From NCBI GenBank assembly GCA_021850705.1, contig JAJZKU010000003.1, positions 1,987 through 65,986 on the forward strand: a stretch of 64,000 bases of DNA, read 5' to 3'. Below are positions 1-64,000 of this stretch, piece after piece. This DNA comes from Candidatus Micrarchaeota archaeon. Lineage in GTDB: Archaea > Micrarchaeota > Micrarchaeia > Micrarchaeales > CABMGC01. Positions within the stretch are counted from its first letter, which is position 1. Each line of letters starts with the position of its first letter. Below the pieces are notes generated by a model that worked only from the letters and a program-made list of their open reading frames with translations, was not told where the DNA came from and did not search any database. A program made the translations under genes and the position numbers.

Positions 1-146
1 CCAATAATCTAGTGCAACCACAAAATTTACTGATGAAACTCATATTCATGGAATCTTAGCGTAGTTCCAGATGGATTCGCCATCTCCCTAAGGTAGCGAA
101 CTGAAGATAACTTTAAATATTCTGCACTATATCTATCCTTGGTTAA

Positions 147-1346
147 ATGGACGAGATTGGGAATGACAATCAGGGAAATTATCAGCAGCCTGCGGCTTCA
201 TCAATGCCTCAGCAGAGCCAGGCTCCTATTCATCATCATAAGCTGGCATTCATATTTGGCATAATAGTTGTAGTTGTGGCAATTGCTGTAATAAGTGCAA
301 TACTGTCATTATCAAGTAATGTATCTTCAGGATCACAAGGCATAAGCGCAGCTCCAACAACTACGGCAGCACAGGTATCCCCAAGGACAATGCTGATAAA
401 TGACCTTGCAGCGGCAAAATCAGTAAACAATGCAAAGGTCTCATATCTTCTAAGCTTGCCTACTCTTTCAGAGACGAACATAACTCTGGATACCTATACG
501 CTGGGAAATAATGTCAAGTCTATAATCTCACTTACAGTGCTTGGTAATCAGGTAACAGTTGCAAACTATAATGAAAACGGCATAAGTGTCACATGCACAG
601 AATCCGCACTGGCTCCTCTATCCTGCTTGCTATCAAACGCTACATCCACAAGCTTCAACGCAAGTTCCTACACTTCTGTAAACCAGGCAGTAATCAACTC
701 TCCAAACGTGAAAATATCATACATTGGAGGACGTAACGTGTCAGGCAGGGCATGCAATGAATTCCAATTAACAGGCAGTCTGAGTGCATTATCATCTGCT
801 TCCACATCTACAGCATCTCAGAACGGTACCTTCTCAACTTATCTATGTGTAGACAACCAGACTGGCATACCTTTGAGCATGAACATCTCCACTACTAGCT
901 ATTCAACGCTTCTCGGGAAGAACCAGAATGCACTAGTGCTATCATTAACTGCAACAAATATCTCTACAGGTAGTGTGACTAATGCAGATATGGCGATTCC
1001 TGTAAAAGTCCTTATAAAAGGATATAACAGTCCAGGAAGTTTCATAAGCTACGTAAACTGCACATCATCAAAAGTATCATTCAATGTAATACCGACTGTA
1101 AATCTCAACAGTATCGATGTAAACGGAACAACATTTGGATACGTTACGCAACAAAACGGTACATATGCTCCTGAGAATACGGTAATATTCAGTGCAAATG
1201 AGACAGGCAACTATAAGGCATTCTCGCAGTATCCTATGTCATTTGCTATAAACAACGCATCGCAGATAAGCTCCATTAACATATGTGCAGACGGTACGTG
1301 CGATAATCACCTGTTCTGTTACGTAAACGGATCAACAATAACATGA
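147..1346 (+). CDS. Membrane-anchored S/T/N-rich surface protein, possible LolA/LppX-like fold
   Basis: Short cytoplasmic N-terminus, one TM helix (LAFIFGIIVVVVAIAVISAIL), many NxS/T sequons, paired Cys; motif NVSGRACNEF...CVDNQTGIPL. Confidence 0.7.
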   Translation: MDEIGNDNQGNYQQPAASSMPQQSQAPIHHHKLAFIFGIIVVVVAIAVISAILSLSSNVSSGSQGISAAPTTTAAQVSPRTMLINDLAAAKSVNNAKVSYLLSLPTLSETNITLDTYTLGNNVKSIISLTVLGNQVTVANYNENGISVTCTESALAPLSCLLSNATSTSFNASSYTSVNQAVINSPNVKISYIGGRNVSGRACNEFQLTGSLSALSSASTSTASQNGTFSTYLCVDNQTGIPLSMNISTTSYSTLLGKNQNALVLSLTATNISTGSVTNADMAIPVKVLIKGYNSPGSFISYVNCTSSKVSFNVIPTVNLNSIDVNGTTFGYVTQQNGTYAPENTVIFSANETGNYKAFSQYPMSFAINNASQISSINICADGTCDNHLFCYVNGSTIT

Positions 1347-1506
1347 TCCTATAAATCTGCTGAGAGCGAATATGGATATGCGACTGTAAAAAGAGGCAAA
1401 CCGCATACCTTGGCACTGCGATATCAGAGATAACTTTATTAATATTATCATTTAATTCATATTGCTTATTTTCCCGCAATACTGCAGTTTTGCAGGAGGG
1501 ATCAAC

Positions 1507-2136
1507 ATGGCAGAAGATTTGGAGAAACTCACTAAGTTCATTGAGGAGAATAAAGGAAAGAGGAAGTTCAAGCAGACTGTAGAGCTTGCCATAAACTTCA
1601 AAGGAATAGACTTCTCAAAGCAGGACAACAAGATTAACCTAGAGGTCACGCTGCCTCATGGGAAAGGAAAGTCAATGAAGATAGCTGTATTCGCTAATGA
1701 CAATAACGTTGCCAATGAGGCAAAGCAGAATAACATGGAAGTAATAAACGGCAGCGAGATAGAGACTATAGCAAAGGATCCGAAGAGGCTAACTGGCCTT
1801 CTTGAGTACGAGCTTATAGCACAGCCTCAGCTCATGCCTACAATAGCAAAGAGCCTGGGACAGTTCCTCGGACCAAGAAACAAGATGCCAAAGCCGCTTA
1901 TAGGCTCGACGCTGAAGACGATGTCAAACGATCTTACAAAGAGGATTACGCTTAAGACGAAGGGAAAGAACATTCCGACGGTGCACTGCGTGGTAGGCAC
2001 TGAGGATATGAATGTCAATGAGATATATGACAACATAAAGGAGATAGTGAACAGCATAAACAGGAAACTGGGAGGCAACCACATAAAGTCCCTATACGTG
2101 AAGTTTACCATGAGCGAACCGCTGAGGTTCATATAA
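1507..2136 (+). CDS. rpl1: 50S ribosomal protein uL1
   Basis: RKFKQTVELAINFKGID, LGQFLGPRNKMPKP, HCVVGTEDM; ATG at 1507 after GGAGG. Confidence 0.97.
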   Translation: MAEDLEKLTKFIEENKGKRKFKQTVELAINFKGIDFSKQDNKINLEVTLPHGKGKSMKIAVFANDNNVANEAKQNNMEVINGSEIETIAKDPKRLTGLLEYELIAQPQLMPTIAKSLGQFLGPRNKMPKPLIGSTLKTMSNDLTKRITLKTKGKNIPTVHCVVGTEDMNVNEIYDNIKEIVNSINRKLGGNHIKSLYVKFTMSEPLRFI

Positions 2137-2145
2137 GGTGTTAAT

Positions 2146-3018
2146 ATGATGCTAAAAGCCCAAAAGGTTGAATTTGTCGAGAAGCTCAAGAAAGAGATAA
2201 AGACATACAAGACCGTAGGCATACTCCCTATACAGGAGGTTCCGGACAGGCTGACCCAGAAGGCAAAGAACCTGCTCAAGCCAGACACGAAGATAATCGT
2301 GGCAAGGAAGAGGCTGATAATGAAGGTTCTGGAGTCAGACCCTCAGCTGAAGAGGCTGGGAGAGCACACGGACTCAAACTTCGCACTTATAATGTCTAAC
2401 AGGAGCCCAGAGGAGCTGAACGAGATAATAAGCTCAAACAGGATAAAGCTCAGCGCAAAGCCGAACCAGGTCTCACCGGATGACATAAGCATAGAAGCAG
2501 GAGAGACGACAATAGCTCCGGGTCAGGCCGTTACGGATCTTAAGACTGCAGGCATAGACGTACAGATACAAAAAGGAAAGGTGGTGATATCAAAGTCAAA
2601 GGTGCTCGTAAAGAAGGGCACGAAGATAAGCGTGCCTATATCAAAAGCGCTCAAGATGCTCGACATAATGCCATTCGAGGCAGGAACGCAGGTGCGTGCC
2701 CTAATAAGCGAAGGCATACTTTACCATGGTCTTGCACTAAAAGTCAATGCTGAATTCCTGAGGAACGAGATATCGAGAAGCTTTGCACAGGCATGTGCGA
2801 TAGCATCAACCGCAGGAATAATAACAGAATACAATATAAAGGAGAGCATCTCAAAGGCATACATATCCGCTCTGGGCCTAGGCCTTGATGCCAAGGTGTA
2901 TGAGCCTGAGATAGCGGAAAGGCTTCTGGCGCAGGCTGTAAGGGAAGCAATGTCGGTAAATGCGCTGCCAAAGGCAGCTCCTGAAGCAGCTGCTTCAGAG
3001 ACTGAGAAGAAAGAGTGA
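2146..3018 (+). CDS. rpl10: 50S ribosomal protein uL10 (P0)
   Basis: AKPNQVSPDDISIEAGETTIAPG, LKMLDIMP; lies between uL1 and P1. Confidence 0.96.
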   Translation: MMLKAQKVEFVEKLKKEIKTYKTVGILPIQEVPDRLTQKAKNLLKPDTKIIVARKRLIMKVLESDPQLKRLGEHTDSNFALIMSNRSPEELNEIISSNRIKLSAKPNQVSPDDISIEAGETTIAPGQAVTDLKTAGIDVQIQKGKVVISKSKVLVKKGTKISVPISKALKMLDIMPFEAGTQVRALISEGILYHGLALKVNAEFLRNEISRSFAQACAIASTAGIITEYNIKESISKAYISALGLGLDAKVYEPEIAERLLAQAVREAMSVNALPKAAPEAAASETEKKE

Positions 3019-3044
3019 TACTAACTAGATAAAGGTGTAAAAGA

Positions 3045-3344
3045 ATGGAATACATATACGCTGCGTTATTGCTTGATGCGGCAGGAAAGGAGATAGACGA
3101 AAAGAGCCTAGAAGAGGTAGTGAAGGCAGCAGGACTCAGCCCTGACGAAGCCATGGCAAAGTCAGTCGCAAAGTCGCTGAAGGGAGTGAACATAAAGGAT
3201 GTTATAAAGAACGCACAGAGCGTTCAGGCAGCAGCCCCAGCAGCTGCGGCAGCTCCGGCAGCGGCAAAGAAGGAGGAGAAACCTGCAGAAGAGCACATGA
3301 GCGAAGAGCAGGCAGCAGGAGGACTCGCAAGTCTGTTTGGCTGA
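3045..3344 (+). CDS. rpl12: 50S ribosomal stalk protein P1 (aL12)
   Basis: MEYIYAALLL start, Ala-rich hinge, C-terminal GLASLFG. Confidence 0.97.
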   Translation: MEYIYAALLLDAAGKEIDEKSLEEVVKAAGLSPDEAMAKSVAKSLKGVNIKDVIKNAQSVQAAAPAAAAAPAAAKKEEKPAEEHMSEEQAAGGLASLFG

Positions 3345-3446
3345 TTGCAGTTCAATCTGCTATCAGACAATATACCTGCGGAACTCTTGTAAGCGCATAC
3401 ACTATTTAAGTGTTTTCAGCGAATGTCTAACTATCGGTGTGTCTAA

Positions 3447-3803
3447 ATGCAAGTATACGTAGAAAAACCAAAATGTACCGGATGCCACCACTGCTTTGAC
3501 GTGTGCCCGGTTGCAGTATTTGAGATGAAAGACAGGAAAAGCCCTGACGTTAATAGCGATGTTGCACCTGCGGAGGAGCAGTGGAAGGGCGAGACGCTCC
3601 CTGACATAAAGGCAAAATGGGAGAATGTACAGGACGGCCACAAGCACTTCGCTCAGGCGAGCGATGGCACGAGCGGAGGAATATCCGTCGCAGTGCAGGG
3701 TCCTTCATGCATTCTATGCCAGGCATGCCTGGTAGAGTGCGAAGGCGAGTGCATAGTCATAACCGACGACACAAACAACGTCTACAGGTCCATATACAAG
3801 TAA
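3447..3803 (+). CDS. Dicluster 4Fe-4S ferredoxin with long internal insertion
   Basis: CTGCHHCFDVCP and CILCQACLVEC motifs; GGTG SD upstream. Confidence 0.88.
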   Translation: MQVYVEKPKCTGCHHCFDVCPVAVFEMKDRKSPDVNSDVAPAEEQWKGETLPDIKAKWENVQDGHKHFAQASDGTSGGISVAVQGPSCILCQACLVECEGECIVITDDTNNVYRSIYK

Positions 3804-3845
3804 GCATTCAAGGAATCCCGGAAGCTGCTCTGAATAAACTCAGGG

Positions 3846-4766
3846 CTACTTCCCTGGCTTCCTTTCCATTCTTTTCCTTCCTTTTATTCTTTTCAGTTCT
3901 GTATCTTTCCATTTTCTCCCACTTTTATTCTTATTCTTCTTCCCAATCCTTATATCAAGTACTATCTCAGAAGTATCCTTCGAATAAGGCCTTACTACCC
4001 TCTTTCCAACAACTCTTGCAGTAAAGCCCATGCTCTTTGCAAGCTCTCTTGCCATCCTTCCACTCTCCGAGAAAGGATCGGCAGAATTACCGAACGAGTA
4101 ATAATGTATTATACACCCATTCCTTGCTGCAATAATTGCACTCTTAAGGAACTTATCCGCACTCATAGGCAAGGGCATCACTATACGGTCTGCCCAATCT
4201 GCCATGCCCTCGACAATGCTCTTCGCATCTCCAAGAATCGGTTCAACATTTGCCGTCTTGTTGATTCGTATATTCTCGAGCATGTACTTGTATGAGTCCC
4301 TGTTCAGCTCCACTGCAACTATCTCAGAGTTCCTGTTCCTCTTTGCAATCTCTATCGCAAAAGGCCCTATTCCTGCGAACATTACCACGACATGCTCATT
4401 ATCCCTTGACAGCTCTGTTATCCTCTTCCTCTCAAAGGATAATCTCGAAGAGAAGAAGGTCTTCCTTATGTCAAACCTGAAGGTGCAGCCATTCTCCTTG
4501 TAATCGGCTATGAAGTTCCTCTCCCCTGCAACAAATTCAAACTCCCTTTTCCTGTATCTGCCCTTCACCGCCCCTGCTTTGCTAACAACCGTCTTAACAT
4601 TCTTATTGATCTTCATCACGGCGTCAGCTATTACCCTTCCTCTCTTTCCCCGTTCTCCGATAACAGCTATGCTTCCGAGGACATCATATCCTCTGACAGA
4701 GGAATCGTATTCATCTTTCAGGCCCTTCCTGAGCAGCTCCCTATAATCAGATTGTACCTTATCCAT
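3846..4766 (-). CDS. Class I SAM-dependent tRNA modification enzyme, Trm5/Taw2 (Met-10+) family
   Basis: YDVLGSIAVI, KENGCTFRFD..FFSSRLSFER, VMFAGIGPFAI, DRIVMPLP. Confidence 0.9.
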   Translation of the reverse strand: MDKVQSDYRELLRKGLKDEYDSSVRGYDVLGSIAVIGERGKRGRVIADAVMKINKNVKTVVSKAGAVKGRYRKREFEFVAGERNFIADYKENGCTFRFDIRKTFFSSRLSFERKRITELSRDNEHVVVMFAGIGPFAIEIAKRNRNSEIVAVELNRDSYKYMLENIRINKTANVEPILGDAKSIVEGMADWADRIVMPLPMSADKFLKSAIIAARNGCIIHYYSFGNSADPFSESGRMARELAKSMGFTARVVGKRVVRPYSKDTSEIVLDIRIGKKNKNKSGRKWKDTELKRIKGRKRMERKPGK

Positions 4767-4795
4767 GGGACGCACGCTTCAGTTCTGGAAGAGAA

Positions 4796-6049
4796 TCACT
4801 GCTTTATTATTACCTTGTCTGAAAGGTCTATTATCTTGTCAACGCTGTATGTGATCGGACTTCCTAACCCTGTATTTATTATCATCCTGCCTCTCTTAAG
4901 ATCCACTCCGGCTATCTTGCCTATCATCGCTCCTAGATCATTAACGACTATCTTGCCCTTGAGGTTCTTCTTCCTTATCATGCGCCTTCTCATCACTCTT
5001 GATGCGCCCGATACTGCCACTCCTATAAATATGGCCAATATTATATAGTCGACAAGCTGGCTGAAGTATATCTGGCCCATGAACCATTCAGTAAATGAGT
5101 AAAGCAGGGTCCACAGTATTATTGCAGAGCCTATGAATATCGCATACTTGAAGGTGCGGAAGTAGTATCTTGCATCCCTTACGTCTATGAATCTGCCTAT
5201 CAGATAGAGAATCAGTATTATCGGTAACACTACAAGGAAGCCCTCTACCATATAAGCTATAGACACTGCCTGGTTTCCCGTTATCATCAATTTTGTCGTG
5301 TAGTTGTTTGCAGCTATGAATACTCCTGTAATTGCAAACAGTATTGCACTCATATAGAAGACAAAGGACATGCGGTCTATACTGAAACCTAAACCCTTGA
5401 ATGAATTTATCAGTGCTTCCTCGAGCCCGAAGCCCTTTGCCAGCAGGTATATCCCTATCAGTGCAACTGGAAGTATCCATCCCGTGCCCAGGAAGTAACT
5501 GACTGCAAACAGTATCAGAATCAGCGCCGGCAGACCAAAAACAGTCCTTGCAAAGTGCGGCTCCTTCAGTTTCTCCATTATCGCATAGTATGTATTCTCA
5601 GCCCCTTCAGCCTGCTTTATGATAACCTGCTGGACGCTGCTTATCTTCACCCTTGACTGTATTATAGGAAGAACCCGCTCGTCGCTAGGCCCGTCAGTTA
5701 CAAGTATACATTCATCGCTCTTGTACTTGTTCAGCACGAGCTCCAGCTGTCTTGCCACCTCCTTATCCGCTTCATAGCCTTCCTTCTCTGAGCCTGTTAC
5801 TGTAGCTACCTCTACCGAATAACCTTCATCCTTCATCTTGTCATACAGATGCACAGCATAGAACATTGTGTTTGAATCAGAGTCCTCAGGGTCTGCAAGT
5901 GCGAGCTGCGAAGCCCCGTTAAGATTCTGCACCCTTCCCATCAGCGGCCCGCTTATTCCCGTCTTCCTGTAAAGATCGTTGTCTATATCTATCGCTAATA
6001 TCAGTATGTTAGAGTCCTTGCTCTTTATTCTAGGCTTAGTAAGTGGCAT
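4796..6049 (-). CDS. DUF373-family membrane protein with C-terminal PRC-barrel-like domain
   Basis: LILAIDIDNDL, LALADPEDSDSNTMF, VTDGPSDE; about 6 TM helices; C-terminal LKGKIVVNDLGAMIGKI. Confidence 0.8.
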   Translation of the reverse strand: MPLTKPRIKSKDSNILILAIDIDNDLYRKTGISGPLMGRVQNLNGASQLALADPEDSDSNTMFYAVHLYDKMKDEGYSVEVATVTGSEKEGYEADKEVARQLELVLNKYKSDECILVTDGPSDERVLPIIQSRVKISSVQQVIIKQAEGAENTYYAIMEKLKEPHFARTVFGLPALILILFAVSYFLGTGWILPVALIGIYLLAKGFGLEEALINSFKGLGFSIDRMSFVFYMSAILFAITGVFIAANNYTTKLMITGNQAVSIAYMVEGFLVVLPIILILYLIGRFIDVRDARYYFRTFKYAIFIGSAIILWTLLYSFTEWFMGQIYFSQLVDYIILAIFIGVAVSGASRVMRRRMIRKKNLKGKIVVNDLGAMIGKIAGVDLKRGRMIINTGLGSPITYSVDKIIDLSDKVIIKQ

Positions 6050-6095
6050 CGTTCTCAATTAAATAAGCCGAAGAAGATTTAAAATCCCTTTACTA

Positions 6096-7664
6096 TCAGT
6101 CAGGCTTTGAGACCATGAAGGTCTTTGGGTCATATTTGGCATTGTCGTTGACTATCTGCATTACCTTGTCCCTGTTCTTGTAATAATTTGCGATGACAGA
6201 ACCCGATTCGTTCACAGAGAGTACGTCGTTAGCAAGCATCCAGTTGAGTACTTTTGACTTCTCCCCAATGTCCTCTATTACCTCATTCTTCGTATATCCG
6301 CTATACAGGGATATAGTGTCAACCAGTCTTGTCAGTTCGGATACCTGCACAAAGGAATCTCCTCTCAGATTCCATCTGTAAATGACATTAGCCTCTCCAT
6401 TCTTTTCTATCTCTCCAAACTCAAAGAGCCTTCTTATTCCCAGCCTTCTGTGCCTGAAGAGAGCTATTATGCCCCCTATGGCGTTAAGCATTATCTTGGG
6501 TATCTCTATTGGCGGATTGGTCATTCTTATTATCGCATCCTCTGCGTTATCCGCGTGAAGCGTTCCATACACGGAGTGTCCGGTATGCACTGCCTCGAAG
6601 AGAGTCTCAGCATCCTTCTTGGTTCTTATCTCTCCCACAATTACTATATCGGGACGCTGCCTCAACGCGTTTATCATAAGGTTGTAAAGTACTATCTCTC
6701 CTTTACCTTCGGGGTTTGCCTGCCTCGTAAGCATGGGCACCCACTGCACAAAATCAGGTATTGTGAGCTCCTTGGTCTCTTCGATAGTTATCACTCTCCT
6801 GTTTGCAGGTACGAATATCGACATGGCATTGAGGAAGCTTGTCTTTCCGCTTGCGGTTCCGCCGCTGACTATCAGACTTATCTCATTCTGCACGCAGAGC
6901 CATATGAGTGATGCAATCTCGGGGGATATCTCCTTGCTCTTTATGAGAAGCGGCATCGTCCAGGGGTTCTTGGAGAACTTTCTTATTGTTATCGTATTTC
7001 CTTTCTGTGATATCGGGAACAAGGTGGCATTTACTCTTGAACCGTCAGGAAGCTCTGCATCCATGAGCGGGGCTATGTTGTTTATCTGCCTTCCAACCAG
7101 TCTTCCTATATGCTCCGAGATGTCGTATATGGTTGCCTCGTCGAATATCCTGACGTTTGATTTGCACCAGCCGAACTTCTTGTGGAATATCCATATCGGC
7201 TCTTTCGCAGTGTTCACTGTAATCTCTTCAAGATGGTCGTCAGCGATGAATACCTCAAGGTCGCCCATTCCAAGCATCATATTCTTTATGTAAGAGATAA
7301 GTGCATCCTTTATCGATTCTTCAGTGCCTGGAAGATACTTGTTTATTATAAGATTGGCGGCTTCTATGTACTTTTCCCTCATCTTTTCCATATACTCTGT
7401 ATTTGTGACCTTTGAAGTGTCTATAGGCACAAGCGAAAGCAACTCTGGCTTTATCGACATAAGAAGTATCCTTGTTGCATCTCCTATACCTGGCATGTTG
7501 ACTTCGTATATGGGTACGAACTCTCCCTTGTCTATTATGTTTATGTTTGCAGTCATTCCCTGTACATTAAGCGTATACGATTCGTAAATCCCATTTGCAT
7601 CGGGCTGAGGCCCCACCCTCTTGCTTATGTCCTCCTGATCCTCTTTCTTATCAACCAACAACAC
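6096..7664 (-). CDS. Secretion traffic ATPase, VirB11/TadA/FlaI family
   Basis: DAELPDGSRVNA, ITIRKF, Walker A GGTASGKT, Asp box TIEETKEL, ALRQRPD..VGEIR, His box TGH..GTLHAD. Confidence 0.93.
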   Translation of the reverse strand: MLLVDKKEDQEDISKRVGPQPDANGIYESYTLNVQGMTANINIIDKGEFVPIYEVNMPGIGDATRILLMSIKPELLSLVPIDTSKVTNTEYMEKMREKYIEAANLIINKYLPGTEESIKDALISYIKNMMLGMGDLEVFIADDHLEEITVNTAKEPIWIFHKKFGWCKSNVRIFDEATIYDISEHIGRLVGRQINNIAPLMDAELPDGSRVNATLFPISQKGNTITIRKFSKNPWTMPLLIKSKEISPEIASLIWLCVQNEISLIVSGGTASGKTSFLNAMSIFVPANRRVITIEETKELTIPDFVQWVPMLTRQANPEGKGEIVLYNLMINALRQRPDIVIVGEIRTKKDAETLFEAVHTGHSVYGTLHADNAEDAIIRMTNPPIEIPKIMLNAIGGIIALFRHRRLGIRRLFEFGEIEKNGEANVIYRWNLRGDSFVQVSELTRLVDTISLYSGYTKNEVIEDIGEKSKVLNWMLANDVLSVNESGSVIANYYKNRDKVMQIVNDNAKYDPKTFMVSKPD

Positions 7665-7666
7665 AC

Positions 7667-8869
7667 CTACTTGCCAAGCTCCTCTACCTTCTTGGTAAGC
7701 TCTTCGGAATGTGCGGTCATGGTAGCCATGAGTTCCTTGGCTTTTCTTGCTCTGGCTTCGAACTTCAGCATCGCTTCATCCCTCTTTGCATCAGACATCT
7801 TCGATGATAATGCCCTTATGCCATCAAGTATGCTGCCCAGCTCCTTATTCAGGGCACTCTGTTCCTCTTTTATGGTGTCAAGGTCTGCCTGTACCTCTCC
7901 TACGCTGCTTGCAAGAGTCGCTCCCTTACCGACCTTGACCTTTATATCGGCTATATTCTTCTTTATGAAGCTGAAATCCGCTTCTGACGCCTTGGTTATC
8001 GCATCCATCTCATTCCTGTATCTTGTTATCTCATCGACAAAACGCTCTGCCCTTTTTGCAGCGCGCTGTCCGCTCAATCTTGAGTCCTTGTAATACTTCG
8101 AGCTTTGCTCCTGGACGCTCTGTATCTGCTGCGCCTGCAGCTTTGCAAGCTCCGAAAGCTCCTCTATCTTCAGCAGTATCTTGTCAGATTGTGCTTTCGA
8201 GAGCTTCCTGTACTCCTCTATGCTCTTCTCGTTTGCCTTGTTGAATGCGTTCAGTCCTTCCCTGAATATGCTTATCTCATTCCTTATATCCTGTATCATG
8301 GCGTTTGCTCCTGAGCTGTCGAGGCTGAACTTGTTGACGCTCTCAGAGTATTTGTTAATATCCGCAAGGCTTGCGTCTATAACTGCCTGGAGCTTTTCCA
8401 GCTCCGTCCTTCTTGCATCTATCCTTTTGTATGCCTTCTCCACTCTTCTCTCTATGTCGGAGATGCGCTTTATCGAATCATACATCTGCTTGTTCTTCGT
8501 CTTGAAGAGCTCCTCTATGCCCTTCATGGATTTTGAGTATTCGTCTATCTGCCTTGTAACTCTGTTTAATACCGCATCCTGCGCAGATACGTCTGCAACA
8601 AGGTCTGCCTTCTTTACCTCGTCAACTCTCTTCTGCGCTTCTACCACATCGGCGCTCTTGGAAGTGCTGTCTGCAGGAGTTACATACATCTTTCCAAGCT
8701 TATACGTTATCTTTACTATATTGGCCTTTTCAAGGATCTTGACAAGATCCGTCATCGTGTCCTCTCCTATTCCCAGGTTTGCCGAGAGAAGGGAAACCTC
8801 TGTCTCCCCATTCTTCTTAATATATGCGACAAGTCGGTCAACGCTAGTCTCTATAGATTTATCAGCCAC
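7667..8869 (-). CDS. N-terminal winged-helix plus long coiled-coil protein
   Basis: ETSVDRLVAYIKKNGE...LVKILEKANIVKITY followed by >300 aa of heptad-like charged helix; 2 nt upstream of the ATPase gene. Confidence 0.75.
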   Translation of the reverse strand: MADKSIETSVDRLVAYIKKNGETEVSLLSANLGIGEDTMTDLVKILEKANIVKITYKLGKMYVTPADSTSKSADVVEAQKRVDEVKKADLVADVSAQDAVLNRVTRQIDEYSKSMKGIEELFKTKNKQMYDSIKRISDIERRVEKAYKRIDARRTELEKLQAVIDASLADINKYSESVNKFSLDSSGANAMIQDIRNEISIFREGLNAFNKANEKSIEEYRKLSKAQSDKILLKIEELSELAKLQAQQIQSVQEQSSKYYKDSRLSGQRAAKRAERFVDEITRYRNEMDAITKASEADFSFIKKNIADIKVKVGKGATLASSVGEVQADLDTIKEEQSALNKELGSILDGIRALSSKMSDAKRDEAMLKFEARARKAKELMATMTAHSEELTKKVEELGK

Positions 8870-9097
8870 TGATTACGCCCGATATGGTATGTTTGATTAT
8901 GTTTATAAAATTAACCGTAAGAAAAGTGAAATTGATATTTATCTTATAGCAAGCCGGCATTTCCTTTAATCTGAACTCAAGGATAAGTCATACGGACAAT
9001 TCCAAGCAAGCCTGAACAAGGTCAAAATCTCCAATGTATGCTAGATAAATAATCTGCCCCTGCACACGTTCTGTTTTAAATCCTTGTACCGTTCAAT

Positions 9098-9114
9098 AGA
9101 AAGCTATTTAAAGG
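9098..9114 (+). promoter_or_regulatory. BRE/TATA promoter of the pilin gene
   Basis: AGAAAG followed by CTATTTAAAG, about 32-40 nt upstream of ATG 9145. Confidence 0.55.
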
Positions 9115-9144
9115 TGGACATTAATTATCATCTATAGTGGTTTA

Positions 9145-9615
9145 ATGAATTGGACTACAATAAGGACAGCTTTGGTAAAAGCAATGACGATGAATAAGAT
9201 GCTGCTTATCGCAGCTATGTTTGCAGGAATGGTACTTGCATCTGCCCAATATACTTTAGGCACTGGTGGTCTAGGTAGTCTAGGTGGATCTAGCCCAAAC
9301 ACACAGGGAATCAATACCTCACTCTGTCATGTTATTCAAGGGGTGCAACAGGTAGTTGCAGTAGTGTCAATACTGCTCTTCGTACTGGGAGGTCTTATGT
9401 ATGCAATAGCGCATATGATGCCTGCAGCTGGACAGCTCAGAGGAAACCTGCAGGGTTGGTCTATGGGAATGATAGTAGGAGGAATAGTAGGTCTGATACT
9501 TGTACTCCTGGCTCCAGGACTGGTAGGCTTCATAGTTGCTAACGGACAAGCTGCAGGAGGAGCAGTAACATCAGCAACATGCAGCAGCTTTGGCATTAAC
9601 CTTGGTGCTTTATGA
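9145..9615 (+). CDS. VirB2/TrbC-like (CedA1/TedC-like) pilin
   Basis: Signal peptide ending ASA, amphipathic helix, then two hydrophobic helices separated by a short loop with Arg (LFVLGGLMYAIAHMMPAAGQLRGNLQGWSMGMIVGGIVGLILVLLAP); no class III prepilin motif. Confidence 0.75.
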   Translation: MNWTTIRTALVKAMTMNKMLLIAAMFAGMVLASAQYTLGTGGLGSLGGSSPNTQGINTSLCHVIQGVQQVVAVVSILLFVLGGLMYAIAHMMPAAGQLRGNLQGWSMGMIVGGIVGLILVLLAPGLVGFIVANGQAAGGAVTSATCSSFGINLGAL

Positions 9616-9633
9616 ATCATATGATATAAGAGC

Positions 9634-9670
9634 AGATGGGGCTTTTCCCCATCTCTTTTTCTTTTTTATT
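9634..9670 (+). terminator. Hairpin plus oligo-T terminator after pilin gene
   Basis: AGATGGGG-ctttt-CCCCATCT 8-bp stem followed by CTTTTTCTTTTTTATT. Confidence 0.75.
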
Positions 9671-9761
9671 TATATCTAAACATACTGGTTCTTGCAAAAT
9701 AAGCATATGCTTTATAAATAAGTCCTTTGAATCTTAATATTGCGGTGTTTATCTGGGAAGT

Positions 9762-10508
9762 GTGCTTGCTGACTCTTTTGAAACTTACAAGTCAAACATA
9801 AGGCTCGTCATTCTCTTCTCAATACCCTTCATAATCGCATTCCTAATTCCTTTAATAGCCGTACATGATGCATATGTAAGTGCCGGAGGGATCTTCCTCA
9901 GGACTGCAAACCTATTCCACAATCCAACCCCACTGGGATTGAGCATAATAGCGATTGCGGAGTTCTTCTCCCTCTTATTCATCAGCCTTGCATTCGTGCT
10001 GATAAGCCTTATAGTCAAATCGAAGAGGACCCATGTGCGCATAGGGCAGATGGCCTTCAAGGAGATAGAGAAGAACATAAGCAAAGTCTTCGTAGTATTG
10101 CTGATATACACATTCATACTACTGCTTGCAAACATAGCCGGATATTATCTTGGATATGAAGCTCTATTCACAATAGTGGTTGGGATTGTAGGCATAATAC
10201 CTATCTTTTATGTCCCAAGTGCTATAGTGGTAGATGGCAAGAGCATATCAAGGGCTGTCAAGGAGAGCCTAAAGCTGATAGCACGGGAGCCACAGTACTT
10301 CCTGATATGGATAGTAAGTGCAATAGTGGTAATATTCATAGTTGATTTTGCATCAATACTCGGATCAATAGCCATTCTCGGACCACTGACAGGAACTGTT
10401 GTATCAGAGTATCTTGTATTGATCTTAAACTCATTATTCATACTGCCATACTTCATAATCTTCATAGCCGAGGCATACATGAAGAAGTTCAAGCTCCTCA
10501 AGCACTGA
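9762..10508 (+). CDS. Polytopic membrane protein (about 6 TM)
   Basis: Hydrophobic throughout; motif YVPSAIVVDGKSISRAVKES typical of generic 6-TM membrane domains; TTTATAAATA box at 9711-9720. Confidence 0.75.
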   Translation: MLADSFETYKSNIRLVILFSIPFIIAFLIPLIAVHDAYVSAGGIFLRTANLFHNPTPLGLSIIAIAEFFSLLFISLAFVLISLIVKSKRTHVRIGQMAFKEIEKNISKVFVVLLIYTFILLLANIAGYYLGYEALFTIVVGIVGIIPIFYVPSAIVVDGKSISRAVKESLKLIAREPQYFLIWIVSAIVVIFIVDFASILGSIAILGPLTGTVVSEYLVLILNSLFILPYFIIFIAEAYMKKFKLLKH

Positions 10509-10545
10509 ATAATCCATTTATAAATTATACAGGAGCAACTATATC

Positions 10546-11838
10546 ATGCGACTGCAAGCTCTTGTATTATTAACGGCATTTGCAATACTCACAGGGCTTC
10601 TCCACGCATCGCTCTTTATCACTCCTCCTGGATATTATACGCTGGTATCAAACTCTCCAAAACCATGCACGCCTGTACTAACTACAGGGGGTTCAATCCC
10701 AAGCGCTGAGAGCGGAGGGGCAATCCTGACCTCTCTTCCTGCAAACTCTTACGTGATCGGATTTGTAATGCTTGCACTTGTCCTGTCGATAATGGTCGTA
10801 GCTATTGTCTACATGATAGGAAAACTCTTTCCAAGCACGGGACTTCTAGGCTGGGTAAATCAGGAGTACTGGGAGATTGCAAAATCAGGCATCATAGTGG
10901 TCATAATATTCGCATTGCTTCTATTCATTAGCAATATCGGAGTAGCACTGACAAACACTCCTGTCACAGCTTACAGTAAAACAGACACTTACCTAAACAA
11001 CATGAACGGACTGGTCTATTCATCCGAAACATATCTGCTTACGGCTGACTCATATGTAGCTGCGGGCTGGTGCACTCTTGGCAGCGTAAATTTCGGAGTT
11101 GCTCTTCTGAATTCCTTAAAAATAGAGTACTATGTTCCAATACCTATACCTATAATATTCGCTGGCTTTAAGTTCGGCACAGAGTTCTCAATTCTATCTA
11201 CTCCCACACTTCTGGCTGGCAATGATAATACTATAAGCCAATTTAATTCAATGACGGTAGATCTTATCACAGGGTTGTACTATCCTGTCTCAATGATAAT
11301 ACTCATGTTAATAGAAGCACTACCAATACTCGTGTGGATAGGTCTCGGTTTCCTCATACCTATTGGGCTTGTATTTAGGGCACTGCCTATTCTAAGAGGA
11401 ATAGGAGGTACGCTTATAGCAACAGGCATCGCGATGGCAGTTCTATTGCCCATGGTATTAGTTGTATTCAATTATCCTGTAACACAGGTCTTCCAAGGCA
11501 TACTGCCTATACAGACTACAACACCTTCATCAACATGCAATTTCCACAGCACTGTGCTAAGCTATGCATGTAAGGCATTCATGTTTGTAATAAACAGCGA
11601 GAGCGCTGTAGTAACAAATGGGGTCAGGATAGAATATTCGCTTGGATGGGGCTTTTCTGCATTCAATGGCCTGTACACGATACTCAACGTGCTTACTCCG
11701 TACTCTGTATTCATGATGCTCCAGTTAATCTTATTCATCCTGGATATAATAATAATCAATGCAATAGCAGACAATATAGCAAAGGCGCTTGGAGGAGGAA
11801 TAAAATTAAACCTTGGCGGTAAGTTAAAACTCATATAG
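10546..11838 (+). CDS. VirB6/CedA-like polytopic membrane protein, paralogue 1
   Basis: Signal peptide, TM hairpin YMIGKLFP..GWVNQEYWE, conserved GLVFRALPILRGIGGTLIA..P motif, C-terminal IAKALGG. Confidence 0.7.
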   Translation: MRLQALVLLTAFAILTGLLHASLFITPPGYYTLVSNSPKPCTPVLTTGGSIPSAESGGAILTSLPANSYVIGFVMLALVLSIMVVAIVYMIGKLFPSTGLLGWVNQEYWEIAKSGIIVVIIFALLLFISNIGVALTNTPVTAYSKTDTYLNNMNGLVYSSETYLLTADSYVAAGWCTLGSVNFGVALLNSLKIEYYVPIPIPIIFAGFKFGTEFSILSTPTLLAGNDNTISQFNSMTVDLITGLYYPVSMIILMLIEALPILVWIGLGFLIPIGLVFRALPILRGIGGTLIATGIAMAVLLPMVLVVFNYPVTQVFQGILPIQTTTPSSTCNFHSTVLSYACKAFMFVINSESAVVTNGVRIEYSLGWGFSAFNGLYTILNVLTPYSVFMMLQLILFILDIIIINAIADNIAKALGGGIKLNLGGKLKLI

Positions 11839-11845
11839 GGATATT

Positions 11846-13006
11846 ATGTTTTTCTTGTTTGCAACTAGTACTTCATATGTCGGGTGCAGCTTCGGCGGCG
11901 TAGATGCAAATAACTGGGTGCAGATAAACGCATTGCTGCTTGTCATCGCAATATCGCTTGGCGGCGTATTCTATGCTTTTAGCAACATCCTTCCGCCTTC
12001 CCAGAGCGAGAAGATGAAGGGCATGGTAAAAGCCGAGATCTTCCAAGGTATAATAGGTATAGTTATAGTAAGTATACTGCTAACATCTGCAGTAGCATGG
12101 TGCAACATCGGTTCTTCTCTAACAGGCTCTGCTGGTTTAGGCACAAGCAATCCTATGTCATTCTCAGAATCCTATCTGCAGAACCTTCTGTTCACCAAAG
12201 GCTTTTCCCTATTCGGATCTCTTTATTCAGAGTCTGCCCTTTTAATGATTGACGGCATTCTTGTATCACATATAGCAACTTTTCTGCAGCGCATAGAAGA
12301 AAGCTTCCTACCAGTTCAATTAACACTGTCACAAGGTATTGCAAATACTCTTGAGACATACTCACTTTCTTTTGGCGGAACCTTCTTTACCATATTTTCA
12401 ATAGTGTCTGGTATAGTCTTTGTAATATATCTTACACTGCCAGTGGTATCTTCGATTGCACTTACCGTTGTAGTGCCAACTGCGATAGCTATGCGCATGA
12501 TTCCTTTCTTCGGACCTAAAGTACGTGAGGTATCAGATGCTTTCCTGTCAATAGCGATAGCAGCATACTTCATCTTTCCTTTGATGATAGTGATGAACAG
12601 CCTTCTTGTGTCCTATCTATATACACCTTGTGGTACTTCCTTATCTGCCTGTAATCCTTACTCCAGTTACTTGGGCAGCTATTCTCTGCAAAGCTTGCCT
12701 GTGAATTCATTCTTCAATACCCCTGCAACATCCTTAGGTGGCGGATTTTCCCTGCCAGAAAACTTCTTTGCAGGAATAATAAGTGGTAACGGCGGCATTC
12801 TGGGTACTTTAGAGGCACTGTTTAATAACATCGCATTTTTCCCCCAGGTGCTTGCGAGCTTCTCCCAGAATGTAGCTCTATTTATATTCCAAGGAGTATT
12901 TCTTATAGGGCTCGACATATTGGTTACAGTTGCATTTGCGCAGGCGCTTACCCGTGGACTAAATTCGGTATCTACATATGTTTCTGGTGGAGGTTTCTGG
13001 GGTTGA
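11846..13006 (+). CDS. VirB6/CedA-like polytopic membrane protein, paralogue 2
   Basis: FYAFSNILP..KAEIFQ hairpin; AMRMIPFFGPKVREVSDAFLSIAIAAYFIFP. Confidence 0.7.
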   Translation: MFFLFATSTSYVGCSFGGVDANNWVQINALLLVIAISLGGVFYAFSNILPPSQSEKMKGMVKAEIFQGIIGIVIVSILLTSAVAWCNIGSSLTGSAGLGTSNPMSFSESYLQNLLFTKGFSLFGSLYSESALLMIDGILVSHIATFLQRIEESFLPVQLTLSQGIANTLETYSLSFGGTFFTIFSIVSGIVFVIYLTLPVVSSIALTVVVPTAIAMRMIPFFGPKVREVSDAFLSIAIAAYFIFPLMIVMNSLLVSYLYTPCGTSLSACNPYSSYLGSYSLQSLPVNSFFNTPATSLGGGFSLPENFFAGIISGNGGILGTLEALFNNIAFFPQVLASFSQNVALFIFQGVFLIGLDILVTVAFAQALTRGLNSVSTYVSGGGFWG

Positions 13007-13012
13007 TATTTT

Positions 13013-14626
13013 ATGAAACTATACGCAATACTCTTATTATTCCTCTTGGCCACAGTTATCCCATATGCCATAGTGCAGGCATCAACTACAAACTTAATAA
13101 CTCCTTCAACAAATCTTAACGTATGGCTGCCAGTGATTGTAGCAGGTCTTGTGCTAAGTTTTGCGATGATAGGCATATACTACATGGTAGGATACCTGTT
13201 CAATAACAAGACAATAAGGGCCGGGGCAACCGTAGAATTCGGCAAGTTAATAGGCATAGCCATAGTCATAATGCTAATAATCTGGATATTCTATGTATTT
13301 GGTTCTACGATTCAGTTTACCTCCCATACTGGTCAGGCTCAGATAACCACCGTCTGCAATCAGCTGTCTAATTCAGAGATAAATTTCCTTAGCACGAATA
13401 ATCTGATAAGCCCCATGCCTCCAGGAGCAACAATATGCAATGACGTAATAGATCCATCTTCAACTACAAACGCTCTTACAAGAAACATAGATTACGGGCT
13501 AGGATCAGTTTATGTGATTGAAGATAATCTGACAAATCAATCTGTTACCTCTCTAAACGCAGTATATATGTTCTCTTCGATGCTGGCTTTTCTAAAGGAC
13601 TACAAGATAAAAGATACAGTGTGCTTCCCTGTAGAGTGTCTGATACCTGATGCGCCAAGCCTGTTCGGCCTAAACATACAATCGTCACCTTTTTCAGGAT
13701 ACCAGATAGCTAACACTGTGCCAGGAGCACTTGGGATAGAAGCCAACATAATATTCTACTTCCTACTCTTCCAGCTTGTGTTGATAATGCTTATGCTGCT
13801 TTTATGGCCGTATCTTCTTGCGGCAGGGCTGATATTCGAGACTAACATGTTCACAAGAAGGATAGGCGGATTTCTGATAGCTATGGTCATATCAAGCATG
13901 CTAGTCTACCCAACCATATTTCTATTCGAGTATACCTCCCTTAATAACATAGGGAATCTTCAGCCGTATGGCGCCTCATCTATACCTAACCTTGCACTAT
14001 GCGGTGCGCCTCTCGGTTCAACAGTATACCTCACACCTCAACTTACTGGCAATGTGAATACAGGAGTATTCTGTTATACAGAGGCAAAACAACTGCCACT
14101 TAGCTATATATACAAAGCCACTCTTCCAGACCAGTACACGAACATGGTGCCAAAAATATACTCTAAATATCCTCCAAACACGATGGTGCCTGCATGTCCA
14201 ACGAAGAACGCAGAAGGGCTATGCTTTTTCCAGAAAAATCTCAATTTCTATGTATTTCCAAATATGGAAGACATTCTAAATCTCTATTTCACATGGCCTG
14301 CTGGAGGCAATCTGTTAAGCTTCGAAGCAATATTCATAGTTCCAGGAGTGAGCACCCTGGCAAACGTTGCAAATGCAATTGCTTCGTTTACCAGTCTTCT
14401 ATCAGGTAATTTCATAGGATCGTTCCCATCATTTTCATATTACTATGTTAATCCGACACACACTGTAGCTGCGATACTTGCTCTTATCAACGTATATGCC
14501 ATAGAGGCTGTTACAGGTTTTATATTGCCAATATTCAACACACTTATACTGATATCATCCATATTAGAGATATCAAAACTTCTGGGAGGAGAAGGAAACA
14601 TACTTGGACTTGGTAAATTCATATAG
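13013..14626 (+). CDS. VirB6/CedA-like polytopic membrane protein, paralogue 3 (large Cys-containing external loop)
   Basis: YMVGYLFNN..TVEFGK hairpin; FTRRIGGFLIA..YP; C-terminal ISKLLGG. Confidence 0.7.
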   Translation: MKLYAILLLFLLATVIPYAIVQASTTNLITPSTNLNVWLPVIVAGLVLSFAMIGIYYMVGYLFNNKTIRAGATVEFGKLIGIAIVIMLIIWIFYVFGSTIQFTSHTGQAQITTVCNQLSNSEINFLSTNNLISPMPPGATICNDVIDPSSTTNALTRNIDYGLGSVYVIEDNLTNQSVTSLNAVYMFSSMLAFLKDYKIKDTVCFPVECLIPDAPSLFGLNIQSSPFSGYQIANTVPGALGIEANIIFYFLLFQLVLIMLMLLLWPYLLAAGLIFETNMFTRRIGGFLIAMVISSMLVYPTIFLFEYTSLNNIGNLQPYGASSIPNLALCGAPLGSTVYLTPQLTGNVNTGVFCYTEAKQLPLSYIYKATLPDQYTNMVPKIYSKYPPNTMVPACPTKNAEGLCFFQKNLNFYVFPNMEDILNLYFTWPAGGNLLSFEAIFIVPGVSTLANVANAIASFTSLLSGNFIGSFPSFSYYYVNPTHTVAAILALINVYAIEAVTGFILPIFNTLILISSILEISKLLGGEGNILGLGKFI

Positions 14627-14633
14627 TGTTTTT

Positions 14634-15794
14634 ATGAGAAGATTTGTAGTGCTGTCTGCGGTTCTTGCAGTTTTGCTAGTTGGAATTCTGCATGCTTCAA
14701 TATTTCAACTACCAAGCGGACAGAGTGTCTTTAGCTGTACTGCATTGTTTACAAACAGTGTCAATGGAAAACCTCTTGTAAGCCCTGCGATAGCAACTTA
14801 TTCCTCCTACACAGGGCTAATATCCGTTGCACTTCTGGTCGTAATGGCTATGTTCATGGTAATGGCAGTAATATACGCACTTGGGATAGCCTTCAGATGG
14901 GATATGCTGATGAATTTTGCTAAGAGAGAATATCTAGAAGGATTTGTAACGATATTAATCATACTATTCATAGCTGCAGGAATTGCGGCTTTCAGCGGAG
15001 CTGAGAGTTCTATAGGCAGCATATTTTCTACAACCAGCGGAACAACTGTTCCAGGGACATTCCAGACTTTGTATACCTCTTTATGCAACAACATATTCAG
15101 TAAGATGGTGGTACCAGGATTCCTAATGGTATTATGGACCGACGTGAACAAGCTTATGATATCCTTAATATCAAACTTTAAGATAGAATTTGCTCCAGGA
15201 GGCATGGGGATAGTTGTTAATCCGTTTGCAGGGTTTTCTAGTCTAAACCAGCTTATATGGGTTGAGAGCGGTATTGCAACATTCATGGTCGTAGGCGGAG
15301 GTCTCATAATAATGCTCCTATTTGTAATATATTACCTCTTCCCTATATTCCTGTTCCTCGGAGTTGCACTCAGAGCCTTCCCATGGACAAGAGCAGCCGG
15401 AGGTGCATTTATAGCACTATTCATAGCATTTTATGTATTATTTCCTGCAATAATGTATCCTTTCACAGTTTCATACTCATCTACCAATAATCCGAGCAGC
15501 ATTTCAGCTGCTATATGCAAATCAGGAACTTCCACTTGCCCGTCTGGGATTGGTCTTGCTCTAGACTCTTTCACGCAATACTTGGGAGTAATAAATCTTG
15601 ATATAGGTTATTCTGAGTATACAAATTTATTGTATTTCTCTCAGCTATTCATATATATTGTATTAGATTTTATGGGTCTGGTAATAGCTCTACTAATATC
15701 TTATGATACTGTAACCATATTCGGAAAGCTTCTCGGATCAAATTCAGTAAGCGGTAGCGGTATAATGGGCAAGATATTGAAAGGAAGCAAATAA
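14634..15794 (+). CDS. VirB6/CedA-like polytopic membrane protein, paralogue 4
   Basis: YALGIAFR..AKREYLE; GVALRAFPWTRAAGGAFIA..FP; FGKLLGS; ATG at 14634 starts the signal peptide. Confidence 0.7.
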   Translation: MRRFVVLSAVLAVLLVGILHASIFQLPSGQSVFSCTALFTNSVNGKPLVSPAIATYSSYTGLISVALLVVMAMFMVMAVIYALGIAFRWDMLMNFAKREYLEGFVTILIILFIAAGIAAFSGAESSIGSIFSTTSGTTVPGTFQTLYTSLCNNIFSKMVVPGFLMVLWTDVNKLMISLISNFKIEFAPGGMGIVVNPFAGFSSLNQLIWVESGIATFMVVGGGLIIMLLFVIYYLFPIFLFLGVALRAFPWTRAAGGAFIALFIAFYVLFPAIMYPFTVSYSSTNNPSSISAAICKSGTSTCPSGIGLALDSFTQYLGVINLDIGYSEYTNLLYFSQLFIYIVLDFMGLVIALLISYDTVTIFGKLLGSNSVSGSGIMGKILKGSK

Positions 15795-15809
15795 TGAGGC
15801 AAGAATGAT

Positions 15810-16886
15810 ATGAATATACTTGGTAACTTTTCAGGATTCATCTTCTCACCAGCTTGCTCTATCACCAATATATTATCTTCTCCGTACACATTCTGGTTCC
15901 CGATAGTGGTCTTGGCTGCAACTGCCGTAATACTTATTGCAATATTGATAGGTATGCTTGCGCCTCTGCTGGGCAGAAACAATCTTGTACCTTGGGCAAG
16001 AATAAAGGCATACGAAGAAGTAGCCACTATCATAATTGCCATAATCTTCCTGGGTTTTTCATCAATAATATGTGCTTTCAATCCTGTCCCAGCATTAGGC
16101 TCTATAGGGTTGGTACCACAAAGCTGCTCAGGATCAGGAAGCGTTACTGTAAACAACATATGGGGACTTGCAGTATGTAATATGTATACCTTCAACCAGA
16201 ATTTTGTGCATATACTCACTGTAGGGTATTGGCTGAGTGCTCTAAGCACTTTCGGACCTAAAGTGGGCATAAATGCCACATTGGGTGGTATAGGGGCAGG
16301 TACAGAAGGTTCATTCACTACAGGTCCTAACAGCCTTTACTTATCTCCACTATTAATCATCCTGATTGGAGAAATGACAGTATCGATGCTCCAGGTAATA
16401 TTATTGTCATCTTCAGCGATTCTGTTCTCGTTCCTTATAGGAATAGGTTTGATAGCAAGAGCCTTCGGTACAACTAGAACATTCGGGAACGCAATGATTG
16501 CGTTAGGCATAGGCATAGGCTTGATATATCCATTGCTTGTAAGTGTTAGCTACGGCTTCATAAACACGACATTCAGTAACATAGTGAGTGCAGAAGGGAC
16601 TGCATTTACAAGTCTTATTGGTGACACTGCAATAACCTTTGCCAGTATAATATCATTACTACCTGTACTGTTTGCACCTACAACTGTGCTCTCATTCGGA
16701 GCCGGTGTAGTCGCACAGATATGGAATATCATAGGCCTATTCATACTTCTGGGATCGGTAGTAACATTAGGCCTTATATTCATACCAGCATTGAATTTCA
16801 TGATACTTGACGCCTTCGTAAGAGACTTCTCAAGTGCACTTGGACAGCAGGTATCATTTATGGAGATGTTAACTCAGGTAATCTAG
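15810..16886 (+). CDS. VirB6/CedA-like polytopic membrane protein, paralogue 5
   Basis: WARIKAYEE; GLIARAFGTTRTFGNAMIA..YP; FSSALGQ. Confidence 0.7.
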   Translation: MNILGNFSGFIFSPACSITNILSSPYTFWFPIVVLAATAVILIAILIGMLAPLLGRNNLVPWARIKAYEEVATIIIAIIFLGFSSIICAFNPVPALGSIGLVPQSCSGSGSVTVNNIWGLAVCNMYTFNQNFVHILTVGYWLSALSTFGPKVGINATLGGIGAGTEGSFTTGPNSLYLSPLLIILIGEMTVSMLQVILLSSSAILFSFLIGIGLIARAFGTTRTFGNAMIALGIGIGLIYPLLVSVSYGFINTTFSNIVSAEGTAFTSLIGDTAITFASIISLLPVLFAPTTVLSFGAGVVAQIWNIIGLFILLGSVVTLGLIFIPALNFMILDAFVRDFSSALGQQVSFMEMLTQVI

Positions 16887-17975
16887 ATGAAAAATGCAAG
16901 CATATATCTGGCAATAATCTTATCTGTAGTGTTAATAAGTATAGCAAGCGCGCAATCTACGACATCTTCGGTATGCAACTCCGGAAGTGTCATACAAACC
17001 TCTGCTCCTTGGTACTGCAGCCAGATAAACGTACAAGCACAGGCCGTATGGGTGCAATGGGCTCCTCTTGCAATGACGGTCGCAACGCTTGCATTTATGC
17101 TTGCCGTGCTGATATTCATGGCCGGTACCGCTACTAAGAACCAGAGGATAAGGAATTTCGGAGTAGGAGAGATGTATGAGGCAATAGCATCAATGCTGAT
17201 AGTTGCAGGCTTCCTGTTCATAACTGCAGTTCTTTTCGGGTTAATACCATCAATAGTTACAGGCCCAATAAATCCCTACAACACCTCTCTTAGCTACATA
17301 TCAACTACTATAAACACTACTAGCTCACTTGCCTCAAGGCTCTTCATAATAAGCGCTCTGGACAGGTATTATGCGAGCATAACTCCTCAGGTATGCTTCC
17401 TTAACAGCCTGATAACCGTATGCTCTCCAACAGCATTCAGGCCGTTCGGAGTGACAATACTTCTATTTTACTGGCCTGCATGGGCACTCACCCAATTCCT
17501 GCTCGACGCGTTGATATCCTTATACACACAATACTACTTCATACTGTTCTTCCTTTATGCAGGCATACCTGTATTCCTTATACCAGGAATCATACTTAGA
17601 GCATTCTTACCTACAAGAGGCGTAGGAGGAATGATGATAGCGATAGCGATAGGCTTCTTCTTGGTCATGCCTGTTCTATTCTCAGTCGCATACTACTTTA
17701 CAAACGTTGGCGCCATCAAGGCACTTTCCAATACCTATTCTACAATAACACAGTATGGCGCAGGTGCAGGCGCCCAGGCAAATGCAATCTCACCATACTC
17801 TCCATTAGTGCTGGCTGTTTCAAATGCAAATAGCGTAATGAATGGCTTCTGGCTCTCCATACTATTCTTCCCTGCACTCATACTTGCAATAACCTATACT
17901 GCAGTGACAAACATTGCAAATCTGATAGGAGGAACTGCTGCAGCGTCTAGCAAGAGATTTACTGCGTTGATATAA
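16887..17975 (+). CDS. VirB6/CedA-like polytopic membrane protein, paralogue 6
   Basis: FMAGTA..NFGVGEMYE; GIILRAFLPTRGVGGMMIA..MP; IANLIGG. Confidence 0.7.
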   Translation: MKNASIYLAIILSVVLISIASAQSTTSSVCNSGSVIQTSAPWYCSQINVQAQAVWVQWAPLAMTVATLAFMLAVLIFMAGTATKNQRIRNFGVGEMYEAIASMLIVAGFLFITAVLFGLIPSIVTGPINPYNTSLSYISTTINTTSSLASRLFIISALDRYYASITPQVCFLNSLITVCSPTAFRPFGVTILLFYWPAWALTQFLLDALISLYTQYYFILFFLYAGIPVFLIPGIILRAFLPTRGVGGMMIAIAIGFFLVMPVLFSVAYYFTNVGAIKALSNTYSTITQYGAGAGAQANAISPYSPLVLAVSNANSVMNGFWLSILFFPALILAITYTAVTNIANLIGGTAAASSKRFTALI

Positions 17976-17999
17976 ACCACTAAATTTCAATTTTGTAAC

Positions 18000-18175
18000 C
18001 TCTGTATTACACTTTGTAGAAGCAGATGTTAATGCAAACAGCGTAATGAACATTTTCTATTCTATATCTTGTTTACACGCACACTTGCTTGTAATGTTCA
18101 TACTGCAACTACTGATTTTGCATACATTATAAAGAAAATACACAGATAGCAGAAAAGTTTAACAAATCTGATAAA
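18000..18175 (+). repeat. Degenerate copy of the 3' end of paralogue 6
   Basis: AATGCAAACAGCGTAATGAA (18031-18050) matches 17823-17842 at 19/20; weaker similarity continues (atactgca, caaatctgata). Confidence 0.6.
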
Positions 18176-18209
18176 AATACAAATAAAGTATGTATCTTAC
18201 TAAATTAAT

Positions 18210-19487
18210 TCAATCCTTCATTCTTCTCAGCTCATTCTTAATCTCTTGCAAAGTTTGCGGATAATCGATCCCAACTAATAAACGTTCTTCCAAAGTGTTC
18301 TGTAACAAATGCTCTGCATATTCATTGTTAATCTGATTAACTATCAAATAAATTTCTTTATAAACCCTTGACATACGTAACTGATAAACTAACTCTTCCT
18401 TACACAACTCAGCTTCATCACGGCTTATATCATGCTGATTTATTATCTCCTCATAAAATTCTTCAGATTCTCGTTTCCATCTTTTTAAGTGCCTACCCCA
18501 CACTCCCAAAGGGAGTTTCACCAAAACGGGCATCATAGCCTCACTTACTTCTTGCCATGCTGCCTGATATTTTTTATCGCTTCCGCTATTGACATACTTC
18601 TTAATCTTTTTTAATTTTTTGTTTGCACTAAAATATACTTTATCTAAAATAGGTCTTGTTTCTAAACGTACCTCTTCAGGTCTGTTCTCCAAAAAACTAA
18701 GCATATCAAATGTACCATCATTAATGTGAAGTATCTCATTATCTCTATCGGAAGAAGCTAAAGTCTCTGCTCTGGGCTTAACATATTCTTCAATCAGTCT
18801 TTGTTTCCTCTTTTTATACTCAAATTCCCTCTTTTTATACTCAAATTCCTCTACTGCACTTTTAATAATAGCTCCAACTCCATATAACAAGATTATTCCG
18901 ACAGCAACGCTTGCAAGTATTGCGATACTATCTCCAGTCTTTTGTATATCTTCACTTAAACTATTTACAGTTTTTTTATTAGAATAAACAGCTTCTGAAG
19001 CAGTAGCTGTTTCTTCACTGTATTTAAGATATGTTTGATTAGCGATTCTAACGAATTCTTTATCTGCTAATATTTGTTGCTTTTCTTCTTGAAGAAAGTA
19101 TGTATCTGGAAGACTAGAATATGTTGAAATAATTCCTCTCTCATCTTCCATATAACTTATTGCAGTCCCTATCTCTGCGCTAAGCAAATTCATACTCTTA
19201 GTACGGCTTCTTACAAAAGCATCTCTTAAAAGTGCTCTAGATTCTTTATAATCTCCTCTCTTGGCATTCCTTATTGCACTACTAAGAACGTACTTTTCTA
19301 TGATAGTTTCTTTACCATCGTACTGTATTATATTATCCAATGTATTTGCAACATACGCATTTATTGTATCTGTATTGTTTTGTAAGTGCGTATTAGTGGC
19401 AATAGCCGACCCTACTGCCAAGGTTCCTGCAATCGTTGTTGCAATATACTTCCTTAACTTTTCACTCATATTTGTCAAAGCAATCAT
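18210..19487 (-). CDS. Hypothetical 2-TM protein, AT-rich cassette paralogue A
   Basis: N-terminal TM, shared helical domain, second TM (IAILASVAVGIILLYGVGAII), charged cytoplasmic tail. Confidence 0.75.
   Translation of the reverse strand: MIALTNMSEKLRKYIATTIAGTLAVGSAIATNTHLQNNTDTINAYVANTLDNIIQYDGKETIIEKYVLSSAIRNAKRGDYKESRALLRDAFVRSRTKSMNLLSAEIGTAISYMEDERGIISTYSSLPDTYFLQEEKQQILADKEFVRIANQTYLKYSEETATASEAVYSNKKTVNSLSEDIQKTGDSIAILASVAVGIILLYGVGAIIKSAVEEFEYKKREFEYKKRKQRLIEEYVKPRAETLASSDRDNEILHINDGTFDMLSFLENRPEEVRLETRPILDKVYFSANKKLKKIKKYVNSGSDKKYQAAWQEVSEAMMPVLVKLPLGVWGRHLKRWKRESEEFYEEIINQHDISRDEAELCKEELVYQLRMSRVYKEIYLIVNQINNEYAEHLLQNTLEERLLVGIDYPQTLQEIKNELRRMKD
18807..18848. repeat. Perfect 21-bp tandem duplication (EFEYKKR x2)
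   Basis: CCTCTTTTTATACTCAAATTC twice, in frame. Confidence 0.9.
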
Positions 19488-19537
19488 TACAATCTCTCAT
19501 ATTTAATTCTTTTCAAGGTCTTGCTGTATCCAATAAA

Positions 19538-20040
19538 TCACCTCATTTTAATGAATAAGTTGATGAGATTCACTTTCGTTACTATCTCCTTCTGTATATC
19601 ATCCCATTTCTTGGAAAAAACGTATTCTCCAAACAATCTTTCATATCAAGAGTAAACTCCTCTACTGCCCACCATTTTCCATAATAAGTTTTGTTCTTCC
19701 ATTCTTGTTGTTTTTGTCCCCTTTTTATAGGTATGTCAAAGTAACTCAATCGTATATGACTAGGAGATATGTCAAATTGTTCTCGCACTGCATTTTGCAG
19801 TACCCCTCTTCTAGAAGGTCTCGCATTTGCCTTAACAGGGATTATCGCTTTTATATCATTTAGTTCACAGTATTCGAAATCTCTCTAGGTATCATATCCT
19901 TTGTCACTGTGGACAGAATTTATGCTGTCTTTTATAGGCTCAATCAAAGCCTTAGGCTTCTTTGAATCCCAGAAGTCATTTTTGGACTTAAAAATCAGTA
20001 ACCTTTATAAAGAAAAAATCTTGATTAGAATTAGTCATCA
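19538..20040 (-). pseudogene. Decayed IS5-family DDE transposase fragment
   Basis: Manual translation gives SVHSDKGYDT*RDFEYCELNDIKAIIPVKANAR...WKNKTYYGKWWAVE, then after a frameshift VYS*YERLFGEYVFSKKWDDIQKEIVTKVNL; in-frame stop at 19885-19887. Confidence 0.8.
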
Positions 20041-20054
20041 TATCGACGGAATCT

Positions 20055-20894
20055 TTACTCATCATTCTCCTTATTTTTATGTATCATCTTTTCCAGTTTG
20101 CTAAAAACTAAGCCTGGCAACGATATCAAATAAAAAATAACATATCCTGCTCCCATGAGTGCAGCTCCGCCAATTCCGATAGCCCCAAGAAAACCAATGA
20201 ACCAAACCATGCCTGGCCGAGATTCATTTGAAGCTACCACATTTTTTTCACTTTTCTCAATGGGATATTCTGAAATCTGGCCCATGTGATTACCTCTAAT
20301 GTTAGTTACTTCTCTGACTTGTGTATTACTAATCGAAGTTCGATTAGGTACTTCATATTGCAATTTTTTCCCTGTCATATCCATATATACAAAATTTATC
20401 CTGTTTACTGCAAAACTATTATTTTCAGCCTCTGCTTTTCTCGAAGAAATCAAAAGAAGATTCTCAGCCCCTTTAACATTCCCATGAGCTATATCTCTAA
20501 AAGTCGCAATGACATAGGGTCCCAATCGCTGATCATATAATAGCGGATATAATGTATTAAATATCAATTCCTTAGCTTTAACCGGTACATTATCTGAATT
20601 CGTTACAATTCTATTTGTTGAAATATATGAAGTTTGTATAATTGTCCCTGTATTTATATGGTCACTTTTATACGATTCAGAAATGGCCTCATTTACAAAT
20701 AATCTCTCCCTATCATCACTTTTAGTCTGTCTTATCTCCATCTTTAGTATATCTGGCAATAACAAGTCACTTTCTCTTTTTACATATAAATCTTTATATA
20801 AAATTGCACATGATAGCAGTGCTCCTGTCATTATTGGAACTAATCTCTGTTTTTTAAAATTATCCATTTTTTCCACTTTCGTTTGCCGCTTCAA
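20055..20894 (-). CDS. Hypothetical 2-TM protein, AT-rich cassette paralogue B
   Basis: LYPLLYDQRLGPYVIATFRDIAHGNVKGAENLL shared domain; TMs near both ends. Confidence 0.75.
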   Translation of the reverse strand: MKRQTKVEKMDNFKKQRLVPIMTGALLSCAILYKDLYVKRESDLLLPDILKMEIRQTKSDDRERLFVNEAISESYKSDHINTGTIIQTSYISTNRIVTNSDNVPVKAKELIFNTLYPLLYDQRLGPYVIATFRDIAHGNVKGAENLLLISSRKAEAENNSFAVNRINFVYMDMTGKKLQYEVPNRTSISNTQVREVTNIRGNHMGQISEYPIEKSEKNVVASNESRPGMVWFIGFLGAIGIGGAALMGAGYVIFYLISLPGLVFSKLEKMIHKNKENDE

Positions 20895-21909
20895 TCATGC
20901 TACGTTTAAGCTCTTCAGCTCTTTTATAATCTCCCTTCTTTAAATACTTTTTATATTGTTCATATGCATTTTTGTAAGTGTAATATCTTCTTCCTGCCTT
21001 TTCCATATCCACTCTTGCTACGTCTACCTCTTTATAATTAAACCTATGCTCATTTTTGAGGCGGTGTACTTCTGCAGAGGCGATATTATACATAGATTTT
21101 AAATAACTCAATTCAGTCTCAAGTGGGAAATTTTTCTTATTATATTCATTTATTTTATCGCCTATATAACTTAATGTTCCAATGCCGAAACACACCTCAA
21201 TTAAAATCTCTAAATAGTGTAGAGTCTCAGCCCAATCTTTTTTATCAGAGTGTTCTGTATACTTATTAGAAGCAATAGTCTTTGGTATGTTATATATAGC
21301 ACTTTTAGTAACATGATCCGAGTCATAAATCCTTCTAGAATCTCTTATAAAAGCAACAGAAAGCTTTTCTGCAGATTTCCTATTAACTTCAACTACTGCA
21401 TTTGATACTTGCGTAACCATCGCAATTCTAATATAATTATACGCTAGGTTTATTTCATCAATAGCTATCATATTTCCTTCTGTTTTTGCTTTTTTAGAAG
21501 TATCATTTAGAAATTGTTCTGCATTTCTAAACTGTCCATATCTGATATCTTCTAAAGATGCCTGTACGTATGGCTCCAATTGCTTACTGTATAATATTGG
21601 TGAGAGTATTCTCTGTACTGTATTTGCCATTAATATGTTATTTTCCACTAAAGACATATTATTTTTATATAGCACTGGAAATAAATGAGGCCCATAACCA
21701 AATCCTTGATTTACATTTATCTGCCTTCGTAGTAATAACTTTACAGAATCTATGTCCTTATAGGATAGGGCGGTTTGGCTTACTGTATCTGTTCTTATTC
21801 TTTCGACTTCTTTTTTCTGCAGATTAATGTTACCTATAGATACTGCAAATGCTGTTCCAGTTACTGCAATCATTGCAGGCACCAAAGCTCCTCTATTTAA
21901 CCTATTCAT
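20860..21909 (-). CDS. Hypothetical 2-TM protein, AT-rich cassette paralogue C
   Basis: LSPILYSKQLEPYVQASLEDIRYGQFRNAEQFL shared domain; N-terminal TM and second TM. Confidence 0.75.
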   Translation of the reverse strand: MNRLNRGALVPAMIAVTGTAFAVSIGNINLQKKEVERIRTDTVSQTALSYKDIDSVKLLLRRQINVNQGFGYGPHLFPVLYKNNMSLVENNILMANTVQRILSPILYSKQLEPYVQASLEDIRYGQFRNAEQFLNDTSKKAKTEGNMIAIDEINLAYNYIRIAMVTQVSNAVVEVNRKSAEKLSVAFIRDSRRIYDSDHVTKSAIYNIPKTIASNKYTEHSDKKDWAETLHYLEILIEVCFGIGTLSYIGDKINEYNKKNFPLETELSYLKSMYNIASAEVHRLKNEHRFNYKEVDVARVDMEKAGRRYYTYKNAYEQYKKYLKKGDYKRAEELKRSMIEAANESGKNG

Positions 21910-22044
21910 TACACTCGCCTATAAATGTCTTAATATGATGACCATATCATATTCTGATGTATTTACTGTTTTACAATTTCCTTATATTTAAGAATTACTC
22001 CTGATTAAGGCATGCTTTTATAAACTAACTTCCTATCTTTAATC

Positions 22045-23028
22045 ATGATATGGCTTCTGGGACTCATGCACCTTATGCTGTCGCTTGGGGACGTAGACGC
22101 ACTGATACCAATAATCATAATACTCATACTGATAGCTGCAGCAGGAGGGCTTACAAGGGGCTTTGATATATTCAGTTTATTCGGTCTTGGCACACTTGCA
22201 GGCATAGGACTTGGCAGCAGGGGATCCATGGCATCAAGAAAGACTGGCGCATTCGATAAAAGCAATAAACAATATGCAGCAGGATTTAAATCAGACAGTA
22301 CGTCAGGTCCTAGTCTAATTTCAGGGAGTCATCAAACCTATAAGGCACTTTCAGGTAAGGCTAAGGCAGGAACCTCCAATCCTAGCAGAGATCTTATACC
22401 TGGTCCAAATGTATTGACTAAAGGTGCAGCTATAGGCTCTTCCCCACTTGTGATATCAAAAGCTGCAGCGATAGGTACAGGTGCAATGACAGTCAAACAG
22501 ATGAATGACCATATAGCAAACAGGGTAAGAATGGCAGTACTAAATCCTGAAAAGTATGGGCCTAAAAAAAGAACGGTTGAGCAGCCTTCTTATCCTGGTA
22601 AACCAAACACTCTTCCATTTTCAAGCACTGATAACGCGGTCGGATGGTTGCTTTCCGGTAGCAGCGGAGCTGCGCTAAAAACATCCCGTATGCGACAACT
22701 AGCTGCAAATGATCCTGCAGCATTTAGAAAGGAGTATAACAAAATAGTAAGAAGAGAACTATACCGGCACATGGTCAATAACAAAATGATCGAAAACGGA
22801 TCTTCTTTCAGGATGCCTAGTGATAAAGAGCGTATGAAAATGAGATACTCCCGAAACATATACGCTGAACGAGCTAAAGCTATCCGTAGAAACGCAACAT
22901 ATAAAGCTAATCTCCCCCCAACATTTAATGTAAAAATGCCAGGGGTCAAGATATCTAAAAACTTTAACGAAATCAACGGCAGCATCTTAGGTAAGCAATT
23001 TAATATTAAGAAAAAAGAGAAAAAATAG
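22045..23028 (+). CDS. Membrane protein with N-terminal hydrophobic segments and long basic low-complexity tail
   Basis: IPIIIILILIAAAGGLTRGFDIFSLFGLGTLAGIGLG then a G/S/A-rich, K/R-rich tail. Confidence 0.7.
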   Translation: MIWLLGLMHLMLSLGDVDALIPIIIILILIAAAGGLTRGFDIFSLFGLGTLAGIGLGSRGSMASRKTGAFDKSNKQYAAGFKSDSTSGPSLISGSHQTYKALSGKAKAGTSNPSRDLIPGPNVLTKGAAIGSSPLVISKAAAIGTGAMTVKQMNDHIANRVRMAVLNPEKYGPKKRTVEQPSYPGKPNTLPFSSTDNAVGWLLSGSSGAALKTSRMRQLAANDPAAFRKEYNKIVRRELYRHMVNNKMIENGSSFRMPSDKERMKMRYSRNIYAERAKAIRRNATYKANLPPTFNVKMPGVKISKNFNEINGSILGKQFNIKKKEKK

Positions 23029-23088
23029 CATTTACTACATGCAAATGGTTTATTAAGTTGACCTAATATTTTATATCAGGTAATCTGG

Positions 23089-23910
23089 TTGAACAAGAAC
23101 TTTTCTTTCCTGATATTCTTGGGCCTGCTTTCAGGATCTTTCATATGTGCAGTAATAATCGGCATACTGCCTCCGGGATATGAGATAGTTGCAATAATTC
23201 TGGCAGTAATAGGGCTTCTTTTCGATGTAATCGCCGCATCTGCCAGGTTCTATTCATATTACTTCGTTCCGTTTATCAAGCGCAAGAACAATGTGGTTAC
23301 GCTGAGCCATGAGCCACCATTCTACGTAACAGCTTCGGGAAATGCGATAATAGTAAAAGAGGAAGACAACACTTATGCGAGTGTCTTTGTAAAGATACCT
23401 GTCTATCTATCCTCAACAGAGATGTCTGACGAGGAGAAGCTCAATTTCGCAAGGTCATTCTCGAAGATGATAACTGTTAACAGCAGATATCCGATGAAAC
23501 TGGCATCGCAGCTCTATTACCTTAACAAGGACGAGTACATACGCAGGATAAGTGCAAAGCTGAATGAAGTTGAAGACAAGTACGACAAGCTTAAGGCAGA
23601 CAAGACCACGCCTGACAAGCTTCTGGAGCGCGTAGAAGGGGAGTTGGCAATGTGGCACAACCTCTTCGATGGGGTTAACAAGTCGCCTTCGCAGAACCAG
23701 ATGGCATATGCTATGGTAAGCGCTCCTGGTGCGAACGAAGAGGAAGCCGTAGCGATAGCGATGCAGCGCGCGGAGGAGGTTGCAGCAGGAGCCGGCTCAA
23801 TTTTTGGTGTGACTGCAAGCATAGCTACTGGAGAGGAAATGCTTGTGTTTGTAGAGCCGGAATACAGTATACCTCCTGCAACGATAAGCGAGCTTCTTAA
23901 GAAGGGATGA
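23089..23910 (+). CDS. 2-TM protein resembling a detached VirB4/TcpF N-terminal region, paralogue 1
   Basis: Two N-terminal TMs then an alpha/beta domain with a coiled-coil insert; TTG start; overlaps next gene by 4 nt (ATGA). Confidence 0.65.
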   Translation: MNKNFSFLIFLGLLSGSFICAVIIGILPPGYEIVAIILAVIGLLFDVIAASARFYSYYFVPFIKRKNNVVTLSHEPPFYVTASGNAIIVKEEDNTYASVFVKIPVYLSSTEMSDEEKLNFARSFSKMITVNSRYPMKLASQLYYLNKDEYIRRISAKLNEVEDKYDKLKADKTTPDKLLERVEGELAMWHNLFDGVNKSPSQNQMAYAMVSAPGANEEEAVAIAMQRAEEVAAGAGSIFGVTASIATGEEMLVFVEPEYSIPPATISELLKKG

Positions 23911-24737
23911 GCATGGATGAAGAGACAATATTCAGGGTTGGAATTACATCAATACTTGCATTGATGTTCGCATCGTTCAGTGCAGCTTATGGTCCTTTGG
24001 ACATACTTGCAATAATACTCTTCCTAGTTGCATTCATTCTGATAATGATCATAAGCTTCGCAGATTTCTTACTCTTCCCGATATTCACAAGGCTTCTCAA
24101 GGTCAGTACAATTCCTGCAAGGGATTACACGATTCCGAAAGAGAATGACGGGATAGTAAAGTATGCCAACGGTCTTTACTACGCTACGGGATATCTTACT
24201 GCCAATGTCTATAACTACGTCTTCCAGGCTGAGCAGATGATAGAAGGCGAGGAGAGCGAGATGGTGATGGGGCCTGACAAGTGGGAGAAAGCCGTAATGA
24301 GCGTAAAATTCCCATTCAAATTCATAGCGATAGGCCAGGCTGTAGATATACAGAAGTACAGGGATGACCTGGAAGGAAGAAGGGCATATCTCGAATTCCA
24401 ATACTCAAAAAGCGAGAGCGCCCCCAATGTCTCTACTTCGGTCCTCGATGACCTAAAAAGAAGAACGCGAGTGCTTCAGGTAAGGATAGACAGGCTTGGA
24501 GCCGGTGAGAGGCCTCTTAGCAGCATGATGTACATAGAGACAACAGCAGTAGGGATAACAATGAGTGATGCCATGAATAAACTTACCCAGCAGACAGACC
24601 AGTTGCAAACGGTATTCAATGTATTCGATCTTGACCTGATAAGGGTAGTGGGCAGGGAGATGTACAGCCTTTACAAGCTGAATTATTACATACCAACCAT
24701 GGAAGAGATTATATCATCATTCCAGTTCCAAAAATGA
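23907..24737 (+). CDS. 2-TM protein resembling a detached VirB4/TcpF N-terminal region, paralogue 2
   Basis: Alignable by eye to 23089..23910 along its length; RLGAGERPLSSMMYIETTA. Confidence 0.65.
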   Translation: MSMDEETIFRVGITSILALMFASFSAAYGPLDILAIILFLVAFILIMIISFADFLLFPIFTRLLKVSTIPARDYTIPKENDGIVKYANGLYYATGYLTANVYNYVFQAEQMIEGEESEMVMGPDKWEKAVMSVKFPFKFIAIGQAVDIQKYRDDLEGRRAYLEFQYSKSESAPNVSTSVLDDLKRRTRVLQVRIDRLGAGERPLSSMMYIETTAVGITMSDAMNKLTQQTDQLQTVFNVFDLDLIRVVGREMYSLYKLNYYIPTMEEIISSFQFQK

Positions 24738-24805
24738 TAACTAAATAATATGTCCGAACAATGTTTATGTGAACGATTATGGGATTGATAAGGATACAGA
24801 ATGTA

Positions 24806-26284
24806 ATGAGCAATGAACTTGCAAAGCGCGTCTTCCTTAGCAGGCCTCCGGAGCCTCCGCCAGAATTCCTTCTCAACGATCCTACAGACTCTATCTTCAT
24901 AGGGATAACCAGAAGATTTGGCGTGCCGCTTACGTGGACGTTTGCCACTCTGACAAACCCTCACATATCTGTAGTAGGAATAACAGGAGCCGGAAAGTCC
25001 TTCTTCGTAAAGACCTTCCTGATACGCGCTAGCTACGTATGGAATGCAAATGCGATAATAATAGACTGGGCCGGAGAGTACAAATCATGGGTAGCGCAGA
25101 GCGGAGGCAAGATTGTCGCTCTTGGAAAGGGCGATTTCATAAATATAATGGACCTTGCGGGAATGAAGCCCTTGGACAGGGCAAAGCAGATAATGAATGC
25201 GCTTGACATACTCACCGATATTACCAGCTTCGCGGAGCAGAGAAGACTTACAGCAGAAGCTATAGAGCAGACTTACGTCAACGCAGGCTTCCCACTAACC
25301 CAGATCCCAAAGGATGGGAAGGATGCCCCTACCCTGAAGAACGTTACCGCTCTGCTTGAGGAGAAGCTTGGTGAGGGCAATTATGCATATCCTGCCGAGC
25401 TCGAAAATGCCATATATAGATTAAGAGAGTTCTCAAGGGAGGGAGAAGACTACTTTGCAAGGAAGAGCACAGTCGATCTTGACAAACTCATCACATCAGG
25501 CCTTGTAGATCTTGACCTTTCCGGCCTTCCAGATGAGAGATTCAGGGCGCTTGCAGGGCTATTCATACTGCAGACACTGAAGGAGAAGATGCGCTTTGAG
25601 GGATGGAGTCCCAGCAAGGGGCTAAAGGCAATAATAGTTCTTGACGAGGCATGGAAGATAGCCAGCGATGAAAGGAGTGATGCGATTACTATAATAAGAG
25701 AGGGAAGAAAGTACCAGTTCGGTCTCATAGTTGCATCGCAGAACCCTACGGATATAAACGAAGCCATATTCTCAAACGTAGGCACATCAATAATACTAAG
25801 GATAAGGTTCGAGAAGTTCCTCGACTACCTGCAGGGATCACTCGGCTTCACGGCTTTCATGAGGGATGAGATAAGCAGGTTCGGAGTAGGGCAGGCGGCG
25901 ATAGACCTCTCATTCCAGACGTCTATAAAATTCCCTTCGGTATTCATAATAGAGCACATAATCGGAGAGATGCCTCTAAACGTCTATGCGATAACGCTTG
26001 GGGACATACTTCAGGAAAGCGAGATGAATGATACGAACATACAAAAGGACTATTATCTAAAGAAGATGGATATAACTGCAAAGCTGGTAAGGACAAATGC
26101 CAACATGGACACAATAAACAGCATAATATTTGACATGGACAAGGCAAACAGGTCAGTAGATGTGAAGAGCCTGGTAACAATACTTGCCAAGAACAATATA
26201 AATCGTGAAGCCATAATACAATTCTTAAGGGAAGTAGGGATACCTGATAATATTATAAGCAGAGTGTTCATATATACAAGGTGA
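24806..26284 (+). CDS. VirB4/HerA-FtsK family ATPase (CedB-like)
   Basis: NPHISVVGITGAGKS (Walker A), IIDWAGEY, PTLKNV, IVLDEAW (Walker B), REGRKYQ..ASQ. Confidence 0.9.
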   Translation: MSNELAKRVFLSRPPEPPPEFLLNDPTDSIFIGITRRFGVPLTWTFATLTNPHISVVGITGAGKSFFVKTFLIRASYVWNANAIIIDWAGEYKSWVAQSGGKIVALGKGDFINIMDLAGMKPLDRAKQIMNALDILTDITSFAEQRRLTAEAIEQTYVNAGFPLTQIPKDGKDAPTLKNVTALLEEKLGEGNYAYPAELENAIYRLREFSREGEDYFARKSTVDLDKLITSGLVDLDLSGLPDERFRALAGLFILQTLKEKMRFEGWSPSKGLKAIIVLDEAWKIASDERSDAITIIREGRKYQFGLIVASQNPTDINEAIFSNVGTSIILRIRFEKFLDYLQGSLGFTAFMRDEISRFGVGQAAIDLSFQTSIKFPSVFIIEHIIGEMPLNVYAITLGDILQESEMNDTNIQKDYYLKKMDITAKLVRTNANMDTINSIIFDMDKANRSVDVKSLVTILAKNNINREAIIQFLREVGIPDNIISRVFIYTR

Positions 26285-26288
26285 GCGC

Positions 26289-26588
26289 ATGGCAGGAACC
26301 TACATGATAAATAAGATAGAACTCAAGCGCATACTCAACTCGTTCGGGATTAACATAAGGAGCGTGGAAGGTACGCTAGGGGCGCTTGACAAGATGCACA
26401 AGAACGTCAACGCCATAGAGTTCGCAAAGATGCTCTTCGGGTTAGGGCTTAAACAGGTGCAGGTAGAGACCATATTAAGGAGAATCGGTATAGATGATCT
26501 TGCAATATCGGACATATTCGATAGGATAGACGAAGATAAGATACACCAGTCATTTGGAAGAGTAGTGGAACTCGGTGTAGACCTATAA
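26289..26588 (+). CDS. Small protein homologous to the C-terminal domain of the adjacent ATPase
   Basis: LDKMHKNVNAIEFAKML..ILRRIGIDDLAISDIF vs ATPase MDKANRSVDVKSLVTIL..FLREVGIPDNIISRVF. Confidence 0.75.
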   Translation: MAGTYMINKIELKRILNSFGINIRSVEGTLGALDKMHKNVNAIEFAKMLFGLGLKQVQVETILRRIGIDDLAISDIFDRIDEDKIHQSFGRVVELGVDL

Positions 26589-26600
26589 ATAGGAGATAAC

Positions 26601-26981
26601 ATGCCAAGCAGCTATTGTATAATATGCGGTAAGAAGAAGAACGGGATAAAGGTTACCGACGACCATGTCTTAAAAACACTCCGCTGGTTCAAGACGAATA
26701 TCACAAAGAACGTGCAGAACAATACGCTTGTGGTGTGCAAGACCTGTTATCCGCAATACAGCAAGCAGCGCAAGAAGTATATAAGCAGAAGGACCGCATA
26801 CGTGGCTCTAGGTATCATCTTCCTTATATTATCAGTGATAATATCCTCTGGCGCATGGCTGACTGCATTATCGATAGGCATATTCATAGTGATACTTCTA
26901 TACGCATTATCGCTTATCAATTACATGCCTGGCTTACAGCTGAAGGGAGCAGACAAAAAGAGCGGACCTAGGAAGAAATAA
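26601..26981 (+). CDS. Zn-finger (CxxC..CxxC) 2-TM membrane protein
   Basis: CIICG...CKTCY then two TM helices; GGAG SD. Confidence 0.75.
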   Translation: MPSSYCIICGKKKNGIKVTDDHVLKTLRWFKTNITKNVQNNTLVVCKTCYPQYSKQRKKYISRRTAYVALGIIFLILSVIISSGAWLTALSIGIFIVILLYALSLINYMPGLQLKGADKKSGPRKK

Positions 26982-27036
26982 GCACCCTTTTTATTCTTTC
27001 ATTTATCTATAATAAAGTAATAATGGAGGAGTTGTT

Positions 27037-27762
27037 TTGGCTGAAGATACTATAGTGCTTCCAAAAGTGGAGGAATTGCAGCTTGACGGGAAGCTCAAGA
27101 CCTCATTCCCTGAAATTAAGGCAAAGCTCTCAAAGCTTCCTTTCTATGACGTGGGCTCAGATGCCAATTCCGTGACTGCGGCAAAGGTGGAGAGCAGGAA
27201 TATAGACAAGATGCCTTACCTGTTTCATATAGTGAAAATAAGCTCTAACAGCATAGACGTAAGTTATTCGATAATACCAGACACGAGCGAAAGCATGCGG
27301 AGAGCCTATGTTGTAAAGAATCTTGCAGGGATTCTTTCTCTGATAAGCAACGATTACGAGATTGATGTTCCGAAGTTCATGCAGTATGTTGACTCTACGC
27401 TTGGAAATCTTATAGATGGCATATCTCAGAATTACAACTTGCTGTACAACAAGTATGACGCGTTAACTGCAGAATACAGGGAGATAAAGAGGCTAAACAA
27501 TGAACTGGAAGCATCGAACAAGAACATTACCGTACAGATTACCCAACTAAGTGAGGACAACAAGGAACTTAAGGCAGAGCTGGACAAGCTTAAGAAGTAT
27601 TCTGACGAGGCTCTCATGGGGCTGGTTCAGGAATGGGTAGAGGTACACGATAATTCTATAGACACGGAGCAGTTTGCAAAGAACTATGCCGTATCGATAC
27701 CAAGAGTAGAACAGATACTGAACAAGATGGTTATGCAGGGCTATCTTGAGGTAAAGTCATAG
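27037..27762 (+). CDS. Coiled-coil protein with C-terminal winged-helix
   Basis: Heptad region LYNKYDALTAEYREIKRLNNELE..., C-terminal IDTEQFAKNYAVSIPRVEQILNKMVMQGYLEV; TTG start after GGAGG. Confidence 0.75.
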   Translation: MAEDTIVLPKVEELQLDGKLKTSFPEIKAKLSKLPFYDVGSDANSVTAAKVESRNIDKMPYLFHIVKISSNSIDVSYSIIPDTSESMRRAYVVKNLAGILSLISNDYEIDVPKFMQYVDSTLGNLIDGISQNYNLLYNKYDALTAEYREIKRLNNELEASNKNITVQITQLSEDNKELKAELDKLKKYSDEALMGLVQEWVEVHDNSIDTEQFAKNYAVSIPRVEQILNKMVMQGYLEVKS

Positions 27763-27770
27763 GTTGTCCG

Positions 27771-27917
27771 ATGAGATATAATGTTGTCGTGAAGAGGCGC
27801 TTCCAGGACATACAGGTATACAAGGTAATAAAGAAGATGAACGATAAGTCTAACAAACTGTCAAGGGCCGTAATGAGATTCCTGGAGAAGAAGATGAACG
27901 AGGAAAAAAAGGTATAA
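27771..27917 (+). CDS. 48-aa basic microprotein (below ORF-track cutoff)
   Basis: MRYNVVVKRRFQDIQVYKVIKKMNDKSNKLSRAVMRFLEKKMNEEKKV fills the gap between two co-oriented genes. Confidence 0.55.
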   Translation: MRYNVVVKRRFQDIQVYKVIKKMNDKSNKLSRAVMRFLEKKMNEEKKV

Positions 27918-27941
27918 CTGTTTATTTTAGTGGTTAGGTTG

Positions 27942-30365
27942 ATGAAAAGGAGGAAGCTGTCCAAGGCAGTGATTATAGGGGTAATTGCAATAATTGTGAT
28001 AGCAATAATCTCAATCATACTTGTAGAGAACGCTATAAGCAGCGCCATAAGTTTGTATCATCCTCCTCTTCCTCCACATGCCATAAACAGCTCCTTAAGC
28101 ATGCAGAATGCATTTTTCGGGAATTATGCAAATTCAACAGCAATTGCAGCATATGCTAAACTAAACTATCATGAGACCAACGCTTCATATGCAGGCTTTA
28201 CCTTAAGAGTTTTCAAGACAAATCCTATACCAAAGATATACCTTGTAGATACGAACAACTACTGCATAAACTGCTTTCTGGGATCTACTATGCAACAATA
28301 TCTGCAGAATTATCTGAACCAGTTCGGTCTCCTTCTCAATCAGAGCAGCTTCAATTACATACAGCTTAACAATATGTCATCTGTGCCTCCGAATTCTATA
28401 ATTATAGTGCCTTCGGGGCTTATTCCATTATCATTTCTTCCAATACAGAACAGCTCTCTTAGCGGCTACAATGCATGCCCATTAAACTATAATTATAGCA
28501 TAATCAACATGCTCAATAAAGGAGATACTATATTCTATGTGGGTGACAACTTCTCCAGTACAGTTTCATGCGGCCAGCAGATAATACAGACTCCTCAAAG
28601 CATAATAAATCAATTGTCATCGATAGGCCTTGGCACAAGACCTGCAAATGCCACAGACATAACCACGGCAGAGCAGCAGACTTACCTTACCTTCAATTCA
28701 CCGACATTCTTATTCACAAGCGGATACGTTGGACCAAGCTCAACATACGTCAACGTTCTGAACGGCAGCGTAGTCGCACTTACTAACTATCCATCCAAAG
28801 GATGGAATAACGCATCTACTCTCTCACGGGATATAGCTGCATTAATTAACCTGCACTCCTGGAATGACGAACTGGCATCAGGCAGCACAGGAATCACTAA
28901 GATAACTAATAAGAGCTCATCAGGCCAGATTGGGCTGGTAACTAATACCACGCAGGCAAGCCTGCAGTCTCTTACGAATATATCTCTATCAAGTACATAT
29001 GTGTTAGGAACTTCATACTTCTATAACTCTGCGGGCGAGTTGAAGGAGAACAATATATTATTCAGGTTAAATGGGCTTGAAAACGGATACGTGAGCATTA
29101 CATCATCAGTTCCACAAACTGCAAGCGAATTCATAAGTGCCGGGGCAACAAATATAACAAACAACTTTGATTCGTTCCATATCTATATATATAATCTAAG
29201 CTATCAAAATCCGGTGCAGTACCTTTTTATAGGCCAGATGAAGCCAAACGTGACTTTCATAAAGCCGATATCATTCTCGCTTCCTGGTGGTTACTACGTA
29301 GCATCTCTCATAGACTCAAACAATGATACGTATGCGAGGGCGATATTCATGGTATATAATACGAGCATTACTCCAGTACGACCATTCTCCTTCAGCAACA
29401 GGACATTTACCTTCTCCGTCCATAGTGGAGGCTATCCCATTACTGGTATTCCATACAGCATATCCATTAATGGGCAGTATGTACAAAATGGCACCGTAAA
29501 CAACAGTATCATACAATATTCCCTGCCAGGAGGTTCGGTATTGAGCTACGGTAATGAGACATTCACTGTAAAAGTCCTAGGCTCTACAGAGACAATAATA
29601 ATGCCATACACTAACACAATATTCAACATACCTGCGTATTATATAGAGTTTGCCATAGCGGCAGTCGTCATAGTTGTACTTAATAAGATACTCATTCCTC
29701 CAAATATAGACAGATACTACATAAACGTGCAGGAATTCGGCCATACGGATAGGACAAAGGTCAAGGAGCCTCCAGAGACGATTCTTAAGGTATTCGACCA
29801 GGTAAATTACTATTATCATTGGAGATACATGCCTCTAACAGCTGAAGAGGTAAAGTCAGGCATATCCGGGAATGTTAGATATGGGAATATGCCTATAGCA
29901 GTGACATTGCAGAATACATATGCCGTTCTAAATAAGATGTCCAGAAAGGGACTTATAGTGGAAGCTGCAGATTATTATGCGCCAAAGAGCTGGGAAGAAA
30001 CATCAAAGCATGACATAGAGTATCTTGTAATATTCAGGAAGCTCAGGGACTACAGCGTATCTAACGCAATGCTCTTCACTGACATCGATGCGTACGACAA
30101 TGTAGACATGATGATAACCAACAAGGGCGTCCAGAACTACGTCTACATATACTCTAAGCTGTCAGAGAACCAGAAACTAAGAAACATACCTCTGGGAAAG
30201 AGCCACAGAACCTTTATCATCTTCTTAAACGAAGAGGACAGGTTCGCTTTCATAGACAGGCTTGATATCTCATATGGGGAAGAGAGCGAGATACTGAGGA
30301 TGAGTATAGACGCTTTAGACATAAGGCTGATAGACACCGATGATCTGACACAGCTCAAGCTCTAA
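27942..30365 (+). CDS. Large surface glycoprotein with two TMs and a ~220-aa cytoplasmic C-terminal region
   Basis: N-terminal TM, ~530 aa N/S/T-rich beta-rich ectodomain, TM YYIEFAIAAVVIVVL, cytoplasmic wHTH-like segment. Confidence 0.8.
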   Translation: MKRRKLSKAVIIGVIAIIVIAIISIILVENAISSAISLYHPPLPPHAINSSLSMQNAFFGNYANSTAIAAYAKLNYHETNASYAGFTLRVFKTNPIPKIYLVDTNNYCINCFLGSTMQQYLQNYLNQFGLLLNQSSFNYIQLNNMSSVPPNSIIIVPSGLIPLSFLPIQNSSLSGYNACPLNYNYSIINMLNKGDTIFYVGDNFSSTVSCGQQIIQTPQSIINQLSSIGLGTRPANATDITTAEQQTYLTFNSPTFLFTSGYVGPSSTYVNVLNGSVVALTNYPSKGWNNASTLSRDIAALINLHSWNDELASGSTGITKITNKSSSGQIGLVTNTTQASLQSLTNISLSSTYVLGTSYFYNSAGELKENNILFRLNGLENGYVSITSSVPQTASEFISAGATNITNNFDSFHIYIYNLSYQNPVQYLFIGQMKPNVTFIKPISFSLPGGYYVASLIDSNNDTYARAIFMVYNTSITPVRPFSFSNRTFTFSVHSGGYPITGIPYSISINGQYVQNGTVNNSIIQYSLPGGSVLSYGNETFTVKVLGSTETIIMPYTNTIFNIPAYYIEFAIAAVVIVVLNKILIPPNIDRYYINVQEFGHTDRTKVKEPPETILKVFDQVNYYYHWRYMPLTAEEVKSGISGNVRYGNMPIAVTLQNTYAVLNKMSRKGLIVEAADYYAPKSWEETSKHDIEYLVIFRKLRDYSVSNAMLFTDIDAYDNVDMMITNKGVQNYVYIYSKLSENQKLRNIPLGKSHRTFIIFLNEEDRFAFIDRLDISYGEESEILRMSIDALDIRLIDTDDLTQLKL

Positions 30366-30429
30366 TCCCATCAATATACAGGAAAGCCCATGGTATCTGG
30401 TCTTCGGCAGCCATCCCAGACCAACATAA

Positions 30430-32046
30430 TCATTCTTCAGCAGAATCTTCCGAAGCCTTATCATCTACCTGTTCTTCTTCCTCCGGGTCTTCCTTTCCCA
30501 TATCGTACTTGCTCTCAACTATATGCTTCAGGGAGCTCTCTATCTGCTCCTTGTCCTCTCCTGTAATGTCGCTCAGGTCAGCAGCAAGCTGCCCTACATA
30601 CCTCATTATTATCTTGTATCTGGATTCGCGGGCATGCATGTTCTTCTGTTTGTTTATGTGTACCTGCAGCTTCCTGGCACACTCCATAATCCCAAGCTTT
30701 AACTCTTCTATTATCTCAGGCTCCTGCGACACTGCCTGCTTTCCTATTCCGTTGTAAGGTATGTAAACGCTGGATATGTTGACAAAAATGCTTATAGGTT
30801 CATCCCCGAAATCCCTTATACCATATCTTTTCCACTGAATCTGATTAACAGCTTCTGTTATTGCACAGACAGAGCCATCGAACAACAGCGGAACCTTATT
30901 TGCAAAACGCATTATTGTCCCTTTTGTTCCTTCCTCGGTCTTCTTGCCGGCGTCTCCTCCATAAGCTATGCCCGCTTCAACGACAAACGGTATTCCGCCT
31001 TTGAATATCCTTGGCTTCCTCTCCGTTACGCTGATGAACTGCGGATTTATTATGTTGAGCATCGCCGTCTCCATCTGTGTTGCACCTATGACTGATAGTG
31101 AGTCTGTTTCAGGAGATATCCACTTGACGCTCTTAAAAGCTTCAACGAGCTTCTCAGCCTCAGGCCATGTCAGCTCACGGGGCTTTTTATCGAAATTAAT
31201 ATCCTTTGCAATTCCTTTAAGCTCGTCTATCTTAGCGGCACTGACCCTTGAGAAGCTATCCATAAGAAAGGACGAGATATTGCTATTATCTGTCACATGC
31301 GCAAAGTCGAGCAGGTCTCTTGCACTTATCCCCAGAGGATGAGGTTTGGTCTGCTTCGGCCTCTTCGGCATTTCGTTAACTGATCTTGGGAAGACTGTCT
31401 CTTTACCGTCAGGTTCAAGAAGTTTTATGGTTGCATGGGGATTTGATAAGGCCGTTCGTTTCACGTATTCATAGACTCCATGATCGCTTCTTTCATATTT
31501 CGTATCTCCGAATTCTCCGCTTACAGACGTGCCTTGAAAGTCTTCAAGTGTTGTCTTCATGTTTGTTATCAAAGGTTTGTTCGTCTTTATGTCTACTGCG
31601 ATATCGCACTCGAAGGAGCCCTTTCCAGTTCCGGATCTTGCATGTATCGGCTTTCCAGTGGTTATAGCTGCAAAGAGCGTGCATCCTCCAGCTCCTATTC
31701 CCTGCTGCCCGCGCTGTTGAAGGTATCTGTGGAACTTTGTTCCTGAGAGTATGCTCGCAAGCGCCTTTCCTATGTGCTTCTGCGGTATTCCGGGACCATT
31801 ATCAGTAACCGTAACTAAGTGCCTGTTCTCATTAACCTCTTTGATTTCTATGCTTATCTCGGGAAATATTCCAGCTTCTTCGCAGGCGTCAAGGGAGTTG
31901 GCAACATACTCATGCACGACTGTCGTAAGGGATCTAACCTTTCCGGAATAGCCGAGCATCTGGCTGTTCTTCCTGAAGAACTGCGTTATCGACTGCTCCT
32001 TGAACTCCTTGAATATCTCATCAGCGTTTTTCTCTCCTGCCGCCAT
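30430..32046 (-). CDS. top6B: DNA topoisomerase VI subunit B
   Basis: HEYVANSLDACEE, DNGPGI, RGQQGIG, KPHPLG, RFANKVPLL. Confidence 0.97.
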   Translation of the reverse strand: MAAGEKNADEIFKEFKEQSITQFFRKNSQMLGYSGKVRSLTTVVHEYVANSLDACEEAGIFPEISIEIKEVNENRHLVTVTDNGPGIPQKHIGKALASILSGTKFHRYLQQRGQQGIGAGGCTLFAAITTGKPIHARSGTGKGSFECDIAVDIKTNKPLITNMKTTLEDFQGTSVSGEFGDTKYERSDHGVYEYVKRTALSNPHATIKLLEPDGKETVFPRSVNEMPKRPKQTKPHPLGISARDLLDFAHVTDNSNISSFLMDSFSRVSAAKIDELKGIAKDINFDKKPRELTWPEAEKLVEAFKSVKWISPETDSLSVIGATQMETAMLNIINPQFISVTERKPRIFKGGIPFVVEAGIAYGGDAGKKTEEGTKGTIMRFANKVPLLFDGSVCAITEAVNQIQWKRYGIRDFGDEPISIFVNISSVYIPYNGIGKQAVSQEPEIIEELKLGIMECARKLQVHINKQKNMHARESRYKIIMRYVGQLAADLSDITGEDKEQIESSLKHIVESKYDMGKEDPEEEEQVDDKASEDSAEE

Positions 32047-32050
32047 AAAA

Positions 32051-32548
32051 TCACACACTCTTCAGCTTTCTCCTTTCCTTTTCCATCACAGCATAAGCGG
32101 TGCTGTGCTTTCCTCCGTCAAGCAGTATGTTTATGCCCGCTTTTGCAATTCTTATTTCATCTATATTGCCTATAAGGCTTATGGTATCTCCGTATATCTC
32201 TATGGCAGCTCCGCTGACTTCTTCCATATAAATCTTTGCCTTGCCATCAGTGCCTATTATCCTTGCAATCATCCTCTTCTTCTTTACCTTATTTGATGCT
32301 ATGTCCCCAACATCTATGCTCTCGAAGAAGAAGTCCTCGTTCAGCAGCTTAAATGCAGTATTCAGCTTGAAGCCTCGCGCTATTGCCTGAACAATGCTCC
32401 TTGCAGCATATTCTGCATATGCATCTCCCTCTATGGTTACCTCGTTCTTGCCCTCAATGATTATCTTGCACTCCAGTCTCTTCTCTATAATGGCTATGGC
32501 CTCTTTCAAAGCATGCACTCTTGCTGCAGGTATGAGTATGCGCTCCAT
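32051..32548 (-). CDS. KH-domain pre-rRNA processing protein (Dim2/Pno1)
   Basis: VQAIARGF, RIIGTDGK, LLDGGKHSTAY; conventional position upstream of top6B. Confidence 0.9.
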   Translation of the reverse strand: MERILIPAARVHALKEAIAIIEKRLECKIIIEGKNEVTIEGDAYAEYAARSIVQAIARGFKLNTAFKLLNEDFFFESIDVGDIASNKVKKKRMIARIIGTDGKAKIYMEEVSGAAIEIYGDTISLIGNIDEIRIAKAGINILLDGGKHSTAYAVMEKERRKLKSV

Positions 32549-32753
32549 TATAAACACGCTGAATGCGTAGCCCTTACTTAATAACTTTGCGCTGGAAAGC
32601 CTGTAATTACTCTACAAAGCGAACCTTTATGCGCCAGGATAAGGCATGCATGATTTTCCTGCATATTTCTTTCCGCAGTGCATGCTCCGACGTGAACAAG
32701 TAACCGGAAGTTCCAACTCTTTCAGTAAGGTTTAAATATCTTATTTAATACAT

Positions 32754-32774
32754 TCATGATTGAATCATGATTCA
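32754..32774. promoter_or_regulatory. Overlapping palindromes, candidate operator
   Basis: TCATGATT-G-AATCATGA and TGAATCATGATTCA just downstream of TTTAAATA (32731-32738). Confidence 0.5.
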
Positions 32775-32826
32775 TTCTGAAACAGTTCGTGAATCTTTCA
32801 TGATATGGTTGTGTGCCGTGTTGGGT

Positions 32827-33321
32827 ATGGATACAAACAAACAAATCACAGAAGAGATTAATAAACTTAGGGAGGAGATCCGCTTACTTTCGGAAAAGAA
32901 GGAATCCGACCAGGGAGCAGGAATGATCGCACTCATAAAGTATGTTACAGAGGAGAGGGAGAGGACGGAGAAGCTGCTAATGACAATGGCAGAGAAGATA
33001 AGAAGGATGGAGAGCAGGCAGCAGCTTGGGGTACAGGAACACGTACCGGTTCAGGATAACGCTAAAGGAAAGAACTTCGAAGAGATTGCACTATCAGATA
33101 CTGACAGAAGGATAATAGATTTCGTACAGACAAAAGGCATGGCATGCGCAGATGACATAAAGGGCACAATGGGATACAAGGGAAGAAATGCTGCATGCAC
33201 AAGGCTGAAGAAGCTCTGCGATGACGGGCTTCTGCAAAGATTCCAACTAGGTCACAAGGTTTACTACAGATTTGATGCTGGCAAGGCGACCAACACGCTA
33301 ATCATATCACCTCCACAGTAA
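32827..33321 (+). CDS. Coiled-coil plus winged-helix DNA-binding protein
   Basis: LSDTDRRIIDFVQTKG..ADDIK..GYKGRNAACTRLKKLCDDGLLQRFQLGHKVYY. Confidence 0.8.
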   Translation: MDTNKQITEEINKLREEIRLLSEKKESDQGAGMIALIKYVTEERERTEKLLMTMAEKIRRMESRQQLGVQEHVPVQDNAKGKNFEEIALSDTDRRIIDFVQTKGMACADDIKGTMGYKGRNAACTRLKKLCDDGLLQRFQLGHKVYYRFDAGKATNTLIISPPQ

Positions 33322-33328
33322 CTCGATT

Positions 33329-33357
33329 GGGCCTGCTACTATTTCCCCAGCAGGCCC
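33329..33357 (+). terminator. GC-rich 9-bp hairpin after the wHTH gene
   Basis: GGGCCTGCT-11 nt-AGCAGGCCC. Confidence 0.5.
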
Positions 33358-33493
33358 GTCTATTTATCTGATCTGCGTGTTCTTGCCATTCTTTTTACAG
33401 AATAAGGAGCGTGCACACTGCAAACTTTCTGGTCCGCTTCTCGACTAAACACTTTTAAATGGTTGCTGTGCAGATATTTATCTTTGTGAGTCC

Positions 33494-34471
33494 ATGGATC
33501 CCAAAAATATCTTCTCTCTTACACACCAAAGCGATATCGACGGGGTAGGGAGCGCTGCCCTGATAAAGATGCGTTACGGGATACCTGGCAAGAACATGTT
33601 CTTTGCAGATTATTCCCCTGAAAACGTTATAAAATCTAAGATAGAGATAACAAAGGCCGCGAAAGAAGGTGCGGTTCTGATAATAGCTGACCTGGGGCTA
33701 AATGAGGCTACCAAGCAGCCTATGCTCGAACTGATAAAGAATATCAAGAATAAAAATGGCAGCGTATACTGGTTCGATCATCACATGTGGAAAGATAGCT
33801 GGATAAAAGAGGTTGCATCAAAGTGTGATGCTGCAATAGTGAATGAGAATGCGAAGTACTGCGCTACGGAGATAGTGAGGAATGAATTGTCATTAAACAG
33901 CGCCTTCTGCAAGAGATTCGCGCAGATAGTGCATTATTCCGATTTCAATCTTCGCCCAAAGAACAAGGCACACATGAAGACGATAATAGAGTATGCGATG
34001 AGCATAACCTCATACAGCCAGATAAACGATTACTCCAAACGCAATAATAAACTCAGACACATTGCAGAGGTAATAAGCGAAGGCAGACTGTCAGATGGCA
34101 TAATAAGAAGAGACGCTCTTAGATTTGACAAGACCAATACTGCAAGGATAAAAGAGATGGTAAGCAGGAGATTGATTGTGATTGACAAAGTCGCAGTCGG
34201 CTTCCAGAAGAGAGTGAACTCAACCCTTGCAGGTTCTGAGATTATAAAGCGGAGCGGTAAGGATATAGCAGTATACATAAACACGGACGATTTGCATGGC
34301 CACATAAGGACCAAAAAGGCAGACTGCGTTAAACTTGCCAACTATTTCGGAGGCGGAGGGCATCCTCATGCTGCAGGCTTCACTCTAAAGAAAAAATACG
34401 ACTTCTCAAAAGAATCCGAGAGAAGGAATTTTGCAATTCTTATAAACAAAAAAGCAAAGGAGCTATGCTGA
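33494..34471 (+). CDS. DHH/DHHA1 family phosphoesterase
   Basis: THQSDIDG, IADLG, WFDHH, FGGGGHPHAAG. Confidence 0.9.
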   Translation: MDPKNIFSLTHQSDIDGVGSAALIKMRYGIPGKNMFFADYSPENVIKSKIEITKAAKEGAVLIIADLGLNEATKQPMLELIKNIKNKNGSVYWFDHHMWKDSWIKEVASKCDAAIVNENAKYCATEIVRNELSLNSAFCKRFAQIVHYSDFNLRPKNKAHMKTIIEYAMSITSYSQINDYSKRNNKLRHIAEVISEGRLSDGIIRRDALRFDKTNTARIKEMVSRRLIVIDKVAVGFQKRVNSTLAGSEIIKRSGKDIAVYINTDDLHGHIRTKKADCVKLANYFGGGGHPHAAGFTLKKKYDFSKESERRNFAILINKKAKELC

Positions 34472-35665
34472 TAGAGTACCATATCCGTATAGCCTCCATC
34501 TCTGCTTTATGTTCCTAAGTACAGAGATCTTCATGTGCTTGTCTATGCAGAAAGCATGCCTAAGCTTTATGGTTACCATATTTTTCTTTACCTTCTTCAC
34601 ATAGCCCACTACCGTTCCTGTACCTATTCCCAAAATAACTGGTTCCATATCTGTAAATCCCTGCTTGGGTATATCATCCCTGTTAAGAGAGCTGTAACTT
34701 ATCGATATCTCGGTCTTTGATTCAGGGAGCTTTCCAACATGCCCTATGATCTGTCCGACAAGTCCGTCTGCCTTAGTCATTGCAGGATCCATGTCCGTGC
34801 CTATCGCTATAAGCCCTCCTGCTATCGCCTTGTCAAGCTTCTCCTCGCCTGTCGATATGCTCTCTATGGTTACTATGAGCGGCTTGTAATTCGCATTGCC
34901 CTTCTTGTCCTTCGCAACATTTATTCCAGGGCGTATCTCTGCCTTGTCTCCAGGCTTGAACGTGCCCCTTATCACCGAACCTCCTACGACCCCCCCTACC
35001 AGATCCTCTATATCAGTCCCAGGCTTGTTAACGTCAAAAGACCTTGCAACATACATTATAGGATCCGACTCGGTATCGCGTTCAGGCATTGGTATCTTTG
35101 CTATCTCCTCAAGCACCATATCGACATTTATGTTCCTGTTAGCCATTACCGGTATTATCACCGCATCAGCTATCTTGCTGCCCTTGATAAAATCCTTTAT
35201 CTGGGAATAGTGCTGCTTCGCCTTCTCCTTTCCGACTATGTCCACCTTGGTCTGCACTATTATTACGTTCTTTATTCCCAGTGCGTTTATTATCATCAGG
35301 TGCTCCTTTGTCTGAGGCATAGGGCATGGCTCCGTAGCCGATATCACAAAAAGTGCAGCATCTATTATGTTTGATCCGGCTATGGCAGTTGCCATAAGCG
35401 TCTCGTGCCCAGGAGAGTCAAGCAGGGATATCTTGACTATCTCCTTTGCGCCTGGCTGCTTTTCTGTAGTGTAAACAATCCTGCCATCCTTTTCATAAGT
35501 GTATATGACCGCATCGGAATAACCCAGCTTTATGGTCATGCTTCTCTTAACGCTCTCGCTGTGTATGTCCGTCCACTTATGCGCTATGGCTGCGGTTAGC
35601 GTAGTCTTTCCATGGTCCACGTGGCCAAGCGTGCCGATGTTAAGCTGGCTCTGTTTTATTGTCAT
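34463..35665 (-). CDS. eif2g: Translation initiation factor aIF2 gamma
   Basis: GHVDHGKTT, RSMTIKLGY, DSPGHE, CPMPQTKEH, RSFDVNKPG, WRLYGYG. Confidence 0.97.
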   Translation of the reverse strand: MTIKQSQLNIGTLGHVDHGKTTLTAAIAHKWTDIHSESVKRSMTIKLGYSDAVIYTYEKDGRIVYTTEKQPGAKEIVKISLLDSPGHETLMATAIAGSNIIDAALFVISATEPCPMPQTKEHLMIINALGIKNVIIVQTKVDIVGKEKAKQHYSQIKDFIKGSKIADAVIIPVMANRNINVDMVLEEIAKIPMPERDTESDPIMYVARSFDVNKPGTDIEDLVGGVVGGSVIRGTFKPGDKAEIRPGINVAKDKKGNANYKPLIVTIESISTGEEKLDKAIAGGLIAIGTDMDPAMTKADGLVGQIIGHVGKLPESKTEISISYSSLNRDDIPKQGFTDMEPVILGIGTGTVVGYVKKVKKNMVTIKLRHAFCIDKHMKISVLRNIKQRWRLYGYGTLSA

Positions 35666-35669
35666 CTAC

Positions 35670-36059
35670 TTATTCCTCCTTCTTCTCCTTGGGCTTGAAC
35701 AGCTCCTCGGCATTATGCGATCCCATCTCAGTTATGACCGTATTTATCTGCGATGTATCATTGCCTATGGTGTTTCCACGTATGAGTCTCTTGACCCTAT
35801 AGCCCTTCCTTGCCTTCTTTATTCCAGGGCCCCTGCTAAGCAGCGGCCTTGATTTTATTATGCCATCTATCTCCTTCCTCGAAGGCGCTCCTGTGCTGTC
35901 GCTCAGTCCTGTTATCTGGAACTTCATGCCTTCAAGACCCACGACGAATCCTTCTAAAGAATCTCCTATCTTAAGCCCTATCAGCAGGTTCTCCTTTTCC
36001 TTAGGCACTTCCAGCTGCGACGTCTTTCCACTCTTCTTGTCAGAGTACACTATCTTCAT
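35670..36059 (-). CDS. rps6e: 30S ribosomal protein eS6
   Basis: LIGLKIGD, ITGLSDSTG, RGNTI..QIN. Confidence 0.93.
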   Translation of the reverse strand: MKIVYSDKKSGKTSQLEVPKEKENLLIGLKIGDSLEGFVVGLEGMKFQITGLSDSTGAPSRKEIDGIIKSRPLLSRGPGIKKARKGYRVKRLIRGNTIGNDTSQINTVITEMGSHNAEELFKPKEKKEE

Positions 36060-36099
36060 GCAAATCAACTATTTCTTTTAACATTATCTGTTTACCTGT

Positions 36100-38253
36100 T
36101 TATCTATACATGCTCTCAGGTTCATCCTTGAACCTTGATATCCTGTCAGCAAGATCCTTGGGTATTGCAGGTTTTATCTCTTCCAGAGCCTTCTTGAAAT
36201 CTTCTGCCTTGACTATGTCGCGGTTAGCGCGTATCGCACTCATTCCTGCTTCCCTACACACGTTCTCTATTTCAGCTCCAGTGTAATTCTCAGTGACCTT
36301 TGCAAGCTCAATTATATCTATGCTCTTGTCAAGTGGCATCCTCTTTGTATGTATTGTAAATATCTGCTCCCTTGCCTTTTCATCAGGCATAGGTATATCT
36401 ATTATCTTGTCGAACCTTCCTGCACGCAATATTGCAGGATCTATTGCATCCGGCCTGTTTGTAGCTGCGAGGACTACTACATTCTTCAGCTCCTGCAGCC
36501 CATCCATCTCAGTAAGAAGCGTATCTACAACACGTTCGCTCACAAGCGAATCTCCAGAATCTCCGCCTCTGGGATGCGCAATAGAATCTATCTCATCAAT
36601 GAATATTATGCATGGTGCGGCAAGCCTGGCCTTCCTGAATATCTCTCTCAGAGTCTTTTCGCTCTCTCCCACATACTTGGAGAGTATCTCAGGACCTTTT
36701 ATCGATATGAAATTTGATTCCCTTTCAGTTGCTACTGCCTTTGCCAATAATGTCTTACCTGTTCCAGGAGGTCCTACAAGCAGAAGCCCCTTCACAGGTC
36801 GTATGCCCATGTCTTCGAAAGCCTTTGGATTCTTGAGAGGCAGTTCTATACTATCTCTAAGTTCATCCTTAACCTTCTCCAGCGCACCTACATCATTCCA
36901 GTGCACATTGGGTCTTTCCACAAATACCTCTCTCAGCGCACTTGGCTGTATGTTCTTCATCGCTTCGAGGAAGTCATCTCGTGACACCTTGAGATCCAGA
37001 AGTATCTCATTTGGAATTGACTGCTTGTCTGCAATCTTAGGCAATATGGTCCTTAGGGTTGCCATCGCAGCTTCTCTGACAAGCGCATTAAGGTCTGCTC
37101 CGGTATAACCATGCGTCTTGTTTGCGAGCTCATCTATATCAACATCTTTCATAGGCATGTTTCTCGTATGTATCTGCAGTATCTCCTTTCTTGCATTTCT
37201 TCCAGGAACGCCTATCTCTATCTCCCTGTCAAATCTTCCAGGCCTTCTCAATGCAGGATCTATTGCGTCAGGCCTGTTTGTAGCAGCAAGCACTATTACC
37301 TGTCCGCGCTGTCCAACTCCGTCCATGAGCGTGAGCATCTGGGAGACCATCCTTCGCTCGACTTCATTTGTTGATTCCTCCCTTCTTGGAGCTATCGCAT
37401 CTATCTCATCCATGAATATTATTGAAGGTGCTTTCTCATTTGCATTTTTGAATATCTCTCTCAGCTTCTCCTCGCTCTCTCCCACAAATTTCGATACGAG
37501 TTCAGGTCCGGATATGGATATGAAGTTTGCATCGCTCTCGTTTGCCACTGCCTTTGCAAGCAGTGTCTTTCCAGTGCCTGGAGAGCCGTAAAGAAGCACC
37601 CCTTTCGGAGGTTCTATTCCAAGCCTTTCGAAGAGTTCAGGATACCTTATCGGCAGTTCCACAAGCTCCCTTATCTTCTGCTTTGCGTCCTCAAGTCCTC
37701 CTATATCCTCGTAATGGACATTGCCTACCTTCACTATGGATTCAGATACGGGCTCCTCTTTTACAACAAGGTTGGTATCTCTTGTTATCTTTACTACTCC
37801 ATGGGGCACTACCTGCACCACTATGAAGTTGAAGACTATTCCGAACATTGGTATCGGTATGGAGTCCCCTTTCACAAGAGGCCTTCCATCGAGCCTTTTC
37901 TTTGCAAATTCTGGGAAATCAGGAGATAAAGGCATCTTCTGGCCTACAGGAGGCGCAAGAATAACCTTCTCAGCATCCTTTACCGCTGCCTTTGAAACAA
38001 ATATCTTGTCCCCTATTCCAACGCCAAGGTTCTGCCTTATGTAACCGTCTATTCTTATGAAGCCAAGCCCTTCGTCGCTCGGATGAGATTGCCATGTAAT
38101 CGCAGCCGTAGACTTTTTCTTGCCCTTTATCTCAATTATGTCCCCAGAGAGGACGTCAAGCATCTTCCTTGATTTCGAATCTATCCTGGCTACGCTCCTC
38201 CCTGAATCGGTCACAAGCGCATCTGCCACAGTCAATTCTATGCCATCAGGCAT
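36100..38253 (-). CDS. cdc48: Cdc48/VAT AAA+ ATPase
   Basis: N domain plus two AAA modules (GSPGTGKT, GPPGTGKT), YEDIGGL, ALRRPGRFDREI. Confidence 0.97.
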   Translation of the reverse strand: MPDGIELTVADALVTDSGRSVARIDSKSRKMLDVLSGDIIEIKGKKKSTAAITWQSHPSDEGLGFIRIDGYIRQNLGVGIGDKIFVSKAAVKDAEKVILAPPVGQKMPLSPDFPEFAKKRLDGRPLVKGDSIPIPMFGIVFNFIVVQVVPHGVVKITRDTNLVVKEEPVSESIVKVGNVHYEDIGGLEDAKQKIRELVELPIRYPELFERLGIEPPKGVLLYGSPGTGKTLLAKAVANESDANFISISGPELVSKFVGESEEKLREIFKNANEKAPSIIFMDEIDAIAPRREESTNEVERRMVSQMLTLMDGVGQRGQVIVLAATNRPDAIDPALRRPGRFDREIEIGVPGRNARKEILQIHTRNMPMKDVDIDELANKTHGYTGADLNALVREAAMATLRTILPKIADKQSIPNEILLDLKVSRDDFLEAMKNIQPSALREVFVERPNVHWNDVGALEKVKDELRDSIELPLKNPKAFEDMGIRPVKGLLLVGPPGTGKTLLAKAVATERESNFISIKGPEILSKYVGESEKTLREIFRKARLAAPCIIFIDEIDSIAHPRGGDSGDSLVSERVVDTLLTEMDGLQELKNVVVLAATNRPDAIDPAILRAGRFDKIIDIPMPDEKAREQIFTIHTKRMPLDKSIDIIELAKVTENYTGAEIENVCREAGMSAIRANRDIVKAEDFKKALEEIKPAIPKDLADRISRFKDEPESMYR

Positions 38254-38365
38254 CTATATCACCTAAGAAAAGAGTTAATTTTCCCGTTGGTATTTATACC
38301 ATTAGATTGTATACTAAAAGTTATAAAACCTTTTATAAAGCGTCAGACGCTGCAGGCCAATTCCC

Positions 38366-39550
38366 CTAATTCCCTGCCTTGCTTGCTTTTTTAGCCTTTA
38401 TCAGCTCTACAGTATAAGAATTCAGTCTTACGGAACGCACTCCAACATCCTGCTCTCCTGTATTCCAATCGCTATTGCCGCTTACTGCAAGTGGCACAAA
38501 GCTGCCTGCCTCTTTCTCATACATGCTGAAAGCTCCGGTTATCTCCTCCGCATGGAAGTAAGCTCCACCCCCTACGCCTGCTATAACAAGTCCGGTATCC
38601 TTTAGCTTACCGAATTCAATTTTTGCACTTTTTAATCCCTTTATCCTGTATGATACTGTATCAAACTTTACCTCTTTATTCCAGTCAAGTACATTGCCAT
38701 TAACCGGCACTATCCCGAAATTGATATATGCGATATCCTGTTTTTCTATAACCCTTATGTCAACTGCAAACCTGATCCTGTTTGACGTACGCGTATCTCC
38801 TCCACGTATGCCCCATCTATCACCCTCCTTGTATACCTGATAATCGGAATAAATATAGGTTGGTATTGCCCCTTCAGAATCTGTAAGGATGCCTCTGCCA
38901 CTCATCCCGTTCAATCTCAGTTTGTCAAAGTCTTTCTGCGTAAGTTTCTTCCCTTCTTCCGCCTTTACATCAAGCTTGAGGCTGTCCTTAAATATCTCCG
39001 ATATGCTCCCGTACGTGTATGATGGTCTTTCCGATCCTTTGTCTCCATGTATGAATATCTGAACTCCGTTCTGCACCCAGATCCAGCTGCTTCCTCCTCC
39101 ACTGCTTACCAGATGCACATATGTATTTAATTGGACAGAAGCGCCATTTGCCGTTCTCCCCCCATCAAGCATCTCAGAAGAACTACCCTTTAACTTGTTT
39201 ATGTTTACTACTCCTACAATCTCATTTGTAGGCAAACCCTTTGTTACGCTCTCGCCTCTGGCAGAATATGCTGCATCGCTCCTCATAAGTTTGTCAAGAG
39301 CTGCAATATCCTGTTTGTTGTATCCTGATTCGTGTAATGGCTGCCCTGCAAATGCGACCGGTGAGATTGCCATATATACTGCTGCTGCAGCTCCAGCAAG
39401 ATTCAACAGCTTCCTATGTTTAAGTCTATCCGAGGTTCTTCCCACATGAGATATAAAATCCTGTGCGCTTTTTATCTCAATTGTCGCGGTCTTCTCGTCC
39501 TTCCCTGTTTCTTTATTCTCACCAGGATTCCTGGACTTATGCCCAACCAT
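38366..39550 (-). CDS. Thermopsin-like (peptidase A5) exported protein
   Basis: GASVQLN..WIWVQNG, LVIAGVGGG, NTGE motifs; delayed signal segment KLLNLAGAAAAVYMAISPVAFA. Confidence 0.6.
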   Translation of the reverse strand: MVGHKSRNPGENKETGKDEKTATIEIKSAQDFISHVGRTSDRLKHRKLLNLAGAAAAVYMAISPVAFAGQPLHESGYNKQDIAALDKLMRSDAAYSARGESVTKGLPTNEIVGVVNINKLKGSSSEMLDGGRTANGASVQLNTYVHLVSSGGGSSWIWVQNGVQIFIHGDKGSERPSYTYGSISEIFKDSLKLDVKAEEGKKLTQKDFDKLRLNGMSGRGILTDSEGAIPTYIYSDYQVYKEGDRWGIRGGDTRTSNRIRFAVDIRVIEKQDIAYINFGIVPVNGNVLDWNKEVKFDTVSYRIKGLKSAKIEFGKLKDTGLVIAGVGGGAYFHAEEITGAFSMYEKEAGSFVPLAVSGNSDWNTGEQDVGVRSVRLNSYTVELIKAKKASKAGN

Positions 39551-39566
39551 CAACCCACTATAATAT

Positions 39567-41186
39567 CTATGCATTCTGTTGTTCTACAGCCTCATTGGCA
39601 AATGTCAAAGGCGCATTGGCATCATCAAGCTCTTCTCTTTGAACTAATCTTCCTCCTTCCCACATTAACTGTACTCCTATTGCAGCAAGTTGTGTTATAA
39701 CAAGTTCGGACATGTCAGCATAATCTTTTTCATATTCCTTCATAGTAGCCTTGTTATTCTGATTAAGTCGCTTCATTATCTCTTCATAATCATCACTAAT
39801 CTGTTTAACTATTCTCTGGCTATCATTTCCTTCCTCAAAGAATAGTACATTTGCACCAAGCCTCTCATAAATGGGTTTTCCTGAAGAATCCCTGATATCA
39901 TAAAGATCCCTACGTATATCTCTTATCTCATGCATGAACATAGGTACTTTGCTAACCTGGAGCTCCTTCTCTTCTCCGAGTTCAGCTATCCTTTTGTTGG
40001 AATACGCTCCTGCACTACTTATCGTCTTTACAAGTGCATCTATTGACTTCTCATGAGATTCACGTGCTTCCTTATCATAAGGGAATGTCCTACTGAGATT
40101 ATCCTTCATCTCCATGAGCAGATCTTTATAGGCGCCTATCTCTATGAAAAGTTTTATGTTGGCATCTGAAACATTTACAAGATCTTCTGCTGTAATCTGA
40201 TCCTTTTTCTTATCATCTATATCATTCAAGATTCGACTGATCTCATTCATCCTCTTGTTTATATTTGCTTCTATGATACTACGCTGCTTTATCATCTTTT
40301 CAGGACTGTCAAGCTTTTCCAACTCCAGTATTAGTGGCTGTTCGTCTTCAGGTTTGTGCTTAGCTCTGTTGACATTTCCATTAATGCCATCTTCTCTGTT
40401 GCTATTCTTCTCTGCGCTTGCTTCACGCTTTTCAGAGCGTACCTCCTTTTCTTCCTTTTGTTTATCCAATTTCTCCTCCTTTGGCTTCTGAGAGTCATAA
40501 TGCCTATTAACTGTTTCTGTATATGGGGAACCTGGTCTGAGCTTTGACCTTTCATTTTGCTGGTAATGACTATTGGCGTGAGTATTTAGTTTCTCTGCTA
40601 ATTCCTCTATAATTGCAGCCCTTCTTATAATCTTAAGATCTTTTGCCATCTGAAGCTCAGCCTCCTTTTCATCACCAGTTGTCTTCTTTACAGAACTCTT
40701 CTTAACAGGTGTACTAAAATCACGTATTGCAGTCTCAAGTGCGTAAGACGCTGTGTCAGGGGCAGAATCAGCCAATTTTTTAAGATCCGAAGTGAGTTTT
40801 GCCACTCTCTTCACTGCCGCTTCGTATGACTGCCCCTTTTCCTTTTTAATAAATTCAGTAAGTGCCTCTTTAAGTTTGTCTGCAGGCATCCCAGAGAGCT
40901 TTTCCAAGCCACTATTAAATTTATCCTCGATGCCTACCCTTTCCTTAACACTAAGCTCACCCTTTCGGCTTGCATCGCTAACTTGTTTCTGGAGTTCCTT
41001 TACCATCTCTTCGTAATAGTCGTGCCTTGCAGAAGTAGTGCCATCCTTTGACACTCCTTTTTTGGAAAAGTTGCTGCCATCCATATGCTGTATAGAACGT
41101 GATGCATTGGTGAAATCATTAAGCAGTGTAGATGCGCCTACTTTTTTATCTGTGCTTTTACCTGAACTTTTGTACGTAGTAACCAT
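39567..41186 (-). CDS. Highly charged helical hypothetical protein
   Basis: 539-aa ORF, K/E-rich; GTGA SD and TTTAAATA box upstream. Confidence 0.75.
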   Translation of the reverse strand: MVTTYKSSGKSTDKKVGASTLLNDFTNASRSIQHMDGSNFSKKGVSKDGTTSARHDYYEEMVKELQKQVSDASRKGELSVKERVGIEDKFNSGLEKLSGMPADKLKEALTEFIKKEKGQSYEAAVKRVAKLTSDLKKLADSAPDTASYALETAIRDFSTPVKKSSVKKTTGDEKEAELQMAKDLKIIRRAAIIEELAEKLNTHANSHYQQNERSKLRPGSPYTETVNRHYDSQKPKEEKLDKQKEEKEVRSEKREASAEKNSNREDGINGNVNRAKHKPEDEQPLILELEKLDSPEKMIKQRSIIEANINKRMNEISRILNDIDDKKKDQITAEDLVNVSDANIKLFIEIGAYKDLLMEMKDNLSRTFPYDKEARESHEKSIDALVKTISSAGAYSNKRIAELGEEKELQVSKVPMFMHEIRDIRRDLYDIRDSSGKPIYERLGANVLFFEEGNDSQRIVKQISDDYEEIMKRLNQNNKATMKEYEKDYADMSELVITQLAAIGVQLMWEGGRLVQREELDDANAPLTFANEAVEQQNA

Positions 41187-41287
41187 AATATCACATTAAA
41201 ATAATTTACATTTTTCTCGTATTTAAATATATCTACATCTGAACATGGGCATGCTGCCTTAATTTATAAATACTTGTATTATTGAAT

Positions 41288-41422
41288 CTAAAATGCAATA
41301 TCTACAAGCGTGTTATTTCTGTTAAATGGATTATTTCTCTTAAAAGAAGCAGAGGCCCTATCACTATTAGCCTTAGTACTGCCATTCATTCTATTTTCTA
41401 TAATTTCCATTGCAGTTGCCAT
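41288..41422 (-). CDS. 44-aa hypothetical microprotein
   Basis: MATAMEIIENRMNGSTKANSDRASASFKRNNPFNRNNTLVDIAF; GGTGAAGG SD and TTTAAATA upstream. Confidence 0.4.
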   Translation of the reverse strand: MATAMEIIENRMNGSTKANSDRASASFKRNNPFNRNNTLVDIAF

Positions 41423-41479
41423 AATCCTTCACCATTTTATAATCATATTTTTCATATTTAAAGATACATATACAGTCCA

Positions 41480-41986
41480 TTAGCTGACGCTTAAACAACG
41501 GATCTGAGAGCCAATGGTCCTAAGCTTTCCTGCATTGCCAACAGTGTAAAGATAATCTCTAGGTTTCTGTTTGGTTATGTCTGCACGTAGTACTAGGCAG
41601 GCTTTACCATCAAAGTATGTGTTGCTTGCAAGAGCAACTCCCTTACCTGGCAAGAGAACAGATCTCTCTGGAGGAGAGAGCATTACAAACTCGTCCCACG
41701 ATATCCTATAAACCTGGCCTCCTTTTGGATTGAGTCTTATATACTCCATGCGCTCAATTCCTATCTGTGATGTCAATGCCCACCCTTGGCTATACATCAT
41801 ACTCCTAAAGGCAGCATCGTTTACATAACAAAAACTTATCTGTTCTGGAGTGGCAAGTTGACAGCCTCTTTCACGCAACAACTCCTTTAATATCTCTATC
41901 TTTACAGGCATGACCTTCTCGGTAGACCTGAATACTTGCTGATGTATACGCTCCATTTCCTTCTTATTACTAATCATATCTACCAC
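41480..41986 (-). CDS. Orphan paralogue family member (CLec/FGE-like motif)
   Basis: GCQLATPEQ..YVNDAAFRSMM. Confidence 0.7.
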   Translation of the reverse strand: MVDMISNKKEMERIHQQVFRSTEKVMPVKIEILKELLRERGCQLATPEQISFCYVNDAAFRSMMYSQGWALTSQIGIERMEYIRLNPKGGQVYRISWDEFVMLSPPERSVLLPGKGVALASNTYFDGKACLVLRADITKQKPRDYLYTVGNAGKLRTIGSQIRCLSVS

Positions 41987-41997
41987 AATAAGTTTAC

Positions 41998-42501
41998 CTA
42001 TCGTTTTGCATCTTTGATATCTTCATTTACTCTATTGTTGTTAAGCGGTACATATGCGGCACGTGCAATATACAATTCATTTCCAGAAGGACAGGCAATG
42101 CCTCCAAATTTGACACACATATGCTTCGCATAATTCCTAAAAACTGTCAATCTACTCTTTGCAGGTATGTCATGCCGCATTTTTCGATTTACATGTTCTA
42201 ATGTCCCATTTTCTATCCTATAATACCAATATACATTTTCAGGATAGTATCCCTGTCCCTTACATACAAGAATCCACCCGTCATATGGGTTTATGCTATT
42301 GCAATAGCCGGTTAGCCTACTCTTTAATCCCGGATTATCACTGTATTGTTGTACAAGTTCATCAAGCGTTGCAATTCTTGAATCTTCGGGTATGCGTGGC
42401 GATATCTCTCTGCCTAAAAGAGAGGTATACCTCTCTGAAAGCATGGCCTTAGGGACCACTATTACGTCCTCATTCTGCCGCATTCCCAGTTTATGTCTCA
42501 T
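41998..42501 (-). CDS. Orphan paralogue family member
   Basis: PEDSRIATLDE..YSDNPGLKSRL ... RAAYVP. Confidence 0.7.
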   Translation of the reverse strand: MRHKLGMRQNEDVIVVPKAMLSERYTSLLGREISPRIPEDSRIATLDELVQQYSDNPGLKSRLTGYCNSINPYDGWILVCKGQGYYPENVYWYYRIENGTLEHVNRKMRHDIPAKSRLTVFRNYAKHMCVKFGGIACPSGNELYIARAAYVPLNNNRVNEDIKDAKR

Positions 42502-42511
42502 GTCTAGTTAC

Positions 42512-43036
42512 CTATGTCCTAACCATTGTCCTTAATGTTTCTGCTAGCCTAAAATTGCTCTTTTCAATAGCTCTTACGTATGCGATATGGACTTTTCCGA
42601 AATAAGTGACCGAATACGGTGAGATAAAAAGGCTCTCAGCCAGACCATAAACATTGCTATCCTTATATCCCTTTTTTGATGTATCCATATTCACATAAGC
42701 GACCATGTAATTTCCATCTCCCTTATACACTAGCCCACGCTTCGCAGGATCATGTACCCAATAATCTGTAATATCCATATAGCGAAATCCCCCATCGTTT
42801 ATCTCTACAGTTCCAGATCTGCTGAACTCACCCTTGTTAACAATCAGCGTAGGGCCTGCTTTAATTAACATATCCCTGAAAGACTTGCTGGTTCCATAAG
42901 CCTTCAGAAACTCTCCTGATGTTGCAAGTGAACAACCTTCAGGTACAAGGCGCCATGCTTCGGAAGGTCCAGTCGACCTCCTTGATATACATACTTCAAA
43001 AACCGTTTTTTGCTGTTTTTGCATAGTTGCGTTCAT
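42512..43036 (-). CDS. Orphan paralogue family member
   Basis: PEGCSLATSGE..YGTSKSFRDML ... HIAYVR. Confidence 0.7.
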   Translation of the reverse strand: MNATMQKQQKTVFEVCISRRSTGPSEAWRLVPEGCSLATSGEFLKAYGTSKSFRDMLIKAGPTLIVNKGEFSRSGTVEINDGGFRYMDITDYWVHDPAKRGLVYKGDGNYMVAYVNMDTSKKGYKDSNVYGLAESLFISPYSVTYFGKVHIAYVRAIEKSNFRLAETLRTMVRT

Positions 43037-43066
43037 GATATATTCACCATTCTATAATAATGCAGA

Positions 43067-43372
43067 TTACTTTTTAGGAAAAGGCAAATCAGTCCTGACG
43101 ACGGCTTTAAATATGACTGAGCACTTCTTATCAACAAAAAAGCCCTCTCCATCTGAGGTATCGAAATGCGTTCCTTTCAACTCCTCCTTGAGCTTTGGAT
43201 AAAGCGAAATGACCTTCTCAGCTTCGTCTCTGCTGAGCATTCTGAGACCGGCACTGTCAAATACCTTATTAACTTCCCTTATATCTGATACGTTTATTGT
43301 CGGGGCTATCACTACTCTGCTATCTCCTATTCGTACTTCTTTGTACTCCATTATTTTTGTTATCATTGTCAA
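43067..43372 (-). CDS. Short orphan paralogue family member
   Basis: AGLRMLSRDE..YPKLKEELKG. Confidence 0.6.
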   Translation of the reverse strand: MTMITKIMEYKEVRIGDSRVVIAPTINVSDIREVNKVFDSAGLRMLSRDEAEKVISLYPKLKEELKGTHFDTSDGEGFFVDKKCSVIFKAVVRTDLPFPKK

Positions 43373-43619
43373 CTACCTGTTGTTTTAAAGTTGCCACAAT
43401 CAAGACTTAGTACGTATAAATAAGTAAAAGCTGTGAACGTCCTGATTTATAAAGCTAACTATCAGGCACAGCCTAACTTGCCACATACTGATAAATGATT
43501 ATAATAAAATTATACATAGTGCCAGGCAGAGCCGATAGCATAAGATTTTTAATAATGTTCCTTCATACTTACTGGTAGTATTAGGTTCTATTTTTAGATC
43601 CAATAATAGAGTGCTTAGA

Positions 43620-43772
43620 ATGGGAAAGTTTCCAATAGCAGACGCGCAGCTATCCAAGACATGGATATGCAGAAAGTGCAAAGGCAGGAACAAGGCTGGC
43701 GTAGAGAAATGCAAAAGATGCGGCTACAAGTACCTGCGCCCCAAGAGAAAGGAAAAGAGAGTAAAGAAGTGA
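43620..43772 (+). CDS. rpl40e: 50S ribosomal protein eL40 (absent from ORF track, 50 aa)
   Basis: MGKFPIADAQLSKTWICRKCKGRN..KCKRCGYKYLRPKRKE. Confidence 0.93.
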   Translation: MGKFPIADAQLSKTWICRKCKGRNKAGVEKCKRCGYKYLRPKRKEKRVKK

Positions 43773-43789
43773 TGTTTTTCTGAGTTGAG

Positions 43790-44017
43790 ATGATGGTAGA
43801 TTTAAACCCTATAGAGAACCTTGTCGTTCAATCCATGAAGGAGATAGGAGCAACGAGTGAGGAAAAGAAGAAGACAGCTGATGATATAGCAAAGAAATGC
43901 AACAGGCCAAAGAGCATGGTAAACAATGCGCTGGTATCCCTTGCAGGCAAGGGTGTGGTAAAGCGTGTTGTAAGGGAGAAGGCATCTGGATATTATGTAA
44001 TGCCTGGAACAGCGTAA
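43790..44017 (+). CDS. Small winged-helix protein (TrmB/Lrs14-like)
   Basis: KTADDIAKKCNRPKSMVNNALVSLAGKGVVKR..GYY. Confidence 0.8.
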   Translation: MMVDLNPIENLVVQSMKEIGATSEEKKKTADDIAKKCNRPKSMVNNALVSLAGKGVVKRVVREKASGYYVMPGTA

Positions 44018-44021
44018 CAGC

Positions 44022-44915
44022 ATGGCCGGCACTGATTCTATAGAATTCTTTGCAAACTATAATGGCTGGATAGAGAGCCGCAGCATGAATATCTCAGATT
44101 CTACAAAACCATCAGAGATAGCGCATGAGCTTGCTACAATAAGGGAAGCGGTGGACAGAAAGGCATTTGAGATACTTGGCATAGATACCAAGTCGCTTGA
44201 TTCTTATTCTGAAAAGTTCTCAAAACAAGCTTCTAAAAAAGACTATAATTCTCTTCCAATAATATACAAATCATTAGGGTCGACAGATGCCGATTCTGAG
44301 ATAACCAAAGCTTCGAAGGGAAGGGAGGAGCTGAAGCCATTCGCGAAAGTTTATCTCCTAAGAGCTGCTGCAAAGAAGCTTGAGCTTGATTGGTATGTAT
44401 CTGCTGAAAACAAGGCAATAGCTTGCAAATCAAAAGCCAATACTGGCGAAAAGCCACCTTATACTGGTGTGGCACTGATGGCAAAGTACAAGGACTGGAT
44501 CTCCATAAAGAAGCTGTCAATAGACAAGGAGACAAAGCCAGAGGAGGTTGCAGCACAGCTTACATCAATAAGAATGGCAGTTGACAGGAAGCTGCCTCAG
44601 ATAATGGGGATAAATGCCGAAGAGCTTGATATTTATGCTGCCGATTCTACAAACAACATGAGAAAGAGCGTAGCAAACATAGAGAAGATAGTGGCTATTC
44701 TCTGCAGCAGCGACACAAAGAAGACAATAGATGCTGCGATACCTTCTGAATCAGTAAGAGGCATAGCTGTCATATACCTATTTGGCAGGATGCTGCAGAA
44801 CATAAAGGTTGACTTAGAAGTAAGCCCTGATACTCTGGAGAGCATGTTCCCCGGTCTGAAGATACCTAAGCCGAAGGGAAGGATGCCTGGGCAGAAAAAG
44901 AAGCAGAATAAGTGA
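44022..44915 (+). CDS. DUF2666-like protein with internally duplicated domain
   Basis: Two repeats (ANYNGW..TKPSEIA..AVDRK / AKYKDW..TKPEEVA..AVDRK); C-terminal FPGLKIPKPKGR. Confidence 0.7.
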   Translation: MAGTDSIEFFANYNGWIESRSMNISDSTKPSEIAHELATIREAVDRKAFEILGIDTKSLDSYSEKFSKQASKKDYNSLPIIYKSLGSTDADSEITKASKGREELKPFAKVYLLRAAAKKLELDWYVSAENKAIACKSKANTGEKPPYTGVALMAKYKDWISIKKLSIDKETKPEEVAAQLTSIRMAVDRKLPQIMGINAEELDIYAADSTNNMRKSVANIEKIVAILCSSDTKKTIDAAIPSESVRGIAVIYLFGRMLQNIKVDLEVSPDTLESMFPGLKIPKPKGRMPGQKKKQNK

Positions 44916-44963
44916 ATAAGCAAGGTATATAGATTATCCATGTTTTTAATAATACTGAATCAA

Positions 44964-45036
44964 GGGGAGTTAGGCTAGCTTGGTAGGCTTCAAGCTTTGG
45001 GAGCTTGCGACCCGTGTTCAAATCACGGACTCCCCA
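44964..45036 (+). tRNA. tRNA-Pro(TGG)
   Basis: Acceptor GGGGAGT/ACTCCCC, anticodon arm CAAGC-ttTGGga-GCTTG, T-loop TTCAAAT; CCA not encoded. Confidence 0.95.
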
Positions 45037-45175
45037 TTCTAGTGAGCATTAGTCTGCTTTCTGAGAAGTTATAAGGTTATATATAAGTACTTAAAAGGTC
45101 TCCCTGTTTTTGTCATCAGTTATGGAAAAATACTGTAATGGGGTATACAAATTTATTGAACAAAGTGTTTTTTGT

Positions 45176-45580
45176 ATGATAATAGAAAAATCTGTCGGTG
45201 CGATAGTTGTTAATCCAGCTGGGCTCTATTTACTATTAAACAGAGCTGATAAAAATGGTGATTTATGGGAGTTTCCAAAAGGTCACCAATTAGAAGATGA
45301 AAATGACATAGAAACGCTTAGGCGTGAACTTAAAGAAGAAACAGGTATCGAAAAATTTGAGCTTATAGAAAATTTTGTAGGAAAAAACGAATATGTCAGT
45401 AGTTCTACTGGAAATACGCGCATAATACTCTTGTACCTTATAAAAGTACCAAACTATAAGGTAATTATTAGCAAAGAGCACAAAGATCATATTTGGGCAA
45501 CATTTGATGATGCATTAACAAAGCTTAATCATGACACATGGAGAAAAATCCTAACTAGTGCTAAGAAGCGTTTGGATTAA
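45176..45580 (+). CDS. NUDIX hydrolase (Ap4A hydrolase-like)
   Basis: WEFPKGH..E..ETLRRELKEETG, ISKEH. Confidence 0.9.
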   Translation: MIIEKSVGAIVVNPAGLYLLLNRADKNGDLWEFPKGHQLEDENDIETLRRELKEETGIEKFELIENFVGKNEYVSSSTGNTRIILLYLIKVPNYKVIISKEHKDHIWATFDDALTKLNHDTWRKILTSAKKRLD

Positions 45581-45599
45581 TCTCTAATATGTTGATGCT

Positions 45600-46214
45600 C
45601 TATCTGGCCTTGCTTAACAGCCTGTCTAATTTAGCATTATTCCTAGAAACTAGTTTTTTGTAGTCAATTCCATTCAGTTTGTAGTACTCTTCGTCTGAAA
45701 CTGCAATGCTTGGAACAATTTTTCCTATTATCTTGAGCTTATCATATGTGTTTCTGACCTTTTTCTCCGTAGGTCCTTCTATCTCAAGCTGGTATGGTAA
45801 ATATGGCCATTTATCTATCGTAATTGTCACATCTCCAGATTCATAGATATCTCTTTTTGTAACCATATAGCTGCGGGAAGAATCTGGCATTATCCTTTCT
45901 AGCATCTTTACTGTAGTTGCAAAATCGCTTACCTCTACTTCGTATTCATATCTTTTCTTTATTCCTGTACCTTTCTGCTCCTTTAGCGTTAGTGTGGTCT
46001 TCTTTCCATCGGTTCTCACACGTATCCATGAGGTGTGATACACATCATTGACAGTACTCGAAGTATAATCCTTGATCCGGCCTGATCTTGTTCCTTGGAA
46101 AGTAACCCGCTGAAGTACAAAATGGCCTTTGAATCTTGCATTAACCGCTTCCAATCTTTTCTTTGCTTCATTCCTGTTTATATCTACAATCTTAAGTTCT
46201 ATCTCCTTTGCCAT
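45600..46214 (-). CDS. CYTH/triphosphate tunnel metalloenzyme
   Basis: EIELK, WIRVR, TLTLK, EYEVEV, KRDIY, LEIEG. Confidence 0.88.
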   Translation of the reverse strand: MAKEIELKIVDINRNEAKKRLEAVNARFKGHFVLQRVTFQGTRSGRIKDYTSSTVNDVYHTSWIRVRTDGKKTTLTLKEQKGTGIKKRYEYEVEVSDFATTVKMLERIMPDSSRSYMVTKRDIYESGDVTITIDKWPYLPYQLEIEGPTEKKVRNTYDKLKIIGKIVPSIAVSDEEYYKLNGIDYKKLVSRNNAKLDRLLSKAR

Positions 46215-46279
46215 GTTATAACATAAGCATATACTAGCTTATCTTTTTATATCTCTACCAAAGCAAAACCGATGAGTTA

Positions 46280-46954
46280 CTACTCTTTTTCAAGGCGCAC
46301 TATCCTTTTAAGTTCAAGGACTTTTTCAGATGCAAATGGCGAAGCCATTGCGATCTTTGCAGATTGGAGCATAGGTATATCGTGTATGCTGTCCCCAATC
46401 ACCATGCAATTCCACAGTCTCAGTCCATGCCTGTCCAGGACCTCTTCGGTAAGCGCAAGTTTGCTCTCTCCGCAGGTAATCCTTGCATCGAATCCTATCA
46501 GCTTCTTTGAATTATCAAATATCTCTACATTCGATACGGTATCGGTAAGTCTGAAGTTATATTTTGCATACTCGGCAGTTGTAGATCCGGCCATAGTGGA
46601 AAGGAAGACAGGGATATCTCCTGTAACGTAGTAATCTGCTATTTTTGCAACCTTTTCAATTGCGTTTTTTCTAATATGCCTGCCTACGATACTGTTCATC
46701 TCTTCTTTCATGCCCATGTTATTCTCTATCATGACATCATAGAACTTCTTCTGCCCGCTGGGTATTCCATCAGAATCTCTATGTGCATTTATTATTAGAC
46801 TCGCATTCGCAATTCCAAAAGCATAATTTGCCGTCTTATATAGGTTAAGCTCCCTTATGGCCCTTAGAAGATATGCCTTTCCAAGAGCCTCTGTAGCAGA
46901 TCTCTTCCAAAGAGTTTTATCACCATCAACCACTACTGCATCAATTACGTTCAT
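46280..46954 (-). CDS. HAD-superfamily hydrolase (SerB-like)
   Basis: VVDGDKTL, LST, K, IGDSIHDIPML. Confidence 0.85.
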   Translation of the reverse strand: MNVIDAVVVDGDKTLWKRSATEALGKAYLLRAIRELNLYKTANYAFGIANASLIINAHRDSDGIPSGQKKFYDVMIENNMGMKEEMNSIVGRHIRKNAIEKVAKIADYYVTGDIPVFLSTMAGSTTAEYAKYNFRLTDTVSNVEIFDNSKKLIGFDARITCGESKLALTEEVLDRHGLRLWNCMVIGDSIHDIPMLQSAKIAMASPFASEKVLELKRIVRLEKE

Positions 46955-47203
46955 AAAATCAGATAAAAGTTATATGTAAATATCAATCCGAAGATACACA
47001 TACGATAAACATGTGGCCGGCAAGGAATTGCGCCAGTTGCGCACGGAAGACAAACCGCTTAATACGTGGACCACAGATTGCCTTCCACTACTATGATGAA
47101 TTTTTAGGTATATACGCCTTTTCATAGGGAACGTTAAGTGCCCAAATTATTTTACCGGTTGTGTTAGGATAGACTTAAATATCATGCATAACCATACGAA
47201 ATT

Positions 47204-47509
47204 ATGGTTGAAGAGTCAGTCATAAAAAAGCATGAAGCATCAGAAGCCACAGGCATGAAGCGTCTTTTCAAGGCTGCAAGGCGCATTGCTACTACCGGTG
47301 CGGAAAAAACAGCTGCTCTTGCCCCTACAATGCAGAATAATCTTACAATACTGAGTACCTGCGGATGCGGAAGCTGTCCAAGGTGTGTCGTAAATGCGGC
47401 AGTAGTTACTGCCAACACTGCAATGGCATTGATAGGGCTGAGGAGAAAGGAAAAAAAGCCAGTGAATGTTGAACATGAATGCTCATCACATTGCCATAAG
47501 CATGAGTAA
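47204..47509 (+). CDS. Small Cys/His-rich hypothetical protein
   Basis: CGCGSCPRC and C-terminal HECSSHCHKH. Confidence 0.55.
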   Translation: MVEESVIKKHEASEATGMKRLFKAARRIATTGAEKTAALAPTMQNNLTILSTCGCGSCPRCVVNAAVVTANTAMALIGLRRKEKKPVNVEHECSSHCHKHE

Positions 47510-47572
47510 GGCTCATACTGGCTTCAGAATGCTCTATAGTACTCAGATGCGCACGTATCTGTTTCTTTTATA

Positions 47573-48229
47573 CTAAGACATCGCCTTTGACTTGTTTCCG
47601 TTCAGTACGTCATTAAGGCGCTTGTTCGCTTCCTGCCAATTTATATTGTCAAGGAAGACTTTGACATAAGCTCCTTTGTCAGTGCCATAGTCCATGGCAT
47701 ACGAATGCTCCCAGCAGTCAAGCGCTATTACCACATCCTGTGCTATTGCAGGGACGTTTACACTGTGCTCATTTATGACCCAATTGTGTAGCTGGTTCCT
47801 GTTCCTGTCGACAGTTACGAGTACCCATCCTGGAGTAGAGGCGGCATCTGCCTTTGTCTCTGCCTTCCACTTATCCAAGCTGCCGAAAGAATTGTTCAAT
47901 AGGCTCTTGAACTGGTCGTCAGGCTCGTTTACAGGTTCCAGATTCTCAAAATAAGCCTTATGCAGGTAGCTGGCGTTGTATGCAACTATCTCCCTGCGCT
48001 TAAGCTCGCTGTAGCTGCCATAGGTGAAATTCGCATTCTTGCTCAGTATCTCAGGATCGGTATCCAACTGCTTCCTAAGATCATCAAGCTTCTGCTCTAT
48101 CTCATTGAGCTTCTTAACATATCCTTCATAAAGGCCTATATGTGCCTTTATCAGCTTGGGCGTAAGCCCCTTTATGGCTCCTTCCTGCAAAAGTGCTGAA
48201 AAATCCTTTATCTTGTGTTCTACTAGCAT
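47573..48229 (-). CDS. sod: Fe/Mn superoxide dismutase family protein
   Basis: AHIGLYEGYV, NASYLH, DCWEHSY, INWQE. Confidence 0.9.
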   Translation of the reverse strand: MLVEHKIKDFSALLQEGAIKGLTPKLIKAHIGLYEGYVKKLNEIEQKLDDLRKQLDTDPEILSKNANFTYGSYSELKRREIVAYNASYLHKAYFENLEPVNEPDDQFKSLLNNSFGSLDKWKAETKADAASTPGWVLVTVDRNRNQLHNWVINEHSVNVPAIAQDVVIALDCWEHSYAMDYGTDKGAYVKVFLDNINWQEANKRLNDVLNGNKSKAMS

Positions 48230-48328
48230 TCCACTCACGCTATATAATTACAACCAAGTTATATAAATTTTACAAATATTTTCAGGAACCTTTGGTATCT
48301 AAAAAATGCATCAAAGTATGGACACACA

Positions 48329-48859
48329 TCAATGTCTTAGCAGAATTGAGAACATCGTATCAAGCTTCCCATCATTCTTAATGCCAAGTACTGTGTGCTC
48401 CCTTATCGCAGGACTTGCATCTCCGTCTATATCAAAACGGTATCCCTTCAGCTTTGCGAAGCGGTCACTGTACACAGAGAGTATCAAAGGCATATACCCT
48501 TTGTATACAAAAACAATATCCTCGATTCCATAAGCATTCTTTGGAACATCTCTGCCAATCTGAAGAAGCTCTCCCTTCCTGTTGAATATACAGTGCTCTC
48601 TGAACTCATCAATGCCGAAGCCGTTAATATAGGCGCTGTCTCCTTTCAGATTGTTTCTGAACCTAAGAGCCCTTCTTGAGCTTCCATATGCCCTTGCCAA
48701 TATCTCCTGATAACCTGCAGGCCTAAGGTCATGTTCCATAAGAAGCTTTACTGATTCTGCACAGTTGGCATGAGCATGTGCTCTGAATATCCCCGATTTT
48801 GATATCTCCTTGAATTCCGGACTCTTACTGCCAATATCGCTCTTTATCATGCCATGCAT
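48329..48859 (-). CDS. Orphan paralogue family member
   Basis: HDLRPAGYQE..FRNNLKG..FNRKGEL..VYKG. Confidence 0.7.
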   Translation of the reverse strand: MHGMIKSDIGSKSPEFKEISKSGIFRAHAHANCAESVKLLMEHDLRPAGYQEILARAYGSSRRALRFRNNLKGDSAYINGFGIDEFREHCIFNRKGELLQIGRDVPKNAYGIEDIVFVYKGYMPLILSVYSDRFAKLKGYRFDIDGDASPAIREHTVLGIKNDGKLDTMFSILLRH

Positions 48860-48873
48860 CTTAACCCTGATAA

Positions 48874-49398
48874 TTAGCCTCTTCTAAGCCTTGCCAAGTC
48901 TATTCCATCTCTGCGCATTTCTTTATCAATTACATAAGCTATCCTCGCCTCTACTGCTGAAGGATTGTACCATGTACTTATGTTCAGGCAGCCACCTCCG
49001 AACATGCCGTCTATGGTGACTGCACCTCCTCCTTTGTTATGGAAGGATCTCCTCTCTTCAGGCAGTTTGTAGAACTTGGATCTCGATACGGTTCTGAATG
49101 AATAATCATCAAGTATCTCCTTGTATCCTGCAGTATCAAGACCATTATGTCCGACCCATACATTGTAATCATGCAGCATCTTCCTGAAAGGTCCGGAGTG
49201 TACATATGCATCTACTGCTTCTGCAAGGCTTATCTGCCTGCAATCCTCAGGGATGAGGAATTTTATCATCCTACTGTCTACTGCCCTACCAGTTATCCCT
49301 ATCTTATAATTGCCATCTTCAATAACAAAGCTGTGCTCTTTATTCTTATCAGCAGCAAATCCGGGATATGCCTTAAACTGACCAGTAAATGTATTCAT
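48874..49398 (-). CDS. Orphan paralogue family member
   Basis: PEDCRQISLAE..FRKML..W..LPEERRSFHNKG ... RIAYVI. Confidence 0.7.
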   Translation of the reverse strand: MNTFTGQFKAYPGFAADKNKEHSFVIEDGNYKIGITGRAVDSRMIKFLIPEDCRQISLAEAVDAYVHSGPFRKMLHDYNVWVGHNGLDTAGYKEILDDYSFRTVSRSKFYKLPEERRSFHNKGGGAVTIDGMFGGGCLNISTWYNPSAVEARIAYVIDKEMRRDGIDLARLRRG

Positions 49399-49532
49399 TA
49401 TTATCTATTAGTGGATGAAATGTCTGATTTATAAAATTAGCGTCATGCTTCCAGATACCTTTTATAAGATTCCCTGTTTTGTTATAATGGGGAATCGCAA
49501 ATACAAGATATACATTGCTCCGAGGGATTGCA

Positions 49533-50693
49533 ATGATGGAAACATATCAGGTTTATCCGAATGGATTGCGGAAGCTGGATCAGGCAGGCATAACTACACG
49601 GATCGAAGCGCTAAGGTCCGAAGAGCTTCAGAGGTATCGCATGCCTGCAGTTTCTCTGGATGATATAAGGCGTGTTGTGGGAAGGATGGAAGGTGAGGGC
49701 CACCTGAGAAACCTTGAGAAGCATGAAAGGAACGAGTACAAACAACTTTTATACAGGGCTGCAAGAGGGGAGGACTTCTACTGGACGACAAACAGGAAAG
49801 GAGGAAAGCAAAAGGAACGGGCAGTGGCAGAAGATTTCTATCTGTTAAGCGGCGTAAGGAATTTTGCAGTTCTTCAGGACAATGAAATATTCGATTATAA
49901 AAAATCTAATTTCGATAGCCTTTTTGAGTTTACAGGCACGGTGGGTTCTGCACTAGAGATGGTGTCAAAGACAAACGGATGGAAGTATGGCCTTCCTTGG
50001 AACACCGAGAGAGATAACAAGAGAACCATATCCAGCATAGTGACAAGCGACGGTGCAGGAGAGATGAGGATATTCCAGAGGGATATAACCCCCTATGAGA
50101 CGACAGATCCTTTCGGAAAGAGGGTATACTATAGGAGGCTAGGCATAGCTGACAAAAAGACCGTCGAAGCCTCACAATCTACAGAGAGTTACCTTCTAAT
50201 ATCGATATTGAAGTATGTAGAGCAGCTTGGGCTCAAGCCTGATATATTGGAGAATGGTGCGATGACAACGAATCAGTACATAACAAATATTGGCGCTATG
50301 GAGATGATAAAACACCAGAAAAAAGCGACCAGGGATAAAGAATCTACCGGGACGTTATTTAGGGCATGGGAGGTGCCGCTGCCTATGGTATCCCGGGGAA
50401 AGGTAGGGGATAGTAAATTCGCACACTTCATACCATCTACATTGGGCGGAGGTTATAACCTATGCATAAGTGAAAACAACGAGCTTGTAATAGGCAGGAA
50501 GATAAGAAAAGAGATAGATGTGGAAAATTCTGTTACATTCCTTCCGGAGGATACTAACAATCTGATCAAGAGCCTTCTATATCAGGCTGCCAGGGGGCTT
50601 GGAAAGACTACGGAGCGGCAGCTGCTTGACATAATAGAGTACAGGTACTCTGCAGAGATAAAAGACGGGTATAAAATCGCTGTACGAAAGTAA
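49533..50693 (+). CDS. Hypothetical protein
   Basis: 386-aa ORF with host-like codon use and GAGG SD; no recognised motif. Confidence 0.65.
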   Translation: MMETYQVYPNGLRKLDQAGITTRIEALRSEELQRYRMPAVSLDDIRRVVGRMEGEGHLRNLEKHERNEYKQLLYRAARGEDFYWTTNRKGGKQKERAVAEDFYLLSGVRNFAVLQDNEIFDYKKSNFDSLFEFTGTVGSALEMVSKTNGWKYGLPWNTERDNKRTISSIVTSDGAGEMRIFQRDITPYETTDPFGKRVYYRRLGIADKKTVEASQSTESYLLISILKYVEQLGLKPDILENGAMTTNQYITNIGAMEMIKHQKKATRDKESTGTLFRAWEVPLPMVSRGKVGDSKFAHFIPSTLGGGYNLCISENNELVIGRKIRKEIDVENSVTFLPEDTNNLIKSLLYQAARGLGKTTERQLLDIIEYRYSAEIKDGYKIAVRK

Positions 50694-50763
50694 GAGAGGC
50701 CAGCGATAAATATTTTAACTTGTGCAGAGAATAAAATTCGTATATAATTTGGTTGGTGTATCA

Positions 50764-53530
<2,767 letters not shown>

Positions 53531-53534
53531 TTGA

Positions 53535-53669
53535 TTATGAGTCTCCTGAGCCGCAGTTGCAATAACCTAACTCATCAACTCTGCCTTTGCAGATAGGACA
53601 CTTTATCTCAAGAAACTCTACTTCGTGGAATTCCTTTCCATACATCCTTACGTGCTCATCTTCTTTCAT
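53535..53669 (-). CDS. 44-aa Zn-finger microprotein (absent from ORF track)
   Basis: MKEDEHVRMYGKEFHEVEFLEIKCPICKGRVDELGYCNCGSGDS. Confidence 0.6.
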   Translation of the reverse strand: MKEDEHVRMYGKEFHEVEFLEIKCPICKGRVDELGYCNCGSGDS

Positions 53670-53730
53670 CGCTACCAATTAAAATATTAGATTTTACATA
53701 TTTATTACTTTCTATTCATATAATCCATGC

Positions 53731-53805
53731 GGGTCCGTAACTCAGTTTGGCTAGAGTGGAAGGCTTTTAACCTTTAAGTCGTGGGTTCAAATCCCACCGG
53801 GCCCG
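53731..53805 (+). tRNA. tRNA-Lys(TTT)
   Basis: Acceptor GGGTCCG/CGGGCCC, anticodon arm GAAGG-ctTTTaa-CCTTT, GTGGG-TTCAAAT-CCCAC. Confidence 0.95.
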
Positions 53806-53913
53806 TTAGACATAAAAAACTCTCTCGGATAATAAAACAGGCAAAGTTGCAGATTAAATTTATTAATCAGATTAATCTACCTCCTTTGAGAGATTAAATA
53901 CGCAAGTGTTACT

Positions 53914-54513
53914 ATGGATAATGCAAAAGTTTTCAGGGAGAGATTACAAAAGCCGATGCTCTCTGAAAAAGAGGTTCTTGTAGATGATATACAAAGAGTC
54001 ATGCCTTCAGGTCACAGGCAGATATCATTAAAGGAGGTTGCATCATTATTCTTTAACGATGCTGACTTTAGGAATGAGCTTAGAAATGCCGGAAGCATAT
54101 GGACCTCTGACAAAGGAAGCAAGAACAGTGGAATATTCAGGATAAACGAAGACGGGTTATTCTTTCCGGCAACTCCTGAAGAGGCAAAAACGCTTCCAGA
54201 TGGCCACTACTCAGCTCACTGCCCTGGAATTGGACAGGTGATAGTCAGGTGCTCCAATGGCTCTGATAAAAGCAGACTTTACATAGATGCTGAGTATAAG
54301 TCATACAAAGTTGCTAAAGTTGCATATGTAAAAGACAAAAACGCTAAGTCTGACTTGCAAAATATAAAGACGATAGCGATACCTGTGGAAGAGATAAATG
54401 CTGTAAAGGAATCCCTTAAGGCAGTCGAGACATCCATCAAAAGGATGCCCCATACAAGTGAACTGGTCATATTCATAAGCAACGTAAAGGAACTTTTACG
54501 AGACAGAACCTAA
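53914..54513 (+). CDS. Orphan paralogue family member
   Basis: PSGHRQISLKE..NDADFRNELR..W..SGIFRINEDG..LP..HCPG ... KVAYVK. Confidence 0.7.
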   Translation: MDNAKVFRERLQKPMLSEKEVLVDDIQRVMPSGHRQISLKEVASLFFNDADFRNELRNAGSIWTSDKGSKNSGIFRINEDGLFFPATPEEAKTLPDGHYSAHCPGIGQVIVRCSNGSDKSRLYIDAEYKSYKVAKVAYVKDKNAKSDLQNIKTIAIPVEEINAVKESLKAVETSIKRMPHTSELVIFISNVKELLRDRT

Positions 54514-54574
54514 CAAAAACCTAACTTTTCAGAAAAGGGTTTAAATTCCAATTACTCATCCTTATTGTGATTAT

Positions 54575-55465
54575 TTGGGAAAGACTCTTGAGACGAAGAA
54601 GAAGATACTTGGACTTCTTGAAAACAGAAAGATGACGATTACCGAGCTTAGCAAAGAACTGGGACTATCAAAAGCTACAGTCAGCCAACATATAGATGAA
54701 CTGATAAGAGTGCACGCAGTGGAGAAGGTCGATTCGGAATATTTCAAGAAACTGAAATACTACAAAACAACCCCTAATTACTCTGCAATGTTTGCGAAGG
54801 TCATAGGTGTGATTATTGTAATAGGAATAGTGGCATACGTATTATACTCATATCAAGGTATTTCTCCATATTCCAATTCGCATAATGCAAGCAGCAAAGC
54901 AAGCTTAACGACAGCACCTGTAACAACAGTATCATATGTTAATTCATCTGCAAACGCTACGGTAACACCAGGACAGATATCTTCGGCATACTCGTGCATC
55001 TTCCTTAACTATCATATGAACGGAAGCATAGCCAGTGAAAGTGGCTTTTCAGCTTACAACCTGAATTATACTGTCGGCAACACTACAAAGAACATTACCG
55101 ATTATGTAATCGGCAGGGGATCCTCAGGCAGCTTCAGGCTTACAGAGGACATAACACAGACACTTTCAGAACCTCAAGGCTTCAACAGCACAAGGACACA
55201 TTACTATCTGTTAAGGTACAATGATAGCATAGCCTCACTGCGTCCGACAGGAATAAACATAACTTTCAGTCCGAAGGTCTTCCAGGCAGCAAACGGCAGC
55301 ATAAACACCACTGCATATGTGAGAATCGCTGCCAATGCCACATACGGCACATACTGGATAAACTTTGACGGGCCATGCGGAGGTGGAATAGGCCCAGAGC
55401 TGCTCACTGTAGGAAGCAAGCCATACAACGGCACACTCCATGAGCAGGTCAACATATTCGGCTGA
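54575..55465 (+). CDS. Membrane-anchored ArsR-type wHTH regulator with extracellular domain
   Basis: TKKKILGLL..MTITELSKELGLSKATVSQHIDEL, TM VIGVIIVIGIVAYVLY, then N/S/T-rich domain. Confidence 0.82.
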   Translation: MGKTLETKKKILGLLENRKMTITELSKELGLSKATVSQHIDELIRVHAVEKVDSEYFKKLKYYKTTPNYSAMFAKVIGVIIVIGIVAYVLYSYQGISPYSNSHNASSKASLTTAPVTTVSYVNSSANATVTPGQISSAYSCIFLNYHMNGSIASESGFSAYNLNYTVGNTTKNITDYVIGRGSSGSFRLTEDITQTLSEPQGFNSTRTHYYLLRYNDSIASLRPTGINITFSPKVFQAANGSINTTAYVRIAANATYGTYWINFDGPCGGGIGPELLTVGSKPYNGTLHEQVNIFG

Positions 55466-55549
55466 ATCCCTGCGGAAGCAGAATCTGCAGGATTCCATCA
55501 AAGCAGCAGCTAACAGCAAACATTAAATACTTTATTGTCTTAATTATGC

Positions 55550-55666
55550 TGTCAAACGGCCATAGGAACAGGGAAACGCCCGAACCCATCCCGAACTCGG
55601 AAGCTAAGCCTGTTCACGATATGAAATACTGCTCGGAAGAGTGGGAAAGCATATTGCTGTTTGGCA
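55550..55666 (+). rRNA. rrf: 5S rRNA (stand-alone)
   Basis: Helix I TGTCAAACGGC/GCTGTTTGGCA, GGCCATAG, CCCATCCCGAACTCGGAAGCTAAGC, TGGGAAA. Confidence 0.93.
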
Positions 55667-55765
55667 TTATAATTAGACACTTAGCATAAGCTCTGCTTAT
55701 CTATACCTATAATTAAGACGGATCAAAAGAGCAGCATAATCTAACTCTAAAGGCGCAGTTGCTGA

Positions 55766-56233
55766 TTATACCTTCACTTCGCCGCTCTTTATCTTTGCAA
55801 TCATCTCCTTTGCATTTATGCCTTCGCAAGTCACATTCATCGACTTGCAGGTGCCGAGTATCTGATTGACTCTCTCCTTCATGCTGTTGCCATACATCTT
55901 AGACTCCTTTGCCTTGGCGACATTCTTTACCTGCTCAATCGTTATATTGCCGGCAACCTCATCCTTGGTCTTAGCCCCTTTCTGTATCCCTATCTCCTTA
56001 AGTATAAGGGCACTTGTAGGAGGAGCTCCAACTTCAACAGTGTACTTCTTTGTAGAAGGATTGACTATTACCTTTACGGGAACCTTTACACCTTCAAATG
56101 CTTGTGTCTTCTTGTTTATCTCGTCTATTATCGCTGCAACATTGACCCCGAGAGGGCCAAGAGCTGGGCCGAAAGGCGCACCGTTAGTAGCCTTTCCTCC
56201 TTCTATTAATCCATTTATTATAGCATCTGCCAT
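55766..56233 (-). CDS. rpl11: 50S ribosomal protein uL11
   Basis: GGKAT..PFGPALGPLGVN, VPVKV, PPTSALI, GTCKSM. Confidence 0.97.
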   Translation of the reverse strand: MADAIINGLIEGGKATNGAPFGPALGPLGVNVAAIIDEINKKTQAFEGVKVPVKVIVNPSTKKYTVEVGAPPTSALILKEIGIQKGAKTKDEVAGNITIEQVKNVAKAKESKMYGNSMKERVNQILGTCKSMNVTCEGINAKEMIAKIKSGEVKV

Positions 56234-56235
56234 TT

Positions 56236-56682
56236 TTACACCTTTTCTGCCTTCTCTATTACGCGAGCCATGTTAGATTTTGTCGTTACAGGTATTGGAA
56301 CTGCAACATCCATAAGCTCTACTGTAATCTCATCTTTTGATGGGTCAGTATTTATTACCTTTGCCTTATATCCCTTGAACGGCCCTGCAAAGAACTCCAC
56401 AAGGTCGTTTGGCGCTATGTCCTGGGACTGCTGCTTCTTGGCAAGTACCTTGTCTATCTCTTCCTGCGTGAGCGGCTTGGGAAGCATGCCCTTCACATGG
56501 GGTTCGTTAAGTATGAGATCCCTGCATGCTATCTCGTCCTGCGCTTCTATTATTATGTAGCCGCGCATTCCCTGCGGTATTATTATCGAGTATATTCCAT
56601 TATCCTTTCCTTTTGACTTATTCTGCAGTATGTCTGCAGTTATCTTCTCCTGCGACGCAGTTACTCTTACTATAAAGTACAT
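56236..56682 (-). CDS. spt5: Transcription elongation factor Spt5 (NusG)
   Basis: VRVTASQE, RGYIIIEA, KOW GPFKGYKAKV, VPIPVT. Confidence 0.95.
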   Translation of the reverse strand: MYFIVRVTASQEKITADILQNKSKGKDNGIYSIIIPQGMRGYIIIEAQDEIACRDLILNEPHVKGMLPKPLTQEEIDKVLAKKQQSQDIAPNDLVEFFAGPFKGYKAKVINTDPSKDEITVELMDVAVPIPVTTKSNMARVIEKAEKV

Positions 56683-56807
56683 CTTCACATCCTTGATATT
56701 ATATGCGCAAAGGCTGCGCAATAAACATACTTCCAATTAAGGGTATGTTTAACTGATTCATATTGTAAGGACTTATTTATATATTTTGCGTTTTGACCAT
56801 CATTACT

Positions 56808-57098
56808 ATGAAGGGCTACGCTGAGAAGAAGAATCCGGGCGAGAAGCTCGTCTGCGTAGATATAAATTATTCTGACAAGATAGAGAAGCTCATCATAACC
56901 GGGGATTTCTTCATGCATCCAGAGGGCTGTGTAATGGATATAGAGAGGGCCCTGGAAGGTGTGCCTCTTGCAATGAATGATATGGAGCTGAGGGACATAA
57001 TAAACAACGTGGTTGAGTCGCACAAGGCCAAGCTAGTAGGAATATCTGCAAATAGCATAGTCGCTGCGATAAGGGATGCGACAGCGAGGGAGATATGA
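56808..57098 (+). CDS. lplB: Lipoate-protein ligase accessory C-terminal domain (LplB)
   Basis: KNPGEKLV, IITGDFFMHPE..IERALEG. Confidence 0.85.
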   Translation: MKGYAEKKNPGEKLVCVDINYSDKIEKLIITGDFFMHPEGCVMDIERALEGVPLAMNDMELRDIINNVVESHKAKLVGISANSIVAAIRDATAREI

Positions 57099-57845
57099 AT
57101 GGAGCTGAGAGCGATACCTTATTCATCAAACTCTGCATACCAGAACATGTCGATAGACCACGCACTCCTTGAATCTGTAGTTATGGGCAATTCCAGTATG
57201 ACGTTAAGACTATACTCGTGGAAGCCAAGCGCAGTCTCCATAGGCAGATTTCAGAGCATGCGGAAGGAGGTAAACCTGGAGGAGTGCAAATCCATGGGCA
57301 TAGACATCGTACGCAGGATTACTGGAGGAGGAGCAGTATACCATGATTCTGAAGGAGAGATAACATACAGTCTTATAGCAAAAGAGAGCGAACTGCCCGA
57401 TGGCATACAGAAGTGCTACAGGTTCTCCGCATCAATGATAATAGATGCACTGAAGAGCATAGGCATAAATGCAGAGTATGCTCCGATAAACGACATAACT
57501 GTAGATGGAAAGAAGATATCGGGAAATGCACAGACGAGGAGAGACGGAGCGGTGCTCCTTCACGGAACTATACTCTACACTGCAGATGTCAAGAAGATGT
57601 TCTCCGTATTAAATGTCAGCAAGGAGAAGCTATCCGACAAGATGATAAAGAGTGCAGAAGAGAGGATAACAGACGTAAGGTCAAACTGCCACGCGAGCAT
57701 CGATGAACTGAGAGAAGCGCTGTTCAACAGCTTCACAAAAGGAAGAGCATGGAAGGAATCGCCGCTTACAAAGGAAGAAACGGAGAGAAGTATGGAACTT
57801 GAGGAAACGGTCTACAGGAACTCAGAGTGGAACTTTAACAGATGA
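57099..57845 (+). CDS. lplA: Lipoate-protein ligase catalytic subunit (LplA)
   Basis: NMSIDHAL, RRITGGGAVYHD, ND..GKKISGNAQ, HGT. Confidence 0.93.
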   Translation: MELRAIPYSSNSAYQNMSIDHALLESVVMGNSSMTLRLYSWKPSAVSIGRFQSMRKEVNLEECKSMGIDIVRRITGGGAVYHDSEGEITYSLIAKESELPDGIQKCYRFSASMIIDALKSIGINAEYAPINDITVDGKKISGNAQTRRDGAVLLHGTILYTADVKKMFSVLNVSKEKLSDKMIKSAEERITDVRSNCHASIDELREALFNSFTKGRAWKESPLTKEETERSMELEETVYRNSEWNFNR

Positions 57846-57931
57846 ACTATTGCTTTTGTAAGTGGTGGCTTTAAAAGATAAAATATAAAAACAGTCGCAT
57901 GTTCTCATATGTATAAAAGGTTTAGATATCA

Positions 57932-59479
57932 ATGGAAAAGAAAACCAAAGAGGAGATGAAGAGCAAGCATTGGACAGAGATCATCGTAGACCAGTTGCTC
58001 GGCCAGAAGAAGCCCCCATTCGTTATAACCGGCGGCATGACTACCAGCGGTCCAGCACATCTGGGTACAGTATGCGAGTTCATGTATCCTGCAGTTTTGG
58101 AACAGTCACTCAGAAAAGCAGGCCACCAGACACAGTTCCATTTTGTTGGCGATATAATGGATGCTTTTGACGGGATACCGTTCGAGTTGCTGGAATATAA
58201 AGATATTCTCACTCCAGAACTTGGCAAGCCATTAGTATATACTATAGACCCGAAAGGATGCCACAAATCCTTCGGTGAACATTATCTAAACCAGGCAAAG
58301 ACCCTGATGAAGTGGCTTTCCTTTGATATAGATGTAGTCAATGCAAATGATTTATATGATAGCGGGAAAGTAGACCAATATGCCATGCTTTTCCTGCGTG
58401 AGGAAGACAAAGTAAAAGAAGTAGTTGCAAGAACATCTATGAAAAAGATTGAAGACATGAAGGGCTGGAGCCCGATAATGCCCATATGCGAGAAGTGCGG
58501 CAAAATAGCTACCACATCAGTTACGTGGCATAGCGAAGATGAATACAGATACACGTGCAACAAGGACGTTGAGTATACCAAAGGATGTAACTACACTGGC
58601 AATGCAAAGCTTAAGGATCATCATTACAAGCTCCAGTGGAGACTGCACTGGCCAGTATGGCAGACCATATTTGATTCAAGCATAGAAGGAAGCGGCATGG
58701 ATCACATGACAAAGGGAGGAAGCGCAACAACAGCGTATTCCATACACAAAGAGATACTCCACAGAGAACCACCGATATTGTTCAAATATGGTTTTATAAT
58801 GATAAACGGAAAGAAATACTCAAAATCAAAGGGAATTGGCATGAGTGCCATTGAATTAAGCACTTTAATTCCTCCTGAAATACTGAAATACATGCTGATT
58901 GAACCTGATCTGCAGTCTGAAAAGGACATAGATCCTACAGGAGAAAAACTCATACGTGTATATGATACTGTGGAGAGGATAAGTAAACTTGAGAAAACTG
59001 ATAACAGGGCAGATGAAAAAAAGATGCTTGCCTTCAAAGTTGCAATAGGAAAGCTGCAATGGAAGGCTTCTTTCGTTGACATATTGCTAAATTATCAAAT
59101 AAGCAAGAGCTGGGATCAGGTGGGGAAGATGCTGAAAGATCCTGAAGGTGTAAGCTACCTGGCTCCATACATAGAAAGGTGGCTTGCAAAAGGATATGCT
59201 CCTGAAAGATACAACTTCGCCGTAAAACAATCAAAGATAAGCGAAAATCACGAAGTGGTAAAAGATTTCATATCGAAGCTTAAGCCAGAAATGGATGATC
59301 TGGAAGTCCATAATCTAGTCTATACGGTTGCAGAATCAAACAATGTAAAGGTAGACGCATTCTTTGCATCCATATATACTGCTCTTATAGGTAAGGACAA
59401 AGGCCCAAGGTTAGGCAAACTGATAGTGTCAATAGGCATAGAAAAGACAAAGGAACTGCTAAGCTTTGCCATAAGCTAG
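57932..59479 (+). CDS. lysS: Lysyl-tRNA synthetase, class I
   Basis: TSGPAHLG, PICEKCG, KLQWRLHW, DH, KYSKSKG, GPRLG. Confidence 0.96.
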   Translation: MEKKTKEEMKSKHWTEIIVDQLLGQKKPPFVITGGMTTSGPAHLGTVCEFMYPAVLEQSLRKAGHQTQFHFVGDIMDAFDGIPFELLEYKDILTPELGKPLVYTIDPKGCHKSFGEHYLNQAKTLMKWLSFDIDVVNANDLYDSGKVDQYAMLFLREEDKVKEVVARTSMKKIEDMKGWSPIMPICEKCGKIATTSVTWHSEDEYRYTCNKDVEYTKGCNYTGNAKLKDHHYKLQWRLHWPVWQTIFDSSIEGSGMDHMTKGGSATTAYSIHKEILHREPPILFKYGFIMINGKKYSKSKGIGMSAIELSTLIPPEILKYMLIEPDLQSEKDIDPTGEKLIRVYDTVERISKLEKTDNRADEKKMLAFKVAIGKLQWKASFVDILLNYQISKSWDQVGKMLKDPEGVSYLAPYIERWLAKGYAPERYNFAVKQSKISENHEVVKDFISKLKPEMDDLEVHNLVYTVAESNNVKVDAFFASIYTALIGKDKGPRLGKLIVSIGIEKTKELLSFAIS

Positions 59480-59577
59480 ATATATTGAAGATAGACCAGA
59501 AGAAAAGAAAAAACCGAATAAATAAACAGGAAGCATGGGAAAAGAATTATAAGGATAGCAAACTGAAGATATAGCAT

Positions 59578-59704
59578 GCCAGGGTGGCAGAATCCGGTAA
59601 CGCGCGCGCCTGGAAATGATACCTGCAAGCGCGTGGCCTCACGGCCTTTTGGGTTCAAATGAATCTTAGGAGAACCTAACTTTCTGAGAGTCCCAACCCT
59701 GGCG
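59578..59704 (+). tRNA. tRNA-Ser(GGA) with two introns (59616-59627 at 37/38; 59660-59690 at 59/60)
   Basis: Acceptor GCCAGGG/CCCTGGC, anticodon stem CGCGC/GCGCG, long variable arm GGCC-TCAC-GGCC, T-stem TTGGG/CCCAA; BHB motifs at both intron junctions. Confidence 0.9.
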
Positions 59705-59860
59705 TATATTAATTGCTTGAAAGTGCATTACTGATGCAAAGAATAAAGGCTTTTAAATCATTCTGTATTAATATAATGCACTGCAGTCAGTTAACGGCAG
59801 CTATTTTAACTGCGATTTAACAACGTTTAATTGATGCATTCTTACTGTTGTGGTCATTAG

Positions 59861-60409
59861 ATGGCAAAAGAAGAACCTATGAAGAAAAAGGCGCATGAAG
59901 ACGCAAAGCCCAAAGCGCAGGGAATGATAGTCAGACTTGCAGGAAGGGACATTAACGGAGACAAGAAGATAGCCCAGGCGATAGGAGAGATAAAGGGCAT
60001 AGGGCATACGATGTCGCACGCGCTTGCAGTACATATAAAGAATGATTTAGGCATAGACTACAACCAGCAAATAGGTCATCTGGATGATGCTACAATGGCA
60101 AAGATAGAGCAGGCTGTAAAGGATGCAACCGATTCAAAGATACCCTCATATTTATTCAACAGGCGCATGGAGATGCAGTCAGGAAAGGATATGCACCTTG
60201 TTGGCACAGACCTCGTAGTCAAGGTCAAGCAGGACATAGACGGCGATATAAAGCTGATGAGCTGGCGCGGAATAAGGCATAAGACAAACCAGAAGGTCCG
60301 CGGACAGAGAACAAGGTCCACAGGAAGAACCGGCACGACTATAGGGGTCATGAAGAAATCTGCAAAGCAGGCTCAGGCAGCCGCAGGAAAGCCTGCAGAG
60401 AAGAAGTGA
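59861..60409 (+). CDS. rps13: 30S ribosomal protein uS13
   Basis: IKGIG, SWRGIRH..KVRGQRTRSTGR. Confidence 0.97.
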   Translation: MAKEEPMKKKAHEDAKPKAQGMIVRLAGRDINGDKKIAQAIGEIKGIGHTMSHALAVHIKNDLGIDYNQQIGHLDDATMAKIEQAVKDATDSKIPSYLFNRRMEMQSGKDMHLVGTDLVVKVKQDIDGDIKLMSWRGIRHKTNQKVRGQRTRSTGRTGTTIGVMKKSAKQAQAAAGKPAEKK

Positions 60410-60413
60410 CTGA

Positions 60414-60986
60414 ATGGGAGATCCAAAGCGTATAAGGAGAAAGTTTGACAAGCCAAAGACAATGTGGTCAAAGGACAGAATAGAGTCCGAGCATGCGCTT
60501 AAAGAGAAGTACGGGCTTAAGAACCTGAGAGAGCTCTGGCAGGCAACCACTGAAGTTAGCAGGATAAGAAGGAATGTAAGAAAGGTATTGTCTGGAGCAT
60601 CTTCTGAAAAGGAAGGAAAGGAAATATCAGAGAGGCTCGCGAAATACAGCATGGTAAGGCAGGGCGCATCTCTCGATGATCTTCTCGGAGTAACTCCCGA
60701 GACAATATTAGAACGCAGGTTGCAATCAGTCGCATTCAAGAAAGGGCTGGGAAGGACTGCAAAGCAGTCAAGGCAGCTAATAACTCACGGTTTCATATCG
60801 GTAAACGGAAGGCAGGTAAAGTCTCCTGGATACATGGTCACAGCTTCAGAAGAATCGAAGATTAATTATTACAAGCCGATAGACCTTAACTTCAATAAGG
60901 AGGCAGAACAGGCTCCTGCTCCAAAGGCAGCAGAGCCTAAAGCTAAAGATGCGGCTGCAGTAACTGAGAATAAAGAGAGTGCTTAA
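60414..60986 (+). CDS. rps4: 30S ribosomal protein uS4
   Basis: [30 protein letters not shown]. Confidence 0.97.
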
Positions 60987-60988
60987 TC

Positions 60989-61507
60989 ATGGCTGGAAAG
61001 AAAAAGAAGATAGAGAAGAAGCAGACAAAGCAGCAACAGCAACAGCAGCAGAAAGCAAACAAGAAGGAAGCTCCATCATTCGAAGCCGCTGTGCAGGAGG
61101 CGCAGGAGAAATTTAAGTCAAAGGCGGTAAGATGGGGCGTTGCTCACATCTTTTCATCAAAGAACAATACGATAATAACTCTTACGGATCTGTCAGGATC
61201 GGAGACCATAGCTGTAGGGAGCGGAGGCATGGTCGTAGATGCCGACCACGAGGAAGGATCCCCTTATGCTGCTATGCACGCAACATACAAGGTAGCTGCA
61301 ACTGCAATAGAGAAAGGGGTGACTCACATAAACATAAAGATAAGGGCTCCGGGAGGCCATAACTCAAAGATTCCTGGGCCAGGAGCACAGGCAGTAGTAA
61401 GGGCTCTTGCAAGGAGCGGCTTCAAGATAGGCAGCATAGAGGACGTTACTCCTATACCTACCGACACTACAAAGAGACCGGGAGGCAGAAGGGGACGCAG
61501 AGTATAA
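60989..61507 (+). CDS. rps11: 30S ribosomal protein uS11 with K/Q-rich N-terminal extension
   Basis: [42 protein letters not shown]. Confidence 0.97.
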
Positions 61508-61540
61508 ATATCCCAAGCATGTATACTCATCGGTGTTAAA

Positions 61541-62896
61541 CTGCCTGAGCAAGAAGATATCTTCAGGGCAAACGACATACGCGGTATATATCCCGATACT
61601 CTGAACGAGAGAATTGCCGAAGAGATAGGGATGGCATTTGGCACATTTATCGGAAAAAAGAAACGCTTAGCCTTAAGCATGGATATCAGGGAGAGCAGCC
61701 CGGTTCTGAAGGAAAGCTTCCTAAAAGGACTGAAAAGAACAGGAGCAGAGGTATTATACATAGGCAGAGTTCCCACTCCGCTACTCTATTTTGCAATAGC
61801 CCATTACAAACTCGACGGCGGTGCCGCCGTAAGCGCAAGCCATAATCCTCCTAAATGGAATGGCCTGAAGCTATGCGGACCTATGGGAAGGACGTACGGG
61901 ACAGGTTTTGGACAGGAAGAGATAAAGGAGATATATTCCAAGAAGAGATTCATATACAGAAAAGGCGGCAGAGTAAGGGACATAAGCAAGAAACTGATGA
62001 AAGATTATGAGAACTTTCTGCTTAAGAGGACAAAGATAAGGAAGCCTATCCGGATAGGTATAGATCCTGGAAACGGTGCGGATTCGCTGATAGCTGCAAA
62101 TATCCTAAAAAAAGCAGGCATATCTGCTGTCGCTATAAATGACAAGCCAGATGGCAACTTCCCATCAAGATCTCCGGAACCGAAACCTGAAAACATAATT
62201 GAACTAAGCAATCTTGTCAAGAGCAAGAAGCTCGATTTCGGGGTAGCGTTCGACGGGGATGGCGACAGGGCCATGTTCGTGGACGACAAGGGCAGGGCAT
62301 TCTTCGGTGACATAACCCTTGCCATGATGGTAAAGAATACGATAAACAAAGGGGAAGGAGTAGTATACGAATTAAGCTCTTCAAAAGCCGTAGAAGACAT
62401 GATAAAGCTGAAGAAGGCAAAGGGCATAAAGGCAAAGACAGGAAGGGCATTCATAATAGACAAGATGCTGCAGAACGGCGCAAAGCTCGGCGGAGAGCAT
62501 TCTACCCATTTCTATTTCAGTGACATATACGGTTTTGACGACGCAATATTTGCAGTAATAAAGATGGCAGAGCTGACATCAGGAAGCAAAAAAAAGATGT
62601 CGGAACTTATGGACGAGCTTCCCAGATATGAGCGCATAGTCAGCGAATTCGAAGTGAAGGAGAGCGAGAAGTTCAGGATAATATCAAGAATGAAGCAGAG
62701 CCTGAAAAAAATAAAAGGTGCAAAGATAGTGACTACCGAAGGGGTGAAGATGATAGCAAAAGACGGTTGGCTGATGGCAAGGGCTTCAAACACAACTCCA
62801 AAGGTAAAGATAATCGCAGAATCCGCTGACAAAAGATCCTTGGATAGATTGTATGCGCTTGGATTGTCGGAATTCGAGAAGGCAAAAGGAGCATAA
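61541..62896 (+). CDS. Phosphomannomutase/phosphoglucomutase (probable CTG start)
   Basis: IFRANDIRG lies in frame upstream of the first ATG; SASHNP, FDGDGDR, GGEHSTH, RASNT. Confidence 0.92.
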   Translation: MPEQEDIFRANDIRGIYPDTLNERIAEEIGMAFGTFIGKKKRLALSMDIRESSPVLKESFLKGLKRTGAEVLYIGRVPTPLLYFAIAHYKLDGGAAVSASHNPPKWNGLKLCGPMGRTYGTGFGQEEIKEIYSKKRFIYRKGGRVRDISKKLMKDYENFLLKRTKIRKPIRIGIDPGNGADSLIAANILKKAGISAVAINDKPDGNFPSRSPEPKPENIIELSNLVKSKKLDFGVAFDGDGDRAMFVDDKGRAFFGDITLAMMVKNTINKGEGVVYELSSSKAVEDMIKLKKAKGIKAKTGRAFIIDKMLQNGAKLGGEHSTHFYFSDIYGFDDAIFAVIKMAELTSGSKKKMSELMDELPRYERIVSEFEVKESEKFRIISRMKQSLKKIKGAKIVTTEGVKMIAKDGWLMARASNTTPKVKIIAESADKRSLDRLYALGLSEFEKAKGA

Positions 62897-62970
62897 CCTA
62901 CTTCTATTATCAGCGTATCTATACAACATGTTTAAATAGTGGGATAAACTCAGTAACATGAGTGGTATTC

Positions 62971-63171
62971 ATGACAGAAAAAGTGGTATCTATAAACAAA
63001 CACAAGGAAGCAAAACGAAAACCAGGAGAGATATCAGATGTACTGCGCAAGGAAGTTATGATTGCCCTTGACCCTAATAGGCCCGGTCCTTTTGGCAGGT
63101 CCGATGTAAAACGCCTCAAGCATGAATACGATCCTGTACAGAATGAACTGGACTATCTGACTAGAGTTTAA
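62971..63171 (+). CDS. Small hypothetical protein
   Basis: 66-aa ORF with TTTAAATA upstream, converging on the RFC gene. Confidence 0.5.
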   Translation: MTEKVVSINKHKEAKRKPGEISDVLRKEVMIALDPNRPGPFGRSDVKRLKHEYDPVQNELDYLTRV

Positions 63172-63174
63172 TGG

Positions 63175-64000
63175 TCAAGGGGACAAAGGCTGCTTTCCTG
63201 TCAGTGCAAGAGAGGCTAGCATAGCCTCTATCTGTATCCTGTCATTTGCGCCCTCTACTATCCTGAAATTATACTCGCCTATGGCACTTATCAGTCTGAG
63301 CTTCGCCTTATCATCAAGGTCCAGATTAATCGCTTCCCTATAACACTGTATCAGCACATCCTCTCCGCTCATTCCATATACGAGAAGGAGCTTGTCAAGC
63401 TCGTTCCTCGCCCTTATGAAATCTCCGTTGAATGCGAAGTCTAACATAGAGACGATTTCCTTAGGTCGTGCCCTTGAAGCTATATCATATACTGACTTCT
63501 CAGTTATCTTCTTGTTCGATATCGCAGCGCTCTGCAGCACGTTAGTAAGCTTCCTCAGATCCCCTTCGCTCACATAAATAAGTGCCTTCTCAGCATCCTC
63601 GGATATCTCTATATTCTCATTCTTCCTTATCCTTTCTATGTATCCAAGCATCTCATCTTCCTTGAGGGGCTTGAACCTAAGCACAACGCACCTGCTCTGT
63701 ATCGGCTCTATTATCTTGCTTGCATAATTGGCACTGAGTACGAATCTCGTGCTTGCCGAGTACTTCTCCATGGTTCTCCTAAGCGCATGCTGTGCTTCTG
63801 GTGTCAGTGCATCGGCCTCGTCAAGGAAGATTATCTTTACGAGCCCTGTGGAGAGTGAAAGTGTCTTTGCAAATTCCTTGACCCTGCCACGTATTATCTC
63901 TATACCTCTAGTATCACTAGCATTGAGCTCAAGGAACGCCTGGTTTATGCTTTCCCCGTAGAGCTCCTTTGCCATCGCTATAGCGGATGTGGTCTTTCCT
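63175..64000 (-). CDS. rfcS: Replication factor C small subunit (5' end outside window)
   Basis: GKTT at window edge, LELNASD.RGI, LDEADALT..AQHALRRTME, SRC, GDLRK. Confidence 0.96.
   Translation of the reverse strand, partial: GKTTSAIAMAKELYGESINQAFLELNASDTRGIEIIRGRVKEFAKTLSLSTGLVKIIFLDEADALTPEAQHALRRTMEKYSASTRFVLSANYASKIIEPIQSRCVVLRFKPLKEDEMLGYIERIRKNENIEISEDAEKALIYVSEGDLRKLTNVLQSAAISNKKITEKSVYDIASRARPKEIVSMLDFAFNGDFIRARNELDKLLLVYGMSGEDVLIQCYREAINLDLDDKAKLRLISAIGEYNFRIVEGANDRIQIEAMLASLALTGKQPLSP

Follow-up and report, generated by a model that had tools for sequence, protein, structure and literature searches.

A chromosomal, vertically inherited gene set of the T4SS/Ced type in Micrarchaeota, with a split VirB4-like motor and a six-gene membrane array

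The locus described here raises the question of what a set of genes resembling a type IV secretion system (T4SS) is doing in the chromosome of a micrarchaeon, that is, whether it is a mobile element or a resident device, and which task it might serve. In the window (the whole stretch of 64,000 nucleotides analyzed), the first-pass annotation had recognized a domesticated chromosomal T4SS/Ced-Ted-like machine including a pilin-like open reading frame, six polytopic paralogues, two paralogous proteins with two transmembrane (TM) segments and a HerA/VirB4-type ATPase, all of which are present. Pfam annotation, which covered positions 1-35665, also recovered the housekeeping flanks (DUF373, Trm5 and ribosomal proteins; topoisomerase VI B). 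Topoisomerase VI B adjoins the cluster at a fixed position in many loci of the window's taxonomic order, as judged from ORF sizes, the gene being annotated only in the window and in ARM-1. The tight packing that had been described does not hold for the cluster as a whole, which is interrupted by minus-strand genes (X, 18210-21909) and by a variable gene (Y, 22045-23028); the GC content of the core genes is genome-like and that of the X stretch is low. The pilin, the six paralogues, the two 2-TM proteins, the ATPase and four downstream genes constitute a core module of Micrarchaeota, of which we found no published account in the literature.

Components of the module and genes outside it

The putative VirB2/TrbC/CedA1-like pilin (9145..9615, plus strand, 156 aa) has a signal-like N-terminus and two hydrophobic helices. 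The window protein itself had no Pfam match; within its family, TrbC was matched by 8 of 13 members (best E 4.5e-6) and T4SS_pilin by 8 of 13. With the family profile, the best of 18 rows was a pilus chain of TrwL (8s6h, E 0.005), and chains of CedA1 or TedC were not matched directly. These data support the VirB2-like assignment made previously. A polytopic membrane protein, M (9762..10508, plus strand, 248 aa, about 7 TM segments by hydropathy), had no family match better than E 0.007 and usually sits between or beside the pilin and the array.

The array itself, on the plus strand, consists of A1 (10546..11838, 430 aa), A2 (11846..13006, 386 aa), A3 (13013..14626, 537 aa, with a Cys-rich outer insertion), A4 (14604..15794, 396 aa from a TTG codon, the probable start lying about 10 codons later), A5 (15810..16886, 358 aa) and A6 (16887..17975, 362 aa), at positions 1 to 6. 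The six proteins (10546-17975) are mutually related (pairwise BLASTP E 5e-8 to 0.05), five of them share a G-x3-R...R-x2-G motif, and the N-terminus of A2 resembles the pilin (phmmer, pilin against A2, E 2e-4 within the locus). The paralogy previously noticed is thus sustained, whereas the likeness to VirB6/CedA is moderate. The AlphaFold2 model of A6 (pLDDT 73), whose fold is predicted to be VirB6/CedA-like, aligned in VIA-align with the R388 stalk chain 7o3v_F over 248 of 261 residues (Z 8.4, rmsd 7.4, rank 4), a Z score such as generic helical bundles also give, with three unrelated chains ranking above, and with the DotA-IcmX channel 9ngy (Z 7.9, rank 7); Foldseek gave no significant match with the same model (E 0.12). 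The CedA1 Pfam family was found on 23% of the members of an A6-related Atlas cluster (score 0.91), the NCBIfam CedA model matched none of 23 A6-family members and 16 further channel proteins, and the pilin and A6 profiles matched weakly (probability 7.8%, E 0.004). The predicted complex of trimmed A4, A5 and A6 scored 0.01, a value that, with no control complexes beside it, speaks neither for nor against their association.

The order of these genes is fixed. Arrays contained exactly six genes, and never more, in 38 sampled stretches and in the window, and for 155 of 156 channel proteins the nearest tree neighbour from another family occupied the same array position. Fixed positions and six genes per intact array together suggest, at the level of sequence, that A1-A6 might form a hetero-hexamer. 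Two or three arrays per genome occur alongside one ATPase, whole arrays being duplicated to 12-18 channel copies, and giant Cys-rich secreted proteins adjoin many of them.

The VirB4/CedB-like ATPase of the first-pass annotation was recovered in a split form. T1 (23089..23910, plus strand, 273 aa) and T2 (23907..24737, plus strand, 276 aa) each combine a 2-TM anchor with half of a VirB4 N-terminal domain; for T2 this assignment derives from its model and from natural fusions, and for T1 from its paralogy with T2 (hhalign probability 100% over 263 columns). B4 (24779..26284, plus strand, 501 aa, no TM segment) is the ATPase domain of the motor, with Walker A/B motifs and a duplicated small helical C-terminal domain. 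With the T2 model (pLDDT 82), the first 11 Foldseek rows were all R388 VirB4-containing entries (best E 0.011), and the top VIA-align match was TrwK 219-384 (Z 8.9, rmsd 3.6, 164 residues); the T2 profile did not match the full-length FATA VirB4 of one relative (L169). B4 matched DUF87, AAA_10 and P-loop_TraG in Pfam and, best in NCBIfam, CedD (65.8 bits) and CedB (64.8 bits), both far under the cut-offs; on its own it is inseparable from HerA. The T family is naturally fused to an ATPase in seven proteins, and all five of those scanned matched the CedB model best, along most of its length; the relatives of one fusion are labelled Thermoproteota, Bathyarchaeia, Brockarchaeota and Nitrososphaerota. 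Since T2 folds like TrwK 219-384 and seven natural fusions exist, T plus B4 equals a CedB-type protein in split form, T1/T2 representing the front part of the ATPase, encoded separately. The cluster yielded no linked CedD-like second ATPase; unlinked HerA-like ATPases occurred in 5/5 genomes searched.

Four plus-strand genes follow B4. z1 (26289..26588, 99 aa) is a free copy of the C-terminal helical domain of B4 (phmmer against B4 425-497, E 8e-4), seen in the window's order, in two loci of family f6 and in one of f3. z2 (26601..26981, 126 aa), a four-Cys zinc ribbon with 2 TM segments, and z3 (27037..27762, 241 aa), with an N-domain, a coiled coil and a winged-helix-like C-terminus (weak EAP30/Vps36 matches in 6/17 relatives), lie downstream of B4 in 48 and 46 of 54 loci, respectively. 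BIG (27930..30365, 811 aa; downstream of B4 in 41/54 loci) has two TM segments, a large outer domain between them that carries 23 N-glycosylation sequons, and a conserved cytoplasmic tail; it matched no family or solved structure and is a candidate surface scaffold.

The interrupting genes are not of this kind. X comprises three paralogous membrane-anchored orphan genes (18210..21909, minus strand; 425, 279 and 349 aa; GC 0.32-0.34) resembling each other at E 5e-11 and 1e-4; one copy occupies the same place in 5/54 loci, all with an ATPase at least 92% identical to that of the window, and X is an insertion of the window's genus rather than part of the core. Y (22045..23028, plus strand, 327 aa), a variable membrane-anchored basic protein, is accessory, being present in 6/54 loci; in ARM-1, a relative lies ahead of the array and was detected in the proteome.

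The ATPase encoded at 6096..7664 (minus strand, 522 aa), which had been taken for the VirB11 of the machine, is instead a type IV pilus assembly ATPase of the FlaI/TadA type lying outside it. It scores 250 bits as FlaI-type versus 133 bits as VirB11, is encoded on the opposite strand, and its orthologues stand beside two T2SSF platform genes, away from the cluster, in 10/11 neighbourhoods scanned. An orthologue was found in 1/54 core-ATPase loci, adjacency being confined to the window's genus, and the T2SSF pair of the window's genome sits on another contig (C21). VirB11 membership was therefore rejected, and with it goes one of the two differences from Ced that had been claimed. The coiled-coil protein at 7667..8869 (minus strand, 400 aa), also outside the machine, travels with the pilus ATPase, lying upstream of its orthologue in 13/20 neighbourhoods. 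This pair resembles the archaeal type IV pilus systems, two of which have been described in Mia14 (PMC5498576), in its FlaI/TadA-type ATPase with two T2SSF platform genes, and differs from them in that, in the window's genus, ATPase and coiled-coil partner have moved from the platform genes to the T4SS-like cluster.

Distribution, inheritance and comparison with known systems

This T4SS/Ced-type cluster belongs to the chromosome of Micrarchaeota and is inherited vertically. A full-length, single-copy B4 orthologue (E 3e-99 or better) was present in 177/201 genomes and in 91/92 of the window's order, B4 identity falls with taxonomic distance, and the B4 tree groups by host family. The same gene order occurs in the window's taxonomic order and in family f6; this synteny, the breadth of distribution and the tree support the domesticated machine proposed at first. 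The channel family was found in 40/54 genomes; the other 14 had neither the T family nor a strong match to the ATPase, a positive control having passed. Among eight small or medium families sampled, the module was absent in the genomes tested, so that a micrarchaeon can do without it. For one divergent ATPase, every named match among the best 120 relatives was a micrarchaeon. A second, minimal operon of four genes (pilin-A-T-ATPase) also exists.

Regarding conjugation, the relaxase families searched were MOBP, whose control matched, and Replic_Relax, whose control was silent. The absence of a relaxase and of a second coupling ATPase, already remarked in the window, was borne out for MOBP (PF03432) and for the VirD4 family (PF02534, control matched in Sulfolobus, 5/14), each found in 0/27 genomes. 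ComEC was found in 0/12 genomes and, in agreement with the first reading, no exact att-type repeat occurs in window positions 5000-32000.

The closest parallel is offered by the DNA-import systems Ced, of Sulfolobales and Desulfurococcales (CedA, A1, A2, B, D, E), and Ted, of Thermoproteales (PMC9905601, PMC11823120, PMC11868833). In Ced, CedB and CedD have N-domains that correspond to separate portions of the VirB4 N-domain and on which DNA import depends, and a CedA-CedE hetero-oligomer has been proposed (PMC11868833). Ced transfer takes place between cells of one species, with Ced parts used in the donor. The Micrarchaeota set shares with Ced/Ted the chromosomal location, the lack of relaxase and VirB11, the VirB2-like pilin, putatively VirB6-like polytopic proteins with a pilin-resembling N-terminus, TM-anchored halves of the VirB4 N-domain and a CedB-like ATPase. 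It differs from Ced in having six position-fixed channel paralogues instead of two (CedA, CedE), with whole arrays duplicated to the 12-18 copies mentioned above; in both N-domain halves being free and serving one anchor-less ATPase, instead of two TM-anchored ATPases; in four extra conserved genes; in B4 scores far below the CedB/CedD cut-offs; in the host dependence of the cells; and in its abundance without reported DNA damage.

Structures of the inner-membrane core of the R388 plasmid conjugation system (TrwL/VirB2, TrwM/VirB3, TrwK/VirB4, TrwI/VirB6) are matched by the pilin profile, by the fold of the VirB4 N-domain and, less strongly, by that of VirB6. R388 has one VirB6 gene, whose product assembles into a homo-pentamer, whereas here the VirB6 role would be spread over six genes and VirB4 is in three, and no relaxase, VirD4, VirB11 or outer-membrane parts were found. 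The T4SS of Patescibacteria, in the available part of its description (PMC12102498), comprises VirB4, TrsD, PrgI/VirB3, VirB6 and VirB2-like parts of FATA-class relationship and is likewise domesticated, lineage-wide and mostly relaxase-less in small host-dependent cells. However, that system is bacterial and FATA-related, whereas the bridge proteins found here point to CedB, and that part of the account holds no counterpart of the six-gene array. By analogy, the two are likely a case of parallel domestication.

Expression in ARM-1 and possible function

In the published proteome of the ARM-1 co-culture, 9/14 orthologues were detected; the available portion of its description mentions no DNA-damage treatment. 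With 33 peptides and a summed iBAQ of 2.3e9, the ATPase orthologue reached about a fifth of the value of ATP synthase subunit A; A3 (BCS90915) was represented by 4 peptides and, weakly, A1 (BCS90913) by 3, and the orthologues of the pilin, A2, A4, A5 and A6 were not found in this proteome. The two channel paralogues detected differ sevenfold, so that these data do not show a 1:1 stoichiometry; hydrophobicity may account for both the missing proteins and this difference. None of the four proteins of the minimal operon was found in the same proteome. The ARM-1 annotation lists the ATPase as "HerA" and all other module proteins as hypothetical.

We tentatively favor, at slightly less than an even chance, a constitutive host-contact importer, likely of DNA, with host DNA as a nucleotide source. 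This fits with nucleotide biosynthesis genes being absent in ARM-1, according to the accessible part of its report (PMC11329633). In such an importer, the membrane-anchored T1 and T2 would jointly rebuild the VirB4 N-terminal platform, beneath which the soluble B4 ring would dock; A1-A6, one copy each, would form a single hetero-hexameric VirB6/CedA-type pore matching the six-fold motor; and this pore would let the pilin out as a short conduit. The grip on the host surface would fall to BIG and, in other families, to the giant Cys-rich surface proteins encoded beside arrays. We infer the VirB6 identity of A1-A6, the hexamer, host contact, direction and substrate. Several points weigh against this reading, namely the moderate VirB6 likeness, the inseparability of B4 from HerA, the module proteins missing from the ARM-1 proteome, the host origin of the ARM-1 nanotubes, the restriction of Ced transfer to cells of one species, the families that lack the module and the failure to find a linked CedD-like ATPase.

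Which other readings might account for this gene set? The T4SS-type genes, the low-GC stretch and the FATA-type VirB4 of L169 might evoke an ordinary conjugative element integrated in the chromosome, or what is left of one, but this origin is hardly credible and we reject it: a single-copy ATPase in most genomes, with a tree following host families and identity dropping with distance, a genome-like core GC, the fixed place by topoisomerase VI B and the negative results for MOBP relaxase, VirD4 and att-like repeats all speak against it. A plasmid search with B4 retrieved solely bacterial ATPases at 24-28% identity. It is also possible, albeit unlikely, that the machine serves to send proteins into the host, as an effector-delivering T4SS of the kind proposed for symbiotic Patescibacteria and Nanohaloarchaeota. 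Constitutive abundance in ARM-1 and the variable orphan genes X and Y would agree with this, as would, in the available parts of the respective reports, the relaxase-less chromosomal T4SS of Patescibacteria with parts essential for epibiotic growth (PMC12102498) and the secretion proposed for nanohaloarchaeal VirB4-like proteins (PMC10266531). However, VirD4, the usual substrate receptor, was found in 0/27 genomes, X and Y carry membrane anchors, and the nearest characterized relatives are importers.

Another reading is chromosomal DNA exchange among micrarchaeal cells for repair or recombination, as in Ced and with the host uninvolved. The direct analogy with Ced/Ted and the ComEC results favor it, as do the wide tubes between ARM-1 cells mentioned in the available text (PMC11329633). 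Nevertheless, we regard it as rather improbable, since Ced is induced by DNA damage whereas the large set is abundant in ordinary co-culture, and the minimal operon, undetected in the same proteome, would better fit the inducible role of Ced. We give equally little credit to an attachment or docking organelle, in which pilus and membrane platform would hold the host, or receive a host-made nanotube, and pass small molecules, with no active DNA transport. In the same partial source, the ARM-1 envelope contains a 21-nm barrel at which the host nanotube docks (PMC11329633); the giant secreted proteins, the two or three arrays per ATPase, which would suit alternative host-specific tips, and the normal powering of pilus assembly by VirB4 also agree with docking, but the link to the barrel is a guess, separately encoded type IV pili could ensure adhesion, and the relationship with CedB points to DNA. 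The idea that the nanotubes themselves are the pilus of the cluster was rejected, as that source assigns them to the host (PMC11329633).

A bolder form of the importer, which we consider doubtful, is a Ced-like DNA-exchange device turned feeding organ, with a six-subunit hetero-hexameric VirB6-type pore, swappable six-gene cassettes bringing their own giant adhesins and a three-piece VirB4. It would pull in host nucleic acid or other polymers and may be the ARM-1 barrel, the silent four-gene copy keeping the ancestral repair role.

The gene set bears on the long-standing question of how DPANN archaea get building blocks from their hosts, and it provides candidate proteins that are named and expressed in the imaged co-culture (BCS90913-90918, BCS91020-21, BCS90994-90999, BCS91246). 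A hetero-oligomeric VirB6 pore of six subunits and a VirB4 divided over three genes would both be novel designs within the T4SS superfamily, and Patescibacteria, with their domesticated T4SS, would offer a parallel to the module.

The core module and its neighbourhood

All the open reading frames listed in the first-pass annotation were found in the window, and the cluster that they form, minus the ATPase at 6096-7664 (minus strand), is a core module of Micrarchaeota. A full-length orthologue of its own ATPase, B4 (24779-26284), was retrieved (E 3e-99 or better) from 177 of 201 genomes sampled from the phylum and from 91/92 in the window's order; the remaining 24 gave weak matches only (14) or none (10). 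The identity of B4 falls from 96% within the genus to about 70% in the family, 63% in the order and about 55% in the class, and the B4 tree groups the sequences by host family. The order pilin (9145-9615), M (9762-10508), six channel paralogues A1-A6 (10546-17975), two 2-TM proteins T1 and T2 (23089-24737), B4, z1 (26289-26588), z2 (26601-26981), z3 (27037-27762) and BIG (27930-30365), all on the plus strand, is repeated across the window's order; family f6 has it too, except that M is displaced. Beyond these, a T-B4-z2-z3-BIG unit, often plus pilins, accompanies separate channel arrays. In 49 of the 54 loci, a set containing a few repeats of one contig, T lies immediately 5' of B4.

The tight packing attributed to 6096-30365 holds only in part, since the cluster is broken by X (18210-21909), of low GC and on the opposite strand, and by the variable gene Y (22045-23028), present at this site in 5/54 and 6/54 loci, respectively, and in near relatives only. 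X comprises three membrane-anchored orphan paralogues, with a single copy there in close relatives. Elsewhere in the window, a Ser/Thr/Asn-rich membrane-anchored surface protein of 399 aa without family match (147-1346) lies upstream of ribosomal protein L1, and tRNA-Pro(tgg) (44964-45036) and tRNA-Lys(ttt) (53730-53806) are distant from the cluster, with no link seen.

The channel family was detected in 40 of 54 chosen genomes; the other 14 have neither a strong B4 match nor the T family, the same profile being positive in ARM-1, a micrarchaeal strain cultured with its Metallosphaera host. The parts therefore occur as a set or not at all, and several families do without them (f9, f14, f16, f17, f19, f21, f25 and 4/6 f10 genomes, among those tested); these may have a different host-contact strategy or a looser host dependence. 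Four module-free genomes also searched for pilus ATPases gave five or six matches apiece. Some relatives (L103 of genome G006, P0142 and P0143) have a longer ORF for the core ATPase, of 1,026-1,196 aa, which is matched in two stretches, possibly owing to inteins.

The ATPase at 6096-7664 had been counted as a VirB11/TadA-type part of the machine, a membership that we reject. Its score is 250 bits with the FlaI model and 133 with that of VirB11; two T2SSF platform genes follow its orthologue in 10 of the 11 neighbourhoods scanned (in the window's genome this pair sits apart from it, on contig C21); and its distance from B4 in 19 genomes varies from 16 kb in the same genus and 18-21 kb in a second genus (two genomes) to 51-555 kb in ten, with separate contigs in six. 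Relatives occur in 32/32 genomes searched, four of which lack the remaining machine. This ATPase is a type IV pilus motor, a neighbour of the cluster and not a member.

Pilin, proposed divided VirB4 and channel paralogues

The window's pilin itself has no family match; however, 8/13 members of its family match TrbC/VirB2 and T4SS_pilin, and the top match of the family profile is the TrwL pilus protein (E 0.005).

B4 (501 aa) has intact Walker motifs and no membrane anchor; z1 is a free duplicate of its small C-terminal helical domain (residues 425-497). T1 and T2 align across 263 columns in a profile-profile comparison (probability 100%). When the T2 model was compared with known structures, the first 11 Foldseek rows all came from entries that contain TrwK, the VirB4 of the conjugative plasmid R388 (best E 0.011), and the top VIA-align row was TrwK residues 219-384 (164 residues aligned with Z 8.9 and rmsd 3.6), the lower rows being mostly hairpins of 50-60 residues. 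Seven of the 150 best B4 representatives are longer proteins in which a T-family domain (E 6e-13 to 9e-5) precedes the ATPase, and in 5/5 of these fusions scanned CedB was the best match, spanning most of the model. According to a passage of PMC11868833, the CedB and CedD N-domains superpose onto different portions of the VirB4 N-domain. On the basis of the T2 fold, the natural fusions and this superposition, T1 and T2 are best read as the two, presumably complementary, halves of a VirB4 N-domain detached from its ATPase, the folded model being that of T2.

Some of the fusions (P0181, P0182, P0186, P0188, P0189, P0205 and P0217) extend about 250 residues further at the C-terminus, and the group may represent Ced-like systems not yet described; relatives of one bear the labels Thermoproteota, Bathyarchaeia, Brockarchaeota and Nitrososphaerota. 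HerA-like ATPases unlinked to the cluster are also present, one of which could be a CedD counterpart. A full-length FATA-type VirB4 of the CD1110 family, above cut-off and beside a pilin (L169:5438-8551, genome G103), belongs to a separate, probably mobile T4SS.

The six polytopic proteins at 10546-17975 proved to be, as proposed, distant paralogues of one another, and a pattern search found a glycine/arginine motif ahead of a transmembrane helix in five of them. The A6 model is harder to place than that of T2. It gave no significant Foldseek match; in VIA-align, the R388 stalk chain 7o3v_F, which from its residue range we take to be TrwI/VirB6, ranked fourth (Z 8.4, 248/261 residues), and the DotA channel came in seventh place (Z 7.9). 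Both alignments are longer than those of the three entries that outrank 7o3v_F. An Atlas cluster related to A6 carries the CedA1 family on 23% of its members. The N-terminus of CedA is described in part of PMC9905601 as similar to pilin; a pilin-like N-terminus also occurs in A2 and, weakly, in A6.

Counting channel genes longer than 250 aa, 38 fetched stretches hold exactly six and none more; of ten others, five are clipped by a stretch or contig end, two have broken genes, one has five plus a fragment, and two are single-gene operons. A tree was built from 26 arrays (nine families) and seven single copies; its deep branches are poorly supported. For 155/156 array proteins the nearest other-family neighbour in it shares the array position. 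This fixed set of six beneath a ring ATPase suggests that A1-A6 form a hetero-hexameric pore.

Genomes with 12-18 channel matches hold whole additional arrays, and secreted Cys-rich proteins of 1,000-1,900 aa without Pfam match often come next. Giant secreted proteins (1,300-1,900 aa), many with a Cys-rich N-terminus, flank six-gene arrays or immediately precede T-ATPase (L090:15173-19054, L095:14094-18419, L098:11939-17539, L072:266-9153, L074:1413-5870; no Pfam match in five scanned) and are candidate adhesins.

There is also a compact minimal operon, made up of a pilin, a single channel gene, a single T and a shorter ATPase. It occurs in five genomes examined (G038, G042, G016, G100, G201) and is complete in loci L136, L160, L161, L163 and L172; in G146 and G148 the four-gene form is the sole copy found. 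In the window's genome, its pilin and the start of its channel gene lie at G000:C19:2-803 (minus strand), cut by the contig end.

Expression in ARM-1 and possible function

The proteome of ARM-1 in co-culture (Supplementary file 1 of PMC11329633) was searched by accession. The B4 orthologue BCS90994 (L064:10001-11515) was detected with 33 peptides and a summed iBAQ of 2.3e9; it is annotated as the DNA-repair helicase HerA, so that the system was hidden in published tables. The corresponding values are 2.5e9 for T1, 4.2e9 for T2, 0.7e9 for z1, 0.8e9 for z2, 1.7e9 for z3, 0.8e9 for BIG, 0.8e9 for A3, 0.12e9 (weak) for A1 and 0.8e9 for Y, a protein matched by mass; those of ATP synthase A and EF-1alpha are 11e9 and 30e9. 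The list lacks the pilin (BCS91246), A2, A4 (accession taken from gene order), A5 and A6, and 0/4 minimal-operon proteins (BCS90954-57) were found. In the relevant sections of PMC11329633, the ARM-1/host intercellular nanotubes are assigned to the host, and the ARM-1 envelope holds an unidentified 21-nm barrel.

It appears very likely to us that the module does represent a T4SS/Ced-type machine that has been domesticated. What it transports is less certain, and we tentatively favour a constitutive importer acting at the contact with the host, DNA being its most likely cargo. In favour of this reading, the nearest characterised relatives import DNA; parts for export were not found, VirD4 being detected in 0/27 genomes (control positive); a search for a ComEC route found none (0/12 genomes); ARM-1 cells lack nucleotide synthesis, as stated in part of PMC11329633; and the large module is abundant in ARM-1 while a Ced-sized copy went undetected. 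Export of effectors is unlikely.

Doubtful, and about equally so, are a machine serving docking or adhesion only and one exchanging DNA among symbiont cells. An ICE is extremely improbable: MOBP relaxases were found in 0/27 genomes (control positive), Replic_Relax also in 0/27 with a control that was silent, and no att-like repeat was found.

In the freely accessible literature, we found no previous description of such a system in Micrarchaeota. The portion of PMC5498576 consulted mentions type IV pili along with "likely conjugative elements" in islands, an operon of this kind not being among them, and the supplement of PMC11868833 contains a tree of archaeal CedA/CedE/VirB6 relatives that may include micrarchaeal proteins. 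The module is a variant of the Ced/Ted kind, that of the crenarchaeal DNA-import systems, yet outside the family cut-offs, and DNA import is its predicted function.
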